Part shown: positions 1-64,000 of the stretch, piece by piece
Position numbering within the stretch: position 1 is the stretch's first letter
Layout: each line of letters opens with the position of its first letter
DNA from: Gammaproteobacteria bacterium
GTDB lineage: Bacteria > Pseudomonadota > Gammaproteobacteria > G965277405
Reading direction: 5' to 3'
Length of the DNA stretch: 64,000 nt
Assembly (NCBI GenBank): GCA_965277405.1
Contig: OZ255726.1
Coordinates: 1 to 64,000, forward strand
The notes under the pieces: generated by a model
Told to the model about the DNA's origin: nothing
The model's input: the letters and a program-made list of their open reading frames with translations, nothing else
Databases searched by the model: none
Position numbers and translations under genes: made by a program

Positions 1-3000
1 TTTGAGTAATATAAGTTTTAGTCTTTGTCTCAATTCTGTCATGGGAAATCAACTGCGAATAGCTCTTCGCCATCGCTAATGCTGCATCTACATTGACCAA
101 ACCAAAGCCATACCAATCGCTGTAATTAAGACCTGCCGCATTAGTAATCCAACCCCGACTAAATTGATAAGCGCCGCTACCTGGAATATCTGTAGTCACT
201 GTGTAGTCGGCATCAATTATCGTTGCTGTTTTCGCCAATATATACCGCACATCCCAAATAGTTAATGCTGGATGTTGCGAAAGTAACAACGCAACCGCGC
301 CACTGACAATTGCAGCCGCTGCGCGCGTACCGTGGAAAGTATTGGTGTAATTGCATGTTGGATCGTCATGGTGGAATTGGTTTGCTAAAACGTTACTTGC
401 TGCATTATCTGCTAACTCATGGTTACTATAACCCCTGCTACAGGAAGTTACATCTGTGGTGAACATTCCAGGTTCTCCAGCTAACATTCCAGGTTCTCCA
501 GCTGATGGACTACCTTGCTCGCCACCAAAACCACTCACCCAAATAGCCCCGGCTGCAGCATAGCTCGCGCGTTTCCCGAAGGCGTTGACTGCGCCAACAG
601 TGATGATCGGTAAGATGTCTTCCTTATCAAAACCAGCCAAGCCACAGCTCGTACCTATTACATTCGCTTGGCTGCATGCGTCACCATCACCAATATATGA
701 ATCGCCTGCAGGTTTAATAAAAATGACTCCTTTGCCGTTTCTGCCATCTTGAATCCTGCGCATGATTATTGCGTTGCTGCCAATTGCTGCGGTAGCTGGC
801 GTGCCGATGTGATCAAGGCGACTAGCTAGCTGGTCGCCTAAATACACAATATCGGCTTCAACTGCTGGGGAATCAGTGACACTGGGGTCGCCATCACCAA
901 CACTATATTGTAAATACGTGGCATTGCTATTGACACCAGCAGCCATATTGTTAAAGCCAAGCAATTTGGCTTTGGGTGCGACACCCAAGCCACCCATACC
1001 ATTATCTGCCATGGCAATCAAGCCAGCTATTGCTGTACCATGGTCGCCGTCACTACCCCTTGGGCTGGGATCGGTTGTTCCTGTCGCGGCATTAGGTTGC
1101 ATAAATGACCCTGTTGCAAAAGCATATCCTTGCCGAGGATCAATATTGTCAGCTAAATCAGGGTGGGTTATTTGCAAGCCAGTATCAACCACGCTCACCA
1201 ACGTTCCTTGACCGAGGCAGCCATCAGTGCGCCATGCACGTTGTAAGTTTAAATGGATGCTACTATCCATTTTGCTAGCATCCATGCCGGTGGCAATTTG
1301 ACCTTGTTGCCTACCATCTAAGTACCATTGATATTTTTCTAATGGATTGCTATCTGGTAACGATACAAGCGTGTCTGTATCACAATTTGAATTAACCGCT
1401 GTCATAAAAATAGTTGCTGTACTAACGGGGAAGTCCACCACATTAGATACATAACCCGAAACCACATATTCTGCTTTGCTTGCTACTATTGTTGGTGACC
1501 CTTGGATTGCACAGCTGTCGTTTGCCACAACTAGTGTCAAGCCAGCAGGTAGCGGCGGTGCTATGCTGCAACGAACAATTTCAACAGTGTTGACAAATTG
1601 CCATTGCTGCTGATTTTGGTATGTCAACATCGTCTGGGCAATTTTATCATCCATTTGCGGTAGCGCATAGATGGCGGTGATGAGGACGTCTGCACTGCTA
1701 TCACCAGCGGAATTTGACCCAGTAATAACGTAGTTGCTAGTTTGTGTTGCACTAACATTGTTGGGACTGCCATCAATTTGGCAGGTGCTGCGTCCATTGC
1801 CACCTACAGCTATATTCAGGGCTAAACCTGGCGGCAGCGGTGGTGTGGGGGTACAACTGGTCACATCACCACCATTGTTCTCAATTATTATGTGCTGAGG
1901 AATTCGATCACTGACTACAAACACCATTGCGGTATTGTTATATAATAATGCTGGTGCTTGATCATTGGCTGTTTGATCATTGGGTGTTTGATCATTGACA
2001 GTGATGCTATCGCGTAATGCTATAGACCTTCGCGACCTTGACCTTCGTTGCGGCTCTATTTGAGCACTTCGGGCACTCCGAGCACTGCGAGCACTCCGTT
2101 CAGGCTCTGAATCATATTGAGACTCTGAGACATAAGAATGACCGCGGAACGGATTCTCATATATACTGATGGGTATCGTTGCGTTGCTAAAGCCGCCAGA
2201 GTTGGTTCCAGTAATTATATATGTCTCTGTTGTATATCTTCCCATGCCTATGCCTAATATCTCGCAAGTATCATTCATTAGCCTAACTTCTAAACTTATT
2301 GGTAATGGAGTGCTTTCATCCGCCGAGCAGGATAGGACAGCACCACCGTTATTGATGAATGATGCAGTAGGGAATATTCCATATACCTGACCAGATTTAA
2401 CCGTTTCAAAACTAACCAAATCTGGTTTCTGATCATTCACAGTGATGATTATCGCTGCGCTGCTATCGCCGTCAGCGTTGCTTCCTTCAATGACATATGT
2501 CAGAGTTGAGTGTATCAACCTTGCTGTGCCTAATATCTGGCAAGTATTATTCCTTACCCTAACAGATAATCCAGCTGGTAATGGAGTGCTATTATCAATC
2601 CAGCATCTTGTTACAGCTCCGCCGTTATTGGTGAATGTAATAGGAGTTATGGCAATCCCTCTAGTCAAAACTTTATGGCGAGCATTAAGCAAAACTGGTG
2701 CATTATTATTCACAGTGATGTTTATTCCTGCGTTGCTATTGCCGCCGCTATTCGACGCAGTCACCGTGTAGGTGGTTGCCACTTGCAACTGCCTTGGTGT
2801 GCCAGCTAGCTGACACGTTGCTTTACCAGCTATGGCTCCAACAACAATATCCAAACCTGCAGGTAGCTGCGGTGAAATATCACAGCTTGTCACCGCACCG
2901 CCTGTATTGCCAAACAGCACGGGACTTGTTATCTGCATATTTGTTCTGAATATTTGGGGGTTTGGGCTTACTAACGCTGGGATATCATCAATCACCGTGA

Positions 3001-6000
3001 TGTTTATTGATGAAATGCTAGCGCCGACGGAATTGGACGCAGTCACCGTGTAGACGGTTGCAACTTGGCTCTGCGTTGCTGTGCCAGATAGCTGACACGT
3101 TGCTTTACCCGCTATGTCTCCAACAACAATATCCAAACCCAAAGGTAACTGCGGTGAAATATCACAGCTTGTCACCGTACCGCCTGTATTGCCAAACAGC
3201 ACGGGTAGTATCGTTGTGTTGATGGTAAATAGCTGTGGAGTTGGACTTACTAACGCTGGGATATTATCATTCACAGTGATGTTTATTCCTACGTTGTTTT
3301 CGCCGCCGCTATTAGAGGCAGTCACCGTATAGGCGGTTGCAACTTGCAACTGCCTTGCTGTGCCAGCTAGCTGACACGTTGCTTTACCCGCTATGTCTCC
3401 AACAACAATATCCAAACCTACAGGTAACTGCGGTGAAATATCACAGCTTGTCACCGCGCCGCCACTATTGCCAAACAGCACGGGTAGTATCGCTGTGTTG
3501 ATGGTGAATAGCTGTGGAGTTGGGCTTACTAACGCTGGGATAGCATCATTCACGGTGATGTTTATTCCTGTGTTGCTATTGCCGCCGCTATTAGCCGCAG
3601 TCACCGTGTAGGCGGTTGCAACTTGCAACTGCGTTGGTGTGCCAGCTAGCTGACACGTTGCTTTACCCGCGATGTCTCCAACAACAATATTCAAATCTAC
3701 AGGTAGCTGTGGTGAAACATCACAGCTTGTCACCGCGCCGCCACTATTGCCAAACAGCACGGGTAGTATCGCTGTGTTGATGGTGAATAGCTGTGGAGTT
3801 GGACTTGTTATCATTGGGATAGCATCGTTCAATACTTGGATATCATCGTTGACAGTGATGTTTATCTCTGCGCGGCTAGTGCCGACGCTATTGGACGCAG
3901 TCACCGTGTAGGTGGTTGCAACTTGGCTCTGCCTTGGTATGCCGGCAGATAGCTGACACGTTGCTGTACCCGCTATGTCTCCAACAACAATATCCAAACC
4001 TACAGGTAGCTGCGGTGAAATATCACAACTTGTTACAGCACCGCCTGTATTGCCAAACAGCACGGGTAGTATCGCTGTGTTTATAGTGAATATCTGTGGA
4101 GTTGGACTTGCTAACACTGGGATAGCATCAATCACCGCGATGTTTATTGATGAAATGCTAGCGCCGACGGAATTGACCGCAGTCACCGTGTAGCGTGTTG
4201 CAACTTGGCTCTGCGTTGCTGTGCCAGATAGCTGACACGTTGCTTTACCCGCTATGTCTCCAACAACAATATCCAAACCTACAGGTAGCTGCGGTGAAAT
4301 ATAACAGCTTGTTACCGCACCGCCTGTATTGCCAAACAGCACGGGTAGTATCGTTGTGTGTATGGTGAATATCTGTGGAGTTGGGCTTACTAACGCTGGG
4401 ATAGCATCAATCACGGTGATGATTATTCCTGCGTTGCTATCGCCGCCGCTATTAGCGGCATTCACCGTGTAGGCGGTTGCAACTTGCAACTGCGTTGGTG
4501 TGCCAGCTAGCTGACACGTTGCTTTACCAGCTATGTCTCCAACAACAATATCCAAACCTACAGGTAGCTGCGGTGAAACATCACAGCTTGTTACATTCCC
4601 ACCAGAATTGATAAAGTTCGCAGTTGGTATAGCTGTGTTGATGGTGAATGGCTGCAGGCTTGGACTCCCTATCTCTGGGATATTATCATTCACCATGATG
4701 TTTATTGATGAAATGCTATTGCCGCCGTTATTATACGCTGTCACTCTGTAGGCAGTTGCACCTTGCCTCTGCCTTGGTGTGCCAGATATCCGACACGTTG
4801 TATTACCAAAAACAGTTGCAACCGCGATTTGCAAATCAGGAGCTAGCCGTGGTGAAATAACACAGCGTGTTACTGCACCGCCTGTATTGCCAAAGTGCAC
4901 GGGTACTATCGTATTGTTTATGCTGAATACTAGTAGCCCAGTGTCTATGGTGGATATCCGTGGACTTTCTAACAATAGGGTATCATCAATAATCTCATTA
5001 AAGTTTATTGTAGCATTCATCACCGTGATGTTTATTGATGAAATGCTAGCGCCGACAGAATTGGACGCAGTCACCGTGTAGTCGGTTGCATTTTGTGGTA
5101 ACCGCGTTGGTGTGCCTGATAGCTGACACGTTGCTTTACCTGCTATGTCTCCAACTACAATATCCAAACCTACAGGTAGCTGCGGTGAAACATCACAGCT
5201 TGTCACCGCACCGCCTGTATTGCCAAACAGCACGGGTAGTATCGCTGTGTTGATGGTGAATATCTGTGGAGTTGGGCTTACTAACGCTGGGATAGCATCG
5301 TTGACAGTGATGTTTATCTCTGCGCGGCTAGTGCCGACGCTATTGGACGCAGTCACCGTGTAGGCGGTTGCAACTTGCAACTGCCTTGGTATGCCGGCAG
5401 CTAGCTGACACGTTGCTTTACCCGCTATGTCTCCAACTACAATATCCAAACCTACAGGTAGTTGCGGTGAAATATCACAGCTTGTCACCGCACCGCCTGT
5501 ATTGCCAAACAGCACGGGTAGTATCGCTGTGTGTATGGTGAATAGCTGTGGAGTTGGACTTGCTAACACTGGGATAGCTTCAATCACCGCGATGTTTATT
5601 GATGAAATGCTAGCGCCGACGGAATTGACCGCAGTCACCGTGTAGCGTGTTGCAACTTGGCTCTGCGTTGGTGTGCCAGCTAGCTGACACGTTGCTTTTC
5701 CCGCTATGTCTCCAACAACAATATCCAAACCTACAGGTAGCTGCGGTGAAACATCACAGCTTGTTACCGCGCCGCCTGTATTGCCAAACAGCACTGGTAG
5801 TATCGCTGTGTTGATAGTGAATATCTGTGGAGTTGGACTTGCTAACACTGGGATAGCATCAATCACCGCGATGTTTATTGATGAAATGCTAGCGCCGACG
5901 GAATTGACCGCAGTCACCGTGTAGCGTGTTGCAACTTGGCTCTGCGTTGCTGTGCCAGCTAGCTGACACGTTGCTTTACCCGCTATGTCTCCAACAACAA

Positions 6001-9000
6001 TATCCAAACCTACAGGTAACTGCGGTGAAATATAACAGCTTGTCACCGCCCCGCCTGTATTGCCAAAGAGCACGGGTAGTATCGTTGTGTGTATGGTGAA
6101 TAGCTGTGGAGTTGGGCTTGCTAACACTGGGATAGCATCGTTGACAGTGATGTTTATCTCTGCGCGGCTAGTGCCGACGCTATTGGACGCAGTCACCGTG
6201 TAGGCGGTTGCAACTTGCAACTGCCTTGGTATGCCGGCAGCTAGCTGACACGTTGCTGTACCCGCTATGTCTCCAACAACAATATCCAAACCTACAGGTA
6301 GCTGCGGTGAAATATCACAACTTGTTACAGCACCGCCTGTATTGCCAAACAGCACGGGTAGTATCGCTGTGTTGATAGTGAATAGCTGTGGAGTTGGACT
6401 TGCTAACACTGGGATAGCATCGTTGACAGTGATGTTTATCTCTGCGCGGCTAGTGCCGACGCTATTGGACGCAGTCACCGTGTAGGCGGTTGCAACTTGC
6501 AACTGCCTTGGTATGCCGGCAGATAGCTGACACGTTGCTGTACCCGCTATGTCTCCAACAACAATATCCAAACCTACAGGTAACTGCGGTGAAATATCAC
6601 AGCTTGTTACAGCACCGCCTGTATTGCCAAACAGCACGGGTAGTATCGCTGTGTTGATTGTGAATATCTGTGGAGTTGGACTTGCTAACACTGGGATAGC
6701 ATCGTTGACAGTGATGTTTATCTCTGCGCGGCTAGTGCCGACGCTATTGGACGCAGTCACCGTGTAGGCGGTTGCAACTTGCAACTGCCTTGGTATGCCG
6801 GCAGATAGCTGACACGTTGCTGTACCCGCTATGTCTCCAACAACAATATCCAAACCTACAGGTAACTGCGGTGAAATATCACAGCTTGTTACAGCACCGC
6901 CTGTATTGCCAAACAGCACGGGTAGTATCGCTGTGTTGATGGTGAATATCTGTGGAGTTGGGCTTACTAACGCTGGGATAGCATCGTTGACAGTGATGTT
7001 TATCTCTGCGCGGCTAGTGCCGACGCTATTGGACGCAGTCACCGTGTAGGCGGTTGCAACTTGCAACTGCCTTGGTATGCCGGCAGCTAGCTGACACGTT
7101 GCTGTACCCGCTATGTCTCCAACTACAATATCCAAACCTACAGGTAGCTGCGGTGAAACATCACAGCTTGTCACTGCCCCGCCTGTATTGCCAAACAGCA
7201 CGGGTAGTATCGCTGTGTGTATGGTGAATAGCTGTGGAGTTGGACTTGCTAACACTGGGATAGCATCGTTGACAGTGATGTTTATCTCTGCGCGGCTAGT
7301 GCCGACGCTATTGGACGCAGTCACCGTGTAGGCGGTTGCAACTTGCAACTGCCTTGGTATGCCGGCAGCTAGCTGACACGTTGCTTTACCCGCTATGTCT
7401 CCAACTACAATATCCAAACCTACAGGTAGCTGCGGTGAAACATCACAGCTTGTCACCGCACCGCCTGTATTGCCAAACAGCACGGGTAGTATCGCTGTGT
7501 GTATGGTGAATAGCTGTGGAGTTGGACTTGCTAACACTGGGATAGCAGCGTTCGCCACTTGGATATCATCATTCACGGTGATGTTTATCTCTGCGCGGCT
7601 TTCGCCGAGGCTATTGGACGCAGTCACCGTGTAGGTGGTTGCAACTTGCAACTGCGTTGGTGTACCTGATATTTGGCAACTAGATTCGTCTGGCGTTGGT
7701 TCAAATCTTAGCCCTTCAGGCCATACTGCGCGATTATTGCCCACTACCTCGCAGCTTGTTACAGCACCGCCAGTATTGTTAAAGCGCACGGGTCTTGGTA
7801 TCTGGATATTTTTTCTGAATGTTTGGGCAAGCTGGCTTGCTAAAACTGGGATGGCATCATACACAGTAATCCGTATCCCTGCGTGGCTATAGCCATCGCT
7901 ATTCGACGCAGTTACCGTATACACGATTGCAACTTTTAACTGCGTTGGTTTTCCTGATATCTGACACGTTGCTTTACCAGCTATGGCTCCAACAACAATA
8001 TCCAAACCTGCAGGTAGCCGTGGTGAAATTTCACAACTTGCCACCGCACCGCCAGTATTGCCAAACAACACAGGACTTGATATCTGGATATTTTTTCTGA
8101 ATGTTTGAGGGTTTGGGCTTACTAACGCTGGGATATCACCGATCAAAACTTGAATATCATCATTCACAGTGATGCTTATCGGTACGCGGTAGCTATCGCC
8201 GCGTTGATTGTACGCAGAGACAATATGCACGGATGTAACTTGCAACTGGGTTGGTGTGCCAGATATTTGGCAACTAGATTCGTCTGGCGTTGGCTCAAAG
8301 ATTAACCCTTCTGGCCATATTGCTCTATCAACTACACTGCATCTGGTTACAGCACCACCAGCGTTGCTCAAGCGCACTGGGGTTGTTATCCGTGTATATC
8401 TTTTAAATATTTGAGGGTTTGGGCTTATTAAATCTGGAGGGATATAATCCACAGTAATACTTATCCCTGCGCGGCTAACGCCGCCGCTATTGGATCCAGT
8501 CACCGTGTAGGTGGTTGCAATGTCTTGCCACTGCGTTGGTTTCCCAGATAGCTGACACGTTGCTTTCCCAGCTATAGCTCCAACAACAATATCCAAACCT
8601 GCAGGTAGCTGCGGTGAAACGTCACAGCTTGTCACCGCACCGCCTGTATTGCCAAACAGCACGGGACTTGTTATCTGCATATTTATTCTGAATGCTTGAG
8701 GGTTTGGACTTACTAACTCTGGGATATCATCGTTCAACACTGGAATATCATCGTTCAACACTGGGATAGCAGCAATCACCGCGATGTTTATTGATGAAAT
8801 GCTAGCGCCGCCGGAATTGGACGCAGTCACCGTGTAGGCGGTTGCCACTTGCAACTGCCTTGGTATGCCAGCTAGCTGACACGTTGCTTTACCCGCTATG
8901 TCTCCAACTACAATATCCAAACCTACAGGTAACTGCGGTGAAATATAACAGCTTGTCACCGCCCCGCCTGTATTGCCAAAGAGCACGGGTAGTATCGCTG

Positions 9001-10342
9001 TGCTGATAGTGAATATCTGTGGAGTTGGACTTGCTAACACTGGGATAGCATCGTTCAACACTTGGATATCATCGTTGACAGTGATGTTTATCTCTGCGCG
9101 GCTAGTACCGACGCTATTGGACGCAGACACCGTGTAGATGGATGCAGCTTGGCTCTGCCTTGGTATGCCAGATAGCTGACACGTTGCTTTACCAGCTATG
9201 TCGCCAACTACAATATCCAAACCTACAGGTAGCTGTGGTGAAACATCACAACTTGTCACGCCACCGCCAATGTTGTTAAAGAGCACGGGACTTGGTATCT
9301 GGATATTTTTGCTGAATATTTGGGGGCTTGGGCTTACTAAAACGGGGACATCATCGTTCAACACTTGGATATCATCATTGACAGTGATGTTTATCTCTGC
9401 GCGGCTAGTACCGTGGCTATTGGACGCAGTCACCGTGTAGGTGGTTGCAGCTTGGCTCTGCGTTGGTATGCCAGATAGCTGACACGTTGCTTTGCCCGCT
9501 ATGGCTCCAACAACCATATCCAAACCTACAGGTAGCTGTGGTGAAACATCACAGCTTGTCACGCCACCGCCAATGTTGTTAAAGAGCACTGGTGTTGGTA
9601 TCTGGATATTTTTTTTGAATGTTTGGGGGCTTGGGCTTACTAAAACGGGGATATCATCGTTCAACACTTGGATATCATCATTGACAGTGATGTTTATCTC
9701 TGCGCGGCTAACGCCGCCGCTATTGGACGCTGTCACCGTATACGTAGTTCTAGCTTGCAACTGCGTTGATGTTCCTATCATTAGACACGTTGTTGTATCA
9801 GATATGGTTGCAACAATAATATCTAAACCTGCAGGTAGCTGTGGTGAAATGTCACAGCGTGTCACGCCACCGCCAATGTTACTAAAGTTCACAGCCGGTA
9901 TTTTTTCGTCTTTTATGAAAATTTGCGCTGCAGGACTAAGAGGATTTGCTAGTTCTGTTGGTGTCCCAATTATTTGGATGTTGGGCTTTAACGGAACATT
10001 GATTCTGATCATTACATCGGCAGAAGAAACACCTAGAGAATTATAGGCAAGGACTGTAACTAGATCACCGCTGCTATCTGTAGTAGCATCAGGAGTTCCA
10101 AATATTTGGCATGTATCATTTGCTGCGCTTACTTGTAAATTAGCAGGCATATTTGCAGCAGTGCAAAATACAGCTGCACCACCAATATTAGCAATTTCTA
10201 AGGGGGGATCTATGGTAACGCCATTAGTAAATACAACTTCCGTGTTTGTTAATACAGGTTGTTCTATAACAAAATCTATTAAATCAACATCACTACAAGA
10301 TGTAAGTAGTAACAAAAAACTAACTGCTATGTGTTGCCACAT
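1..10342 (-). CDS. Giant lipoprotein A: ~28 (estimated) two-Cys Ig-like (He_PIG-like) repeats, polybasic linker, S8 kexin-like pseudo-peptidase; 3' end outside window
   Basis: Absent from the ORF track because it has no stop inside the window. ATG at 10342 reads MWQHIAVSFLLLLTSC (lipobox LTSC). All antisense shadow ORFs from 876 to 10161 share one frame, and the C-terminal HDRIETKTK at positions 43-17 is in frame with the start. S8 motifs VVDTG (1184-1186), HGT (1040-1042), KPAGD (701-703), HGTR (323-325). Confidence 0.9.
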   Translation of the reverse strand, partial: MWQHIAVSFLLLLTSCSDVDLIDFVIEQPVLTNTEVVFTNGVTIDPPLEIANIGGAAVFCTAANMPANLQVSAANDTCQIFGTPDATTDSSGDLVTVLAYNSLGVSSADVMIRINVPLKPNIQIIGTPTELANPLSPAAQIFIKDEKIPAVNFSNIGGGVTRCDISPQLPAGLDIIVATISDTTTCLMIGTSTQLQARTTYTVTASNSGGVSRAEINITVNDDIQVLNDDIPVLVSPSPQTFKKNIQIPTPVLFNNIGGGVTSCDVSPQLPVGLDMVVGAIAGKATCQLSGIPTQSQAATTYTVTASNSHGTSRAEINITVNDDIQVLNDDVPVLVSPSPQIFSKNIQIPSPVLFNNIGGGVTSCDVSPQLPVGLDIVVGDIAGKATCQLSGIPRQSQAASIYTVSASNSVGTSRAEINITVNDDIQVLNDAIPVLASPTPQIFTISTAILPVLFGNTGGAVTSCYISPQLPVGLDIVVGDIAGKATCQLAGIPRQLQVATAYTVTASNSGGASISSINIAVIAAIPVLNDDIPVLNDDIPELVSPNPQAFRINMQITSPVLFGNTGGAVTSCDVSPQLPAGLDIVVGAIAGKATCQLSGKPTQWQDIATTYTVTGSNSGGVSRAGISITVDYIPPDLISPNPQIFKRYTRITTPVRLSNAGGAVTRCSVVDRAIWPEGLIFEPTPDESSCQISGTPTQLQVTSVHIVSAYNQRGDSYRVPISITVNDDIQVLIGDIPALVSPNPQTFRKNIQISSPVLFGNTGGAVASCEISPRLPAGLDIVVGAIAGKATCQISGKPTQLKVAIVYTVTASNSDGYSHAGIRITVYDAIPVLASQLAQTFRKNIQIPRPVRFNNTGGAVTSCEVVGNNRAVWPEGLRFEPTPDESSCQISGTPTQLQVATTYTVTASNSLGESRAEINITVNDDIQVANAAIPVLASPTPQLFTIHTAILPVLFGNTGGAVTSCDVSPQLPVGLDIVVGDIAGKATCQLAAGIPRQLQVATAYTVTASNSVGTSRAEINITVNDAIPVLASPTPQLFTIHTAILPVLFGNTGGAVTSCDVSPQLPVGLDIVVGDIAGTATCQLAAGIPRQLQVATAYTVTASNSVGTSRAEINITVNDAIPALVSPTPQIFTINTAILPVLFGNTGGAVTSCDISPQLPVGLDIVVGDIAGTATCQLSAGIPRQLQVATAYTVTASNSVGTSRAEINITVNDAIPVLASPTPQIFTINTAILPVLFGNTGGAVTSCDISPQLPVGLDIVVGDIAGTATCQLSAGIPRQLQVATAYTVTASNSVGTSRAEINITVNDAIPVLASPTPQLFTINTAILPVLFGNTGGAVTSCDISPQLPVGLDIVVGDIAGTATCQLAAGIPRQLQVATAYTVTASNSVGTSRAEINITVNDAIPVLASPTPQLFTIHTTILPVLFGNTGGAVTSCYISPQLPVGLDIVVGDIAGKATCQLAGTATQSQVATRYTVTAVNSVGASISSINIAVIDAIPVLASPTPQIFTINTAILPVLFGNTGGAVTSCDVSPQLPVGLDIVVGDIAGKATCQLAGTPTQSQVATRYTVTAVNSVGASISSINIAVIEAIPVLASPTPQLFTIHTAILPVLFGNTGGAVTSCDISPQLPVGLDIVVGDIAGKATCQLAAGIPRQLQVATAYTVTASNSVGTSRAEINITVNDAIPALVSPTPQIFTINTAILPVLFGNTGGAVTSCDVSPQLPVGLDIVVGDIAGKATCQLSGTPTRLPQNATDYTVTASNSVGASISSINITVMNATINFNEIIDDTLLLESPRISTIDTGLLVFSINNTIVPVHFGNTGGAVTRCVISPRLAPDLQIAVATVFGNTTCRISGTPRQRQGATAYRVTAYNNGGNSISSINIMVNDNIPEIGSPSLQPFTINTAIPTANFINSGGNVTSCDVSPQLPVGLDIVVGDIAGKATCQLAGTPTQLQVATAYTVNAANSGGDSNAGIIITVIDAIPALVSPTPQIFTIHTTILPVLFGNTGGAVTSCYISPQLPVGLDIVVGDIAGKATCQLSGTATQSQVATRYTVTAVNSVGASISSINIAVIDAIPVLASPTPQIFTINTAILPVLFGNTGGAVTSCDISPQLPVGLDIVVGDIAGTATCQLSAGIPRQSQVATTYTVTASNSVGTSRAEINITVNDDIQVLNDAIPMITSPTPQLFTINTAILPVLFGNSGGAVTSCDVSPQLPVDLNIVVGDIAGKATCQLAGTPTQLQVATAYTVTAANSGGNSNTGINITVNDAIPALVSPTPQLFTINTAILPVLFGNSGGAVTSCDISPQLPVGLDIVVGDIAGKATCQLAGTARQLQVATAYTVTASNSGGENNVGINITVNDNIPALVSPTPQLFTINTTILPVLFGNTGGTVTSCDISPQLPLGLDIVVGDIAGKATCQLSGTATQSQVATVYTVTASNSVGASISSINITVIDDIPALVSPNPQIFRTNMQITSPVLFGNTGGAVTSCDISPQLPAGLDIVVGAIAGKATCQLAGTPRQLQVATTYTVTASNSGGNSNAGINITVNNNAPVLLNARHKVLTRGIAITPITFTNNGGAVTRCWIDNSTPLPAGLSVRVRNNTCQILGTARLIHSTLTYVIEGSNADGDSSAAIIITVNDQKPDLVSFETVKSGQVYGIFPTASFINNGGAVLSCSADESTPLPISLEVRLMNDTCEILGIGMGRYTTETYIITGTNSGGFSNATIPISIYENPFRGHSYVSESQYDSEPERSARSARSARSAQIEPQRRSRSRRSIALRDSITVNDQTPNDQTANDQAPALLYNNTAMVFVVSDRIPQHIIIENNGGDVTSCTPTPPLPPGLALNIAVGGNGRSTCQIDGSPNNVSATQTSNYVITGSNSAGDSSADVLITAIYALPQMDDKIAQTMLTYQNQQQWQFVNTVEIVRCSIAPPLPAGLTLVVANDSCAIQGSPTIVASKAEYVVSGYVSNVVDFPVSTATIFMTAVNSNCDTDTLVSLPDSNPLEKYQWYLDGRQQGQIATGMDASKMDSSIHLNLQRAWRTDGCLGQGTLVSVVDTGLQITHPDLADNIDPRQGYAFATGSFMQPNAATGTTDPSPRGSDGDHGTAIAGLIAMADNGMGGLGVAPKAKLLGFNNMAAGVNSNATYLQYSVGDGDPSVTDSPAVEADIVYLGDQLASRLDHIGTPATAAIGSNAIIMRRIQDGRNGKGVIFIKPAGDSYIGDGDACSQANVIGTSCGLAGFDKEDILPIITVGAVNAFGKRASYAAAGAIWVSGFGGEQGSPSAGEPGMLAGEPGMFTTDVTSCSRGYSNHELADNAASNVLANQFHHDDPTCNYTNTFHGTRAAAAIVSGAVALLLSQHPALTIWDVRYILAKTATIIDADYTVTTDIPGSGAYQFSRGWITNAAGLNYSDWYGFGLVNVDAALAMAKSYSQLISHDRIETKTKTYITQ
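2170..10250 (-). repeat. Intragenic tandem array of ~279-282-bp repeats (Ig-like units) of gene A
   Basis: Recurring unit PVLFGNTGGAVTSCDISPQLPVGLDIVVGDIAGKATCQL...YTVTASNS; shadow ORFs recur at ~280-bp spacing. Confidence 0.9.
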
Positions 10343-10444
10343 TTCTATTTCACTTAAGTTGCTGTTAACGAATCAATCAACTGGCATAACCACACCGTTG
10401 CATTGGTGTTGGTATCATTCAAAATTACATATTTTGAGTCTGTT

Positions 10445-10584
10445 GCAAATAGATTTAAATTTGCTGTAATATAGTAAATTTTTATACAGTGATTGTTGCC
10501 ATTGTCAAAATAAGAGTTTTTCTATAGATTAAAAGTTTAAATATTAGTTTAAAGTTGTTTGTACAGTCAAACAGCTATTTTGAC
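10445..10584 (-). promoter_or_regulatory. Putative sigma70 promoter and palindromic operators upstream of gene A
   Basis: Minus strand TTGACA(10508-10503)-N16-TATAAA(10486-10481); GCAAAT-N8-ATTTGC at 10445-10464; GTCAAA-N7-TTTGAC near 10566-10584. Largely conserved upstream of gene B. Confidence 0.5.
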
Positions 10585-10715
10585 GTAACAATCCTACTAA
10601 ATACCACAACGTATTTTTTGTATAATTTGAATAATGCCAGTGTTGGAGCAATAGATATGGTACAAATCAGTTTTTCTATCTTGCTGATTGATACGCGACT
10701 GGATTCCCAAGGAAG

Positions 10716-13700
10716 CTAATCTTGATGATATTTAATTACTAATTGCCATTGACTAAAGGTGTCATCGTGACTGTCTGCATAGTCAGTATTGTCATCTGCT
10801 ACAAAATCACCTGCTGCAAACAAATCCTTCACTGTTATTCTCCAATGACCTTGTATGCTTTCACCAAGAAATGCATGCACAGCTATGGGTTGCTGATAAC
10901 CTAGGTTAGCTTGAGTGTGTCCATTTCCTGCAGGATACGCCGGATACGATGTTCCTGCAGGCGATGTTAAAGATATTTCTATGTCTTGCAGCGCTGTTGT
11001 CGTTAGTTTAACAAATAGGTTGAGGTGGTCGATTTTGCCAGTTGCTGCAACGTATAGTTCCTTGCTAACACCATCGCTATTTTTATTCGGTACAAGCATG
11101 GGTACAAAAGTATGATTTTTGGTAATTGTCTCAATTCTGTCATGGGAAATCAACTGCGAATAGCTCTTCGCCATCGCTAATGCTGCATCTACATTGACCA
11201 AACCAAAGCCATACCAATCGCTGTAATTAAGACCTGCCGCATTAGTAATCCAACCCCGACTAAATTGATAAGCGCCGCTACCTGGAATATCTGTAGTCAC
11301 TGTGTAGTCGGCATCAATTATCGTTGCTGTTTTCGCCAATATATACCGCACATCCCAAATAGTTAATGCTGGATGTTGCGAAAGTAACAACGCAACCGCG
11401 CCACTGACAATTGCAGCCGCTGCGCGCGTACCGTGGAAAGTATTGGTGTAATTGCATGTTGGATCGTCATGGTGGAATTGGTTTGCTAAAACGTTACTTG
11501 CTGCATTATCTGCTAACTCATGGTTACTATAACCCCTGCTACAGGAAGTTACATCTGTGGTGAACATTCCAGGTTCTCCAGCTAACATTCCAGGTTCTCC
11601 AGCTGATGGACTACCTTGCTCGCCACCAAAACCACTCACCCAAATAGCCCCGGCTGCAGCATAGCTCGCGCGTTTCCCGAAGGCGTTGACTGCGCCAACA
11701 GTGATGATCGGTAAGATGTCTTCCTTATCAAAACCAGCCAAGCCACAGCTCGTACCTATTACATTCGCTTGGCTGCATGCGTCACCATCACCAATATATG
11801 AATCGCCTGCAGGTTTAATAAAAATGACTCCTTTGCCGTTTCTGCCATCTTGAATCCTGCGCATGATTATTGCGTTGCTGCCAATTGCTGCGGTAGCTGG
11901 CGTGCCGATGTGATCAAGGCGACTAGCTAGCTGGTCGCCTAAATACACAATATCGGCGTCAACTGCTGGGGAATCTGTGGCACTGGGGTCGCCATCACCA
12001 ACACTATATTGTAAATATGTGGCATTGCTATTGACACCAGCAGCCATATTGTTAAAGCCAAGCAATTTGGCTTTGGGTGCGACACCCAAGCCACCCATAC
12101 CATTATCTGCCATGGCAATCAAGCCAGCTATTGCTGTACCATGGTCGCCGTCACTACCCCTTGGGCTGGGATCGGTTGTTCCTGTCGCGGCATTAGGTTG
12201 CATAAATGACCCTGTTGCAAAAGCATATCCTTGCCGAGGATCAATATTGTCAGCTAAATCAGGGTGGGTTATTTGCAAGCCAGTATCAACCACGCTCACC
12301 AACGTTCCTTGACCGAGGCAGCCATCAGTGCGCCATGCACGTTGTAAGTTTAAATGGATGCTACTATCCATTTTGCTAGCATCCATGCCGGTGGCAATTT
12401 GACCTTGTTGCCTACCATCTAAGTACCATTGATATTTTTCTAATGGATTGCTATCTGGTAACGATACAAGCGTGTCTGTATCACAATTTGAATTAACCGC
12501 TGTCATAAAAATAGTTGCTGTACTAACGGGGAAGTCCACCACATTAGATACATAACCCGAAACCACATATTCTGCTTTGCTTGCTACTATTGTTGGTGAC
12601 CCTTGGATTGCACAGCTGTCGTTTGCCACAACTAGTGTCAAGCCAGCAGGTAGCGGCGGTGCTATGCTGCAACGAACAATTTCAACAGTGTTGACAAATT
12701 GCCATTGCTGCTGATTTTGGTATGTCAACATCGTCTGGGCAATTTTATCATCCATTTGCGGTAGCGCATAGATGGCGGTGATGAGGACGTCTGCACTGCT
12801 ATCACCAGCGGAATTTGACCCAGTAATAACGTAGTTGCTAGTTTGTGTTGCACTAACATTGTTGGGACTGCCATCAATTTGGCAGGTGCTGCGTCCATTG
12901 CCACCTACAGCTATATTCAGGGCTAAACCTGGCGGCAGCGGTGGTGTGGGGGTACAACTGGTCACATCACCACCATTGTTCTCAATTATTATGTGCTGAG
13001 GAATTCGATCACTGACTACAAACACCATTGCGGTATTGTTATATAATAATGCTGGTGCTTGATCATTGGCTGTTTGATCATTGGGTGTTTGATCATTGAC
13101 AGTGATGCTATCGCGTAATGCTATAGACCTTCGCGACCTTGACCTTCGTTGCGGCTCTATTCGTGCACTTCTAGCACTCCGTTGAGGATTTGAAGCATAA
13201 GAACGTCCAGATAACGGATTCTCATATATTTCGATGAGTACCGTTGCGCGACTTTCGCCGCGGCTATTGGACCCAGTCACCATATACGTAGTTGTTACTC
13301 GCAACTGCGTTGGTGTGCCAGATATCTGGCACGTTGCTTTACCATCGATGGCTCCAACAACAATATCCAAACCTGCAGGTAGCTGCGGTGCAACGTCACA
13401 GCTTCCCACCGCACCACCTGTGTTGCTAAAATTCATAACTAGCAGCGCGTTGATGGCGAATCGCTGCAGGGTTGGACTTACTAACTCTGGGATATTATCA
13501 TTCACAGTGATGCTTATTGATGACATGCTACGGCCGCCGCTATTAGACGCAGTCACCCTATAGGAGGTTGTAACTTGCCTCTGCCTTGGTGTGCCAGATA
13601 TCTGACACGTTGGTTTACGTAAAATAATTGGAACTTTACCTAAAATAGTTGCAACCGCGATTTGTAAATCACCAGGTAGCTGTGGTGAAATATAACATCT

Positions 13701-16700
13701 TGTCACAGCACCGCCTATATTGCCAAAGCGCACGGGTAGTATCGCTGTGTTTATGGTGAATACTAGTGACCCTGTGTTTATGGTGAATATCCGTGGACTT
13801 GCTAACACTGGGATCTCATCAATCACCTCGATGTTTATTGATGAAATGCTAGTGCCGCCACTATTAGACGCAGTCACCGTGTAGACGGTTGCAACTCGGC
13901 TCTGCGTTGGCGTTCCTGTTATCTGACAAGTTGCTTTACCATAAAAAGTGCCAAGAACAATATCTAAACCAAAAGGTAGCTGCGGTGCAATATCACAGCT
14001 TGTTACCGCACCGCCTAAATTGCCAATGTGCACGGGTCGTATCGCTGTGTTTACGGTGAATCGTATTAACCCTGTGTTCTGGGTGTATATCTGCGGGATA
14101 TTATCATTCACCGTGATGCTGATATCTGCGCTGCTAGTGCCGCCGCTATTCGTCGCGGTGATGGTATACGTTATCGGTTCTTCTTGCAGTACGGTTGGAG
14201 TGCCTGTTAGCTGACAAGTTGCTGGATCTGCTATGGTGGCAAGCTGCAAGTCACTAGGTAGCGGTGCTGAAACGCCACAGCTTGTCACCGCACCGCCTGT
14301 GTTGCCAAAATCAACAGCTGCTATCGCTGTGTTGATGGTGTATATCCGCGGGCTGGGGGTTGCTAGCGCTGGGATATTATCGTTCACCGTGATGCTGATA
14401 TCTGCGCTGCTAGTGCCGCCGCTATTCGTCGCTGTTATTGTATACGTTATCGGTTCTTCTTGCAGTACGGTTGGAGTGCCTGTTAGCTGACAAGTTGCTG
14501 GATCTGCTATGGTGGCAAGCTGCAAACCACCAACTAGCGGCGGTACAACGCCACAGCTGGTTACCGCACCGCCTGCGTTGCCAAAATCAACAGCTGCTAT
14601 CGGCGTGTTGATGGTGTATATCCGCGGGCTGGGGGTTGCTAGCGCTGGGATATTATCGTTCACCGTGATGCTGATATCGGCGCTGCTAGTGCCGCCGCTA
14701 TTCGTCGCGGTGATGGTATACGTTATCGGTTCTTCTTGCAGTACGGTTGGAGTGCCTGTTAGCTGACAAGTTGCTGGATCTGCTATGGTGGCAAGCTGCA
14801 AGTCACTAGGTAGCGGTGCTGAAACGCCACAGCTTGTTACCGCACCGCCTGCGTTGCCAAAATCAACAGCTGCTATCGGTGTGTTGATGGTGTATATCCG
14901 CGGGCTTGGATTTACTAGCGCTGGGATATTATCGTTCACCGTGATGCTGATATCTGCGCTGCTAGTGCCGCCGCTATTCGACGCTGTGATTGTATACGTT
15001 GCCTCTTCTTCATGCAGTGCGGTTGGGGTTCCTGTTATTTGGCAACTAGCTCCGTCTGGCGTTTTCTTAAGTGTTAAACCATCAGGCCATGCTGCGCTAT
15101 TATCCCCGACTACTTCGCAACTTGTCACCGCACCGCCTGTGTTGCCAAAATCAACAGCTGCTATCGGCGTGTTGATGGTGTATATCCGCGGGCTTGGATT
15201 TACTAGCGCTGGGATATTATCGTTCACCGTGATGCTGATATCTGCGCTGCTAGTGCCGCCGCTATTCGTCGCGGTGATTGTATACGTTATCGGTTCTTCT
15301 TGCAGTCGGTTGGAGTGCCTGTTTCTGACAAGTTGCTGGATCTGCTATGGTGGCAAGCTGCAAACCACCTAGGTAGCTGCTAAACATCACAGCTTGTTAC
15401 CGCACCGCCTGTTGCCAAAATCAACAGCTGCTACATAGTTGCTGGATCTGCTAGCTGCGCTGGTGGCAAGCTGCAAACCACTGTTAGCTGGCAACTAGCG
15501 GGCGCTTAAGTGTTAAACATCACAGCTTGTTACCGCACCGCCTGCACCACCTGTGTTGCCAAAATCAACAGCTGCTATCGGTGTGTTGATGGTGTATATC
15601 CGCGGGCTTGGGGTTGCTAGCGCTGGGATATTATCGTTCACCGTGATGCTGATATCTGCGCTGCTAGTGCCGCCGCTATTCGTCGCGGTGATGGTATACG
15701 TTATCGGTTCTTCTTGCAGTACGGTTGGAGTGCCTGTTAGCTGACAAGTTGCTGGATCTGCTACGGTGGCAAGCTGCAAGTCACTAGGTAGCGGTGCTGA
15801 AACGCCACAGCTTGTTACCGCACCGCCTGCGTTGCCAAAATCAACAGCTGCTATCGGCGTGTTGATGGTGTATATCCGCGGGCTGGGGGTTGCTAGCGCT
15901 GGGATATTATCATTCACCGTGATGCTGATATCGGCGCTGCTAGTGCCGCCGCTATTCGTCGCGGTGATGGTATACGTTATCGGTTCTTCTTGCAGTACGG
16001 TTGGAGTGCCTGTTAGCTGACAAGTTGCTGGATCTGCTATGGTGGCAAGCTGCAAGTCACTAGGTAGCGGTGCTGAAACGCCACAGCTTGTCACCGCACC
16101 GCCTGTGTTGCCAAAATCAACAGCTGCTATCGCTGTGTTGATGGTGTATATCCGCGGGCTGGGGGTTGCTAGCGCTGGGATATTATCGTTCACCGTGATG
16201 CTGATATCTGCGCTGCTAGTGCCGCCGCTATTCGTCGCTGTTATTGTATACGTTATCGGTTCTTCTTGCAGTACGGTTGGAGTGCCTGTTAGCTGACAAG
16301 TTGCTGGATCTGCTATGGTGGCAAGCTGCAAACCACCAACTAGCGGCGGTACAACGCCACAGCTGGTTACCGCACCGCCTGCGTTGCCAAAATCAACAGC
16401 TGCTATCGGCGTGTTGATGGTGTATATCCGCGGGCTGGGGGTTGCTAGCGCTGGGATATTATCGTTCACCGTGATGCTGATATCGGCGCTGCTAGTGCCG
16501 CCGCTATTCGTCGCGGTGATGGTATACGTTATCGGTTCTTCTTGCAGTACGGTTGGAGTGCCTGTTAGCTGACAAGTTGCTGGATCTGCTATGGTGGCAA
16601 GCTGCAAGTCACTAGGTAGCGGTGCTGAAACGCCACAGCTTGTTACCGCACCGCCTGCGTTGCCAAAATCAACAGCTGCTATCGGTGTGTTGATGGTGTA

Positions 16701-19700
16701 TATCCGCGGGCTTGGATTTACTAGCGCTGGGATATTATCGTTCACCGTGATGCTGATATCTGCGCTGCTAGTGCCGCCGCTATTCGACGCTGTGATTGTA
16801 TACGTTGCCTCTTCTTCATGCAGTGCGGTTGGGGTTCCTGTTATTTGGCAACTAGCTCCGTCTGGCGTTTTCTTAAGTGTTAAACCATCAGGCCATGCTG
16901 CGCTATTATCCCCGACTACTTCGCAACTTGTCACCGCACCGCCTGTGTTGCCAAAATCAACAGCTGCTATCGGCGTGTTGATGGTGTATATCCGCGGGCT
17001 TGGATTTACTAGCGCTGGGATATTATCGTTCACCGTGATGCTGATATCTGCGCTGCTAGTGCCGCCGCTATTCGTCGCGGTGATTGTATACGTTATCGGT
17101 TCTTCTTGCAGTACGGTTGGAGTGCCTGTTAGCTGACAAGTTGCTGGATCTGCTATGGTGGCAAGCTGCAAACCACTAGGTAGCGGTGTTGAAACATCAC
17201 AGCTGGTTACCGCTCCGCCTGTGTTGCCAAAATCAACAGCTGCTATCGGCGTGTTGATGGTGTATATCCGCGGGCTTGGGGTTGCTAGCGCTGGGATATT
17301 ATCGTTCACCGTGATGCTGATATCTGCGCTGCTATCGCCGCCGCTATTCGTCGCGGTGATGGTATACGTTATCGGTTCTTCTTGCAGGGTGGTTGGTATT
17401 CCTGTTAGCTGACAAGTTGCTGGATCTGCTATGGTGGCAAGCTGCAAACCACCAACTAGCGGCGGTACAACGCCACAGCTGGTTACCGCTCCGCCTGTGT
17501 TGCCAAAATTAACAGCTGCTATCGCTGTGTCTATTGTGTAATGCTGCGGACTGGGACTTACTAACGCTGGGATATTATCATTCACCGTGATGCTGATATC
17601 TGCGCTGCTAGTGCCGCCGCTATTCGACGCGGTGATTGTATACGTTGCCTCTTCTTCATGCAGTGCGGTTGGCGTACCTGTTAGCTGGCAACTAGCTCCG
17701 TCTGGCGTTTTCTTAAGTGTTAAACCATCAGGCCATGCTGCGCTATTATCCCCGCCTACTTCGCAGCTTGTTACCGCACCGCCTGTGTTGCCAAAATCAA
17801 CAGCTGCTATCGCTGTGTCTATTGTGTAATGCTGCGGACTGGGACTTACTAACGCTGGGATATTATCATTCACCGTGATGCTGATATCTGCGCTGCTAGT
17901 GCCGCCGCTATTCGTCGCGGTGATGGTATACGTTATAGCGTCTTCTTGCAGGGTGGTTGGCGTACCTGTTAGCTGGCAACTAGCTCCGTCTGGCGTTTTC
18001 TTAAGTGTTAAACCATCAGGCCATGCTGCGCTATTATCCCCGCCTACTTCGCAGCTTGTTACCGCACCGCCTGTGTTGCCAAAATCAACAGCTGCTATCG
18101 GCGTGTTGATGGTGTATATCCGCGGGCTTGGGGTTGCTAGCTCTGGGATATTATCGTTCACCGTGATGCTGATATCTGCGCTGATAGTGCCGCCGCTATT
18201 CGACGCTGTTATTGTATACGTTGCCTCTTCTTCATGCAGTGCGGTTGGGGTTCCTGTTATCTGGCAACTAGCTCCGTCTAGCGTTTTTTTAAGTGTTAAA
18301 CCATCAGGCCATGCTGCGCTATTATCCCCGCCTACTTCGCAGCTTGTCACCGCACCACCTGTGTTGCTAAAGTTCACAGTTGGTATCGCTGTGTCTATTG
18401 TGTAATGCTGCGGACTGGGACTTACTAACTCTGGGATATTATCGTTCACCGTGATGCTGATATCTGCGCTGCTAGTGCCGCCGCTATTCGTCGCTGTTAT
18501 TGTATACGTTATCGCGTCTTCTTGCAGTGCCGTTGGCATACCTGTTAGCTGACAAGTTGCTGGATCTGCTATGGTGGCAAGCTGCAAACCACCAACTAGC
18601 GGCGGTACAACGCCACAGCTGGTTACCGCACCGCCTGCGTTGCCAAAATCAACAGCTGCTATCGCTGTGTTGATGGTGTATATCCGCGGGCTTGGATTTA
18701 CTAGCTCTGGGATATTATCGTTCACCGTGATGTTGATATCTGCGCTGCTATCGCCGCCGCTATTCGTCGCGGTGATGGTATACGTTATAGCGTCTTCTTG
18801 CAGGGTGGTTGGTATTCCTGTTAGCTGACAAGTTGCTGGATCTGCTATGGTGGCAAGATGCAAACCACCAACTAGCGGCGGTACAACGCCACAGCTTGTT
18901 ACCGCACCGCCTGTGTTGCCAAAATCAACAGCTGCTATCGGCGTGTTGATGGTGTATATCCGCGGGCTGGGGGTTGCTAGCGCTGGGATATTATCGTTCA
19001 CCGTGATGTTGATATCTGCGCTACTAGTGCCGCCGCTATTCGTCGCGGTGATGGTATACGTTAGAGCGTCTTCTTGCAGTGTGGTTGGTATTCCTGTTAG
19101 CTGACAAGTTGCTGGATCTGCTATGGTGGCAAGCTGCAAACCACTAGGTAGCGGTGTTGAAACATCACAGCTGGTTACCGCTCCGCCTGTGTTGCCAAAA
19201 TCAACAGCTGCTATCGGCGTGTTGATGGTGTATATCCGCGGGCTTGGGGTTGCTAGCTCTGGGATATTATCGTTCACCGTGATGCTGATAGCTGCGCTGC
19301 TAGTGCCGCCGCTATTCGTCGCGGTGATGGTATACGTTATAGCGTCTTCTTGCAGTGCGGTTGGGGTTCCTGTTATCTGGCAGCTAGCTCCGGCTGTCGT
19401 TTTCTTAAGTGTTAAACCATCAGGCCATGCTGCGCTATTATCCCCGCCTACTTCGCAGCTTGTCACCGCACCACCTGTGTTGCCAAAATCAACAGCTGCT
19501 ATCGCTGTGTCTATTGTGTAATGCTGCGGACTGGGACTTACTAACGCTGGGATATTATCGTTCACCGTGATGCTGATATCTGCGCTGCTAGTGCCGCCGC
19601 TATTCGTCGCGGTGATGGTATACGTTATCGGTTCTTCTTGCAGTACGGTTGGAGTGCCTGTTAGCTGACAAGTTGCTGGATCTGCTACGGTGGCAAGCTG

Positions 19701-22700
19701 CAAGTCACTAGGTAGCGGTGCTGAAACGCCACAGCTTGTTACCGCACCGCCTGCGTTGCCAAAATCAACAGCTGCTATCGGCGTGTTGATGGTGTATATC
19801 CGCGGGCTGGGGGTTGCTAGCGCTGGGATATTATCATTCACCGTGATGCTGATATCGGCGCTGCTAGTGCCGCCGCTATTCGTCGCGGTGATGGTATACG
19901 TTATCGGTTCTTCTTGCAGTACGGTTGGAGTGCCTGTTAGCTGACAAGTTGCTGGATCTGCTATGGTGGCAAGCTGCAAGTCACTAGGTAGCGGTGCTGA
20001 AACGCCACAGCTTGTCACCGCACCGCCTGTGTTGCCAAAATCAACAGCTGCTATCGCTGTGTTGATGGTGTATATCCGCGGGCTGGGGGTTGCTAGCGCT
20101 GGGATATTATCGTTCACCGTGATGCTGATATCTGCGCTGCTAGTGCCGCCGCTATTCGTCGCTGTTATTGTATACGTTATCGGTTCTTCTTGCAGTACGG
20201 TTGGAGTGCCTGTTAGCTGACAAGTTGCTGGATCTGCTATGGTGGCAAGCTGCAAACCACCAACTAGCTGTGGCGCAACATCACAGCTGGTTACCGCACC
20301 GCCTGCGTTGCCAAAATCAACAGCTGCTATCGGCGTGTTGATGGTGTATATCCGCGGGCTGGGGGTTGCTAGCGCTGGGATATTATCGTTCACCGTGATG
20401 CTGATATCGGCGCTGCTAGTGCCGCCGCTATTCGACGCTGTGATTGTATACGTTATCGGTTCTTCTTGCAGTACGGTTGGAGTGCCTGTTAGCTGACAAG
20501 TTGCTGGATCTGCTATGGTGGCAAGCTGCAAGTCACTAGGTAGCGGTGCTGAAACGCCACAGCTTGTTACCGCACCGCCTGCGTTGCCAAAATCAACAGC
20601 TGCTATCGGTGTGTTGATGGTGTATATCCGCGGGCTTGGATTTACTAGCGCTGGGATATTATCGTTCACCGTGATGCTGATATCTGCGCTGCTAGTGCCG
20701 CCGCTATTCGACGCTGTGATTGTATACGTTGCCTCTTCTTCATGCAGTGCGGTTGGGGTTCCTGTTATTTGGCAACTAGCTCCGTCTGGCGTTTTCTTAA
20801 GTGTTAAACCATCAGGCCATGCTGCGCTATTATCCCCGACTACTTCGCAACTTGTCACCGCACCGCCTGTGTTGCCAAAATCAACAGCTGCTATCGGCGT
20901 GTTGATGGTGTATATCCGCGGGCTTGGATTTACTAGCGCTGGGATATTATCGTTCACCGTGATGCTGATATCTGCGCTGCTAGTGCCGCCGCTATTCGTC
21001 GCGGTGATTGTATACGTTATCGGTTCTTCTTGCAGTACGGTTGGAGTGCCTGTTAGCTGACAAGTTGCTGGATCTGCTATGGTGGCAAGCTGCAAGTCAC
21101 TAGGTAGCGGTGTTGAAACATCACAGCTGGTTACCGCTCCGCCTGTGTTGCCAAAATCAACAGCTGCTATCGGCGTGTTGATGGTGTATATCCGCGGGCT
21201 TGGGGTTGCTAGCGCTGGGATATTATCGTTCACCGTGATGCTGATATCTGCGCTGCTATCGCCGCCGCTATTCGTCGCGGTGATGGTATACGTTATCGGT
21301 TCTTCTTGCAGGGTGGTTGGTATTCCTGTTAGCTGACAAGTTGCTGGATCTGCTATGGTGGCAAGCTGCAAACCACCAACTAGCGGCGGTACAACGCCAC
21401 AGCTGGTTACCGCTCCGCCTGTGTTGCCAAAATTAACAGCTGCTATCGCTGTGTCTATTGTGTAATGCTGCGGACTGGGACTTACTAACGCTGGGATATT
21501 ATCATTCACCGTGATGCTGATATCTGCGCTGCTAGTGCCGCCGCTATTCGACGCGGTGATTGTATACGTTGCCTCTTCTTCATGCAGTGCGGTTGGCGTA
21601 CCTGTTAGCTGGCAACTAGCTCCGTCTGGCGTTTTCTTAAGTGTTAAACCATCAGGCCATGCTGCGCTATTATCCCCGCCTACTTCGCAGCTTGTTACCG
21701 CACCGCCTGTGTTGCCAAAATCAACAGCTGCTATCGGCGTGTTGATGGTGTATATCCGCGGGCTTGGGGTTGCTAGCGCTGGGATATTATCGTTCACCGT
21801 GATGCTGATATCTGCGCTGCTAGTGCCGCCGCTATTCGTCGCGGTGATGGTATACGTTGCCTCTTCTTCATGCAGTGCGGTTGGGGTTCCTGTTATTTGG
21901 CAACTAGCTCCGTCTGGCGTTTTCTTAAGTGTTAAACCATCAGGCCATGCTGCGCTATTATCCCCGCCTACTTCGCAGCTTGTCACCGCACCGCCTGTGT
22001 TGCTAAAGTTCACAGTTGGTATCGCTGTGTCTATTGTGTAATGCTGCGGACTGGGACTTACTAACGCTGGGATATTATCATTCACCGTGATGCTGATATC
22101 GGCGCTGCTAGTGCCGCCGCTATTCGTCGCTGTTATTGTATACGTTGTCGGGTCTTCTTGCAGTGCCGTTGGAGTTCCTGTTAGCTGACAAGTTGCTGGA
22201 TCTGCTATGGTGGCAAGCTGCAAACCACCAGCTAGCTGTGGTGAAATATTACAACTTGTCACCGCACCGCCTGTGTTGCTAAAGTTCACAGTTGGTATCG
22301 CTGTGTCTATTGTGTAATGCTGCGGACTGGGACTTACTAGCGCTGGGATATTATCATTCACAGTGATGCTTATTCCTGCTCTGCTATCGCCGCCGCTATT
22401 GGACGCAGCCACAGTGTAAGCGGTTGCGACTTGCAACTGCGTTGGTGTACCTGTTATTTGACAACTAGCTCCGTCTGTCGTTGGCTCAACGCTTAAGCCC
22501 TCAGGCCATGCTGCACTATTATCCCCCACTACCGCGCAGCTTGTCACCGTACCCTCTATATTACCAAAGATTACTGGTGTTGTTATATCTGAGTTTATGG
22601 TGAATAACTGCGGGTTTGGACTTACTAACGCTGGGATATCATCATTCACCGTGATGCTTATCGCTGTGTTGCTAGTGCCGCCGTTATTGGACCCAGTCAC

Positions 22701-24440
22701 CGTATAGGTGGTTGCAACTTGCTTCTGCGTTGGAATCCCTATTATCTGACAAGTTGCTTTACCAAAAATAGTCCCAACAACAATATCTAAACCAAAAGGC
22801 AGCTGCGGTGCAATATCACAACTTGTCACGCCACCGCCAATGTTGCTAAAATTCACAGTTGGTATCATCGTGTTGATGGTGAATGGCTGCAGGCTTGGAC
22901 TTGCTAACGCTGGGATATTATCATTCACCGTGATGCGTATCGCTGCGCTGCTAGTGCCGCCGCTATTGGACGCTGTTATTGTATACGTTATCCCATCTTC
23001 TTGCAGTGCGGTTGGAGTTCCTATTATCTGACAAGTTGCTGTACCTGCTATGGTGGCAACTGCAAGCTGTAAACCACTGGCTAGCTGTGGTGCAACATTA
23101 CAACTTGTCACGCCACCGCCTGTGTTGCCAAAATCAACAGTTGGTATCACTGTGTTGATGGTGAATGACTGCGGGCTTGGACTGGCTAACGCTGGGATAT
23201 TATCATTCACCGTGATGCTTATCGCTGCGCTGCTAGCACCACCGCTATTCGTCGCTGTGATGGTATACGTTATCGCGTCTGCTTGCAGTACGGTTGGAGT
23301 TCCTGTTATCTGACAAGTTGCTGGATCTGCTATGGTGGCAAGCTGCAAACCACCAACTAGCGGCGGTACAACGCCACAGCTTGTTACCGCACCGCCTGCA
23401 TTGCCAAAATTAACAGCTGCTATCGCTGTGTTGATGGTGTATATCCGCGGGCTTGGGCTGGCCAACTCTGGGATATTATCATTCACCGTGATGCTTATCG
23501 CTGCGCTGCTAGCACCGCCGCTATTCGTCGCTGTTATTGTATACGTTATCGCGTCTTCTTGCAGGGCGGTTGGCGTTCCTGTTATCTGACACGTTGCTGT
23601 ACCTGCTATGGTTGCAACTGCAAGCTGCAAATCACCAGCTAGCTGTGGTGAAACGTCACAACTTGTCACGCCACCGCCAATATTGCTAAAGTTCACAGTT
23701 GGTATTATGACACCTTTTATAAAAACTTGCGCAACAGGACTAATAAGATTTGCTAGCTCTGTTGGAGTAATAATAAGGTCGCTTGGTGATTTATCCTGCT
23801 GCAATTCTTCTGAATGTATTGTTTGTATAACAGTCGCAGTATTAGAGCCTGTAGCATTTGTCGCAGTTATTGTATAGTTCTTGGCAATTAGTTGTTCTAC
23901 AGTTGGTGTCCCAATTATTTGGCATGAATTGCCGTCATCTGTAACTGCTATCTCAAGCCCGCTTGGCATATCTGGGCTGACGTCACAGCCTGTTAAAAAT
24001 ACTCCTCCATCGTTATCAAATACGGCATTCTGTATAGGTAAATCCACCTTAAATACTTGCTCTGGTAAATATTGGAGGTTGGGCTTTAACGGAACATTGA
24101 TTCTGATCGTTACATCGGCAAAAGAAACACCTAGAGAATTATACGCAACGATTGTAACTATTTGACCACTGCTATCTGTTGTGGCATCAGGAGTTCCTGA
24201 TATTTGGCATGTATCATTTGCAGCGCTTACTTGTAAATTAGCAGGCATATTTGCAGCAGTGCAAAATACAGCTGCACCACCAATATTAGCTATAACTAAG
24301 GAGTTATCAATGGTAATCCCCTTTGTATATACAACTTCCGTGTTTGCTAATGCAGGTTTTTCTGCAACAGAATTTATTGAATCATCATCACCACAAGATG
24401 TAAGTAGTAACAAAAAACAAACTGCTATGTGTTTCCACAT
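10716..24440 (-). CDS. Giant lipoprotein B: ~39 (estimated) two-Cys Ig-like repeats, polybasic linker, S8 kexin-like pseudo-peptidase and C-terminal P-domain; interrupted at ~15300-15545
   Basis: ORFs 15513..24440 (MWKHIAVCFLLLLTSC lipobox) and 10716..15227 are in the same frame and carry the same repeats, separated by scrambled repeat fragments. The C-terminus has the proprotein-convertase P-domain pattern DIEISLTSPAGT...FLGESIQGHWRITVKD. Confidence 0.85.
13230..24350 (-). repeat. Intragenic tandem array of 276/288-bp repeats with higher-order block duplications in gene B
   Basis: Unit NDNIPALATPSPRIYTINTPIAAVDFGNTGGAVTSC...ATCQLTGTPT...YTITATNSGGTSSADISITV; matching shadow ORFs recur at offsets of 1806 and 3924 nt. 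Confidence 0.9.
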
Positions 24441-24532
24441 TTGTATTTCACGTAAGTTGCTGTTAACGAATCAATCAACTGGCATAACCACACCGTTGCA
24501 TTGGTGTTGGTATCATTCAAAATAACACATTT

Positions 24533-24672
24533 GCAAATAGATTGAAATTTGCTGTAAATTGAAAATCTTTATACAGTGATTGTTGCCACTAGCAAAATAA
24601 GAGTTTTTTTATCATTTAATAGTTTAAATATTAGTTTAAACTTATTTGTTCAGTTAAACAGCTGTTTTGACG
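24533..24672 (-). promoter_or_regulatory. Putative promoter/operator block upstream of gene B (paralogous to 10445-10584)
   Basis: TTGCTA(24595-24590)-N16-TATAAA(24573-24568); GCAAAT-N8-ATTTGC at 24533-24552; AAACAGCTGTTT palindrome near 24656-24667. Confidence 0.45.
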
Positions 24673-24811
24673 TAACTATCCTACGAAATGCCAGCACACT
24701 GTATTACTAACACCACCTGCCTTTTAAAATTACACGTTACATATCCCAAGCTTATTGCTTGGTAGTTCTGCATACACTAACGCGATGATGCGTTTTCAAA
24801 ACACCCTTACA

Positions 24812-25037
24812 GCAGCTCTGGACTAAGTCCATGATGGGCGAGACGGAGAAAAAACTATCATGATAACTTAAGCGCAGTGTGCAGATAATACTGGTGGGTA
24901 TTGTGGGTATTGCCAAGTGCCGCAACGCCGCAACGCCGCAGCGCAGCGTTTTTTCCCGTCCTTCTGTTGAATGTACTTTGGGTTTGCTGCAGCGGTACTT
25001 GCTGTGTTGCATCCCTTGGCGTATATGCTACGGCATA
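24812..25037 (+). mobile_element. Degenerate, truncated copy of IS5-derived MITE
   Basis: GCAGCTCTGGACTAAGTCCATGATGGGCGAGACGGAGAAAAAA...CCCTTGGCGTATATGCTACGGCAT matches the other MITE copies; right end is missing. Confidence 0.8.
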
Positions 25038-25114
25038 CACGATTAAAAGATGTTCATTGTCTCGGGCAGTTTTGACTGTCTACTCGCGCTGCTAGCTGCC
25101 AATTTCACAGTGGT

Positions 25115-26431
25115 TTACTCGAGCAATAGCCCTTGAATACTCGCGAGTTGTTCGGTGATCCACGTTAAAAAACGCCCTGCGTCTCCACCATTTACCGCGC
25201 GGTGATCATACGTCAACGACAGCGGCAACATTAAGCGTGGCACAAACTCATTGTTGATGTATCGTGGTTGCATCTGTGCACGCGAAACACCAACAATTGC
25301 AACTTCTGGATGGTTGATAATCGGGGTAAACCCTGTCCCACCAAGCGCGCCGAGGCTGGAAATACTAATGCAACCACCGCGCATTTGTTCGGGTTTGATG
25401 GTGCGATTTTTAGCAACGTCCGCAAGCGTGTAAACTTCACGCGCGATTTGGTAGATGGATTTATTTACGGCATCTTGTATTACTGGCACAAGCAAGCCAT
25501 TTGGCGTATCAACCGCCATTCCTACATGAATATATTGTTTGTGGTAGATGGTGTTACCAGCAATCGAAACATTAAACTGCGGAAATTCGCGCAATGCCAA
25601 CGCCGTAACTTTAATCAAAAATGGCACCACGGTTAACTTGATTCCACGCCCCAAAGCATGCGCTTTGGCTTGTTGCCGCAATGCATCTAAGCTGCTGATA
25701 TCGGCGAGGTCAAATTGGGTAACGCTCGGAACGAGCGCATTCACTTTGCACATTTGTTGCGCAGTGAGCCGTTGCATTTTGCTCATTTTGCTCTCGCTGT
25801 ATTCGCCAAATGCGCTGAAATCGAGCGGGGCATCAGCGCCATTTGTACTGCCACTCGGCGTTACGGCTGCGTGGTTGATTTTGTTGTTGACAAAGTCGTA
25901 GACATCATCTTTAACCACACGGCCCTTGCCGGCACTGCCTGCAACGTGGCTTAGATCAACCCCCATTTTTCGTGCGAGTTTGCGCACAGCAGGGCCAGCG
26001 TACACCGCCCCACTGCCTATTTGGCTGTTTGTCTGCTCGATAGCAAGCGGGGTATTAGTAATTGCCGGCGCGTGCGTAGCACTTGCTGGAGTAGTTGCTG
26101 CTGGCGCTACGGTTGCTGCTGGAATAGTTGCTGGTGGAATAGTTGCTGCTGGCGCTACGGTTGCGGGTTCAGCAGCGGCTTGCTGTGCTCGAGCGGTCGT
26201 CTTGGAAAATGTTGCGATATGGTCGCCTTGCTTGACGGTATCACCAACGTTGAATACCACTTCGTCAATCACACCAGTGCTTGGTGCTGGGACGTCCATC
26301 ACCGCCTTGTCGGTTTCAATGGTGTACATTCCTTGCTCGCGCGCAACAGTGTCTCCCACTGCAATCAGCACTTCTACAATTTCTACGGCTTCCGCAGTGC
26401 CTGGGTCTGGCATGTAAATTTTTTCACTCAT
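25115..26431 (-). CDS. aceF: Pyruvate dehydrogenase E2, dihydrolipoamide acetyltransferase (single lipoyl domain)
   Basis: Lipoyl motif IETDKAVMDVP, E3-binding YAGPAVRKLAR, catalytic YDHRAVNG; directly downstream of aceE. Confidence 0.95.
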   Translation of the reverse strand: MSEKIYMPDPGTAEAVEIVEVLIAVGDTVAREQGMYTIETDKAVMDVPAPSTGVIDEVVFNVGDTVKQGDHIATFSKTTARAQQAAAEPATVAPAATIPPATIPAATVAPAATTPASATHAPAITNTPLAIEQTNSQIGSGAVYAGPAVRKLARKMGVDLSHVAGSAGKGRVVKDDVYDFVNNKINHAAVTPSGSTNGADAPLDFSAFGEYSESKMSKMQRLTAQQMCKVNALVPSVTQFDLADISSLDALRQQAKAHALGRGIKLTVVPFLIKVTALALREFPQFNVSIAGNTIYHKQYIHVGMAVDTPNGLLVPVIQDAVNKSIYQIAREVYTLADVAKNRTIKPEQMRGGCISISSLGALGGTGFTPIINHPEVAIVGVSRAQMQPRYINNEFVPRLMLPLSLTYDHRAVNGGDAGRFLTWITEQLASIQGLLLE

Positions 26432-26439
26432 GTTTCTTC

Positions 26440-29103
26440 CTAAACGCTGACTGGATTTGGTTTTTTGGGATTGATACCGAGCTTTTTCTTTGCGGTTTGC
26501 AACTGTGCTGACGTCAAGCCGCCTGCGTCAGCAATAAGCCGTAATGCAGCCCATGCAATATGGTTGGCATCAACTTCGAAAAAGTGACGCAGGTTTGCTC
26601 TGGTATCGCTGCGTCCAAAACCATCTGTGCCTAATGCATACAATGGGGCATCAATATGGCAGCGGATGCGTTCGCTATAATTACGCACATAATCAGTGGC
26701 AACGATGACAGGAGCGGCGCTACCGCCAAATGTTTTTTGTACCAAACTCGTGCGTGGAGTGCTCGTTTCATCGAGCATATTCATGCGGTCGCAATCTTCA
26801 ATATCGCGCACAAGGTTGTTAAAACTGGTAACACTATACACATCTGCGCTGATGTTGTATTCAGCAATAAGTTGTTTCGCCGCGATTACTTCGCGCAAAA
26901 TTGCACCGCTACCCAACAAACGCACATGGTGATTTTTAGGTTTTTCAGCAATCAATTTATACACACCAGCGATGATGCCTTGCTCCGCGTCTTTTGGCAT
27001 CGCAGGATGCACATAATTTTCATTGCCGACCGTAATGTAGTAATACACATTTTCTTGCTGGTAATACATCCTCCGGATACCGTCTTGAATAATCACCGCC
27101 AGTTCAAACATATACGTTGGGTCATAGCTGGTGCAGTTTGGAATATGATTGGCTTGAATATGACTATGCCCATCTAAATGCTGCAAGCCTTCACCGGGGA
27201 GTGAGGTGCGACCTGATATAGCACCGATTAAAAAACCTTTGCTTTGCATATCGCCAGCTGCCCATGCAAAATCACCAATCCGTTGAAAACCAAACATTGA
27301 ATAAAAAATGTAAAACGGAATCATTGGTTGGTCGTTATGGACACCAGACGTTGCCGCCGCCATCCACGCGCAGAAGGAACCTGCTTCATTGATACCACAT
27401 TCTAAAATTTGACCTTGCTTATCTTCACGGTAATACATCACTTGATCTGAATCTTCTGGGGTATATTTCTGCCCTTCAGAAGTAAAGATGCCCAATTGGC
27501 GAAACATTCCCTCCATCCCAAAAGTGCGTGCTTCATCAGGCACAATTGGCACGACTAACTTACCAATGACTTTATCTTTTACCACGCTATTGAGAATGCG
27601 TACAAACGCCATTGTTGTAGAAATTGCACGTTCATTGCTGCCTTTTAACAATTTATCCATCGATGCCAGCGCGGGTACTTCGAGTTTTTGCACCTGGGTG
27701 CGTCGCGATGGAATGCATCCTCCAAGCCGTTCACGACAGCTCAGCAAGTACGTTTCTTCTTGTGATCCTTTCTCAAATTTAACAAATGGAATAGCTTCGA
27801 TGTTTTTGTCAAGAATAGGAATATCAAAACGATCGCGAAAATGTAGCAATGATTCTTTGCTGAGTTTTTTGAGTGAGTGCGCAGTATTCAGGCTTTCACC
27901 ACCCATGATTCCAGTGCCATATCCTTTGACAGTTTTTGCCAGAATAACGGTTGGTTGACCAGTGTGGTGAACGGCACTGTGATATGCCGCATACACTTTA
28001 TCGATATCATGCCCGCCACGGTTGAGGCGTAGAATATCATCGTCACTCAAATGGGCGACACGTTCTTTTAATTCAGGATATTTGCCAAAGAAATTTTCAC
28101 GGGTGTATTTGCCACCTTTGCTTTTGCACGATTGGTATTCGCCATCAACAGTTTCATCCATCAATTTTTGCAATACACCGCTGCTATCACTTTGCAATAA
28201 TGGATCCCAACGATTCCCCCAAATAACTTTTATCACATTCCAACCAGCACCACGAAAAACACCTTCAAGTTCTTGGATGATTTTACCATTGCCGCGCACT
28301 GGCCCATCGAGACGCTGTAAATTACAATTGACGACGAAAATTAGATTGTCGAGATTCTCACGCCCTGCCAGCGCAATCGACCCCAATGTCTCTGGCTCGT
28401 CCGTCTCACCATCACCAATAAAACACCAAACTTTACGTTGTTCTTTATGCACCAATTCGCGCATATTTAAATATTGCATGAACAATGCCTGATAAATTGC
28501 TTGGAGTGGACCTAGTCCCATCGATACAGTTGGAAACTGCCAATAATCGTTCATCAAATGAGGATGCGGATAAGATGATAAGCCAATTTTACCCTTATAA
28601 TTCATCGCTTCCTGGCGATAGTTGGCTAAACGTTGTTCGTCAAACCGCCCTTCTAAATATGAGCGCGCATATATTCCTGGTGCAGAGTGACCTTGGTAAA
28701 AAATCAAGTCACCCAAGCCATTCGCTTCACCTCTAAAAAAATGATTCATCCCGACTTCATACAACGTAGTAGCTGACATATACGTAGAAATATGCCCACC
28801 GATACCGTCAAAATCGGCATTTGCTCGCATCACCATAACCATCGCATTCCAGCGTAAGAACGAGCGGATACGGCGTTCCATATACGTATCGCCAGGAAAT
28901 GGTTGTTGATTGGCAACCGCAATTGTATTGCGGTATGGTGTAGTGATTGAATACGGTTTAACAATCCCCGCGTGGTCAGCTGCGCCAGCGAGCTGTTCCA
29001 GCAACGTTGCCGCGTGCTTGTTGCCTTTGTGTTGTATTACTGCTGCAAATGCTTCGAGCCACTCCTGCGACTCTAGCTGGTCATCATCAAACTGGTTATG
29101 CAC
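26440..29103 (-). CDS. aceE: Pyruvate dehydrogenase E1 (homodimeric type)
   Basis: GLSSYPHP, QFPTVSMGLGP, TPP motif GDGE...NCNLQRLDGPVRGNGKIIQELE; 887 aa, GTG start with GAGGAG RBS. Confidence 0.97.
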   Translation of the reverse strand: MHNQFDDDQLESQEWLEAFAAVIQHKGNKHAATLLEQLAGAADHAGIVKPYSITTPYRNTIAVANQQPFPGDTYMERRIRSFLRWNAMVMVMRANADFDGIGGHISTYMSATTLYEVGMNHFFRGEANGLGDLIFYQGHSAPGIYARSYLEGRFDEQRLANYRQEAMNYKGKIGLSSYPHPHLMNDYWQFPTVSMGLGPLQAIYQALFMQYLNMRELVHKEQRKVWCFIGDGETDEPETLGSIALAGRENLDNLIFVVNCNLQRLDGPVRGNGKIIQELEGVFRGAGWNVIKVIWGNRWDPLLQSDSSGVLQKLMDETVDGEYQSCKSKGGKYTRENFFGKYPELKERVAHLSDDDILRLNRGGHDIDKVYAAYHSAVHHTGQPTVILAKTVKGYGTGIMGGESLNTAHSLKKLSKESLLHFRDRFDIPILDKNIEAIPFVKFEKGSQEETYLLSCRERLGGCIPSRRTQVQKLEVPALASMDKLLKGSNERAISTTMAFVRILNSVVKDKVIGKLVVPIVPDEARTFGMEGMFRQLGIFTSEGQKYTPEDSDQVMYYREDKQGQILECGINEAGSFCAWMAAATSGVHNDQPMIPFYIFYSMFGFQRIGDFAWAAGDMQSKGFLIGAISGRTSLPGEGLQHLDGHSHIQANHIPNCTSYDPTYMFELAVIIQDGIRRMYYQQENVYYYITVGNENYVHPAMPKDAEQGIIAGVYKLIAEKPKNHHVRLLGSGAILREVIAAKQLIAEYNISADVYSVTSFNNLVRDIEDCDRMNMLDETSTPRTSLVQKTFGGSAAPVIVATDYVRNYSERIRCHIDAPLYALGTDGFGRSDTRANLRHFFEVDANHIAWAALRLIADAGGLTSAQLQTAKKKLGINPKKPNPVSV

Positions 29104-29196
29104 GCTTACTCCTCATGTATTTAATGTATTTAAAATTATAATGTAAAATTATAATGTATTGTGTCTACCAATAACATACTGCGAAATATAAATTAT

Positions 29197-29244
29197 TAAA
29201 GCCTTCTGTTATCGCTCTGGTAAAGCCTTCTGTTATCGCTCTGG
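29197..29244. repeat. Perfect 24-bp tandem duplication in the aceE/CinA-like divergent intergenic region
   Basis: TAAAGCCTTCTGTTATCGCTCTGG x2; also TAAAATTATAATG x2 at 29131-29156. Confidence 0.9.
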
Positions 29245-29397
29245 TGTATCGCTGCGAACCCGAACTTCCAAATAAAACAGCAAATACTATAACCACTTTC
29301 TAACAGAAGTCGTACTGTACAGTTTGCAAGATGCTGTCGATGAGTACAATCTAAACACGCTGTAAATACCTCGCCGATTATGCGGATCAACTGACAC

Positions 29398-30171
29398 ATG
29401 GTAATGGAGGAAAATAACTTGGTTTCTGCTGCTTTTCTATGTATTGGCAATGAAATACTCTCTGGACGGACGCAAGATGCAAATGTACGTGTGCTGGCAA
29501 AATGGTTGCGTACAAGAGGAGTACCGCTCGAACACGTGCGCATAGTGCCAGATACATACCCTGCTATTATTGATAATTTGAATGCATTACGAACCAGCCA
29601 CACCTATGTTTTCACTTCTGGTGGACTTGGCTCAACCCATGATGATATTACCACCGATGCAATAGCAAGAGCTTTTTCATTAACCGTTCATGAGCACCCT
29701 GATGCAATACAAAAAATGCTGCTATGGTATAAAGATAAAGGTGGTCTTACGCAGTCGCGGCGGCGCATGGCAAGAGTGCCTACAAGCGCTATACTGATTG
29801 GAAACGGTATTACTGGCGCACCAGGATATTGTATTGAAAATGTATTTGTTCTTGCTGGTGTCCCAGCAATTTTTGCAGTAATGCTTGACTATATTGACCC
29901 TATGATTCAACACGCAAACCCTCTCGTCTCGCAAACATTAACGGTGCTCAGCGGTGAAACACAGTTTGCTCAATTATTGGAATCACTGCAAGACAGCCAC
30001 CCAGAAGTTGAAATTGGCAGCTACCCGCAACAGAATGAAAAGCTCGGTTATTTTTCACATTTAGTTATCAGCGGCAATGACATCCAAAAAATAAAACAAG
30101 CAGCGGCAGAGATGCTTATCCGTTTTCAACAGCATGATTTTGCAATCAGTACTGATAATATTATAACCTAA
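29398..30171 (+). CDS. CinA N-terminal/molybdopterin-binding-fold protein (COG1058-type pyrophosphatase)
   Basis: IGNEILSGRTQDAN, VFTSGGLGSTHDDIT, VLAGVP, EIGSYP. Confidence 0.85.
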   Translation: MVMEENNLVSAAFLCIGNEILSGRTQDANVRVLAKWLRTRGVPLEHVRIVPDTYPAIIDNLNALRTSHTYVFTSGGLGSTHDDITTDAIARAFSLTVHEHPDAIQKMLLWYKDKGGLTQSRRRMARVPTSAILIGNGITGAPGYCIENVFVLAGVPAIFAVMLDYIDPMIQHANPLVSQTLTVLSGETQFAQLLESLQDSHPEVEIGSYPQQNEKLGYFSHLVISGNDIQKIKQAAAEMLIRFQQHDFAISTDNIIT

Positions 30172-30195
30172 GGAACCTTTGATTAAAGAAACACC

Positions 30196-31617
30196 ATGGC
30201 GACACTTGCGTATGTAAAAGATGTTTTTAAAATTGGCATTGGACCTTCAAGCTCGCATACAGTCGGACCAATGCGCGCTGCCAAACAGTTTTTAGACGAC
30301 AATTCACAACTGTTACACCACGCTGATCGCGTTCAGGCAGATTTATTTGGCTCACTCGCACTCACCGGCAAAGGCCACGCCACAGATATTGCCATCATGC
30401 TTGGGTTTAGTGGTGCACTTCCAGCAACGGTCGAAGTTGCAAAAATCGACAGCATGCTTGCACACATTCATTCCAACCAGCGCATCAATCTCAACCAAAC
30501 ACAAATAATCCACTTTAATACTGATACAGATCTGTTGTTTCACGCCAATAAAGTATTGCCAGAACATGCCAACGGCATGGTATTTAGCCTATATAATGCA
30601 GGCAAACAACTTGCTTGCGAAACATATTTCTCAGTTGGCGGTGGTCTTATTCGCACCCGCGCCGACCTTAATGACAACAGCAATGCTAACGCTAACGCTA
30701 ACGCTAACGAAGATATTCTCCACTCATTTCATACAGGCGCGCAAATGCTTGCATTGTGTCAGCGCTTTGACTGCTCGATTGCTGACTTGATGCTACGCAA
30801 CGCCGAGTACGCAGGTCTTGAAGAAACTTTAACGTACGTAGATACCATCTGGAGCACAATGCAAACATGCGTACAAAGTGGTCTCACCGCACCGCAAAAA
30901 ACGCTACCTGGAGGGCTAAATGTCAAACGTCGAGCGCCTGAGATGTATGCCATGTTGTCTGCTCCGGCCAACGACAGCCGCATTCAAACTTCGGTGGTGT
31001 TTGATTGGATTAGCTTATACGCGCTCGCAGTCAATGAAGAAAACGCAGCAGGGAAACGCGTCGTCACCGCTCCAACAAATGGTTCTGCTGGGGTAATTCC
31101 AGCGGTGATGCATTATGCCAAACAGTATTATCCAAATACTTTCACCAACGAAAAAGCCCAGCGATTTTTGTTAACTTCCTCGGCAATTGGGGTATTGTAC
31201 CAAAAAGGCGCATCTATTTCTGCGGCAGAAATGGGCTGCCAAGGCGAAATAGGCGTATCATGCTCGATGGCTGCTGCGAGTTTATGCGAGTTTCTTGGAG
31301 GAACTATTCAACAAATTGCCAACGCAGCTGAAATTGGCATGGAGCACCATCTTGGGACAACGTGCGACCCGGTGCATGGGCTGGTGCAAATCCCCTGCAT
31401 TGAACGCAATACTATGGGTGCACTAAAAGCTGTCAACGCTGCGCGCTTAGCAATTCTACGCAACGAACAGTGCGTTACTCTTGACCAAGTTATTCGAACA
31501 ATGTTTGAAACTGGCAAAGACATGTCCCACAAATACAAAGAGACAGCTCAAGGTGGTTTAGCAACCAATGTGGCAAAAACAGCATATCACATCACCTTAA
31601 ATCAAGTCGCTTGTTGA
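30196..31617 (+). CDS. sdaA: L-serine ammonia-lyase (Fe-S)
   Basis: [47 protein letters not shown]. Confidence 0.95.
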
Positions 31618-31657
31618 TAGCGCAATGCTTTTGTGTAGTCTGACGCCTCCTTATTAG

Positions 31658-31942
31658 GTAACCTCTGATTAAGTCCATGACGGGCGAGACGGAGAAAAAA
31701 CGCTGATGATAACTAGACGCAGCACTTGATAATACTGGTGGTATTATCAAGTGCTGCAACGACGTTAGCGCAGCGTTTTTTCCTGGCCTTCTATTGAATA
31801 TATGATGGTTTGCCTACAAGCGGTACTTGCTGTGTTGCATCCCTTGGCGTATATGCTACGGCATGCGCTTAGCGGTTTGCGCCTTGCAATCATCAGCAAT
31901 TGCAGGCAAACTCGCTCCATCAGCGACTTAATCAGAGCTTCC
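31658..31942 (+). mobile_element. IS5-derived MITE (285 bp)
   Basis: TIRs GTAACCTCTGATTAAG / CTTAATCAGAGCTTCC, flanked by TTAG / TTAA. Confidence 0.9.
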
Positions 31943-31994
31943 TTAAGTATATAACATTTTCAACTGCGCCAATGCGCATGTAAAGGTATCCACA

Positions 31995-33710
31995 ATGACT
32001 ACACCCGTCAACTTTCAAGAGCTGGGACTTGCAGCACAGCTGCTTGCAGCACTCACTACAGTCGGTTATGAAACACCAACACCCATCCAAGCACAAACTA
32101 TACCGCCGCTGCTTGCAGGAAAAGATGTGCTCGGACAAGCACAAACAGGAACAGGAAAAACAGCAGCATTCGCGCTACCGCTGCTGCAACGCATCGATGC
32201 AACAATCAAGCGCCCACAAATTTTAGTCCTCGCACCAACACGAGAGTTAGCTATTCAAGTCGCAGAAGCATTCGCAACTTACGCCAGTAACAGCAAAGGG
32301 TTAATGGTGTTGCCGATTTATGGTGGTGCAGATTATCGTTCGCAGCTGCAAGGTTTACACCGCGGCGCACAAATTATTGTCGGCACTCCCGGCCGTGTGG
32401 TCGACCATATCCGTAAAGGCTCACTCAAACTCGATAGCCTCGCCCATCTTGTGCTCGATGAAGCAGATGAAATGCTGCGCATGGGGTTTATCGAAGATGT
32501 CGAATGGGTGCTCTCACAAGCGCCATCGCATATCCAAAAAGCATTATTTTCGGCAACAATGCCCAAGCAAATAAAAAAAATAACTGAAACGTATTTGCAA
32601 AACCCGGCAATTGTACGCATCGCCGAACAAAACAGAACCGCAGCAACCATAACGCAGCAATATTGGAATGTTGCTGGCACGCATAAACTCGATGCGCTCA
32701 CCAGAATTTTGGACGTATACGACTTTGACGCTGTCCTCGTTTTCGTGCGCACCAAAACAGCTACGACTGAGCTCGCTGAAAAATTGCAAGCGCGCGGCCA
32801 TGCTGCCACCGCACTCAATGGTGATATCGATCAAAAGCAGCGCCAACGCATTGTAAAACAACTCAAGGGTGGGCAGATTGATATTTTAGTTGCAACCGAC
32901 GTCGCCGCGCGTGGTCTGGACGTTGAACGCATCAGTTTGGTCGTCAACTTTGATATCCCCTACGACCCAGAAGCATATGTCCACCGCATTGGTCGCACCG
33001 GTCGCGCTGGTCGCAGTGGTATGGCTATTTTATTTGTCGCGCCACGAGAACAACGCATGTTGGCAATGATTGAACGGATGATTTCCCGCAAAATAGACCC
33101 GATTAAATTGCCATCCAAAGAAATGATTAAGCAAAAACGCGTAGAAAAAATTGGACTAGAAATTACAGCGCTGCTTTCAGACCCTAACCTGCAGTTATTT
33201 GAACAACTTGTTGAAGATTTACAACGCCACTCTGGTGCAAGTATCAACCAAGTCAGCGCAGCATTATTGCTGATGCGTGAAGGGAACAAACTTGTCAGCA
33301 AAGAAATTGAATCACCCTTACCACCAGCCGATAACCATCAACGCAATCTATCAAAAAACCACAACATCAAGAAAAACAACAATCAAGTTGCAGCAGGGAT
33401 GGCTCGCTTTCGCATACAAATCGGTCACAACAACAACCTTAAGCCCAGAGATATCGTCGCTGCAATTACCAATGCAGCAGCGCTTGAAAGCCGGCAGATT
33501 GGTCCTGTCAAAATCTATGATACCTTCTCACTCGTAGATTTGCCTGACTCCCTTCCTGAGTCAGTAATCAGCCATTGTCAAAGTATTAAAATCCATAATA
33601 AACCTATCTATCTAAGCCGCGATACCAAAGCGAAACCTGCAAGAAGGCAAAACAACCGCCCACAACGATCACGACCATCACCAGCATCACGCCACACAAA
33701 AAAACGCTGA
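31995..33710 (+). CDS. deaD: DEAD-box RNA helicase DeaD/CsdA
   Basis: Q motif GYETPTPIQ, AQTGTGKT, PTRELA, DEADEM, SAT, HRIGRTGRAG, C-terminal DbpA-type RNA-binding domain. Confidence 0.92.
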   Translation: MTTPVNFQELGLAAQLLAALTTVGYETPTPIQAQTIPPLLAGKDVLGQAQTGTGKTAAFALPLLQRIDATIKRPQILVLAPTRELAIQVAEAFATYASNSKGLMVLPIYGGADYRSQLQGLHRGAQIIVGTPGRVVDHIRKGSLKLDSLAHLVLDEADEMLRMGFIEDVEWVLSQAPSHIQKALFSATMPKQIKKITETYLQNPAIVRIAEQNRTAATITQQYWNVAGTHKLDALTRILDVYDFDAVLVFVRTKTATTELAEKLQARGHAATALNGDIDQKQRQRIVKQLKGGQIDILVATDVAARGLDVERISLVVNFDIPYDPEAYVHRIGRTGRAGRSGMAILFVAPREQRMLAMIERMISRKIDPIKLPSKEMIKQKRVEKIGLEITALLSDPNLQLFEQLVEDLQRHSGASINQVSAALLLMREGNKLVSKEIESPLPPADNHQRNLSKNHNIKKNNNQVAAGMARFRIQIGHNNNLKPRDIVAAITNAAALESRQIGPVKIYDTFSLVDLPDSLPESVISHCQSIKIHNKPIYLSRDTKAKPARRQNNRPQRSRPSPASRHTKKR

Positions 33711-33899
33711 TGTAAGCTCTAAAAATTTCAAAATCCATCAACGAAATTACTTCCCATGAGCTGCATATACTCGATAACAACAACCTCAACATTGATGTGT
33801 ATAGCTACACAACAATCTTTGCCTATTCCATATATTTGTTTTTTATAGACTAGAATATTGATGCCATCGCTATTGTTGTATGTTGATTGTTGCTGATTT

Positions 33900-35270
33900 G
33901 TGACTAAACGTTTTCCTGAGCTGCAAGAAATTATTAAGCTCCTGCTACCAATGGTGCTGACCATTACCTTGGAATTGTCGATCAGCGTCGTTGATACCAT
34001 CATGCTCGGTCAATACAGTGCAGTACATTTGGCAGCTATAGGTATTGCTTCAAGTTTATGGTTACCAGCTGGATGTTTTTTGATTGGCTCGACAATGGGA
34101 ATCACCCCTTTGATTACTCGCCACTTGCACGGACGGCAACTGCGGTTGGTCAACATATATATGTCACAAGCACTAGGAATGTGCATAGTGATTGGGATAT
34201 TAGTGAGTATCATAACAGTTACATTACTCCCGTATCTTGCTGGCGTCATGGCGACGGAAATCGAAACACGCGATGTCGCAATTGCATATTTGTATTGGTT
34301 TGCGCCGGCTATGCCAATGCTGGCTTTAGTCACAGCTTATAAAAACCTATTCGAAGCTGCTGGTAGACCATTCATTCCTTTAATATCTGTTTTTATCGGA
34401 TTATTGTTGAATATTGGCATGAACTATGTATTTATTTATGGTGCATTTGGTGTTGCAGAAATGGGTGCAGCAGGCGCTGCGTTGGCATCCTCCATATCGC
34501 TGTACTTTGCGGTGATATGTTTGTATGGCTACGATAAGTTTGTTAATCCGCGCCCGTTATTTACGCGAATAGTCATGCGGTATACGCGCAAGTTTTCATT
34601 GTTGTTCAGCATTGGTGCCCCAGCCGGTTTGGCTTTTGCATTCGAGATTTGCTTGTTTTCTTCAATGACATGGTTGATTGCTGCATTTGGTGATATTGCC
34701 CTTGGAGCAGGACAAATTGTGATGTCGTATAACTCATTGTTGTTTACCCCAATGATGGCAATGAGCTCGGTGGCGGCAATCGTCGTTGCCAAAGCCATGT
34801 CTCAAGAAAGTGTGCGCGGAGTCGCAATACGTATACGAATTATTGTGGCGTTAGGGCTTGGCTACACAACAACATGTTTTGTTGTTACCCAAATATTCTA
34901 TGATAGCATTCCGTATCTGTTTAGTAGCAATCAACAAGTGGTGACTATCGCAGCAAGTATTTTGTTGGTGTCGTCGTGGTATCAATTTCCAGACATGTTA
35001 CAAGCCGTATTGACCGGTACGCTGCGCGGGCTGCGTGATACGCGCGCTGCAATGATTGCCTTTGCGGTGTCATTGTTCGGGTTGAGCATACCATGTGGTT
35101 ATTGGCTGGCGCATTTCAGCCCTTGGGCGGCAACATTGACTGTGCGCGGGTTTTACATCGGCTTAGGGATTGGGTTAACACTGTTGGCAGGTATTCTTAT
35201 CCGGCGCTACTACGTGGTATTGCATCGATATCGAGGAATGCGCATTAGGGTGGTAAACAAAGTCGCGTAG
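33900..35270 (+). CDS. MATE-family efflux transporter (NorM-like)
   Basis: VVDTIMLGQYSAVHLAA, GAAGAALAS, LRGLRDTR; many hydrophobic segments; 456 aa. Confidence 0.88.
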   Translation: MTKRFPELQEIIKLLLPMVLTITLELSISVVDTIMLGQYSAVHLAAIGIASSLWLPAGCFLIGSTMGITPLITRHLHGRQLRLVNIYMSQALGMCIVIGILVSIITVTLLPYLAGVMATEIETRDVAIAYLYWFAPAMPMLALVTAYKNLFEAAGRPFIPLISVFIGLLLNIGMNYVFIYGAFGVAEMGAAGAALASSISLYFAVICLYGYDKFVNPRPLFTRIVMRYTRKFSLLFSIGAPAGLAFAFEICLFSSMTWLIAAFGDIALGAGQIVMSYNSLLFTPMMAMSSVAAIVVAKAMSQESVRGVAIRIRIIVALGLGYTTTCFVVTQIFYDSIPYLFSSNQQVVTIAASILLVSSWYQFPDMLQAVLTGTLRGLRDTRAAMIAFAVSLFGLSIPCGYWLAHFSPWAATLTVRGFYIGLGIGLTLLAGILIRRYYVVLHRYRGMRIRVVNKVA

Positions 35271-35374
35271 CCGATTATAAATTATGCCAGTTTAACAACA
35301 ATCGACGCATGCAACTATTGTATCCTGCTGGCGTCAGCCGCTAGCATTGCAGCTACGGACGTAAAATAAATTAG

Positions 35375-35658
35375 AGAACCTCTGATTAAGTCCATGATGG
35401 GCGAGACGGAGAAAAAACGCTGATGATAACTAGACGCAGCACTTGATAATACTGGTGGTATTATCAAGTGCTGCAACGACGTTAGCGCAGCGTTTTTTCC
35501 CGTCCTTCTGTTGAATATACTTTGGGTTTGATGGTAGCGGTACTTGCTGTGTTGCATCCCTTGGCGTATATGCTACGGCATGCGCCTGCGGAATGCGCCT
35601 TGCAATCATCAGCAATTGCCATCAAACTCGCTCCATTAGCGACTTAATCAGAGGTTCC
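35375..35658 (+). mobile_element. IS5-derived MITE (284 bp)
   Basis: TIRs AGAACCTCTGATTAAG / CTTAATCAGAGGTTCC with perfect TTAG target duplication. Confidence 0.93.
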
Positions 35659-35670
35659 TTAGGAGGTTAT

Positions 35671-36366
35671 ATGTTTACAGGGATAGTTCAAGCGACAGCT
35701 AAAATTACAGACGTCCATGATAGCAACGGCATCAGAAAGATTATCATTGATTGCAACAAAGGTTTCTGCACTGGCTTAGTGGTTGGCGCGAGTGTTGCGG
35801 TTGATGGTGTTTGTGTAACCGTGGCTGAATTGCTGTCAAATACCAGCATCAAATTCGATGTAATGCTGCCAAGTCTGCGCACTACTACTTTAGGTGGATA
35901 TGGGGTAGGTATCCATGTCAACGTGGAAAGAGCCGCCACAGCAGCAGCAGAAATTGGCGGTCACATCGTCTCAGGTCATATCGATTTTAATACACAAATT
36001 ATCGCAATTACCCAAGTTGAAGACAATTACGCCATGCGTTTGAGTTTACCCGACGAATGGCAGCGCTATGTCTTCGCCAAAGGATATATTGCAGTTCATG
36101 GTGCGAGCCTGACCGTGGCGCAAATCGACAAACAGCAAGGCTGGTTTGAGGTGTGGTTAATCCCTGCAACACGCAGGATGACAGTCTTTGAATCCAAAGG
36201 AATTGGCGATGCTGTCAATATTGAAATCGAGCGCAGCACCCAAGTTATCGTTGATACAGTGCAAGACACTTTGCACCAACAATTAGGTCCCATACTGCCA
36301 GCGTTCAAAAAACTGCTGATACAGCAAGGCATTGATATAGATATTGATGTGTTACGGCACCGCTGA
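35671..36366 (+). CDS. ribE: Riboflavin synthase (alpha chain)
   Basis: Canonical N-terminus MFTGIVQ after AGGAGG; GASVAVDGVCVTV, EIGGHIVSGHID. The ORF-track start at 35593 lies inside the MITE. Confidence 0.93.
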   Translation: MFTGIVQATAKITDVHDSNGIRKIIIDCNKGFCTGLVVGASVAVDGVCVTVAELLSNTSIKFDVMLPSLRTTTLGGYGVGIHVNVERAATAAAEIGGHIVSGHIDFNTQIIAITQVEDNYAMRLSLPDEWQRYVFAKGYIAVHGASLTVAQIDKQQGWFEVWLIPATRRMTVFESKGIGDAVNIEIERSTQVIVDTVQDTLHQQLGPILPAFKKLLIQQGIDIDIDVLRHR

Positions 36367-37590
36367 TTAAGCCCTGTTATTGCGCCGTTGTGCTCGCCAA
36401 ACCAGCAGCAAAGACAGCGAAAATAAACCGAAGTAGCCAAGCAGAATCGGGGTAACTGTATTGTTATGGAAATAACTCAAGGTAGCGCCGCAGACAACAG
36501 AGATTGTCGATTGCGTAAATGCAATCGCAGAGCTGGCGACACCGGCAATATGCCCCAGCGGTTGCATCGCCAGCGCATTTAAGTTAGCAAACAAAATACC
36601 AAAACAAAAAAACACGATAAACAAATACATCAGCAACGCCACCAATGGAGGTTTTCCTGCATACAGATAATTTACAGGTAATGCCACCAAAGTGATGAAC
36701 ACCAAAATAGCCAGTGCGATAATACTTAATTTTCCCATGCCCACGCGCATTACCAACTGAGCGTTAACCACAGCAGCTATACCTAAGGCTAGTGCTAATC
36801 CTCCAAAGACCAATGCAAACCAAGCGCCAAGTTGGTAATCGATTTGCAAAATCTGCTGTGAGGTGCTCAAGTATGCGATAAGCGCGCTAAAAACCATCGC
36901 TGCAGCAAGCGTATACGTTCTGGCTGCGTCGTTCAGGGCGCATTCTTTTACACCTGCAACAACCGTTGCCAAAGAAAAAGCCAGCCGCTTTTCGGCAACT
37001 AGGGTTTCTTTTTGGAAAAAAAACAACAGCAACAGGCAGAACACTCCAGCACTAAAAATGCTTACAAAAATCCCATGCCAACCCCAAAACAGCAATAATG
37101 CTTGTCCTATACTCGGCGCAATTGCAGGAACAAGAATAAAAATAATCATCACAAAAGACATAACTCTTGCCATGAATACACCAGCAAACTGATCGCGGAC
37201 CATTGTTATTGTTATCACTCGCAATGCTGCTCCACCAAAACCTTGCAATAACCTCCCTATAATCAACATCTCAAACGAGCTGGAAAAAACACATACCCCA
37301 CTACCCAATATATAAAATAGTAACCCAATATACAGTGCTGGCTTTCTGCCATATGCATCCGATAACGGTCCAACAAACAACATCCCAACAGCCATCCCTG
37401 CAAAAATGCTGCTAATCACAAATTGCACATCATTGGTATTGCTCAAACCATAGTCTTGGGCGATACGATCAAGCGCTGGAATCATCGCGTCAATCGAAAA
37501 GGCGATCAGCGACATAAAAAGTGCCATCCTAGCAATAAACGCCCAAGGTGTTTGCGCAGCAGCTGAACCAGAAGTAATTACAGTGGACAT
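36367..37590 (-). CDS. Bcr/CflA-family MFS multidrug efflux transporter
   Basis: AFSIDAMIP, GPLSDAYGRKP, GRLLQGFG, PAIAPSIG; likely start ATG at 37590 because upstream sequence is MITE-derived. Confidence 0.88.
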   Translation of the reverse strand: MSTVITSGSAAAQTPWAFIARMALFMSLIAFSIDAMIPALDRIAQDYGLSNTNDVQFVISSIFAGMAVGMLFVGPLSDAYGRKPALYIGLLFYILGSGVCVFSSSFEMLIIGRLLQGFGGAALRVITITMVRDQFAGVFMARVMSFVMIIFILVPAIAPSIGQALLLFWGWHGIFVSIFSAGVFCLLLLFFFQKETLVAEKRLAFSLATVVAGVKECALNDAARTYTLAAAMVFSALIAYLSTSQQILQIDYQLGAWFALVFGGLALALGIAAVVNAQLVMRVGMGKLSIIALAILVFITLVALPVNYLYAGKPPLVALLMYLFIVFFCFGILFANLNALAMQPLGHIAGVASSAIAFTQSTISVVCGATLSYFHNNTVTPILLGYFGLFSLSLLLVWRAQRRNNRA

Positions 37591-37591
37591 A

Positions 37592-37658
37592 GGAAACCTC
37601 TGATTCAGTCGCTGCTGTTGCGAGTTTGGCAATTGCTGACGCTAGCAAGGCGCATTGC
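37592..37658 (-). mobile_element. Degenerate MITE end fragment abutting the MFS start codon
   Basis: GGAAACCTCTGATTCAGTCGCTG...GCGAGTTTGGCAATTGCTGA...GCAAGGCGCAT resembles the MITE end at 37712 onward. Confidence 0.7.
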
Positions 37659-37711
37659 AATAGCAGGAATACGCCATTCATCCATCATCAGTTATTTTGT
37701 ATGTTGGCTAA

Positions 37712-37981
37712 GAAAGCTCTGATTAAGTCGTTGATGGAGCGAGTTTGATGGCAATTGCTGATGATTGCAAGGCGCATGCCGTAGCATATACGCCAAGGGA
37801 TGCAACACAGCAAGTACCGCTACCATCAAACCGTTGTATATTCAACAGAAGGACGAGAAAAAACGCTGCGCTAACGTCGTTGCAGCACTTAATAATACCA
37901 CCAGTGTTATCAAGTGCTGCGTCTAGTTATCATCAGCGTTTTTTCTCAGTCTCGCCCATCATGGACTTAATCAGAGCTCCC
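37712..37981 (-). mobile_element. IS5-derived MITE (270 bp, inverted orientation)
   Basis: TIRs GAAAGCTCTGATTAAG / CTTAATCAGAGCTCCC with perfect CTAA duplication (37708-11, 37982-85). Confidence 0.92.
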
Positions 37982-39224
37982 CTAACAATACGTCAATCTT
38001 ACTCGCGACTTGGCTGCGGTAATGCACGCAAAAGGAAACGTGTTCTGCTGTATAGGTAATATCGCGGAGCACTGCTAATTTTCGTAATTGATCAAGTACC
38101 ACAACTGCAGCTATTGGAATATTCACGTTACGATGGTGGTAGTTTGCTAATACTGTTGTATCCAATAATTGGAGTAAGTCATCGATGTGCTCGCCTGCCA
38201 GCGCATTTAGCTCAATAGTGTGCTTGATACACGGATATTGCATGGGTTGCACACATTGAGGTTGTTGTTTGCTTGCATAGGTATTCCACACTAAAATTTG
38301 GGGTATTGCAGCTGCGCCGATTTCTTGTAATACCTGCATGGTCGTCTCAAGATGACGTTGATATTCTGGATTGTGAGCATCGACAACATGGAGCAGCACA
38401 TCTGCTTCAGTAACCACCCGCAACGTTGCATGAAATGAGGCAACAAGGTCATGCGGCAGTTTGGCTATAAAACCGACCGTATCCGTGAGGACAATCGGCA
38501 AGTCAGGCAATTTAGTGATTTTGCGGGTTGTCGACTCAAGAGTTGCGAATAACGCATCTTCACTGAGGACATTGGCATCAGTCAAACAGTTCATCAATGT
38601 CGACTTGCCAGCATTGGTATAACCCACCAAGCATACTTGCGTTAATGATTGTCTGTTTTTTGCTTGAGTACTGCGTTGGTTTTGAATTTTTGCAAGCATT
38701 GCCTCCAAGGTGCTGATCCGGCTACGCAATAAGCGCTTATCAACGGTTATTTGTTTTTCACCCATCCCTCGTGATGTCACGCCTCCACCGCGTTCCCGAT
38801 CTAAGTGACTCCACATATTACTCAATCGTGGCAATTGATAGCGTACTTGTGCCAACTCAACCTGGGCGCGTGATTCTAGTGTTGTCGCATGGTCAACAAA
38901 AATCTGTATAATTACTTGGGTGCGATCGATGACCGATGTCTCCAATTCAGTTTCTAAATTTTGTTGCTGTTTCGGCGGGAGTTCATCGTCAAACACCACA
39001 ATGTCCGCGTCGTAGCGTTCAACAGCCGCGTGGATTTCAGCCAACTTGCCTTTGCCAATGTGGGTTCTGGCATCATATGCTGTTCTATTCTGGCTAAATG
39101 CAGCGACTACGCTAATGTTCATCGTGCGCAGTAATGCCGTCAATTCTTCCAGTGTCGCAGCTATATTAGCTACAGCGTCGCTGGATAAAGCGACAGCAAC
39201 GATAACTGCTTTCTGTTTACTCAA
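37971..39224 (-). CDS. hflX: Ribosome-splitting GTPase HflX
   Basis: IGKGKL, AQVELAQ..YQLPRL, GEKQI..DKR, GYTNAGKST, LFATL, DTVGFI; TTG start with GGAG RBS. Confidence 0.92.
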   Translation of the reverse strand: MSKQKAVIVAVALSSDAVANIAATLEELTALLRTMNISVVAAFSQNRTAYDARTHIGKGKLAEIHAAVERYDADIVVFDDELPPKQQQNLETELETSVIDRTQVIIQIFVDHATTLESRAQVELAQVRYQLPRLSNMWSHLDRERGGGVTSRGMGEKQITVDKRLLRSRISTLEAMLAKIQNQRSTQAKNRQSLTQVCLVGYTNAGKSTLMNCLTDANVLSEDALFATLESTTRKITKLPDLPIVLTDTVGFIAKLPHDLVASFHATLRVVTEADVLLHVVDAHNPEYQRHLETTMQVLQEIGAAAIPQILVWNTYASKQQPQCVQPMQYPCIKHTIELNALAGEHIDDLLQLLDTTVLANYHHRNVNIPIAAVVVLDQLRKLAVLRDITYTAEHVSFCVHYRSQVASKIDVLLGEL

Positions 39225-39241
39225 TGGTGCTCCTGCAACCG

Positions 39242-42070
39242 CTATTCTTGCGAATACGCAATAACATCTGGGCAGCTACAAAATATATTTCTGTCTCCAT
39301 ACACATTATCAATACGTGCCACATATGGCCAATATTTATTGTCAATAATCCACTCAAGTGGAAAACATGCTTGCTGTTTGCTGTATGGATACGTCCAACT
39401 TCCAAGTAGGTCATCGATATGGTGTGGCGCGTTTTTCAATACATTGTTTGTTTTGAGCGTCTCATTATTACTAATTTCTGTTATTTCTGCGCGGATAGCA
39501 AGCATTGCAGCGCAAAATCTGTTTATTTCGGCTAAATCTTCACTTTCTGTTGGCTCAATCATCATCGTTCCTGCTACTGGAAACGCCATCGTCGGCGCAT
39601 GAAAGCCATAGTCTATCAAGCGTTTGGCAATGTCTTCTTCACTGATGCCTGTCTCTGCTTTAATTTGACGAATGTCAATAATACATTCATGCGCAACCAG
39701 CCCGCGGCTACCACGGTATAAAATCGGATACGCATCGCCGAGTTGATGCGCTATATAGTTTGCGTGCAAAATTGCTGACTTAGCCGCATGGGTCAGCCCC
39801 GCATCACCCATCATGCGAATATACGCCCAGGTAATAATCGCAATCAATGCGCTACCGTTGGGTGGTGTTGCTACGCTTGCTGATGTTTGCTGCTGGATTG
39901 ACTGTGGATAAACAAAGCCAGTGCCCCATGGGGCAAGGTGGGCTTTTAACCCAATGGGACCAGAACCTGGCCCGCCGCCGCCGTGTGGTATACAGAATGT
40001 TTTGTGCAAATTTAAATGCATGACATCAGCACCGAGGCTTGCAGGTTGTACCAGCCCTGTCATCGCATTCATGTTGGCGCCGTCCATGTAGACCTGCCCA
40101 CCAACGTGATGAATCATCGCGCAGATTGTGATTATTTCATCTTCAAATACCCCGTGCGTTGACGGGTAGGTAACCATCAATACTGCAATTGCGTCGCCGT
40201 GCGTTGCAATGCTGGCCTGCAACGCAGCTAAGCTGATATTACCGTTTGCGCCACTTTTGACAATCACCACCCGCAGTCCTGCTTTAACCGCGCTAGCGGG
40301 GTTGGTGCCATGTGCTGAGTCGGGAATAATACAAATTTTGCGCTGCTCTCCTTGCCCAATACTCGCAAAATATTGGCGGATGGCTAATAAACCAGCGTAT
40401 TCACCTTGCGAGCCTGAATTCGGCTGCATCGAAACAGCGTCAAAGCCAGTAATCGCGCATAAATAACTGCCAAGCTGCTCCATGATATCTTGATACCCTG
40501 CCTGCAATGCAGCAGGTGCGAACGGGTGTACATTGGTAAATTCCTGCCAACTCAACGCGATCATCTGCGCTGCAGCATTCAATTTCATGGTGCATGAACC
40601 CAGCGCAATCATGCTGAAGTCGAGCGCTATGTCCCGCACTTGCAACTTGCGCAAATACCGTAACATTTGGGTTTCGCTGCGCAGCGTGGTAAAATGCGGG
40701 TGTGTCAACCAATCATCATCGCGACAATATGCAGCGTGTAATGGTGATGTCGCTTCGACAGGCTTGGCATTACAAACATCGAGCAACGTAGCAATCACCG
40801 TATCGTCCGTCGCTTCGTTACAGCTTATGCCAACATGGGTTGCATCAATATAACGAATGGTGATTCCCTGCTGTTCGCAGCGTGCGACAAGCGTCGCGGC
40901 ATCGATGCAGCCGACACGCAGCGTATCAAAAAACACTGTGTGCTGTATTATTATATACCCTGCCTGCTGCAGCGCTGCTGCGAGGGTAACAGCGTAGCCA
41001 TGCACGCGTTGTGCCATCGCTTTGAGTCCGCTATTGCCATGATACTGGGCATACAATGCAGCCATGTTTGCTAATAGTACTTGGGCTGTACAAATATTGC
41101 TCGTGGCTTTTTCGCGACGAATATGTTGTTCGCGTGTCTGCAATGCCATTCTGTACGCAGGCTTGCCGCGACGGTCAAGCGAAACCCCGATAATCCGCCC
41201 TGGTATTTGCCGCATATGTATTTTGTTACACGCCATAAATGCAGCATGCGGTCCACCGCAACCCAGCGGCACACCAAAGCGTTGGGCGCTGCCAATAGCA
41301 ATGTCAGCACCGAGTGCTCCTGGCGGGTGCAACATGGTCAGCGCGAGTAAATCACACGTTACTATCAACATCGCGTTGTTAGCGTGCAATCGCTGCGCTA
41401 ACGCACGTACGCCGGTTGGCGCGCAAATTGCACCATACGTATCCGGATAGCTCAATAACGCGCTAAAGCAGCTAAAATCAGTGGATTCAATATTACTAGC
41501 ATCAAACATTTTAACCTGTATTTGCAGTGGTTCTGCAACCGTCTTCACCACTGCAATTACTTGTGGATGGCATCCACTATCGACATAAAAAACACTATTT
41601 TTATTGTTACTGATGCGGTATGCCATCAACATTGCCTCTGCGGCGCAGCTTGCTTCATCGAGCATGGATGCATTCGCGACTTCCATGGCTGTCAAATCAA
41701 TAATCATTTGCTGGTAGTTCATCAGCAGCTCCAAGCGCCCTTGCGATATTTCCGCTTGGTACGGCGTGTATGCCGTATACCACCCTGCGTTTTCAAAAAA
41801 ATTTCGTAAAATGACCGGTGGTGTTATCGTGTCATGATAGCCAAGCCCAATCATGTTTTTCACCAGTTTATTTTTGCTAGCAATTGTTCGCAATGCATCA
41901 ATAACTTCATGCTCAGCGATGGGTGAGGGTAAGTCGAGGGTTGGCTCTGGAGGAAATTGCTCGGGTAATGTAGCGGCAATGCAAGCATCAAGCGAAGCAT
42001 AGCCAATTTTTTTAAGCATCAGCGCTTGGTCTGGCGCGCTGGTGCCGATATGGCGGTCACTAAAGTTCAT
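39242..42070 (-). CDS. gcvP: Glycine dehydrogenase (decarboxylating), P protein
   Basis: WYTAYTPYQAEISQGRLE, RREKATSNICTAQ, HLNLHKTFCIPHGGGGPG. Confidence 0.97.
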   Translation of the reverse strand: MNFSDRHIGTSAPDQALMLKKIGYASLDACIAATLPEQFPPEPTLDLPSPIAEHEVIDALRTIASKNKLVKNMIGLGYHDTITPPVILRNFFENAGWYTAYTPYQAEISQGRLELLMNYQQMIIDLTAMEVANASMLDEASCAAEAMLMAYRISNNKNSVFYVDSGCHPQVIAVVKTVAEPLQIQVKMFDASNIESTDFSCFSALLSYPDTYGAICAPTGVRALAQRLHANNAMLIVTCDLLALTMLHPPGALGADIAIGSAQRFGVPLGCGGPHAAFMACNKIHMRQIPGRIIGVSLDRRGKPAYRMALQTREQHIRREKATSNICTAQVLLANMAALYAQYHGNSGLKAMAQRVHGYAVTLAAALQQAGYIIIQHTVFFDTLRVGCIDAATLVARCEQQGITIRYIDATHVGISCNEATDDTVIATLLDVCNAKPVEATSPLHAAYCRDDDWLTHPHFTTLRSETQMLRYLRKLQVRDIALDFSMIALGSCTMKLNAAAQMIALSWQEFTNVHPFAPAALQAGYQDIMEQLGSYLCAITGFDAVSMQPNSGSQGEYAGLLAIRQYFASIGQGEQRKICIIPDSAHGTNPASAVKAGLRVVIVKSGANGNISLAALQASIATHGDAIAVLMVTYPSTHGVFEDEIITICAMIHHVGGQVYMDGANMNAMTGLVQPASLGADVMHLNLHKTFCIPHGGGGPGSGPIGLKAHLAPWGTGFVYPQSIQQQTSASVATPPNGSALIAIITWAYIRMMGDAGLTHAAKSAILHANYIAHQLGDAYPILYRGSRGLVAHECIIDIRQIKAETGISEEDIAKRLIDYGFHAPTMAFPVAGTMMIEPTESEDLAEINRFCAAMLAIRAEITEISNNETLKTNNVLKNAPHHIDDLLGSWTYPYSKQQACFPLEWIIDNKYWPYVARIDNVYGDRNIFCSCPDVIAYSQE

Positions 42071-42085
42071 ATACGCTGCGGTGGA

Positions 42086-42463
42086 TCAATCTAACAGCTG
42101 TTGATATTGGTCAGCATCGAGCAATTGCTCGTATTCACTGCCGTCAACAACGCGAATTTTACATAGCCAGCCATCAGCAAATGGTGACTGGTTAATCAAC
42201 TCAGGCGAATCTGTCAAAACGTCATTTATCTCCATAATTTCGCCACTTACTGGAGCATAAATATCGACTGCTGTCTTCACAGACTCGAGAGTAGCGATTT
42301 GATCCCCTGCATCTACCGTATTGCCGACTTCTGGTAATTCGACAAACACAAGGTCACCAAGTTGATCTTGGGCGTGGTCACTAATTCCAATAGTGACGAT
42401 GTCATCATCAAGTGAAGACCATTCATGGCTTTCGCTATAACGAATATTATCAGGTGACTGCAT
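42086..42463 (-). CDS. gcvH: Glycine cleavage H protein
   Basis: YSESHEW, GISDHAQDQLGD, lipoyl ESVKT; ATG at 42463 with GGAG RBS. Confidence 0.95.
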   Translation of the reverse strand: MQSPDNIRYSESHEWSSLDDDIVTIGISDHAQDQLGDLVFVELPEVGNTVDAGDQIATLESVKTAVDIYAPVSGEIMEINDVLTDSPELINQSPFADGWLCKIRVVDGSEYEQLLDADQYQQLLD

Positions 42464-42483
42464 AGTTACTCCAATGTTAGTAA

Positions 42484-42516
42484 GGAAACCTCTGATTAAG
42501 GATGCTCTGATTAGCT
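42484..42516. repeat. Two tandem solo TIR-like scars of the IS5/MITE family
   Basis: GGAAACCTCTGATTAAG followed by GGATGCTCTGATTAG; the second overlaps the gcvT stop codon. Confidence 0.65.
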
Positions 42517-43596
42517 CGCTGGTAAAACAGAAATAAGTGGCTTGCCAGCACGCCACAACGCACCATGATGACATATGACCTCAATACGTTTATCGTCACG
42601 AACTGCAACATGGGTTGGTGCTAATGCATCAATTTGGATACGGGCAATCCCAATTGAACGACCAAAAACAGGAGAAAATACGGCACTTGTTAACACACCG
42701 ATATGCTCGTCGTCGCAATATACTTGGCTACCAACACGCAACATTCCTTTGTTTTTCGCCACAACAGTGATAACCGAGTAACGCGGCTGTGTATCGAGCA
42801 ATGCTTCACGACCAACAAAGGCCTGACTGTCTGTATTGACTAGCCAATGCAGACCACATTCAAACGGGGTGATGTCAGCGTTCATCTCACTGCCATATAA
42901 GGCCAATCCTGCCTCTACACGCAGGCTATCGCGGCATGCAAGCCCACATGGTTGTGCGCCTGCTGTGACCAAACTATTCCATACATTGGGTATTTGCTCG
43001 TTGGGGATGATCATTTCAACACCATCTTCACCGGTGTATCCAGTGCGGGCAATGATCCAAGTATCTAATTGTAAAAAAGAAAACGCGTGTAGTTGCGCGA
43101 CTGCAGCGCCAACATTAGGCATTGTCGCCGTCACAATATCGAGTGATTTTGGTCCTTGAACCGCAATGATCCCATGTTCGTTCAACGCGGTTAGTTGCAC
43201 CGCAAATGGTTTGACAATGCTATCAATCCATACCGCATCACTGTCGCGGTTGCCAGCATTCACCACCATCAAAAAGCTGAATTGGTCGCGACGATAGACG
43301 ATGACATCGTCAACAATACCACCTTGTTCATTCAGCATTGCGCTATAGCGTGCTTGTCCATCTTGCAACCTGCTAATATCGCTACATAATAAATGTTGCA
43401 GGGCTGAAATAACATCTTCCCCTGTCAGCTCAATCGCCAGCATATGCGACACATCAAAAATACCTGCATGTTGCCGAACAGCCATGTGTTCGCGGATTGC
43501 AGAAATATATGTAAGCGGCATTTCCCAACCTGTATACGCTACAAGTTTGGCGCCGAGTGACTGATGAATAGTATGAAGTGGTGTTGTTTGCAGCAT
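42511..43596 (-). CDS. gcvT: Glycine cleavage aminomethyltransferase T
   Basis: TPLH, GWEMPL, FDVSHM, ARTGYTGEDG, RDSLRVEAGL. Confidence 0.95.
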   Translation of the reverse strand: MLQTTPLHTIHQSLGAKLVAYTGWEMPLTYISAIREHMAVRQHAGIFDVSHMLAIELTGEDVISALQHLLCSDISRLQDGQARYSAMLNEQGGIVDDVIVYRRDQFSFLMVVNAGNRDSDAVWIDSIVKPFAVQLTALNEHGIIAVQGPKSLDIVTATMPNVGAAVAQLHAFSFLQLDTWIIARTGYTGEDGVEMIIPNEQIPNVWNSLVTAGAQPCGLACRDSLRVEAGLALYGSEMNADITPFECGLHWLVNTDSQAFVGREALLDTQPRYSVITVVAKNKGMLRVGSQVYCDDEHIGVLTSAVFSPVFGRSIGIARIQIDALAPTHVAVRDDKRIEVICHHGALWRAGKPLISVLPAS

Positions 43597-43621
43597 AGCA
43601 ATCAGGATGCGTTTATTATCC

Positions 43622-43775
43622 CATCTGTCCTGTTGCCTGAAAGTTTTCTCCCTTCGGCGGGGCCTCCCCTCTCTCCAGATTACGTGTTGCCTGCATATGA
43701 TCCTTGATACCTGAGCGATTATGGGCTTTTGCGCCTTCGGCGATTCAATTCAATGAATCCTCTCCCGTATGCATA
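43622..43775 (-). ncRNA. Tandem glycine riboswitch
   Basis: Minus strand has two aptamers, GGAGAG...CGCCGAAGG...CTCAGG and CTGGAGAG...CGCCGAAGG...TTTCAGG...GGACAGA, directly upstream of gcvT. Confidence 0.93.
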
Positions 43776-43908
43776 ACAAGAACATACCATATAAGCGCTA
43801 CAGCGTGCAGCAAAATAGCGCAAACTGTGCATTTTTATCGCCACTATGGTATTAATGTAAGTCCTGATTTTGTCCCGTCGCGACCATCATCGACTAAATC
43901 AGAGACTC

Positions 43909-44439
43909 CTATAGCGTTTCACTTGGTTGTATATACTGCAATGATGTGGCTGTGATAGCAGCGACATCAACAAAAGCATCAGTCCAGTTTGCCAGCATCA
44001 GGTTATACGTTTGCAAACTACCAGGTCGGATATGACTGTGCTTGTCTCCACCATGCAAATATTCATGGGCAAATTCTGCAAACAATGGATTGTGCCCAAC
44101 AACAGCGCAGCAACGTATTGCATCAGGTAATTGCTGGATGGCGTTGACGATTACACAGGTGGCATACGCTTCATATAAATCATCAATCACTGTAGTCTTA
44201 GCAGTTGTACATGTTCCGCTGTTGATAAGTGCAGCCGCTGTTTGTTGTGCGCGCACCGCGCTGCTGGTAATAATGTGTTCAATAGCGACACCATTGCTGT
44301 GTAAATGTGCTGCCAGAGCTTGTGTCTGCTCGTATCCAAAATCTGTCAGTTGACGTGATTTATCAGGATATCCTTGTGCTGTTTTTGCGTGTCGAATCAC
44401 ATATACGGTACGAATTTGCTGTGGTTTAATGCCATTCAT
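43909..44439 (-). CDS. sixA: Phosphohistidine phosphatase SixA-like
   Basis: IRHAK, D..R.LT..G, SSAVRAQQTA, VVGHNP. Confidence 0.85.
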   Translation of the reverse strand: MNGIKPQQIRTVYVIRHAKTAQGYPDKSRQLTDFGYEQTQALAAHLHSNGVAIEHIITSSAVRAQQTAAALINSGTCTTAKTTVIDDLYEAYATCVIVNAIQQLPDAIRCCAVVGHNPLFAEFAHEYLHGGDKHSHIRPGSLQTYNLMLANWTDAFVDVAAITATSLQYIQPSETL

Positions 44440-44560
44440 GCACTCCTCCTTGGTATGCTTTAATTACGATATTGATAAGAAAAAATGTATTTTACAGAAT
44501 GAAATAGCAGCGGTGGCGCATTCAACGCGCAACCGCCAATCACAGTTGGGTTCTATATAA

Positions 44561-45664
44561 CTAAAAATCTTCGTGTAACTCAAGTTCTTCGATTAACTCT
44601 GCCCGCCAACCTGTTACAGAAGAAATTCCATTGGTGATAATATTGATACACTGTTTGCGATTAAACAACAACTCAGCAGTAATATTCAACTTAGCAGCAA
44701 TCACCCAGTTTGACGAACGCAACTTGGAGAGTATATCTCGCTGGATATGATCAAATGGTCCTGGTAACGGCGCTAGTGCGGCAGGCGTCGTTGCGCACAG
44801 GTGTTTCAACTGCTGCGCCGTTTGCGCTCGGGCGAGTTTGCTAAGTCTAAACGATAGTAATTTACTTTCGAAACGCCCTGTTTCAGCCAATAGTAATAAT
44901 TCTTTAGTGCCACAAATCCAGCTTTTGGGCATGTTTTCTTGTATAGCCATTGCGTCTCGCCACATTTCAAGTTGTTGCAGCCGCGCAAGTTGTGTACCAT
45001 TGAGTTTATGCGCGCCACGAATTTTACTGTAGTTATGCGCTTGAACCTGCAGACCATCGACTGCGCTACGACATTGGTGCAGGATTTCATCAAAGAGCCA
45101 ATGCAGTTTAGGGCTGTTTTTTAACTGTGCATACACATATGCAAACAACGGGAGTAAATACACAACATCAGCAGCAGCATATTCTAATTGGGTTTTGCTC
45201 AATGGACGTTGCAGCCAGTCTGAACGCTGCGCTTCTTTATCTAAATAAATATCACAGACATCTGCGACAACACGTTTAAAGCTCATCGGGTATTCTTTAC
45301 CAACAAAACCCATTGCCAATTGGGTATCGAATAGCGAAACAGGGACTACCCCACACAACAAATACAACACTTGGATGTCTTCTTGACACGCATGAAAAAC
45401 TTTTATTATGGCTGGGTTTTCAAGCAGCGTGATAAATAACAGCCAATTCTGTATTTTCAATGGGTCAATCAGAAAAACATCCGACTCACTCGCCGCTTGG
45501 ATAAGCGCAGGCTGCGGGAAATATGTACGTGTTCTCTCAAATTCGCAATCTATAGCAACAACGCTGGATTGTGAGAGCGTTGCACACGCCGTGTCAAATG
45601 CGGATTGGTCCTGTATATACGTCGCAGTTGCAACACGGTTTTTTAACGCCGCTATTTCCACCAT
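44561..45664 (-). CDS. rnd: Ribonuclease D
   Basis: AIDCEF.R.RTY, KVFHAC.ED, FDTQLA, SDWLQRPL..QLEYAAADV, HRDC-like WRD..A. Confidence 0.9.
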   Translation of the reverse strand: MVEIAALKNRVATATYIQDQSAFDTACATLSQSSVVAIDCEFERTRTYFPQPALIQAASESDVFLIDPLKIQNWLLFITLLENPAIIKVFHACQEDIQVLYLLCGVVPVSLFDTQLAMGFVGKEYPMSFKRVVADVCDIYLDKEAQRSDWLQRPLSKTQLEYAAADVVYLLPLFAYVYAQLKNSPKLHWLFDEILHQCRSAVDGLQVQAHNYSKIRGAHKLNGTQLARLQQLEMWRDAMAIQENMPKSWICGTKELLLLAETGRFESKLLSFRLSKLARAQTAQQLKHLCATTPAALAPLPGPFDHIQRDILSKLRSSNWVIAAKLNITAELLFNRKQCINIITNGISSVTGWRAELIEELELHEDF

Positions 45665-45703
45665 TGATATGTGTGGATTAGCGCAGACTAAGTCGGTGAT
45701 AAA

Positions 45704-45919
45704 TCAATACAAACGATTGCGTTGTCTACGTTCGCGATTGAGTTTACGCTGGGTACGTTTTAACGCAGCTGCAGCTTTGCGCTTGCGTTCCCATGTTGGT
45801 TTTTCATATGCAGTCTTGCGTTTTACTTCGGCAACTATACCTGCCTTTTCGCAGAGGCGTTTGAAACGGCGGAGGCTTAAATCGAATGGTTCGCTTTCTT
45901 TGACTTTGATATACGGCAT
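45704..45919 (-). CDS. rpsU: 30S ribosomal protein S21
   Basis: [28 protein letters not shown]...YEKPT; 71 aa. Confidence 0.97.
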
Positions 45920-46062
45920 ATATTAAATTGAATGTTATGAAATTGGTAGCGCGGCTAGCAGCAACTATACCCTACATTCCTGTTCTGCGCCTAACTCTAG
46001 CAAAAACTCTACCCACTACCGAAAAACTGGGAGAATGATACCATAGTGTCAGCCTTCACACA

Positions 46063-46278
46063 ATGCTGCTCGCGCAATTCTACCTAAAAAAAACCGCTTA
46101 CGCTACCGCAGCCATAAAAAAATACCGCGGCGACAAGTTAAACGGCAAAATCAAGATTGATATTGGCATGGAAAAGCTGGCAATGGAATTTACCCTGCGA
46201 GCATGCAGCAGTGAAGTGTACAACCAATGGTGGAGTCTGCGATACAGCCGCTGCGGGTCTGCGTTTGTGCGGCAATAA
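46063..46278 (+). pseudogene. Remnant of P2 FII-like phage major tail tube gene
   Basis: KKYRGDKLNGKIKIDIGMEKLAMEFTL resembles the FII-family pattern EEYRxGGMxGxxxIDMGMEKLExEFTL. Confidence 0.6.
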
Positions 46279-46716
46279 ACCGCTCTAGGCTGGTAAAGTC
46301 GCCGCGGCGGTTCGCGCGGTCTGATCTATCTCTGTGGCACCACCAACTGCAACCTCACCTGCTTGGATGGCTGATCAAACACATCGCAACAATCGGCACT
46401 TGCGCCGACTTCCCCGGCGATAAGATACCCAATCACCTTGTCCTTAAAGGCGCTAAAATACATTTCAGCCTCGACAATGTTCTTCTGTCTCTTAATGTTC
46501 ATCAGTCACTTGTCGTTGCAACGCTCTATCACATCGTTTCTTTCTGGCGGCCAATGCAGTGGTTTTGAATCTCTCCTTATCTATTTAACATATTTCAAGT
46601 TGAGCCAATATATTTCAGCGACCGCTAAAATGGATTAGCGTAAAATGCGATTAGCGTAAAATGCACGTAATTACTTGTAAACTAACTCGCAACAAGTGAG
46701 CGGCGCAACAAAGTAG

Positions 46717-47487
46717 CTATTGTGCCACAAATCCCCCATCAACTGGCATGTTCGCACCAGTCACAAACGACGCCCGATCGGAGCACAACCAGACAATCGT
46801 CTCTGCAATCTTCTCATGCTTATCGATACGCACGATCGGATGCAAGGGACCGAGCACCTCCTGGGAATTCAACTTACCGTCACTGACCTGATCAGCCAAA
46901 TAATCTAACATACGCGTGTCGATGCAACCGGGACAAACGGAATTTACGCGGATGCCTAATTTCGAATATTCCACCGCGGCACTTTTGGTAAGCCCGTTAA
47001 CGGCGTGCTTTGATGCAACATAGGGTGACACGTCCGCAAAACCAACTAATCCCGCGATGGAAGCCAGGTTAACGATTGCCCCGCCGCCATTTTTCAACAT
47101 CTGCTCGATTTCGGCCTGCAAGCAAAGGAAAGTGCCACGCTAATTGACGGCGATGACGCGGTCAAAATCATCAGCACTCTGCTGATGCATCGGGGTCACA
47201 TTACCTTCGATACCCGCATTATTGCATGCACAGTCCAGCCGCCCATACGTATCAACAGTCGTCGCGACCAGAGCGGCAACATCCTTGGCCTGCCTTACAT
47301 CGGCCTCAACGAAAATGGCCTTGCCGCCGATCGCCTTAATCTGCTCCACGGTTTCCTTGCCCCCCGCAACCTGCATGTCCGACACCACCACTGCTGCGCC
47401 CTCCCTTGCGAACGCGAGCGCCGTGGCTCGACCAATCCCTGCCGCCGCACCGGTAACCAAAGCAACTTTGTCTGTAACTAAGCACAT
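46717..47487 (-). pseudogene. Short-chain dehydrogenase/reductase with one in-frame TAG
   Basis: TGAAAGIG, NNAGI, YVASK; the two ORFs are in frame and separated by TAG at 47140-47142 (VN*RGTFL). Confidence 0.88.
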
Positions 47488-47585
47488 TATAATTCTCCTT
47501 TTTGTTTGTAACTAAAACCAATATAAATATATTTTTTTACGTTCTTTCTTTTCGCTACGCACAAAAATTGCAAGAACTAATGTCA

Positions 47586-47813
47586 AAACAGGATCGCATC
47601 GATCCACATCTCGCAGATTGGTTGTACGTGGTCTCCCGCCTGATCGAGCCGCGGGCAATAAGAAGTGCGATCAATTGCCATTCCCGGTCGGTTGAATCAC
47701 TTAGATAGCGCAGTTTATCCCAGTTATATTGAACCTAAGCGGTGTCATCCCACGGCATACGATCCTCCATCTTCTCGACAAAGATGGTTGCATCACCACC
47801 ATTGATATCGCTC
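47586..47813 (-). pseudogene. IS5-family (IS1031-like) transposase N-terminal remnant
   Basis: From ATG 47758: MPWDDTA*...LRYLSDSTDREWQLIA..PAARSGGRPRTTNLRDV.DAIL, with a stop and frameshifts. Confidence 0.72.
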
Positions 47814-47866
47814 TAATACTTTTAAATCCGGCTCTTAGCAAGACCACCGATTTTGAAAATTCAAAA

Positions 47867-48976
47867 TTATGAGCAGGATGGCACGTTCAAACTCGTGACC
47901 ATTTCTGTGATGAATTCAGAGTGGAAATCATCAACCCGTTGCGAGGGTTGCTGACCGTTAATGCGTGACAAAAGCGGGTCTTCTGCGTGGATCTTGGCTC
48001 CCGACATTTCTTCGAGCATCGCATGACCACAAAAAGGAACATAGAGTTCTGAGTAACCGCCTTCGTGAGCCGCCACGAGGCGTCCAGCGGTAATATCCAT
48101 AATACGTTTTGTCATTTCCTTGTAGGTGTCCGCAGAGCACATCATGCGAGACAAGGGGTCAAAACCTGATGCATCAAATCCGCAGGCGACAATGACCAGA
48201 TCGGGTGCATAGTCTTGCAACTTTGGAACAACCAGCCTTTCGATTGCCTCGATATATGTTTTGTGTCCACACCCAGGGGGCAGGGGAATGTTCATATTGG
48301 CACCAAGCCCTGCACCCTCTCCTTGGGCTTCTACAAATCCAGTATCTTGTGGATAGCAGCGGTCTTGATGGATGGAGATTGTCAGTACGTCCTCACGGTC
48401 ATAAAAAATGGCTTCAGTGCCGTTACCGTGATGCACATCCCAGTCCAGCACAGCAATGCGTTTAAACAGTCCTTTTGCCTTTGCTGTTTCAACGGCGATT
48501 GCAATATTTGCCAGCAGGCAAAACCCATTTGGCCAATCAGGAAGACAGTGATGTCCCGGTGGTCTGGACAGTGCATAGGCATTTTGAAATTTGTTTTGCA
48601 AAACCCCTTCAACAGCTGCTGTGACAAGGCCTGCTGAGAGAGCAGCTATTTCATACGCGCCTGGGCCAAAGGGTGTTCGCAATCCCAGTTCGCCGCCGCC
48701 AGCATCGGACATACGTTTGAATTCATCTAGATAGGATTGCGGGTGAACTCTGAGCAAGTCCTCATGGGATGCGGTGCTTCCTGTGATCATTTCGAGATCT
48801 TGCGACAGCCCTGTCACTGCAATTAGATTTTTCAATCTGCGCTTGGCTTCTGGAGATTCTGGAAGTCCACCAGCAACTATCGGCTGAACGAGGCCTCCTA
48901 CGGGGGAGAGAAGTGCGTAGTTTCCACCTGAATGCCAAAAACATCTTTCATCGGAGATAAATGCGGTACGTTTCAT
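47867..48976 (-). CDS. Class II histone-deacetylase-family Zn amidohydrolase (HDAH/PA3774-like)
   Basis: RPPGHH, GFC, DWDVHHGNGT, GFD, HEGGY all intact. Confidence 0.93.
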   Translation of the reverse strand: MKRTAFISDERCFWHSGGNYALLSPVGGLVQPIVAGGLPESPEAKRRLKNLIAVTGLSQDLEMITGSTASHEDLLRVHPQSYLDEFKRMSDAGGGELGLRTPFGPGAYEIAALSAGLVTAAVEGVLQNKFQNAYALSRPPGHHCLPDWPNGFCLLANIAIAVETAKAKGLFKRIAVLDWDVHHGNGTEAIFYDREDVLTISIHQDRCYPQDTGFVEAQGEGAGLGANMNIPLPPGCGHKTYIEAIERLVVPKLQDYAPDLVIVACGFDASGFDPLSRMMCSADTYKEMTKRIMDITAGRLVAAHEGGYSELYVPFCGHAMLEEMSGAKIHAEDPLLSRINGQQPSQRVDDFHSEFITEMVTSLNVPSCS

Positions 48977-48988
48977 TAATTCTGGTTT

Positions 48989-49684
48989 CTAAACTGCTAG
49001 GTATTTTTGCTTTATCGCGACGGCCTCATCGGAGAATAATTCATCTCTCTTAAACTCGTGCAGTACTTTCCCTTGTTCGAAGATGTAGTGCCGATCAGCC
49101 AGTTTTTCGCAAACACGAAGGTTTTGTTCGACTAGCAAAATCGGAACACCGCTGTCTTTGATTTGTTGGAGCGTTGAGACAATTTCTTGAACAATGGCGG
49201 GAGCAAGCCCTTCCGATGGCTCATCACAAAGGAGGATTTTGGGGTCGTTGAGGAGCGCCCTGGCAATAGCCAGCATTTGCTGCTCACCACCAGACAATTG
49301 GCCTCCGCCATTGCCCTTTCTTTCCTCGAGCCGCGGGAAGAGTTTGTAGATGTCTTTGATGGACCATCTGCTGCCGGATTTTTGGGCTAGTTTCAGGTTC
49401 TCTTCGACGCTGAGGATTTGAAAGATGTCTCTTTGTTCGGGGATAAGACAGACCCCAAGATTTGATATCTCATGCGTCGCCATTCCGATTAGGTTGTTAC
49501 CGTCAAACTCGGCTTTGCCGGTGACACACGGAACAAGTCCTACGATGGAATTCAACGTCGTTGATTTACCCGCCCCATTGCGTCCCAGTAACGTTACAAG
49601 TTCGCCTGCGCCGACATAAAGGGATACGTCGAACAGAATGTGACTTTTCCCATATAGCGCATTGATGTTCTCCAGTGTCAGCAT
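48989..49684 (-). CDS. LivF-like ABC ATP-binding protein
   Basis: GRNGAGKST, LSGGEQQMLAIARAL, DEPSEGLAP, VEQN. Confidence 0.92.
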   Translation of the reverse strand: MLTLENINALYGKSHILFDVSLYVGAGELVTLLGRNGAGKSTTLNSIVGLVPCVTGKAEFDGNNLIGMATHEISNLGVCLIPEQRDIFQILSVEENLKLAQKSGSRWSIKDIYKLFPRLEERKGNGGGQLSGGEQQMLAIARALLNDPKILLCDEPSEGLAPAIVQEIVSTLQQIKDSGVPILLVEQNLRVCEKLADRHYIFEQGKVLHEFKRDELFSDEAVAIKQKYLAV

Positions 49685-49685
49685 G

Positions 49686-50441
49686 CTAAATATCCTTTCC
49701 GAGATAAGCTGTTTTTACTTTCTCGTCGTCGGACACCTCTTTGGGTGTGCCTGCTGAGATAACTTCACCACCTTGTAGAACGGTCACGTAGTCGCAAACT
49801 TCGGATACCAGTCCAACATTGTGCTCGATGAGGATGATGGTGCATTCCTCTCTGAGAGCTTTCAGCAATCTGACCATTTGTGGAATATCGTCGATGCCCA
49901 TTCCTGACGTCGGCTCATCCAAAAGCAGAACCTTTGGTTTCGCCATGAGCGCCATTCCAACTTCCAAGAGCCTTTGATGTCCATGAGATAAGGCCACAAC
50001 TAGCGTTTCACTTTCTGAAGTCAGACCAATTCGCTCAAGCGCATGGTCGATTTCTTTTGCGATGGGTCCTTTGTCTTGAACACCTCTCCAAAACACGAAC
50101 CCTTGTGATGGTTTCATGGCTTGAGACGCGAGGCGAAGATTTTCAAAAACACTTAAGTCTTCAAAGAGACTTGTGACTTGAAAAGAACGACCGAGACCTG
50201 CAAGCGATCTTGCATGCTGAGCCAATTTGGTAATGTCGTTGCCGTCGAGGATTATGGAGCCGGTCGTTGTTGTAACCGTGCCAGCCAGGCAGTTGAACAA
50301 TGTCGTCTTCCCAGCTCCGTTTGGTCCGATGATGCCGTAGATCGTTCCCTCAGCAACATCAATACTGATGTCGGTGTTTGCCAGGAAATCTCCATATCGT
50401 TTTGTTAGCGCTTTGGTCTGAAGAATAAGATTGTTAGTCAT
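49686..50441 (-). CDS. LivG-like ABC ATP-binding protein
   Basis: GPNGAGKTT, RSFQ, LSHG, LLDEPTSG, AYLG. Confidence 0.92.
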   Translation of the reverse strand: MTNNLILQTKALTKRYGDFLANTDISIDVAEGTIYGIIGPNGAGKTTLFNCLAGTVTTTTGSIILDGNDITKLAQHARSLAGLGRSFQVTSLFEDLSVFENLRLASQAMKPSQGFVFWRGVQDKGPIAKEIDHALERIGLTSESETLVVALSHGHQRLLEVGMALMAKPKVLLLDEPTSGMGIDDIPQMVRLLKALREECTIILIEHNVGLVSEVCDYVTVLQGGEVISAGTPKEVSDDEKVKTAYLGKDI

Positions 50442-51412
50442 TATTCTCCCTTGCTGTTATTCGAAGATTGGAAGCGGGAAAACAGTGTTTCGAGCGCTTT
50501 TGACAATCCGCCAGGAAGGTAGAGCATGACCATAATCAGCAGGAGACCTAAGAGGATCATCCACCGGGGCCAGAGTTCGGAGAAAAAGTCAGATGCAAGC
50601 AAGAAGATTGCGGAACCCAATATCGAGCCGTAGAGCGACCCGAGTCCGCCCAGCACAGTCATGAACATAATCTGTTCGCTTGTCTCGATGTCGATATTAG
50701 ACAGAGGTGCAAATTTCAGCATGAGAGCGTAGAGCGCTCCGGCAAGCGCCGTTACGGCACCAGAGAATGCAAAGACAACAATCTTGTAGAGTTTGACTTG
50801 GTAACCGATAGCCTCTGCGCGCGCTTCGTTTTGTTTGATCGCAACCATGACGGAACCAAATGGCGAGTCCACAAGGCGTTGCATTATGACAAAGATCAGA
50901 ACGAACATAGTTGCTGTGAGACCATAAAATGAGAGATCGCTTGTGAACTCAAAATCAGTGGCGAATGGAATTGAAAGCGCAGGTCTCTGAATTCCTAAAA
51001 GTCCATCTTCGCCGCCTGTAACTCGTTCGGTTAGGAAGGCGATGTAGTAGCCCAATTGTGCGAAGGCCAAAGTTAACATCACAAAATAAATGCCGGTTCT
51101 GCGGATGGCAAAGTAACCCACAAATGCTGCAATGAGCGCTCCTGCGACCATGGTCACTATGAAAGTTGGAACAAGCCCAATGTTAAGGTGGATTGACATT
51201 ATACCTGCGAAATAGGCACCAGACCCAAAGAACAATGCCTGACCAAATGAGAGAAGTCCTGTGTAGCCCAACAGAAGATTGCAGCCGATAACAGCAAGCC
51301 CGAATATCAGGATTTCAGAGGCCAGAACGTAAGAAGGCACGACCAGAGGAAGGATAACTACGATGAGAATTACGGCGACCAGATGGTAGCTAAGCGGTAG
51401 ATTGTTTTTCAT
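50441..51412 (-). CDS. LivM-like ABC permease
   Basis: LLGYTGLLSFGQ, YFVMLTLAF, TGGEDG, VLGGLGS. Confidence 0.9.
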   Translation of the reverse strand: MKNNLPLSYHLVAVILIVVILPLVVPSYVLASEILIFGLAVIGCNLLLGYTGLLSFGQALFFGSGAYFAGIMSIHLNIGLVPTFIVTMVAGALIAAFVGYFAIRRTGIYFVMLTLAFAQLGYYIAFLTERVTGGEDGLLGIQRPALSIPFATDFEFTSDLSFYGLTATMFVLIFVIMQRLVDSPFGSVMVAIKQNEARAEAIGYQVKLYKIVVFAFSGAVTALAGALYALMLKFAPLSNIDIETSEQIMFMTVLGGLGSLYGSILGSAIFLLASDFFSELWPRWMILLGLLLIMVMLYLPGGLSKALETLFSRFQSSNNSKGE

Positions 51413-51414
51413 AA

Positions 51415-52296
51415 TTATGCCTTCCCGAACAGGCCGTTAGGGCGCATAAGGATGATGATAGCCATGACGGAATAGATCATGACGTTGGTGCCTTCGGACC
51501 ATAAGATGGCAGAAAAACTTTGAACGAGACCAACGATTAGTCCGCCGATCAGGGCACCTGTGAAACTGCCCATTCCCCCGATAACGACAACGACGAATGC
51601 GATGCTGAGAACTTCATTTCCGGAGAACGCATCAGCACCACGGATGGGCGTTATAAGCGCACCTGCAATACCTGCAAGCGCTACACCAAACACAAATGTG
51701 AATGCAAAAAGCTTGTCTGTGTCTATACCGAGCAGGGAAACCATTTTTGGGTTTTCGCTACCAGCTCTAACGGTAATTCCAAAGCGCGTACGCTCGAGCA
51801 GATACCAAACGGCAAATCCTATGGCGGCTGTGATTGCAACGATGAAGAGGCGGTATTTTGGATAGGTAAAATCGCCAAAGAACACGACGCCTTGCAGCAG
51901 AGATGGTGTTGATACGGGTTTTGGAACTGTGCCCCAGACGATCAAGATGCCTTCGCGGATGATCAGCATAACGCCAATCGTGACCAGAATTTGGACAGCA
52001 TGTTCTAATTTGTAGAGTCTACGAACGAGGAGTTTTTCCAGCAGATAGGCGAAAGCACCAATTGCGAGTGGCGTGAGCACAAGACCGATCCAATAGGAGT
52101 CAGTCCAAGTTATGATTTGGTAGCAAAAAAACGCGCCAACGGCATAGAAAATGCCATGTGCGAAGTTCACAAAATTCATCATGCCAAAGATGATGGTTAA
52201 ACCAACGCCCATCAGGAAGTAGATCATCCCGAGGCCGACGCCATTTAGAAGTTGAAATAGATATAAACTCACGAGTTGTCCCCTAAATCCATCCAT
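51415..52296 (-). CDS. LivH-like ABC permease (start may be GTG ~52272)
   Basis: GLTIIFGMMNFVNFAHG, FVVVVIGGMGS, RPNGLFG. Confidence 0.9.
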   Translation of the reverse strand: MDGFRGQLVSLYLFQLLNGVGLGMIYFLMGVGLTIIFGMMNFVNFAHGIFYAVGAFFCYQIITWTDSYWIGLVLTPLAIGAFAYLLEKLLVRRLYKLEHAVQILVTIGVMLIIREGILIVWGTVPKPVSTPSLLQGVVFFGDFTYPKYRLFIVAITAAIGFAVWYLLERTRFGITVRAGSENPKMVSLLGIDTDKLFAFTFVFGVALAGIAGALITPIRGADAFSGNEVLSIAFVVVVIGGMGSFTGALIGGLIVGLVQSFSAILWSEGTNVMIYSVMAIIILMRPNGLFGKA

Positions 52297-52386
52297 AGCA
52301 TTGAGTGCATGCTAACAGCGCTTAGGACCTAATCGCAGCTATCTTTCGCCATGTATGGATGCTCTGTCTTAAAGTAGTCGCAAAGC

Positions 52387-52415
52387 GCCTCACCAACTGG
52401 CTACAGTTGGGAGGC
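52387..52415 (-). terminator. Hairpin after substrate-binding protein gene (partial terminator or mRNA stabiliser)
   Basis: GCCTC-A-CCAACTG-gcta-CAGTTGG-GAGGC. Confidence 0.5.
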
Positions 52416-52440
52416 ACCATACGTTCGTATTAAAGCCGTC

Positions 52441-53646
52441 TTAGCGGACACAGCCAGCATCGGCTGCTGAAAGGAAGTATTTTCCTTTGGAGACAACGTC
52501 AGCGAAATCATTCTCGTCTGTCATATCGGCTTTGCCTTTGCCTAGCAGAAGATAGAAGTTCTTTTCGACTTGGTTGTTCTCACCGTTGATAACCTCATCT
52601 CCGGTCACGCCATCATATTTCAGGTCTGCAAGATGAGCTTTGATCTTTTCGGGGTCTGACCCACCAGTTGCATTAACTGCATCGATCATAAGTTTTGTCA
52701 TTTGGTAGTAAGAGGCCATTGGATAGTTTGGTGCCTCACCGAGCACCTTCTCGGACAGCTCAACAAGCTCCTTGTTGCCTATGGCTTCTTCTTCGTGCCA
52801 GTATTGGGAACCAAAATAGATACCTTCTGACACTTCACTGCCCAGACCCTTCATTGTGTCGAGTCCACTGCTCCAAACATTCAAGATCTTCATGCGATCT
52901 TTCAGCCCGAAATTAATCGCTTGCTGGATAGATGCAGATGCTTGTGACCCGAAGTTCAAAAGCAATAGCAGATCCGGTTTTGCAGCCTGAGCTTGAGCAA
53001 TAATGCTGGAGAACTCTTTGTCTTTCAGGGAGTGGTAGCTGTTGCCAACAAACTCGATGCCGCGCTCTTCCAACACTGCTTTGGCATTGGTGAGCATGGC
53101 TTCACCGAACACATACTGAGGCGTGACGGTGTAGACTTTTTTAATGTTTGGATTTGCATCCAAAACAGGGCGAAGGCTTGCATTCACAGCACCATAAGTT
53201 GGCGCGCTCCAGCGATACATGGAAGCATTACATTTGGTTCCGGTAATCTCGTCTGCACCACTACCATTGATGTAGACGCCGCCTGCATCATGCACGGCTT
53301 GTCCAACAGCTAGAGCCGTTGAAGACAAGGTTGACCCAACGAAAATGCTTGGCCCGTTTTCGCTCAATATCGCCTGCACTTTGCGTGCGGCTTTACCGGC
53401 GTTACTTTCGGTATCCACAGTTACAAATTTTAGCTTCATGCCAGCTGCTTCACCTGCACTTTCAATTGCAAGACGCACGCCCTTTTCGGCTTGTTTCCCG
53501 TAGTTGGCAAAAGCACCAGAGATACTGGCGACATTGTAAATGGTAAGTTCTTTGTCTTCTGCGCATGCCGCTGATGTTGACACTGCCATAGCCGCGACAC
53601 AGCTTGTTGCAACACAGCTTGTAAGTAGTAGTTTTTTGATTTTCAT
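52441..53646 (-). CDS. LivJ/K-like periplasmic substrate-binding protein
   Basis: Signal peptide, SGAFANYG, type I periplasmic binding pattern; first gene of the ABC operon. Confidence 0.88.
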   Translation of the reverse strand: MKIKKLLLTSCVATSCVAAMAVSTSAACAEDKELTIYNVASISGAFANYGKQAEKGVRLAIESAGEAAGMKLKFVTVDTESNAGKAARKVQAILSENGPSIFVGSTLSSTALAVGQAVHDAGGVYINGSGADEITGTKCNASMYRWSAPTYGAVNASLRPVLDANPNIKKVYTVTPQYVFGEAMLTNAKAVLEERGIEFVGNSYHSLKDKEFSSIIAQAQAAKPDLLLLLNFGSQASASIQQAINFGLKDRMKILNVWSSGLDTMKGLGSEVSEGIYFGSQYWHEEEAIGNKELVELSEKVLGEAPNYPMASYYQMTKLMIDAVNATGGSDPEKIKAHLADLKYDGVTGDEVINGENNQVEKNFYLLLGKGKADMTDENDFADVVSKGKYFLSAADAGCVR

Positions 53647-53720
53647 CTCAGATTCCTCTCCTAGTTTGAATGCTTAGAGCCCGATTTAAAAGTTAATTCG
53701 AGGTAACAGTAGGTTGCTAA

Positions 53721-54004
53721 GGAAGCTCTGATTAAGTCCATGATGGGCGAGACGGAGAAAAAACGCTGATGATAACTAGACGCAGTGCGCAGATAATACT
53801 GGTGGTATTATTAAGTGCTGCAACGACGTTAGCGCAGCGTTTTTTCCCGTCCTTCTGTTGAATATACAACGGTTTGATGGTAGCGGTACTTGCTGTGTTG
53901 CATCCCTTGGCGTATATGCTACAGCATGCGCCTGCGGAATGCGCCTTGCAATCATCAGCAATTGCCATCAAACTCGCTCCATCAGCGACTTAATCAGAGG
54001 TTCC
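53721..54004 (+). mobile_element. IS5-derived MITE (284 bp)
   Basis: TIRs GGAAGCTCTGATTAAG / CTTAATCAGAGGTTCC with CTAA on both sides. Confidence 0.94.
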
Positions 54005-54102
54005 CTAAGGAATCTCTGATTAAGTCCCAAACAACAGCAATATCAGCTACAAAGATATACAATGGTGAATCTATTTGAATATTTGAATAAGCGGATAATC
54101 TT

Positions 54103-55050
54103 ATGAAACAAACAACTTTTGCCAGTGCTGCATACGACCACAAGAAAGTAACAACAAAACGTGAAAAATTCTTGCAGTTAATGGACAAATTAGCTCCATG
54201 GCAACAGTTGTTAGAGTTAATAGAACCGCATTATCCCAAGAAAGGGAATGGCCGCCCACCGATTAATATGCAGACCATGTTACGCATTTATTTTTTACAG
54301 CAATGGTACAACTTATCAGACCCAGGGGTAGAAGAAGCACTATATGACATGGAAAGCATGCGGCGTTTTGCCCATATAGAGCTGATAGACGATGCCATCC
54401 CTGATGAAACCACCATCTTGAACTTCCGCAGGATCATAGAAAAACATCAACTCAGCGTCAAGATACTTGCTGTCGTGAATGAGTATTGTATGGAAAATAA
54501 TATAATAATCTCACAAGGGACAATGGTTGATGCCACGACCATCAATGCGCCATCATCTACGAAGAATAAAGAGAAAAAACGGGATCCTGAAATGCATCAA
54601 ACCCGCAAAGGCAATCAGTGGTATTTTGGCATGAAGATTCATATAGGAACTGACGCTAATAGTAATATGATTCATAGCGCGACAGTTACAGCCGCGAATG
54701 AAGCTGACATCAATGAACTCCCCAAATTGCTGCGTGAAACAGATAAGGTTATCTTTGCCGATGCAGGATATACGAGCGACAGTTATAAACGCGGCTCGCG
54801 TCACCTTGGGATAGATTGGCGCGTGAATGATAAACGTAAACCAAAGCAGCAAATGAGCACCTCGCAGCGCAAACGCAATAGACAGAACTCTAAGGTGCGC
54901 GCCCGGATTGAGCACTGTTTTCGGGTAATCAAATGTCAGTTTGGTTATAAGAAAGCTCGCTACAAAGGACTAGAAAAGAATCGAGTACAAGTATTTTCTT
55001 TGCTTGCATTGACGAACTTATACATGCTGCGAGGACGACTAACAGGATAG
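54103..55050 (+). CDS. IS5 DDE transposase
   Basis: MLRIYFLQQWYNLSD, PDETTILNFR, VDAT, RDPEMHQT.KGNQWYFGMK.H, ADAGY, RARIEH.F. Confidence 0.95.
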   Translation: MKQTTFASAAYDHKKVTTKREKFLQLMDKLAPWQQLLELIEPHYPKKGNGRPPINMQTMLRIYFLQQWYNLSDPGVEEALYDMESMRRFAHIELIDDAIPDETTILNFRRIIEKHQLSVKILAVVNEYCMENNIIISQGTMVDATTINAPSSTKNKEKKRDPEMHQTRKGNQWYFGMKIHIGTDANSNMIHSATVTAANEADINELPKLLRETDKVIFADAGYTSDSYKRGSRHLGIDWRVNDKRKPKQQMSTSQRKRNRQNSKVRARIEHCFRVIKCQFGYKKARYKGLEKNRVQVFSLLALTNLYMLRGRLTG

Positions 55051-55068
55051 AACCGCCCAAAATTCAAG

Positions 55069-55123
55069 AAAAACAGTAAAAAACAATAAAAACAGTAAAA
55101 AACAGTAAAAAACAGTAAAACAG
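55069..55123 (+). repeat. A-rich 9-10-bp microsatellite inside the IS5 3' region
   Basis: About six copies of A(4-6)CAGT or variants. Confidence 0.75.
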
Positions 55124-55525
55124 CAACACGAAGATCAGCGAAATGATCAAATATTGACCATTGAAAATTATTGCTATTATTTTTTTGGAGTATATGCGAG
55201 TTATTGGAGTATATGAGCGTCTTAATCAGAGCTTCCCTAAGCGTCTGACCAATAGCCCTTTGGCAAATAACGTAACCTCCTCCCCTCTTCATTCTGCCAC
55301 CACTTTTGATTTTTACGAGTGTTTTGCTCGAAAGATCTGCAAGGCCCAGCTCTTCGAGTGGAGCATTTTTTCTTGGGACCATGCCGCAACAAAAAACACA
55401 CCGACTGATTGTTGCAGTAAGGCGTTCAAGACAAAGCTTGTCGGGTTAATTCCGCTAGCGTGTCCTAGTCACCCTAATCTAAAATTCGCCACATAAATAA
55501 GACCATTGCATTAACATATGTTAAT

Positions 55526-56700
55526 AAGACCATTGCATTAACATATGTTTTAATAGAAAATATCTATATTCCTCATCACTCAAAAATCAGCGTATGCGGG
55601 AATATCAACAGGTCAAAATATTAGTTTTAGTGATGCTTTGGGAGGAAATTCCCGCTAGTGAACTCGATTGTTTGGAAAGGCTCATAGATTGGAAAGATCT
55701 TCGCCAACACCTGCGCATTGTGGCTGGAGACTATGACAATATCAGTATGGTTAAAATACTGTTATTAGCAACATGGTACACCTTAGCGGATGAAGCAGTG
55801 AGCCATGCAGTTGCTCGCGGTTTAGTTTGCATGAAGTTTGGTAATTTTAACCTTGAAGCCAGCTGACGCAGCAACCGTGTGTCCGCTTGCGGAAAAAAGT
55901 AGTAGCACATAATCTTTTCAAAGCCCTCCTTGCTAGCAGCATTGCATTGAACGTTAAGGGTTAAAACTTAGCAATGGCAAATATGTATCGGCGGATTACG
56001 TTGATACAAGGTGCACGTCGTCGACGGCAGATGCTATCGAGTACGCATTAGCACATACAACATATGCAACAGGAGAAGTTGCATATGCCGATGCTGTTGC
56101 TGCAACATCAATGAGCAAAGGTGATAAGTTGCTGTATGGATATACCTCTACTGTTGTAACAGATTAACATGGGCTTATCTGTTGCTACGCATGCGGCTAA
56201 TACCAGCGAGATGGGCAGGTTTGCAGATGATATAGCAGCTCTCCTATCAAAGCTGGATAAACGCTTATGTATGGATATGGGAGTTGCCAGCAAGGCAAAT
56301 CTAGGTAATAAGCAAATTGATGATGGAAATATGCGGAAAATCCACGCGGTTAAAGAAATGCCACACTGGCAAAAGGCTGGTAACCAGTTGATATCATCAA
56401 ATTTGTAGTCAAGAGAACTTTCGCCACAATGAAAAGCGTGTATGGGCTTTACTGCGCACGATATCTTAGCAGAGCCAAAGTCGATGCAGCCGTTGCAGGC
56501 GAAGGCATATACCTTGAAACGGGCTAGCAATTATAGCAACAACAGCAGGGAGTATTGCTCTTAAATGTTGAGAAATAAGAGAAAAAAAGCCCTGATATAC
56601 GCGCTATTTTCGGCGCATTCGGTGTTTTTTCAGTAAAAATCGCCAATTTGCAATTTTTTACTCTTCAAAGCAAAAGGTTAGGAGCTATTGCAGTGGTCTT
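55526..56700 (+). mobile_element. Decayed second IS5-family element (IS1106-like ends), transposase pseudogene
   Basis: Ends AAGACCATTGCA / TGCAGTGGTCTT; remnant LERLIDW...MVKILLLATWYTLADE. The left end is tandemly duplicated with a 27-bp period (55499 and 55526). Confidence 0.75.
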
Positions 56701-57016
56701 AACTATTGTCTCGCCATATTTTGGCGGGGTGTTGCCAGCATAGCCGCTGCGGTGAGCAATTGTGCGATATAAGCCAATTCCAGGTACAACGGTTGTTTTG
56801 TTGGCATATTTTATTAAATGCACTGGCGATAAAAATATATCTATTTTTTTAGCGGCGCAATATGCCAATACCAAGCTGATTTCATCATCAGTTGCGTCTG
56901 TAAATTTTATTTTACGCAAGGTGTCAGCTTGCAACGCACTGAGTTGCTTGATATTGCTGACAAAATGCGGCTGTGATAATGTTGAAAACTTATTGAGCTG
57001 ACTGTGATTGATCCAT
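56701..57016 (-). pseudogene. Phage recombination protein Bet/RecT-like remnant, truncated by the IS
   Basis: ATDDEISLVLAYCAAKKIDIFLSPVHLIKY..VVPGIGLYRTIAHRSGYAG; lies in the leftward early position next to cI. Confidence 0.7.
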
Positions 57017-57050
57017 GCTGTTACTAATCCTTTAAAAAACTTAACAGCAA

Positions 57051-57100
57051 TACTAAACGAACTTACATAATAGTCAACAATAATTTAAGTAAACTTATAA
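57051..57100 (-). promoter_or_regulatory. OL/pL-like region with P22 c2-like operators
   Basis: TACTAAA-CGAA-CTTACAT and ATTTAAG-TAAA-CTTATAA flank a minus-strand TTGACT-N16-TAGTAT. Confidence 0.55.
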
Positions 57101-57142
57101 AAAATGCAGTAAATGAATATCTGGACTATGAATTGCTAACAA

Positions 57143-57832
57143 TTAGCGCAGAACCGAATACCAAAATATACGACCAATGATGCGTATTTCACCCAGGGTA
57201 TCGCGCGCGTAAGATTCATCTGGATATTCTTCCAGATTATAGCTGCGTAAGCGAATGCCGCCAGTTGGATGTTGGTATATGATTTTTACGCGCAATACAC
57301 CGTCATGGTTAATAGCGTATATTTCACCATCTTTGATAGCCGTACTCCCTGAGTCAACACCTATCGTTGTGCCATTGGGCAAAATCGGTGACATGCTATT
57401 ACCGCTAATTGTGATGCAGGAGGCGTTTTCGACTAATATATTGCGTTTTTTTAATGTCGATTTGGAAAAATGCAGCCATTTACCTGCGTGTTGTCCATCG
57501 AACTGTCTTCCATTGCCAGCTGAGTGTTCTATTTCACTATAAAATGGTATTTCGACTTCGTCTTTGTGCAAGACGGTTGTGTGATCCCGCGTCACAAATC
57601 CACCCTCAAAAACAGCGTCTGGTTGCTTTTGTGGATTTCTGCCAGTCTGCAACCATTCAGGGGTGCAGCGCAAAATCTGTGCAAGCTGCACAAGTCTATC
57701 GCCTTTGGGTTTAGTAATGCCATTCTTCCATTGGCTGACGCCCGCGCTCGTTACGCCCGTGAACTTCATAATATCAACGACTCTTAAATTGAGGTCGCTC
57801 ATCCGTTGTTGTAATCTTTCGTAAAATTCCAT
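57143..57832 (-). CDS. Phage CI-like repressor (XRE HTH plus S24 peptidase)
   Basis: HTH GVTSAGVSQWKNG...LRCTPEWLQTG, Ala-Gly cleavage site SAGNG, catalytic SGNSMSP and RVK. Confidence 0.92.
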   Translation of the reverse strand: MEFYERLQQRMSDLNLRVVDIMKFTGVTSAGVSQWKNGITKPKGDRLVQLAQILRCTPEWLQTGRNPQKQPDAVFEGGFVTRDHTTVLHKDEVEIPFYSEIEHSAGNGRQFDGQHAGKWLHFSKSTLKKRNILVENASCITISGNSMSPILPNGTTIGVDSGSTAIKDGEIYAINHDGVLRVKIIYQHPTGGIRLRSYNLEEYPDESYARDTLGEIRIIGRIFWYSVLR

Positions 57833-57848
57833 TTTTTCAATTCTATGT

Positions 57849-57905
57849 TTGACATATATAGTATACTTAGTTTAAACTTGCATCCTTGCTTAAGGTGACT
57901 TGATT
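57849..57905 (+). promoter_or_regulatory. OR/pR-like region between cI and cro
   Basis: TTGACA(57849)-N18-TAAACT; operator-like TATATAG-TATA-CTTAGTT and GCTTAAG-GTGA-CTTGATT. Confidence 0.55.
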
Positions 57906-58105
57906 ATGCAAAAAAAAACAGTAATCGCATATTTTGGCAGCATTGGGGCTGTGGCAGCAGAGTTGTTGTTACTAGCAATGCAATTTCACAGTGGTGTGAC
58001 ATTATTCCAGAAAAGCAGGCTTTGATTTTATGCCGAAAAACCAATGGAGCGTTGCAGTACGACCCTGACTTTTACCCCAAGGTCAAAAATGGGCTATGCG
58101 TTTAA
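57906..58105 (+). pseudogene. Cro-like regulator with 1-nt frameshift
   Basis: MQKKTVIAYFGSIGAVAAEL, then in the shifted frame VTSNAISQWCDIIPEKQALILCRKTNGALQYDPDFY; divergent from cI. Confidence 0.82.
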
Positions 58106-58433
58106 GGAAGTTACTGCGCTCCAACAGCTGAGAAAGTCGTTGCAGCGCATGAATAATTTATATCTCCGCCCAACGACTTCCGTTCATTTACCAGTCCAGT
58201 GTTGTTTTTACCGCTTGCAATTCTTGCAAATACATCATTTCAAGCGTGGTATAGCTGCACATAGCCATAAATCCGTTGCAGTAATTATCCAATACTTGCT
58301 GCCAAATTTCAGCATCAAGTTTTCTAGCAATCAAATTTTGAAAACTATTCATTTGCTCTCGTTCCATTATTCGCAGCATTGTAAGGCTGTTCAAACCAAT
58401 CATACCCGCGCCAATCTAACCCAAGGTGACGCG

Positions 58434-58599
58434 AGCAGGGAGTATTGCGCCATAAATTGAGGTAAATAGTCCAAAAAAACCTGATAAATGGGCATATATG
58501 CGCTATTTTCGGCGCATTCGGTGTTTTTGCAGTAAAAATCCCCAATTTGCAATTTTCTACTCTTCAAAGCAAAAAATGATGGGGTATTGCAGTGGTCTT
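58434..58599 (+). mobile_element. Isolated right end of IS1106-like element
   Basis: Close match to 56544-56700, ending TATTGCAGTGGTCTT. Confidence 0.75.
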
Positions 58600-58797
58600 A
58601 TACTGTAAAGAAAACGGCTAAACACTTGCTCACAAAGCTTGGTTTGAGCTTAGAAATTTTATAAACGCCAAGAAACAAGGAGTTGAACGTTTTAATATGA
58701 TACTCGAACGTAAAAATGTCCTCGGGCAAGAGCAGTGGCATGGAGTGTTTGAATACGGCAGCAAGTACCTGAAAGTTATATGGACACTGGATAAGGA

Positions 58798-59751
58798 TTA
58801 ATCCTGATCCGCGCCCATGTTCCAATCAGACTGGCGTATTTCACCTGTTTGATAAAATTGGCGGATCAGCTTGATATATTCCAGAAAGTCCTTGTTTTCT
58901 TCGGTCAATCTGTTCGCCGTATTCCAATCTATCCCACTACGCTCTTTAGCTGGAATCATGATCTGACTTTCAGAGGGGTTCTCTGCATCAAGACGGATAA
59001 AGCCAATACCATGAAGACTGGCAAGCATACGAAGTTCTTTCAAGGTGTCCGCACCTTCAATCTCGCTGGCAACCAAATATCCAAAATTAGCCCACGAGGA
59101 GTTGCTCACCGCTTGGAAAAAAACCTCACGGATGTTGGAGCGGTTGATCAAGATCTTAACCTCAAACGACCACAGTTTGGTTTTCTTATCGGCAAATTGC
59201 TGAACGCAATCTCTGATTTCACGGTGCCAGTCACCGCTAAGGTCTTCCATGCCCACGAGATCAGGATACAACCATTTGTTGCCGCCAGCGCCACGAGAAT
59301 TACGAGAACCCTTTTCATTGATACGTTTGCTGTAGATTTCGAGTTCTGACCACAGGAATTCAGATAAGATCGGGTAAAGATCGTGCTCTTTCACAATACA
59401 GCTATTCACCTTCAAGACGGATGAAGCCTCATGGCTTTCGGCATCGTCAATTTCAGCGCTATCAGTGGACTCAGTGAAGTAATACTTCCGTGGACGACCT
59501 TCCGTGGTTTTAACCTCGGGATGGCGCTTCTGTAGGCGTGGGCGCTGGGAACCAATTTCAGCAACTATTTGCTGCAAGAGCGCCGTTTGATTATCCAATG
59601 GGTTAACTGTAGCGGTGGAACGCTTTTGCTTCTGGCGACATTCATCTGGATAGGTTTCGAATATCCAATTGGCGATTGCCCGGGCTGTAAATTTTTGCTC
59701 CGCGTTCTGCAGTAAAAATTCAACTACAGTATTCGCCAAGTTGAGCGCCAT
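58798..59751 (-). CDS. HrgA/COG2958-like protein (N-terminal HTH plus predicted restriction-endonuclease fold)
   Basis: EHDLYP, NKWLYPDLVG, WSFEVK, FFQAVSNSSWANFGYLVA. Confidence 0.8.
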   Translation of the reverse strand: MALNLANTVVEFLLQNAEQKFTARAIANWIFETYPDECRQKQKRSTATVNPLDNQTALLQQIVAEIGSQRPRLQKRHPEVKTTEGRPRKYYFTESTDSAEIDDAESHEASSVLKVNSCIVKEHDLYPILSEFLWSELEIYSKRINEKGSRNSRGAGGNKWLYPDLVGMEDLSGDWHREIRDCVQQFADKKTKLWSFEVKILINRSNIREVFFQAVSNSSWANFGYLVASEIEGADTLKELRMLASLHGIGFIRLDAENPSESQIMIPAKERSGIDWNTANRLTEENKDFLEYIKLIRQFYQTGEIRQSDWNMGADQD

Positions 59752-59825
59752 ACTTCAATCTCTCTAGTTTTCGTACTGGATCATAATATCAGCCACGATT
59801 GCAACCACAACCAAAGAGGAGAAAC

Positions 59826-59948
59826 ATCAGGAACATAACACAAAATGGAATTGACTGGGATTAAACGGTTCGAGTGCTTCTCTCGGATCGTTTATTTTTA
59901 CCCCGCTGGCTATCCGACTATCGGCTACGCTAATGTGATCAAAGATAA
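59826..59948 (+). pseudogene. Phage lysozyme (GH24) N-terminal remnant
   Basis: After GAGGAG: (I)RNITQNGID-IKRFECFSRIVYFYPAGYPTIGY; start codon lost and gene cut by an IS end. Confidence 0.72.
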
Positions 59949-60010
59949 AAGACCATTGCAATAACATATATTTTCATTGAAAATATCTTTATTCCTCATT
60001 ACTCAGAAAA
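59949..60010 (+). mobile_element. Isolated left end of IS1106-like element
   Basis: AAGACCATTGCAATAACATAT...GAAAATATCT.TATTCCTCAT matches 55526 onward. Confidence 0.72.
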
Positions 60011-60012
60011 AT

Positions 60013-60215
60013 ATCGCCGCTATAGTCGCTAATCTGCACGACCATATGGATTCATTGGCAAACGATGCAATATGCGACGATGTGTTCAGCTAATTACGCC
60101 AACTATTCGAAAAGGTTGTGGTCACCCCGAGCGGAGAACAACACTCCCGTTGATTTAGAACTCCACGGTAGGTTTGCTGCTTTGCTCTCGGTATCAGCGA
60201 CCAAAGTCCCCTACG
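60013..60215 (+). pseudogene. C-terminal remnant of a large serine recombinase
   Basis: LRQLFEKVVVTP...VDLELHGRFAALL, with a stop and frameshift, oriented toward the tRNA-fMet 3' end. Confidence 0.55.
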
Positions 60216-60219
60216 ATTG

Positions 60220-60270
60220 TGGGGGTATAAATATTTTGGGGTTCAAATATACCCCCAAATGTACCCCAAA
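60220..60270. repeat. GGGGGTAT inverted/direct repeats resembling P4-type integrase arm sites
   Basis: TGGGGGTATA (60220-29) / TATACCCCCA (60248-57), followed by TACCCCAAA. Confidence 0.55.
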
Positions 60271-60380
60271 TAATCATTTATCATAGGGTACAGCATATCA
60301 CGAGAATATACAAATAAGCTCGCAATCCCTTATAAAACCTACGTTTTTATACGCTTATAATACTACAGTATATACTAAAA

Positions 60381-60457
<77 letters not shown>

Positions 60458-60646
60458 CCAAGGATTGTGAATACTATTGAGCAATTAATCTTTTTCAATC
60501 TTATTTTGCGATGAATTTTAGTATTGTTGTATAAATTTATCTTACAACCGTTGTAATGGGATAATCTATGTGCAAGTCATAAGCATCTTTCGTGTTATGC
60601 TGGTGGCGTGTAGTAATTTTTTAAATCAACAAAATACAGGTTACTT

Positions 60647-60898
60647 ATGGTCAACATTACCATGTATGCATCGCAGACGTGTCCGTTTTGTCATCGTGCA
60701 GTCGCATTACTCGAAAGCAAGCACGTTCCATTTCAATATATTGACGTTGATCAAAATCCGCAACGCCGTGTTGAAATGTCACAAAAAGCAAATGCAACTT
60801 CTGTACCACAAATTTGGATTGATGACTATCATATCGGTGGTTGCGATAATTTATGCGCACTTGAACAACAAGGAAAATTAGATCCATTACTGGGATAA
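60647..60898 (+). CDS. grxC: Glutaredoxin 3
   Basis: CPFC, SVPQIWI, IGGCD; upstream of secB. Confidence 0.93.
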   Translation: MVNITMYASQTCPFCHRAVALLESKHVPFQYIDVDQNPQRRVEMSQKANATSVPQIWIDDYHIGGCDNLCALEQQGKLDPLLG

Positions 60899-60901
60899 GC
60901 C

Positions 60902-61399
60902 ATGACCGAGCTACAACAATCTGAAGGGACAATTCACCTAGAACGTTTTTATCTGAAAGATGTTTCATTTGAAGCACCAAACTCACCTCAAATTCATGAC
61001 TTACAATGGTCACCAGAAATTAAAGTTGAGATTCAATGCAGAAATACCGTTATTAAAGACAACCGCCATGAAGTTGTTGTCCAGGTTACACTGACGACAA
61101 CAAACAAAGAAAAAACTGCATTTGTTGCGGAAATACAGCAAGCTGGTTTATTCGTTATTTCTGGTCTCAGCAAACCGCAAAATGACCAAGTGCTCGCTAC
61201 ATTCTGCCCCAACATGCTGTTTCCATATTTGCGTGAAGCTGTTGACAATTTAGTCATTAAAGGAGGATTTCCTCCTGTTGCCCTAGCCCCGATGAATTTT
61301 GATGCTATATACGCCCAAGCACAACGTCAGCAGCAACAAGAACAACAACGACAACAGCAGCAATTAGAAAAAAACAATAAGAATAGAATCACGCACTAA
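60902..61399 (+). CDS. secB: Protein-export chaperone SecB
   Basis: YLKDVSFEAPNSP, CPNMLFPYLRE, GGFPP; Gln-rich tail. Confidence 0.95.
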   Translation: MTELQQSEGTIHLERFYLKDVSFEAPNSPQIHDLQWSPEIKVEIQCRNTVIKDNRHEVVVQVTLTTTNKEKTAFVAEIQQAGLFVISGLSKPQNDQVLATFCPNMLFPYLREAVDNLVIKGGFPPVALAPMNFDAIYAQAQRQQQQEQQRQQQQLEKNNKNRITH

Positions 61400-61403
61400 A
61401 GCG

Positions 61404-63064
61404 ATGTCCTTATTGCGTTTGGATACTGTTTCTGTTTCATTCTCAGGAGTAGCTGCTGTTAACCAGGCCTCTCTGCACATTGATGCGGGTGAGATAGTCG
61501 GTATTGTCGGCGAATCTGGATCAGGAAAATCGACATTAGGCAATGCAGTAATCAGCATGATCCCTCCACCTGGGGTAGTCAGCAATGGCACGATTCATCT
61601 TAATGAAATACTGATTTCTGGCAAAAATCAACTAAGTAAACAGCAGTTACAAAAGCTCCGCGGTGGCGAAATTGGCTTTGTGTTCCAAGACCCAATGACG
61701 AGCCTCAACCCATTGTTTACCATCGGTGAGCAGCTGCGTGAAACACTGCTCGCGCATAATATATGCGCTGTGGCAGCTGTCGACGCACGCGTTATCGAAC
61801 TCCTTGAACGTGTCGAAATAGATAACGCCGCCTCACGCGTCCATCAATATCCACATCAATTTTCTGGTGGGATGCGCCAGCGAGTCGTGATTGCAATTGC
61901 CCTTTCATGCAATCCGCAACTCATTATTGCTGATGAGCCAACCACAGCACTCGACGTTTCCGTCCAAGACAAAATTTTGCAAATACTCATAAAACTCTGT
62001 AAAAAGAACAACACACTGGGGTCATGCTTGTTTCACACGATATGGGCGTTATTGCCAATACTTGTGACCGCGTTATTGTTATGTATCTGGGAAAGATTGT
62101 TGAGCAAGGGATTACACAAGATGTGCTGCGCACGCCGCAGCATGAATATACCAAGCGGCTATTAGCAGCCGTTCCGCCAGCACATACAACGCTGCAGCGT
62201 TTTCCTGTAGATGCGCAACAACAGTATCCAAAAATTGATATCCACAATCACTGGCTTGGTCAACAACAACATGGAAAAGATCCGTTATTGCGCGTCAAAA
62301 ACATCGATGTCCGCTATACCATTCAAAAATCTTTTTTCAAAAAGAACAATCAATACCACTATGCCAATCGCAATGTCAGTTTTGAGATTAACCGAGGGGA
62401 GACATTTGGCATCGTTGGTGAATCTGGTTCAGGCAAGTCGACCATCGCCAAAACAATTGCTGGTCTTACTGATATCAGCCATGGTCAAGTGTGGTTTGAA
62501 GATGCAGCCCTGCATGCACTTAGCCATGGTGCCCGCTGTAAATTTGGCAAAGCCATCCAAATGATTTTTCAAAACCCATATGCCAGCTTAAATCCTCGCC
62601 AACGGGTGGGAGACAGTATTGCCGAGCCAATCCATATTCACGGTTTAGCAACAGCAAAACAAGCACGGCAAATAGTTGCTGATTTATTAAACCATTTAGA
62701 TATTGGTCAGCAAGCTGCAAATCGCTATCCACATGAGTTTTCTGGCGGTCAACAGCAAAGAATTTCTATCGCTCGTGCGCTTGCAAGCAGGCCACAACTC
62801 CTTATATGTGATGAGCCAACTTCGGCACTAGATGTGTCGGTGCAAGCACAAATAATTAATTTATTGAAGGACTTGCAAGAAGTCTTTGGTTTAACATTGC
62901 TTTTTATTAGCCATGATTTACCAGTGATACGCCAGATATGCCAACGGATTGCGGTGATGCGCGCAGGTGAAATTATTGAAATTGCTGATTGTGAACAACT
63001 TTTCAGCTCACCTAAACATCTCTATACCAAACAACTACTACACTTAATGCCTTCATTGGATTAA
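61404..63064 (+). pseudogene. Fused dipeptide/oligopeptide ABC ATPase (two NBDs), frameshift at ~62001-62016
   Basis: GESGSGKST twice and YPHQ/EFSGG; the first NBD changes frame before TGVMLVSHDMG. Could be a sequencing indel. Confidence 0.8.
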
Positions 63065-63162
63065 TACACAGTTCTTTGTTTTTTTAATTTTTTGCAAATT
63101 TTACCCTATTTACAACTGAAAAATACCGTACAATTTAACTTTCAACCAATAAGGAGAACCCC

Positions 63163-64000
63163 ATGCATAATAATTTTCGATTATCAATTGCAGCGCTGCT
63201 GCTGCTAATAAGCACTATTGCCATGCCAGTGCCGCGACACTCAGACTAGCCTATGACGCTGACCCAGTAACATTAGACCCACATGAACAGCTAAGTGGCG
63301 GGATGTTGCAACACAGCCATTTGGTATTTGACCCACTCATCCGCTGGAAAAAAGACCTCAGCTTCGAACCACGCCTGGCAACAAGCTGGCAACGCCTCGA
63401 TGATACCACCATCCGTTTTCATTTACGCAAAGGGGTAGTATTCCATAGTGGCCGTCACTTAACTGCGGCTGACGTGCAATTTACGGTCGAGCGTCTAAAA
63501 AAATCTCCAGATTTTAAAGCAATATTTGAAGTTGTTAAAGCCGTGAACATCATCGATGACTACACCTTTGACTTGGTGACGAAAACACCATATCCCCTGT
63601 TGATAAACACCGCAACCTATATCTTTCCTATGGATCATGAATTCTATACAGGACGAGATGAAATAATAAAAAACGGCGCGTCTTTTGCTTCGCGCAACTC
63701 ATCAGGAACTGGCCCATATATTGTTAGCGAACGCCAACAAGGGGTCCGCGTTGTGTATGAGCGCTTCAAAAAATATTGGGATACAAAGTCACCTGGCAAC
63801 GTGGACACTATTATCCTCACCCCAATAGCAGAAGACCCAACCCGGGTAGCAGCACTATTATCTAACGACGTAGACTTTATTGCACCAGTGCCACCTGCTG
63901 ACTTACAGCGTATCCGCGCCAGCAATTCAGTACACCTTATCTCGATGAATGGTACTCGAATTATTACTTTTCAGCTAAATCAACACAGCAACCCAGCACT
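63163..64000 (+). pseudogene. Family 5 (DppA/OppA-like) substrate-binding protein, frameshift at ~63221; runs off window
   Basis: AAGGAG RBS, signal peptide MHNNFRLSIAALLLLISTIA, then shifted frame HASAATLRLAYDADPVTLDPHEQ...FEPRLATSW...FHLRKGVVFHSG...SGTGPY. Confidence 0.8.

Follow-up and report, generated by a model that had tools for sequence, protein, structure and literature searches.

Giant lipoprotein-type proteins with Ig-like stalks and an inactivated kexin-like subtilase head in an uncultured marine gammaproteobacterium

What are the two giant genes at the start of the only contig of an uncultured marine gammaproteobacterium, and are they likely to build something on the cell surface? 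The window analysed here is a stretch of 64,000 nt on the forward strand of contig OZ255726.1 (GCA_965277405.1, Gammaproteobacteria bacterium), and this single contig of 2.17 Mb is the whole genome assembly. Open reading frame calls and translation place the two genes, A and B, in tandem at the contig start on the minus strand, as are all the features of A and B located below. Both follow one layout: a lipoprotein-type signal, tandem He_PIG units with two Cys each and, after two degenerate units, a Peptidase_S8 domain. A first-pass annotation of the sequence had described them as a pair of paralogs. The tandem giants are indeed there, but they belong to a family of four (A, B, C and D, with proteins of 3400-9500 aa), to which an active-type paralog of 678 aa must be added. 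The other features that it described were mostly found and partly confirmed, except for a single open reading frame in B, the ending of A and the promoters. Its interpretation was partly supported, standing for the lipobox, the Ig-like rod and the dead head and failing, besides the pair, for the system being undescribed and for a host interaction, since nothing in the data points to a host.

Gene A comprises 3447 codons from an ATG at 10342 and runs off contig base 1 (2..10342; Pfam He_PIG, E 7.8e-77, and Peptidase_S8, E 1.4e-24). Gene B had been taken for one frame of ~4500 aa and is instead two, separated by 285 garbled nt: a 5' ORF of 2975 aa (15513..24440; He_PIG E 5.1e-141, 26 stretches), with ~31 two-Cys units and ending in TAA, and a 3' ORF of 1503 aa (10716..15227; He_PIG E 9.4e-39), with ~7 stalk units, an Arg-rich linker, two degenerate units, the S8 domain and a P-domain. 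The N-terminus of A, MWQHIAVSFLLLLTSC, is of the lipobox type, and so is that of B, MWKHIAVCFLLLLTSC. The lipobox consensus is [LVI][ASTVI][GAS]C, preceded by a hydrophobic segment close to the N-terminus; by eye and with our own regular expression we read LTSC with Cys16 in A (signal peptide at 10295..10342), B and C, TSC in D and ITAC in the 678-aa paralog, which extends to the whole family what had been seen in the translations of A and B. The n-region of A contains neither Lys nor Arg, as Q3 takes the place of the K3 of B, C and D, leaving His4 as the sole candidate basic residue.

The signal is followed, after a short tether that leads from Cys16 to the first of the Ig-like units, by the stalk. 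Tandem DNA arrays with a period of 276-282 nt were found by TRF at 2708-9887, 14095-15433 and 15544-23678; the first is the stalk array of A (2708..9887; period there 279-303 nt; in A, 8.9 copies at 93% matches), with ~25 units of 92-101 aa and two Cys each, 25 of which pass a strict length filter. The tandem units of the two genes (92-96 aa) are of the He_PIG type, with 11 Pfam stretches in A, 26 in the B 5' ORF and 7 in the B 3' ORF, and their Cys pairs (31 in A, 31+10 in B) have a median spacing of 21-25 residues. Across the family we count approximately 30 stalk units in A, 40 or more in B, 90 in C and 32 in D; the length filter retains 170 units, 154 of them distinct, in which Cys36 and Cys59 are invariant, and each unit probably forms one disulfide. 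An AF2 model of two units gives two beta-sandwiches (pLDDT 94.6), with titin and cadherin tandems as the best fold matches. Both the two-Cys repeat arrays and the rod proposed earlier are thus upheld by profile, array and model.

Between stalk and head lies the Arg-rich linker, located as announced in A (residues 2742-2784; 1991..2119) and B (3'-ORF residues 670-715; 13083..13220) and present also in C. In the stalks of the B 5' ORF and of C, the Arg content is 0.7-1.0%. The linker precedes two degenerate two-Cys units (12423..13025 in B), which had been announced as two more Ig-like units. They are recognised through 35-53% identity to stalk units and a common motif pattern; Pfam is silent on these two units when searched alone, and their AF2 pLDDT is only 40-58.

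The head (143..1213 in A, residues 3044-3400; 11244..12314 in B) is a kexin-like subtilase, as had been proposed. Pfam assigns it to PF00082 (E 5.6e-25 in B), its best sequence match in the PDB is the Aeromonas sobria protease ASP (3hjr/3wqb, E 6.2e-50), and Foldseek also ranks 3hjr first (E 3.8e-44), followed by furin and Kex2. The AF2 model of the head is confident over S8 and P-domain, with P-domain pLDDT mostly 73-98. In B the P-domain directly follows the catalytic domain (P_proprotein PF01483, residues 1400-1474; 10806..11030; E 5.4e-09). ASP is described as a secreted, active enzyme of ~600 aa with the triad D78/H115/S336, assayed on a dibasic substrate (PMC5638518). Like the heads here it combines a subtilase with a P-domain and has no N-terminal propeptide (PDB 3HJR, 3WQB); here, by contrast, Arg stands in for the Ser and Asp for the Asn, and the domain terminates a lipoprotein of 3400-9500 aa. 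All four heads align with VVDTG, DHGT, PAGD and GTRAAAA, so that the triad Asp and His are kept, the nucleophile Ser is replaced by Arg (GTRAAAA against GTSSATP in ASP; codon at 11424-11426 in B, from the alignment of GTSSA with GTRAA) and the oxyanion Asn by Asp (PAGD against AAGN in ASP and in the active paralog; 11802-11804 in B): Asp-His-Asp-Arg in place of Asp-His-Asn-Ser. The earlier suspicion of a non-catalytic site is therefore borne out in every head. A, B and C encode the Arg with CGC and D with CGA, while the Ser codon of the active paralog is TCG; this synonymous difference, together with TCG, indicates that the change is old and no one-base sequencing slip.

Judged by its active site, the head cannot be a canonical serine protease. 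That it might still cut by means of a non-canonical nucleophile, as the retained Asp and His could suggest, we regard as extremely improbable: both replacements are found in all heads, no alternative Ser aligns at the nucleophile position, and 141 of the best 150 cluster representatives from a database of 1.84 billion have D-H-N-S. With both the Ser and the oxyanion Asn replaced, the head would act by binding rather than by cutting, and is probably a non-catalytic binding domain. A comparable fate is described for CspC and CspA of Clostridioides difficile, subtilase pseudoproteases that serve as non-enzymatic sensors or regulators beside an active paralog (PMC6636752, PMC7200643). These are small, soluble Firmicute spore proteins, however, not kexin-like and with no P-domain, stalk or lipid anchor; the heads described here, if the proteins are made and displayed, would be a kexin-like addition to the few pseudoproteases listed for bacteria.

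How far can such long repetitive genes be trusted? C is intact, open for 9566 codons (28.7 kb), but each of the others (A at the contig junction, B and D) is interrupted, in every case inside repeats. In B, comparison with an intact paralogous unit resolves 15228..15512 into an insertion of 9 nt, a scrambled, partial second copy of a repeat (~130 nt), three 1-nt indels and stops; these 285 nt border on a higher-order repeat of 1.3 kb, which shares 98-99% identity with 15901-17245 and 19825-21169 and is one of a set of 1.3-2.9 kb and 95-99% identity in this gene. D is frameshifted by a 7-nt insertion. The contig starts and ends within the head of A, which is cut off by the contig start; the remaining part of its P-domain lies at the opposite contig end, and across the junction ~130 nt of that domain are missing and the reading frame is broken. 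The statement that the P-domain is visible only in B consequently holds for a whole domain, a partial copy in A spanning the junction.

It could be argued that the repeat arrays were mis-joined or mis-sized during assembly, and that the gene lengths, the break in B and the tandem order of A and B are unreal. The contig ends do lie in a head that is 99-100% identical to those of B and C over ~2 kb, the contig opens with 24 nt that are unique and found in no paralog, and the break in B falls at the border of its higher-order repeats. We nevertheless consider an artefact quite unlikely, because a second, closely related assembly has the same stalk units and D-H-D-R heads in proteins 95-98% identical, and because the flanks of the A-D loci are unique and different, as are the stalks, only the tip of B matching C (at least 97% over at least 800 nt). 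Of the assembly chimera that the first-pass annotation had envisaged, what survives concerns the gene lengths, which are still open to it; the family as such is genuine.

A second reading of the same lesions is decay, in which stalked lipoprotein proteases have been inactivated and are eroding in a small, IS-rich genome, the head having acquired no new function. It would account for the disruption of B and D and of A at its end, and it fits the genome size and the IS5-type transposase inside the 64-kb window. The orthologs in the second assembly, on contigs of 387 kb and 574 kb, are partial ORFs of only 1370 and 2520 aa that start inside the repeats. For the heads of B and D, a mosaic comparison with near-identical tracts, dN/dS is 0.84 overall, 0.79 in S8 and 1.19 in the P-domain, values compatible with relaxed constraint as well as with diversifying selection. 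Mere erosion seems unlikely to us all the same. C is open over its entire length, and frames of 2700-3447 codons are intact in A, the 5' ORF of B and the 3' ORF of D; both replacements at the active site are fixed in each of the four genes, which differ synonymously in the Arg codon. The lesion in B, five indel events in 285 nt amid clean sequence, resembles a consensus artefact more than it does decay. Moreover, a block of ~270 nt upstream of the start codon (10343..10617 in A, 24441..24715 in B) is conserved in all four genes, even in the diverged D. The claim that each gene has its own promoter block holds for this conservation but not for the promoter itself: sigma-70-like matches in the blocks (for A, TTGACT-18-TAATAT at 10570-10541) do not exceed the expectation from shuffled sequence. 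The block of A has no match in Rfam.

If the proteins are made, do they reach the surface? Sec export, disulfide formation and lipoprotein sorting are all possible for A and B, as a profile search of the genome finds Lgt (PF01790, E 2.4e-73), LspA (PF01252, E 5.6e-41) and LolB (PF03550, E 8.5e-13), and a DsbA-family gene is present. We infer that the short lipobox signal peptide would direct export through Sec, that Cys16 would be lipidated and that the Lol pathway would carry the protein to the outer membrane. The absence of dedicated secretion genes noted earlier was confirmed by Pfam: none of 26 neighbouring ORFs belongs to a secretion-system family, type I included, and no translocator gene adjoins any of the four loci. 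Elsewhere, the genome has a gspD-E-F-G-H cluster for type II secretion and three Slam genes (PF04575) at 0.35 and 1.37-1.38 Mb, so that routes for surface lipoproteins are available. The Slam genes lie in three-copy cassettes of their own and none stands beside A, B, C or D; a dependence in trans is possible.

The gsp cluster also permits another outcome. Some lipoproteins, such as pullulanase, are type II substrates, and the lipobox might serve for export only, the protein being handed over to type II secretion and released into an extracellular matrix or biofilm, with a furin-type site that could free the head. Sequence cannot separate such release from the anchored model, yet we hold it to be very unlikely, given that the tether after Cys16 is short and that cleavage in the linker would free only the head and not the stalk. 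The site in question is RSRR (2027-2038 in A, 13128-13139 in B), the sole R-x-K/R-R in protein A and across the two B ORFs together; the motif likewise occurs once in C, and always within the linker. This suggests that the head of A, B and C could be shed at this single site, by the active paralog or by a foreign kexin-like protease. D has no Arg-rich linker, and shedding therefore cannot be a family-wide mechanism.

SphB1 is a lipoprotein subtilase that releases FHA, and together with NalP it offers a model for a proposed sheddase role of the 678-aa paralog, itself a lipoprotein of the same genome with an intact triad. A lipidated surface subtilase autotransporter is described as cutting a giant adhesin free (PMC2193847). 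A and B themselves are not of this class, whose members terminate in an autotransporter beta-barrel: no autotransporter family appeared in their Pfam scans, and the proteins end in the P-domain. The 3' end of the active paralog is overlapped by a small exported ORF of 228 aa, in the position of the ASP chaperone gene orf2, with no similarity to solved chains and no Pfam family.

Is the architecture new? The first-pass annotation had proposed an undescribed system, but the combination of a lipobox, a beta-sandwich stalk and a C-terminal S8 plus P-domain is frequent in homologs whose Ser is intact. In the best 150 representatives, 68 have a lipobox-like N-terminus (by a crude regular expression of our own), including proteins of 3486 aa and 2360 aa. 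Uncharacterised stalked S8 plus P-domain proteases of public databases (such as P0133, 3486 aa; P0083, 2360 aa; P0166, 2293 aa) share with A-D the lipobox-like N-terminus and the order of parts, stalk domains (fn3, cadherin, Big_2, He_PIG) coming before an ASP-like S8 and P-domain. They differ in keeping the catalytic Ser, in being shorter and in their identity of at most 35-44%; the two-Cys unit array and the Arg-rich linker are found in A-D and in none of the database homologs as far as examined. D-H-D-R occurs in 2 of the best 150, both members of the same family from another assembly. A search for the same architecture thus returns a widespread layout and the same inactive site in the second assembly, but not in the others of these 150. 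Lipoprotein, stalk and active S8 plus P-domain being common in databases, A-D represent by sequence an inactivated and extreme version of a layout that already exists and not a new one. We found no study of the lipoprotein, stalk and ASP-like protease layout in the literature searched, common as it is in metagenomes, and A-D point to a larger blind spot.

Among characterised giants, LapA and SiiE are not known to carry a Sec signal and use C-terminal RTX/type I signals; A-D resemble them in size and in their tandem Ig-like repeats. We rejected a type I-secreted RTX adhesin, as A-D contain no GGxGxD and carry an N-terminal signal, and no type I system occurs among the 26 neighbours. LigA and LigB of Leptospira come closer, being lipoproteins with an N-terminal anchor, a bacterial Ig-like rod and a distal C-terminal binding part, whereas intimin and invasin are inverse autotransporters with a beta-barrel anchor. 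Lig and intimin/invasin have 12-13 units of Big_2/Big_1 type and are not known to bear a subtilase head; A-D have 30-90 He_PIG units and such a head. In periscope proteins (SasG, Aap, Pls), near-identical tandem repeats are described as forming a rod of variable repeat number that projects a surface head (PMC9999234). A-D are periscope-like in their highly identical tandem DNA repeats and in ranging from 30 to ~90 units among paralogs. Periscope proteins, however, are Gram-positive, with a C-terminal wall anchor and an N-terminal head, while A-D belong to a diderm, have a putative N-terminal lipid anchor and a C-terminal head, and the variation in length seen here is that among paralogs.

On balance, we give an even chance to A-D being giant lipid-anchored surface fibrils with a non-catalytic head. 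From the N-terminal anchor, 30 to ~90 Ig-like He_PIG domains would project outward as a rod, with the dead ASP/kexin-like subtilase and P-domain at its distal end. The most likely origin would be a lipid-anchored, stalked active protease, of which the 678-aa paralog survives. Some observations sit uneasily with a fibril: the breaks in B, D and at the end of A, the overall dN/dS of the heads and the n-region of A; moreover, the crossing of the outer membrane by ~90 folded, disulfide-bonded domains is without explanation. One might speculate further that the proteins are a hitherto unrecognised class of diderm periscopes, exported by Sec and Lol, lipid-anchored at the N-terminus with no type I or type V system, and up to about one third of a micrometre long by our own estimate (~90 domains of ~4 nm each). 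Their head would be a receptor-binding pseudoenzyme derived from the kexin-like lipoprotein protease of the cell itself and their sheddase at RSRR the active paralog, enzyme and pseudoenzyme together serving adhesion and release; this more specific proposal we find rather doubtful. If made and displayed, A-D would be Gram-negative rods in which tens of domains, folded and disulfide-bonded, stand on an N-terminal lipid anchor, and we know of no export route that obviously explains such rods on a Gram-negative surface. The four genes together occupy ~62 kb, ~3% of the genome and a large investment for 2.17 Mb; with two other giant lipoproteins the sum reaches ~103 kb.

At the start of the window, gene A, the first of two tandem paralogs that the first-pass annotation had read from the sequence alone, is one long minus-strand ORF of 3447 aa (2..10342) that runs off base 1. 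Gene B, taken in that reading as a single gene, is present on the same strand, but as two ORFs, a 5' one of 2975 aa (15513..24440) and a 3' one of 1503 aa (10716..15227), split by 285 nt. Both genes open on a 15-residue signal whose last residues in translation are the putative lipobox LTSC, as had been proposed. The two-Cys Ig-like repeats were recovered as Pfam He_PIG matches in all three ORFs (E 7.8e-77 in A, 9.4e-39 in the B 3' ORF and 5.1e-141 in the B 5' ORF) and as tandem arrays at 2708-9887, 14095-15433 and 15544-23678 (period 276-303 nt, Tandem Repeats Finder). An AlphaFold2 model of two stalk units, built from 51 aligned unit pairs of the window, predicts two beta-sandwiches (pLDDT 94.6), with titin and cadherin tandems as the top fold matches of the model.

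Each stalk unit is 92-96 aa long, with its two Cys 21-25 residues apart. Family-wide, 170 units passed our length filter (154 distinct), and these share the framework FGNTGGAVTSC ... ATCQLTGTP ... YTITATNSGG, with variation mostly before the first Cys, between both Cys and after the second. An Arg-rich linker (…RSARSARIEPQRRSRSRRS…) comes 3' of the stalk array and is followed by two degenerate two-Cys units and then the head. These degenerate units had been described as two further Ig-like units; they are indeed 35-53% identical to the stalk units, but searched alone against Pfam they have no match. Pfam places a Peptidase_S8 domain in A as well as in the B 3' ORF; only the latter also matches P_proprotein, again as first described.

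The head was claimed to be a non-catalytic, kexin-like subtilase, and the comparisons agree. Its closest solved relative by sequence search is ASP, the kexin-like serine protease of Aeromonas sobria (3hjr/3wqb, E 6.2e-50), with furin and Kex2 ranking behind; an AlphaFold2 model, confident across the S8 and P-domains, gives the same order in Foldseek (3hjr first, E 3.8e-44). The catalytic triad of ASP is D78/H115/S336, according to an excerpt of PMC5638518. Aligned with these, the giants have Asp (VVDTG) and His (DHGT), then Arg (GTRAAAA) in place of Ser, and their oxyanion position has Asp (PAGD) instead of Asn. Among the best 150 of 11,528 cluster representatives (drawn from 1.84 billion), the set scored at these four positions, 141 have D-H-N-S, 7 are other or partly unaligned, and 2, P0001 and P0002, have D-H-D-R. 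As neither of these two, located on 387-kb and 574-kb contigs, is encoded exactly in this genome, and as they match paralogs C and D at 94.8% and 98.3% identity, the D-H-D-R state is confirmed by a second assembly, closely related to this one. At the Ser position, A, B and C encode Arg by CGC and D by CGA, where the active paralog encodes Ser by TCG. We regard as solid the prediction, made from these residues, that the giants' heads have a dead active site.

A search of the genome with the head showed that the supposed pair is really four giants and an active paralog. C (596925-625625; 9566 aa) is intact and its head is 99-100% identical to that of B, while D (137509-148891) is broken into two overlapping frames (1111 and 2700 aa) and its head is 79% identical. 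B is not a truncated copy of C, since only the 2.7-kb tip matches (at least 97% over at least 800 nt). The active paralog (~1801406-1803442) is a 678-aa lipoprotein with lipobox ITAC, 47% identical, in which the motifs VVDNG, HGT, AAGN and GTSAATP are all intact. A segment preceding S8 (SNC…NPLEKYQW) is common to this protein and the giants' heads, so that in sequence the giants look as if a stalk had been put into the active protease, separating its enzyme part from the anchor. A 228-aa exported ORF (~1800733-1801419; L005:816-1502, minus strand) shares 14 nt with the 3' end of the active paralog, the same position as that of the chaperone gene orf2 beside ASP; a search for an ORF2-type chaperone match gave it no PDB hit below E 0.064 and no Pfam family.

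The claim that the system is undescribed is overstated: we found no description of the giants' architecture, and no paper on He_PIG together with subtilase, in the open-access papers searched, but long N-terminal stalks (fn3, cadherin, Big_2, CARDB or He_PIG) before an active S8+P unit are frequent among homologs, as judged in part from a scan of 17 proteins. By a crude custom regex, a lipobox-like N-terminus occurs in 68 of the 150 best representatives and in 19 of the 46 that reach at least 1000 aa, including proteins of 3486 and 2360 aa. The giants stand out in their size, in their dead site, and in having the two-Cys unit and the Arg-rich linker. Pattern matches to the head in genome contigs (81) and in metagenome contigs (104) yielded no confirmed relative, and none of 60 same-class genomes matches at E <= 1e-20; these are the 60 nearest in the comparison set, every one from another family, and have little bearing on near kin. 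The giants are a lineage-restricted, extreme, inactivated variant of a widespread, unstudied layout, the stalked lipoprotein protease.

The genome encodes Lgt, LspA, LolB and a DsbA-family gene, a gspD-E-F-G-H cluster, a PilQ-type secretin, and three Slam genes, one in each of three near-identical cassettes (1364974-1372050, 1373944-1380681 and 348299-355379). None of these export genes adjoins A or B, as had been noted, nor C or D; A, B, C and D have no RTX motifs, and Pfam finds no autotransporter domain in A and B. Each Slam cassette comprises exported proteins of ~1105 aa, every one with a signal-like N-terminus, and ~280 aa, a 504-aa Slam (PF04575) and a protein of ~300-430 aa. The motif R-x-K/R-R occurs once each in A, B and C, every time as RSRR inside the linker, in proteins whose stalks contain little Arg (0.7-1.0% for the B 5' ORF and C); D has neither linker nor motif. 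The reported release of FHA by SphB1 serves as the model here, and by this analogy we infer that the active paralog may cleave A, B and C at the linker. Dibasic substrates have been used to assay ASP-type enzymes, as an excerpt of PMC5638518 has it. A complex prediction for the B head (562 aa) and a 60-aa linker, run without controls, scored 0.00 and is evidence neither way.

On their sequence, the giants would work as lipid-anchored binding fibrils; this is our best reading of their function, and we give it about an even chance. Between the heads of B and D, a mosaic comparison containing near-identical tracts, dN/dS is 0.84 overall (S8 0.79, P-domain 1.19, pre-S8 part 0.77), which is compatible with either relaxed constraint or diversifying selection if the head is exposed. 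Gene decay in place of functional fibrils is a real alternative, and only C is uninterrupted among the four giants.

So too are assembly problems behind the gene structure. The break in B (15228-15512) borders on higher-order repeats of 95-99% identity and, measured against an intact paralogous unit, contains 9 inserted nt, three 1-nt indels and a scrambled partial duplication of ~130 nt; D carries a 7-nt insertion, its frameshift lying at 140.8 kb of the genome. Such clustering of errors in repeats suggests that the breaks may be consensus artefacts; true unit numbers are uncertain. Gene A meets the ends of the contig, which is 2,174,577 bp long and of which the window is bases 1-64000: the far end encodes the C-terminal 84 residues of a P-domain (88% identity), and at the junction ~130 nt are missing, with 24 other nt instead, the joined frame stopping after 21 codons. 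These first 24 bases, perhaps an artefact of circularisation or trimming, occur nowhere else in the genome, and none of the paralogous heads matches them at the corresponding position.

Each gene had also been credited with its own promoter block. About 270 nt of upstream sequence are indeed common to A, B, C and D, but promoter and terminator scans gave matches at chance level, not above shuffles, and an Rfam search of the blocks of A and B found no family. In its observations the first-pass annotation was largely right.

Lipoproteins of giant size seem to recur in this genome. Outside the window, two further giant ORFs in tandem, 4573 and 9040 codons long (1533625-1547346 and 1547347-1574469, plus strand), have lipobox-like N-termini (…LVAGC and …LSAC) and no RTX motifs. 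Within the window, two overlapping ABC ATPase ORFs (61404-63064, plus strand), the second opening with an oligo_HPY segment that is normally the end of the first protein type, suggest an oligopeptide-transporter ATPase gene frameshifted by a real or an assembly indel. An ordinary glycine riboswitch aptamer (43688-43777, minus strand, 48.4 bits) lies upstream of a gcvT-gcvH-gcvP operon. A stretch of lower GC (0.41) holds an IS5-type DDE transposase (54103-55050, plus strand) and, near it, a repressor-like gene with HTH and Peptidase_S24 domains (57143-57832, minus strand).

What the first reader, a model, noticed from the sequence alone, without database searches (positions are those of the whole stretch)
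301..1200. S8 active site is dismantled: nucleophile Ser->Arg plus other substitutions, in both paralogs
Seen: Asp (VVDTG) and His (HGT) are retained. The GTS.A.P motif reads HGTRAAAA (codon CGC at 323-325 and 11424-11426), the oxyanion AGN reads PAGD, and the N.S.G strand reads IVYLGD. The surrounding sequence (CNYT...GW.TNAAG...YGFGL) resembles Aeromonas ASP-type kexin-like proteases. Several independent changes argue for an evolved pseudoenzyme rather than a base-calling error. Inference: it could act as a trap or receptor for basic peptides or protease inhibitors, and the Arg could plug its own pocket.
Basis: partly seen in the sequence, partly recalled or inferred. Interest (0 to 1): 0.8.

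Follow-up and report, generated by a model that had tools for sequence, protein, structure and literature searches.

The report
Dead kexin-like protease on giant surface proteins
Four giant repeat-rich surface lipoproteins of an uncultured bacterium each end in a subtilisin/kexin-type protease domain whose catalytic serine and two other active-site residues have been replaced, so it is most likely a non-cutting binding or structural module, a modestly unusual case of a known phenomenon.

Summary
On the minus strand, two giant genes end in an S8 plus P-domain module closest to the Aeromonas protease ASP (PDB 3hjr, E 3e-54). Asp and His are kept. The nucleophile Ser is Arg, the oxyanion Asn is Asp, and the N-x-S-x-G strand reads Y-L-G-D-Q.

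Those three invariant residues (Ser, Asn, Ser) are present in 70 of 70 aligned homologues. The genome holds four such copies, not two. The most diverged copy (79% identical) spells the Arg CGA instead of CGC. Contigs of three public runs show no other letter at the codon, so a base-calling error is excluded.

An intact 663-aa ASP-like lipoprotein in the same genome is the sister of the dead copies, which points to duplication followed by inactivation.

The frame is kept open: 2 of 5000 neutral simulations stay stop-free. The S8 part has dN/dS 0.62, and the P-domain about 1.3. Protein change is no faster than in the active paralogue.

All copies sit at the C-terminus of He_PIG-repeat lipoproteins of up to about 9,570 residues.

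My best reading is a non-catalytic head or cap of a fibrillar surface protein. The "basic-peptide trap" and "Arg plugs its own pocket" ideas remain untested. This is a new variant of the known subtilase pseudoproteases and is of moderate interest.

The parts
2..10342 (-). Giant gene w1. It encodes 3447 aa from the Met with lipobox LLLTSC. The 3' end runs off the contig start, and the last part of its P-domain lies at the other end of the contig.
11..1399 (-). Pseudo-S8 (ASP/kexin-like) domain of w1. It is 99% identical to the w2 copy over residues 1-463 of the 594-aa query.
323..325 (-). CGC = Arg in place of the nucleophile Ser (HGTRAAAA), copy w1
   Evidence: aligned to ASP Ser336
701..703 (-). 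GAT = Asp in place of the oxyanion-hole Asn (KPAGD), copy w1
830..844 (-). Y-L-G-D-Q in place of the N-x-S-x-G substrate-binding strand, copy w1
1040..1042 (-). Retained His (DHGT), copy w1
1184..1186 (-). Retained Asp (VVDTG), copy w1
10716..15227 (-). Gene part w2 (1503 aa from GTG): He_PIG repeats, Arg/Ser-rich linker, two Ig-like units, pseudo-S8 and P-domain, then stop
11244..12314 (-). Pfam Peptidase_S8 match of w2 (residues 972-1328 of P0002, E 5.6e-25)
11424..11426 (-). CGC = Arg in place of the nucleophile Ser, copy w2. Contigs of 3 runs show no other letter here.
11802..11804 (-). GAT = Asp in place of the oxyanion Asn, copy w2
10806..11030 (-). Pfam P_proprotein (P-domain) match of w2 (residues 1400-1474, E 5.4e-09)
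13119..13187 (-). Arg/Ser-rich linker PQRSARSARIEPQRRSRSRRSIA. It is present in w1, w2 and the 597-kb copy and absent from the 147-kb copy.
15228..15512 (-). Scrambled stretch with stops in all three frames, lying between the 2975-aa ORF and w2. It is either a real break or a mis-assembly inside the repeats.
15513..24440 (-). 2975-aa ORF with lipobox (MWKHIAVCFLLLLTSC) and He_PIG repeats. It is probably the N-terminal part of the same gene as w2.

Best explanation
The region encodes a catalytically dead descendant of an ASP/kexin-type subtilase (S8 domain plus P-domain). It arose within this lineage by duplication of an active ASP-like lipoprotein gene. It now forms the C-terminal end of four giant lipoproteins built from He_PIG immunoglobulin-like repeats.

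Shown:
- the fold and the family;
- the loss of the nucleophile (Ser to Arg), the oxyanion Asn (to Asp) and the substrate-strand Ser (to Gly);
- the sister relation to the intact paralogue;
- maintenance of the open frame.

Inferred:
- The N-terminal lipid anchor and a repeat stalk of up to about 90 units place this module at the distal tip of a fibrillar surface protein.
- There the former substrate cleft, remodelled by the Arg/Asp pair, serves as a binding head or a stable cap and does not cut.
- The fast-changing P-domain and the cleft-side loops differ between paralogues, which would give them different specificities.
For: **Fold and family**
- Pfam finds S8, P-domain and He_PIG.
- The best PDB sequence match is ASP 3hjr, E 3.3e-54, over residues 12-560 of 594.
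- The AlphaFold2 model has pLDDT 85.8 and pTM 0.92. Its best Foldseek matches are 3hjr and 3wqb, then furin and Kex2.

**Dead site**
- S188, N233 and S359 are each present in 70 of 70 homologues. They are G, D and R in all four copies.
- Of 238 domain instances covering the four catalytic columns, 224 read D-H-N-S. D-H-D-R occurs only in this organism's 6 rows.

**Not an error**
- The Arg codon is CGC in three copies and CGA in the fourth.
- Contigs from 3 runs agree at the codon.

**Origin**
- The pseudo copies form a clade (SH-aLRT 100). It is sister to the genome's own intact 663-aa paralogue (100) in a 61-row tree.
- That paralogue is the best non-self hit among 1.84 billion representatives, at 47% identity.

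**Maintenance**
- Copy w2 and the 147-kb copy differ at 243 nucleotides and 7 indel blocks, all in frame. Only 2 of 5000 neutral simulations stay free of stops.
- dN/dS of the S8 part is 0.62, CI 0.44-0.91.
- Protein change is no faster than in the active paralogue: 8 relative-rate tests give p 0.17-0.76.
- The 597-kb copy is one uninterrupted frame of 9576 codons.

**Surface context**
- Lipobox sequences are present.
- All 125 He_PIG matches in the genome lie in these four loci.
- A GspD secretin scores above the family cut-off.

**Recurrence**
- Other dead ASP-like domains exist: P0112 (5 tandem units), P0209 (1 of 3 units) and P0221.
- P0221 carries He_PIG, D-H-D-G and FHGTGAAAA. The data reject it as part of the same clade, AU p 0.002.
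Against: - Constraint is weak by the standard of enzymes. Overall dN/dS is 0.84 (CI 0.61-1.10). The P-domain gives 1.28 (CI 0.79-2.05), which cannot be told from neutrality.
- dS varies from 0.04 to 0.36 along the domain. This implies gene conversion, which blurs these estimates.
- Two of the four genes are interrupted upstream in this assembly: w2 and the 147-kb copy. Database proteins from other assemblies are also short, at 1370 and 2520 aa. Some copies may therefore be off or decaying.
- No ligand is known and no binding was shown.
- Surface exposure of the lipoproteins is inferred, not shown.
- Many relatives carry repeats plus an intact S8, so a stalk does not in itself call for a dead protease.
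Confidence: 0.6

Rival explanations
1. The module is an inert relic. The protease domain lost activity and is carried along only because it lies at the end of repeat genes that are themselves useful. It has no ligand and no role of its own.
For: Overall dN/dS is 0.84 and the P-domain gives about 1.3. Two of the four genes are interrupted upstream. The D and H residues are retained, which fits a recent loss.
Against: The frame is open in all four copies although 7.5 stops are expected under neutrality; 2 of 5000 simulations stay stop-free. The S8 part has dN/dS significantly below 1. There is no rate acceleration against the active paralogue. The model is confident. A C-terminal relic could be lost through a single stop without harming the stalk, yet none of the four copies has lost it.
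Confidence: 0.18
2. The module is an export, folding or capping device. The ASP fold is kept because the secretion route of the ancestral lipoprotein protease (for example type II secretion) recognises it, or because it caps the repeat stalk. Inactivation protects the long stalk from self-cleavage.
For: The active paralogue is itself a lipoprotein. A GspD secretin is present. The core of the S8 fold is the best conserved part: 23 differences in 210 high-confidence positions.
Against: No evidence links ASP-like folds to secretion recognition here. Many homologues combine repeats with an intact protease, so self-cleavage is evidently tolerable. The variable P-domain and loops fit a ligand-facing surface better than a conserved secretion signal does.
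Confidence: 0.15
3. The domain still cuts, using another nucleophile or a water activated by the retained Asp-His pair.
For: Asp and His are kept in all four copies. A Ser follows the Asp of PAGDS, and a Thr precedes the Arg.
Against: The nucleophile, the oxyanion Asn and the substrate-strand Ser are all replaced. The flanking Thr is the family's own conserved residue: T358 is present in 70 of 70 homologues. Ser after the oxyanion residue also occurs in active relatives. I know of no S8 enzyme that works without the Ser (recalled, not searched exhaustively).
Confidence: 0.04
4. The Arg codon is a sequencing or assembly error.
For: None found.
Against: Four copies carry Arg, with CGC in three and CGA in one. 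Two further database proteins from other assemblies also have R. Contigs of 3 runs, at word depths of about 76, 885 and 19, show no other letter at 11424-11426. These come from one study and are possibly the source sample. Two other active-site changes accompany the Arg.
Confidence: 0.01

Closest known systems
ASP, the Aeromonas sobria serine protease (PDB 3hjr; complex with chaperone ORF2, 3wqb), a kexin-like S8 enzyme
   Same: It is the best sequence match (E 3.3e-54) and the best fold match. It has the same S8 plus P-domain layout and no propeptide. The Cys pairs and the CNYT, GW.TNAAG and YGFGL motifs are conserved. Asp78 and His115 align with the retained Asp and His.
   Different: ASP is an active secreted protease of about 600 residues with Ser336 (PMC5638518, passages read). 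Here Ser336 is Arg, the oxyanion Asn is Asp and the strand Ser is Gly. The module sits at the end of proteins of thousands of residues. The 228-aa ORF downstream of the intact paralogue matched no ORF2 chain in the PDB by sequence, and no small ORF follows the two dead copies outside the window.
CspC and CspA of Clostridioides difficile, subtilisin-like pseudoproteases
   Same: They are S8-family domains with substituted catalytic residues that are kept for a non-catalytic role beside an active paralogue, CspB (PMC7200643, abstract and passages read).
   Different: The Csp proteins are soluble spore proteins with prodomains. They are not of the kexin/ASP subfamily and have no P-domain or repeat stalk. 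CspC has Thr for His and Gly for Ser, whereas here His is kept and Ser is Arg. Their function as germinant signalling proteins has no counterpart here.
Fibrillar adhesins (stalk of repeats plus a terminal adhesive domain)
   Same: These proteins have a long tandem array of Ig-like repeats, an anchor at one end and a different globular domain at the other (PMC9210967 and PMC8286594; passages of the first read, listing only for the second). PMC9210967 notes a P_proprotein-like cluster whose best structural hit was 3HJR among domains of ambiguous, possibly catalytic, function.
   Different: No paper found by my searches describes a dead kexin/ASP-type protease as the terminal domain. Adhesion is not shown here.
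Repeat-bearing active ASP-like proteases in marine metagenomes (e.g. P0015, P0025, P0028 with He_PIG + S8 + P-domain)
   Same: Same domain order, and the same subfamily (31-36% identical).
   Different: They keep GTS and AGN motifs. They are mostly about 900-1200 residues long, not 3,400 to 9,600.

Membership tests
Peptidase family S8 (subtilases), as a homologue | Significant match to the S8 profile and the subtilisin fold | tested here: met
   PF00082 E 5.6e-25, 88.7 bits against a cut-off of 21.8. Foldseek matches to ASP, furin, Kex2 and subtilisins.
Peptidase family S8, as an active peptidase | Catalytic triad Asp-His-Ser | tested here: not met
   Asp and His are present. Ser is replaced by Arg in all four copies, while 70 of 70 homologues have Ser.
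Peptidase family S8, as an active peptidase | Oxyanion-hole Asn | tested here: not met
   Asp stands in place of an Asn that 70 of 70 homologues have. I recall that proprotein convertase 2 carries Asp here and is active. That is from memory, not from a call.
Kexin/ASP subfamily (S8B-like) | P-domain directly after the catalytic domain | tested here: met
   PF01483 E 5.4e-09 at residues 1400-1474. The alignment to ASP runs through the P-domain.
Kexin/ASP subfamily (S8B-like) | Cleavage after basic residues | not testable with these tools
   The Asp of the TTD motif is retained; this column is Asp in 215 of 238 domains. Its role in the S1 pocket is recalled from furin, not shown here.
ASP-type operon | Downstream chaperone gene (ORF2) | tested here: inconclusive
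   A 228-aa exported ORF overlaps the end of the intact paralogue but has no sequence match to any PDB chain at E <= 0.01. No small ORF follows the two dead copies outside the window. The ends of the two window copies were not examined for one.
Csp-type pseudoproteases | Clostridial spore context, retained prodomain, pairing with CspB | tested here: not met
   The subfamily, architecture and organism type all differ. Only the general principle is shared.
Fibrillar adhesins | Tandem stalk repeats | tested here: met
   He_PIG E 8.6e-39 in w2. There are 125 He_PIG matches in the genome, all in the four loci.
Fibrillar adhesins | Cell-surface anchor | tested here: inconclusive
   Lipobox-like N-termini were read by eye: LLLTSC in w1, in the 2975-aa ORF and in the 597-kb copy, and ITSC upstream of the 147-kb copy. 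No signal-peptide predictor was run and localisation is unknown.
Fibrillar adhesins | Terminal domain that binds a target | not testable with these tools
   Inferred from position only.

The most novel reading that the evidence does not exclude
The Ser-to-Arg and Asn-to-Asp pair is a purposeful remodelling. It turns a kexin-like cleft, with its S1 Asp kept, into a non-cutting recognition pocket. One possibility is a pocket for peptide ends produced by the genome's own active ASP-like lipoprotein or by host convertases; another is an anionic ligand held by the new Arg. Giant stalks would then display a 'frozen protease' as their adhesive head, with the P-domain and cleft loops diversifying among paralogues to change the target. 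A similar D-H-D-x site (FHGTGAAAA, AGD) in an unrelated He_PIG protein (P0221) would then be convergent evolution of the same device.
Probability: 0.12. Interest if true: 0.7.

Novelty: new variant of a known kind. Interest (0 to 1): 0.42.

Why it matters
Subtilase pseudoproteases are known from very few studied cases, chiefly the Csp germination proteins. This locus offers a kexin/ASP-type example with three useful features:

- a clear origin, because the active parent gene is still in the same genome;
- an unusual substitution pair, an Arg at the nucleophile position next to an Asp at the oxyanion position;
- a defined cellular setting, the end of lipoproteins that together take up about 3% of a 2.17-Mb genome.

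If the module proves to be a binding head, it would add "dead protease" to the list of adhesive tip domains. It would also give a natural active/inactive pair for studying how a protease cleft is converted into a receptor. If it is inert, it is just one more non-peptidase homologue.

Tried and rejected
- **Complex prediction.** I ran a complex prediction of the S8-P module with the 48-residue Arg/Ser-rich linker of the same protein. The result was no verdict (score 0.00, controls not run), so it says nothing either way. The linker idea is also weakened because the 147-kb copy lacks the linker.
- **RNA evidence.** No RNA holder was listed among the sequencing runs, so expression is unknown.
- **Named genomes.** The genome-contig scan for relatives, tried in order to name the organism, found none.
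- **Relatives.** Among 40 relatives searched, all only 'same class', 3 had matches, all weak or partial. The best was E 4.5e-14, to a different RTX-type protein with GTS intact.
- **ORF2-like chaperone.** The 228-aa ORF downstream of the intact paralogue gave no PDB sequence match.
- **ASP structure papers.** PMC2785694 and PMC4409271 are not held. The S1 and S2 residues of ASP could therefore not be taken from print.
- **Model geometry.** No coordinates of the model are given to the script box. I could not check the geometry of the Arg, a possible Arg-Asp salt bridge, or an alternative nucleophile.
- **Single origin with P0221.** This is rejected by the AU test, p 0.0021, but I named the group after seeing the tree.
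- **Earlier scan notes.** Searches by words and by sequence gave nothing.
- **Rows dropped.** One search left out 18 hits that covered fewer than 450 query residues. The tree used 61 of the 230 domain rows that filled at least 70% of the profile. These were my own selection of the top hits plus the odd cases.
Full report
**What is there.**
The finding's coordinates lie in the 3' part of a huge minus-strand ORF, window 2..10342 (3447 aa, running off the contig start). A second ORF, 10716..15227 (1503 aa), ends in almost the same sequence.

Pfam finds three things in the second protein:
- He_PIG repeats, E 8.6e-39, 7 stretches;
- a Peptidase_S8 domain at residues 972-1328, E 5.6e-25;
- a proprotein-convertase P-domain at residues 1400-1474, E 5.4e-09.

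NCBIfam gives no equivalog. The mycosin model scores 73.5 bits against a cut-off of 278.75.

**Check of the observation.**
HMMER against all PDB chain sequences gives 51 distinct sequences at E <= 1e-5. The best is the Aeromonas sobria serine protease ASP (3hjr_A), E 3.3e-54, aligned over residues 12-560 of the 594-aa module. Furin, mirolase and Kex2 follow.

Counting along the printed alignment:
- ASP Asp78 aligns with the D of VVDTG;
- ASP His115 aligns with the H of DHGT;
- ASP Ser336 aligns with the R of HGTRAAAA.

PMC5638518 names D78, H115 and S336 as the ASP triad (passages read).

CGC lies at 323-325 and 11424-11426. GAT for the Asp of PAGD lies at 701-703 and 11802-11804. The Tyr of IVYLGD lies at 842-844 and 11943-11945.

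I cut the S8-P region out of the hits and aligned 75 rows. Eighteen hits covering fewer than 450 query residues were left out. Among the 70 rows that are not copies of this pseudo-domain:
- the nucleophile column is Ser in 70 of 70;
- the oxyanion column is Asn in 70 of 70;
- the substrate-strand column is Ser in 70 of 70;
- the flanking columns are Asn in 64 of 70 and Gly in 62 of 70.

The window's protein has R, D, G, Y and Q at these columns. Of 17 columns invariant in the 70 rows, only these three differ. Of 95 columns conserved at 85% or more, 16 differ. The changes are therefore concentrated on the catalytic machinery, while the fold-defining glycines and the rest are kept.

**More copies, and one intact parent.**
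The window is the first 64 kb of a single 2.17-Mb contig with 44.8% G+C. A six-frame search of this genome finds the module five times:

| Copy | Position | Identity to w2 | Open frame |
|---|---|---|---|
| w1 | window | 99% | 3457 codons, cut by contig start |
| w2 | window | query | 1542 codons |
| 597-kb copy | 596928-598709 | 99% | 9576 codons |
| 147-kb copy | 147110-148888 | 79% | 2700 codons |
| intact paralogue | 1801418-1803217 | 47% | 689 codons |

- The first four all read D-H-...-D-...-R. The 79% copy spells the Arg CGA, not CGC.
- The fifth is a 663-aa lipoprotein-like protein with everything intact: VVDNG, SHGT, NQS, AAGN, GTSAATP, with Ser codon TCG.

**Frequency of the dead site.**
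I searched the 594-aa module against 1.84 billion cluster representatives. This gave 11,814 proteins at E <= 0.001 and 519 at E <= 1e-30. Above 47% identity there are only two records, at 100% and 79%, shown without a source. The next hit is the genome's own intact paralogue at 47%.

I then surveyed all stored hits:
- There are 255 domain rows in 234 proteins, and 238 rows cover the four catalytic columns.
- Of these, 224 read D-H-N-S.
- Six rows read D-H-D-R, all from this organism.
- Eight rows in four other proteins are non-canonical.
  - P0112 has five tandem S8-P units that have all lost the Asp and the Ser.
  - P0209 has one dead unit out of three.
  - P0221 reads D-H-D-G.
  - P0140 has a partial N-terminal unit.

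**Not an error.**
Four lines of evidence exclude a base-calling error:
- four copies carry the Arg with two different codons;
- three changes occur together;
- database records from other assemblies also have the Arg;
- Logan contigs of three runs cover 11424-11426 with no other letter, at word depths of about 76, 885 and 19.

The three runs belong to one study and may be the source sample, so they are not independent. They do, however, rest on reads.

**Origin.**
The tree has 61 rows and 538 columns and was built with IQ-TREE under LG+G4 in quick mode. The rows are my selection of top hits plus the odd cases, taken from 230 eligible rows.
- The four dead copies form one group, SH-aLRT 100.
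- They join the intact paralogue of the same genome, SH-aLRT 100.
- These then join two metagenome proteins, P0006 and P0099, SH-aLRT 99. P0006 keeps GTS and its oxyanion Asn (SNG); P0099 falls among the canonical rows of the survey.

The simplest reading is a duplication of an active ASP-like lipoprotein gene within this lineage, followed by loss of the active site. The root is not known.

P0221 carries He_PIG, AGD and FHGTGAAAA, which is a strikingly similar local pattern. It nevertheless falls elsewhere in the tree. Forcing it together with the dead copies costs 125 log-likelihood units, AU p 0.0021. I named that group after seeing the tree. The likeness looks convergent.

**Is the module maintained?**
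Evidence for maintenance:
- Copy w2 and the 147-kb copy differ at 243 of 1734 aligned nucleotides and by 7 indel blocks, all in frame. With the same number of random substitutions, 7.5 stops are expected, and only 2 of 5000 simulations stay open.
- The S8 part has dN/dS 0.62, bootstrap CI 0.44-0.91.
- Relative-rate counts against four outgroups show no excess change in the dead lineage over the active paralogue. For example, 56 against 47 unique changes with P0006. Eight tests give p 0.17-0.76.
- The AlphaFold2 model from a 51-row alignment is confident, with pLDDT 85.8 and pTM 0.92. The helix that carries the Arg scores about 98.
- The 597-kb gene is one open frame of 9576 codons.

Evidence against strong constraint:
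- Overall dN/dS is 0.84 (CI 0.61-1.10).
- The P-domain gives 1.28 (CI 0.79-2.05). It has 62 differences in 144 residues, against 81 in 450 for the S8 part.
- dS ranges from 0.04 to 0.36 along the module, a sign of gene conversion between paralogues. The ratios are therefore rough.
- Two of the four genes are interrupted upstream. A stretch of about 285 bases at 15228-15512 has stops in all frames and separates w2 from a 2975-aa ORF that carries the lipobox. The 147-kb copy is out of frame with a 1111-aa lipobox ORF.
- I cannot tell real breaks, possibly on-off switching in repeats, from assembly errors.

**Context.**
- The N-termini read MW[QK]HIAV.FLLLLTSC, which is lipobox-like by eye. No predictor was run.
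- All 125 He_PIG matches of the genome lie in these four loci. Together the loci span about 64 kb.
- A type II secretin is present: GspD model, 486 bits, above the cut-off.
- The rest of the window holds housekeeping genes, including pyruvate dehydrogenase, the glycine cleavage system and ABC transporters.
- The GTDB relatives offered are only 'same class'. I did not check that.

**How it most likely works.**
Shown:
- an ASP-type fold with a dismantled catalytic site;
- derivation from an active paralogue;
- an open frame kept under mild purifying selection;
- a position at the C-terminus of lipobox-bearing repeat giants.

Inferred: with the lipid at the N-terminus and tens of Ig-like repeats as a stalk, the module is the far end of a fibrillar surface protein. 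There it would bind something or cap the fibre without cutting.
- The new Arg next to the new Asp may form a charge pair filling the former oxyanion site. This is inference only, because I had no coordinates.
- The Asp of the conserved TTD motif is kept (215 of 238 domains have it). I recall it as the S1 Asp of furin. A basic side chain, or the module's own Arg, could still be accommodated there.
- The parts that differ most between paralogues are the P-domain, which in ASP contributes an occluding region at the cleft entrance (PMC5638518, passages read), and the loop at residues 295-345. That pattern would suit a changing specificity, but it is equally what relaxed constraint gives.

**Comparison with what is known.**
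- By homology the module is an S8 family member of the kexin/ASP branch, but it fails the tests for an active peptidase.
- The nearest studied analogues in principle are CspC and CspA of C. difficile. These are S8 pseudoproteases working beside the active CspB, and restoring their triad did not restore activity (PMC7200643, abstract and passages read). They belong to another branch, have prodomains and lack both P-domain and stalk.
- Fibrillar-adhesin surveys list stalk and tip domains. They mention a P_proprotein-like cluster of unclear role (PMC9210967, passages read).
- My three literature searches found no description of a dead kexin/ASP-type domain on such proteins. The library is limited to open-access papers.
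- Repeat-bearing relatives with an intact site are common in metagenomes.

**Verdict.**
- The pseudoenzyme reading is supported. The proposed trap mechanism is untested.
- This is a new variant of a known kind, the subtilase pseudoprotease.
- It is of moderate interest, mainly as a clean natural active/inactive pair and as a possible new type of adhesin head.

Noticed in passing
genome G000:C1:1801406-1803397 (minus), outside the window; locus L005: An intact 663-aa ASP-like lipoprotein (D, H, N and S all present). It is the sister of the dead copies. A 228-aa exported ORF (1800733-1801419) overlaps its stop by 14 bases, in the position of ASP's chaperone gene, but has no sequence match to any PDB chain.
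   Followed up: partly
genome G000:C1:697486-699564 (minus); locus L007: A 693-aa protein with a Big_2 domain, a weak P-domain match (E 0.00098) and a much more degenerate S8-like stretch. It has no HGT motif, reads HSCSADVIGAV at the nucleophile helix, and keeps NAAGYTYSQIDGFG. It looks like a second, older dead subtilase.
   Followed up: partly
window 15228-15512 and genome about 140789-140844: Two of the four giant genes are interrupted between the lipobox-bearing N-terminal ORF and the rest. In the window the break is a scrambled repeat unit with the duplication GNTGGAGGAVTSCDV. This could be assembly error in repeats or real on-off variation.
   Followed up: partly
window 1-30 and genome end 2174326-2174577: The single contig begins and ends inside the same giant gene. 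About 47 codons of the P-domain are missing between the two ends, and simple joining gives a frameshift.
   Followed up: partly
window 13119-13187 (and the same in w1 and the 597-kb copy): An Arg/Ser-rich linker with variable SAR repeats and an RRSRSRRS run lies about 230 residues upstream of the S8-P module. It is full of dibasic sites of the kind kexin-like enzymes cut. It is absent from the 147-kb copy.
   Followed up: partly
protein P0112 (3332 aa, metagenome): It has five tandem S8 plus P-domain units, all lacking the catalytic Asp (Gly instead) and Ser (Glu or Asp instead). This is an array of dead kexin-like domains in one protein.
   Followed up: partly
window 54103-55050 (+): An IS5-type DDE transposase ORF (PF01609, DUF772). 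An S24 peptidase/HTH repressor-like ORF lies at 57143-57832, among housekeeping genes.
   Followed up: no
w2 residues about 297-311 of the 594-aa module (window about 11570-11610): A 7-residue tandem duplication, AGEPGML AGEPGMF, sits in a cleft-side loop. It is present in the three near-identical copies and single in the 147-kb copy.
   Followed up: no
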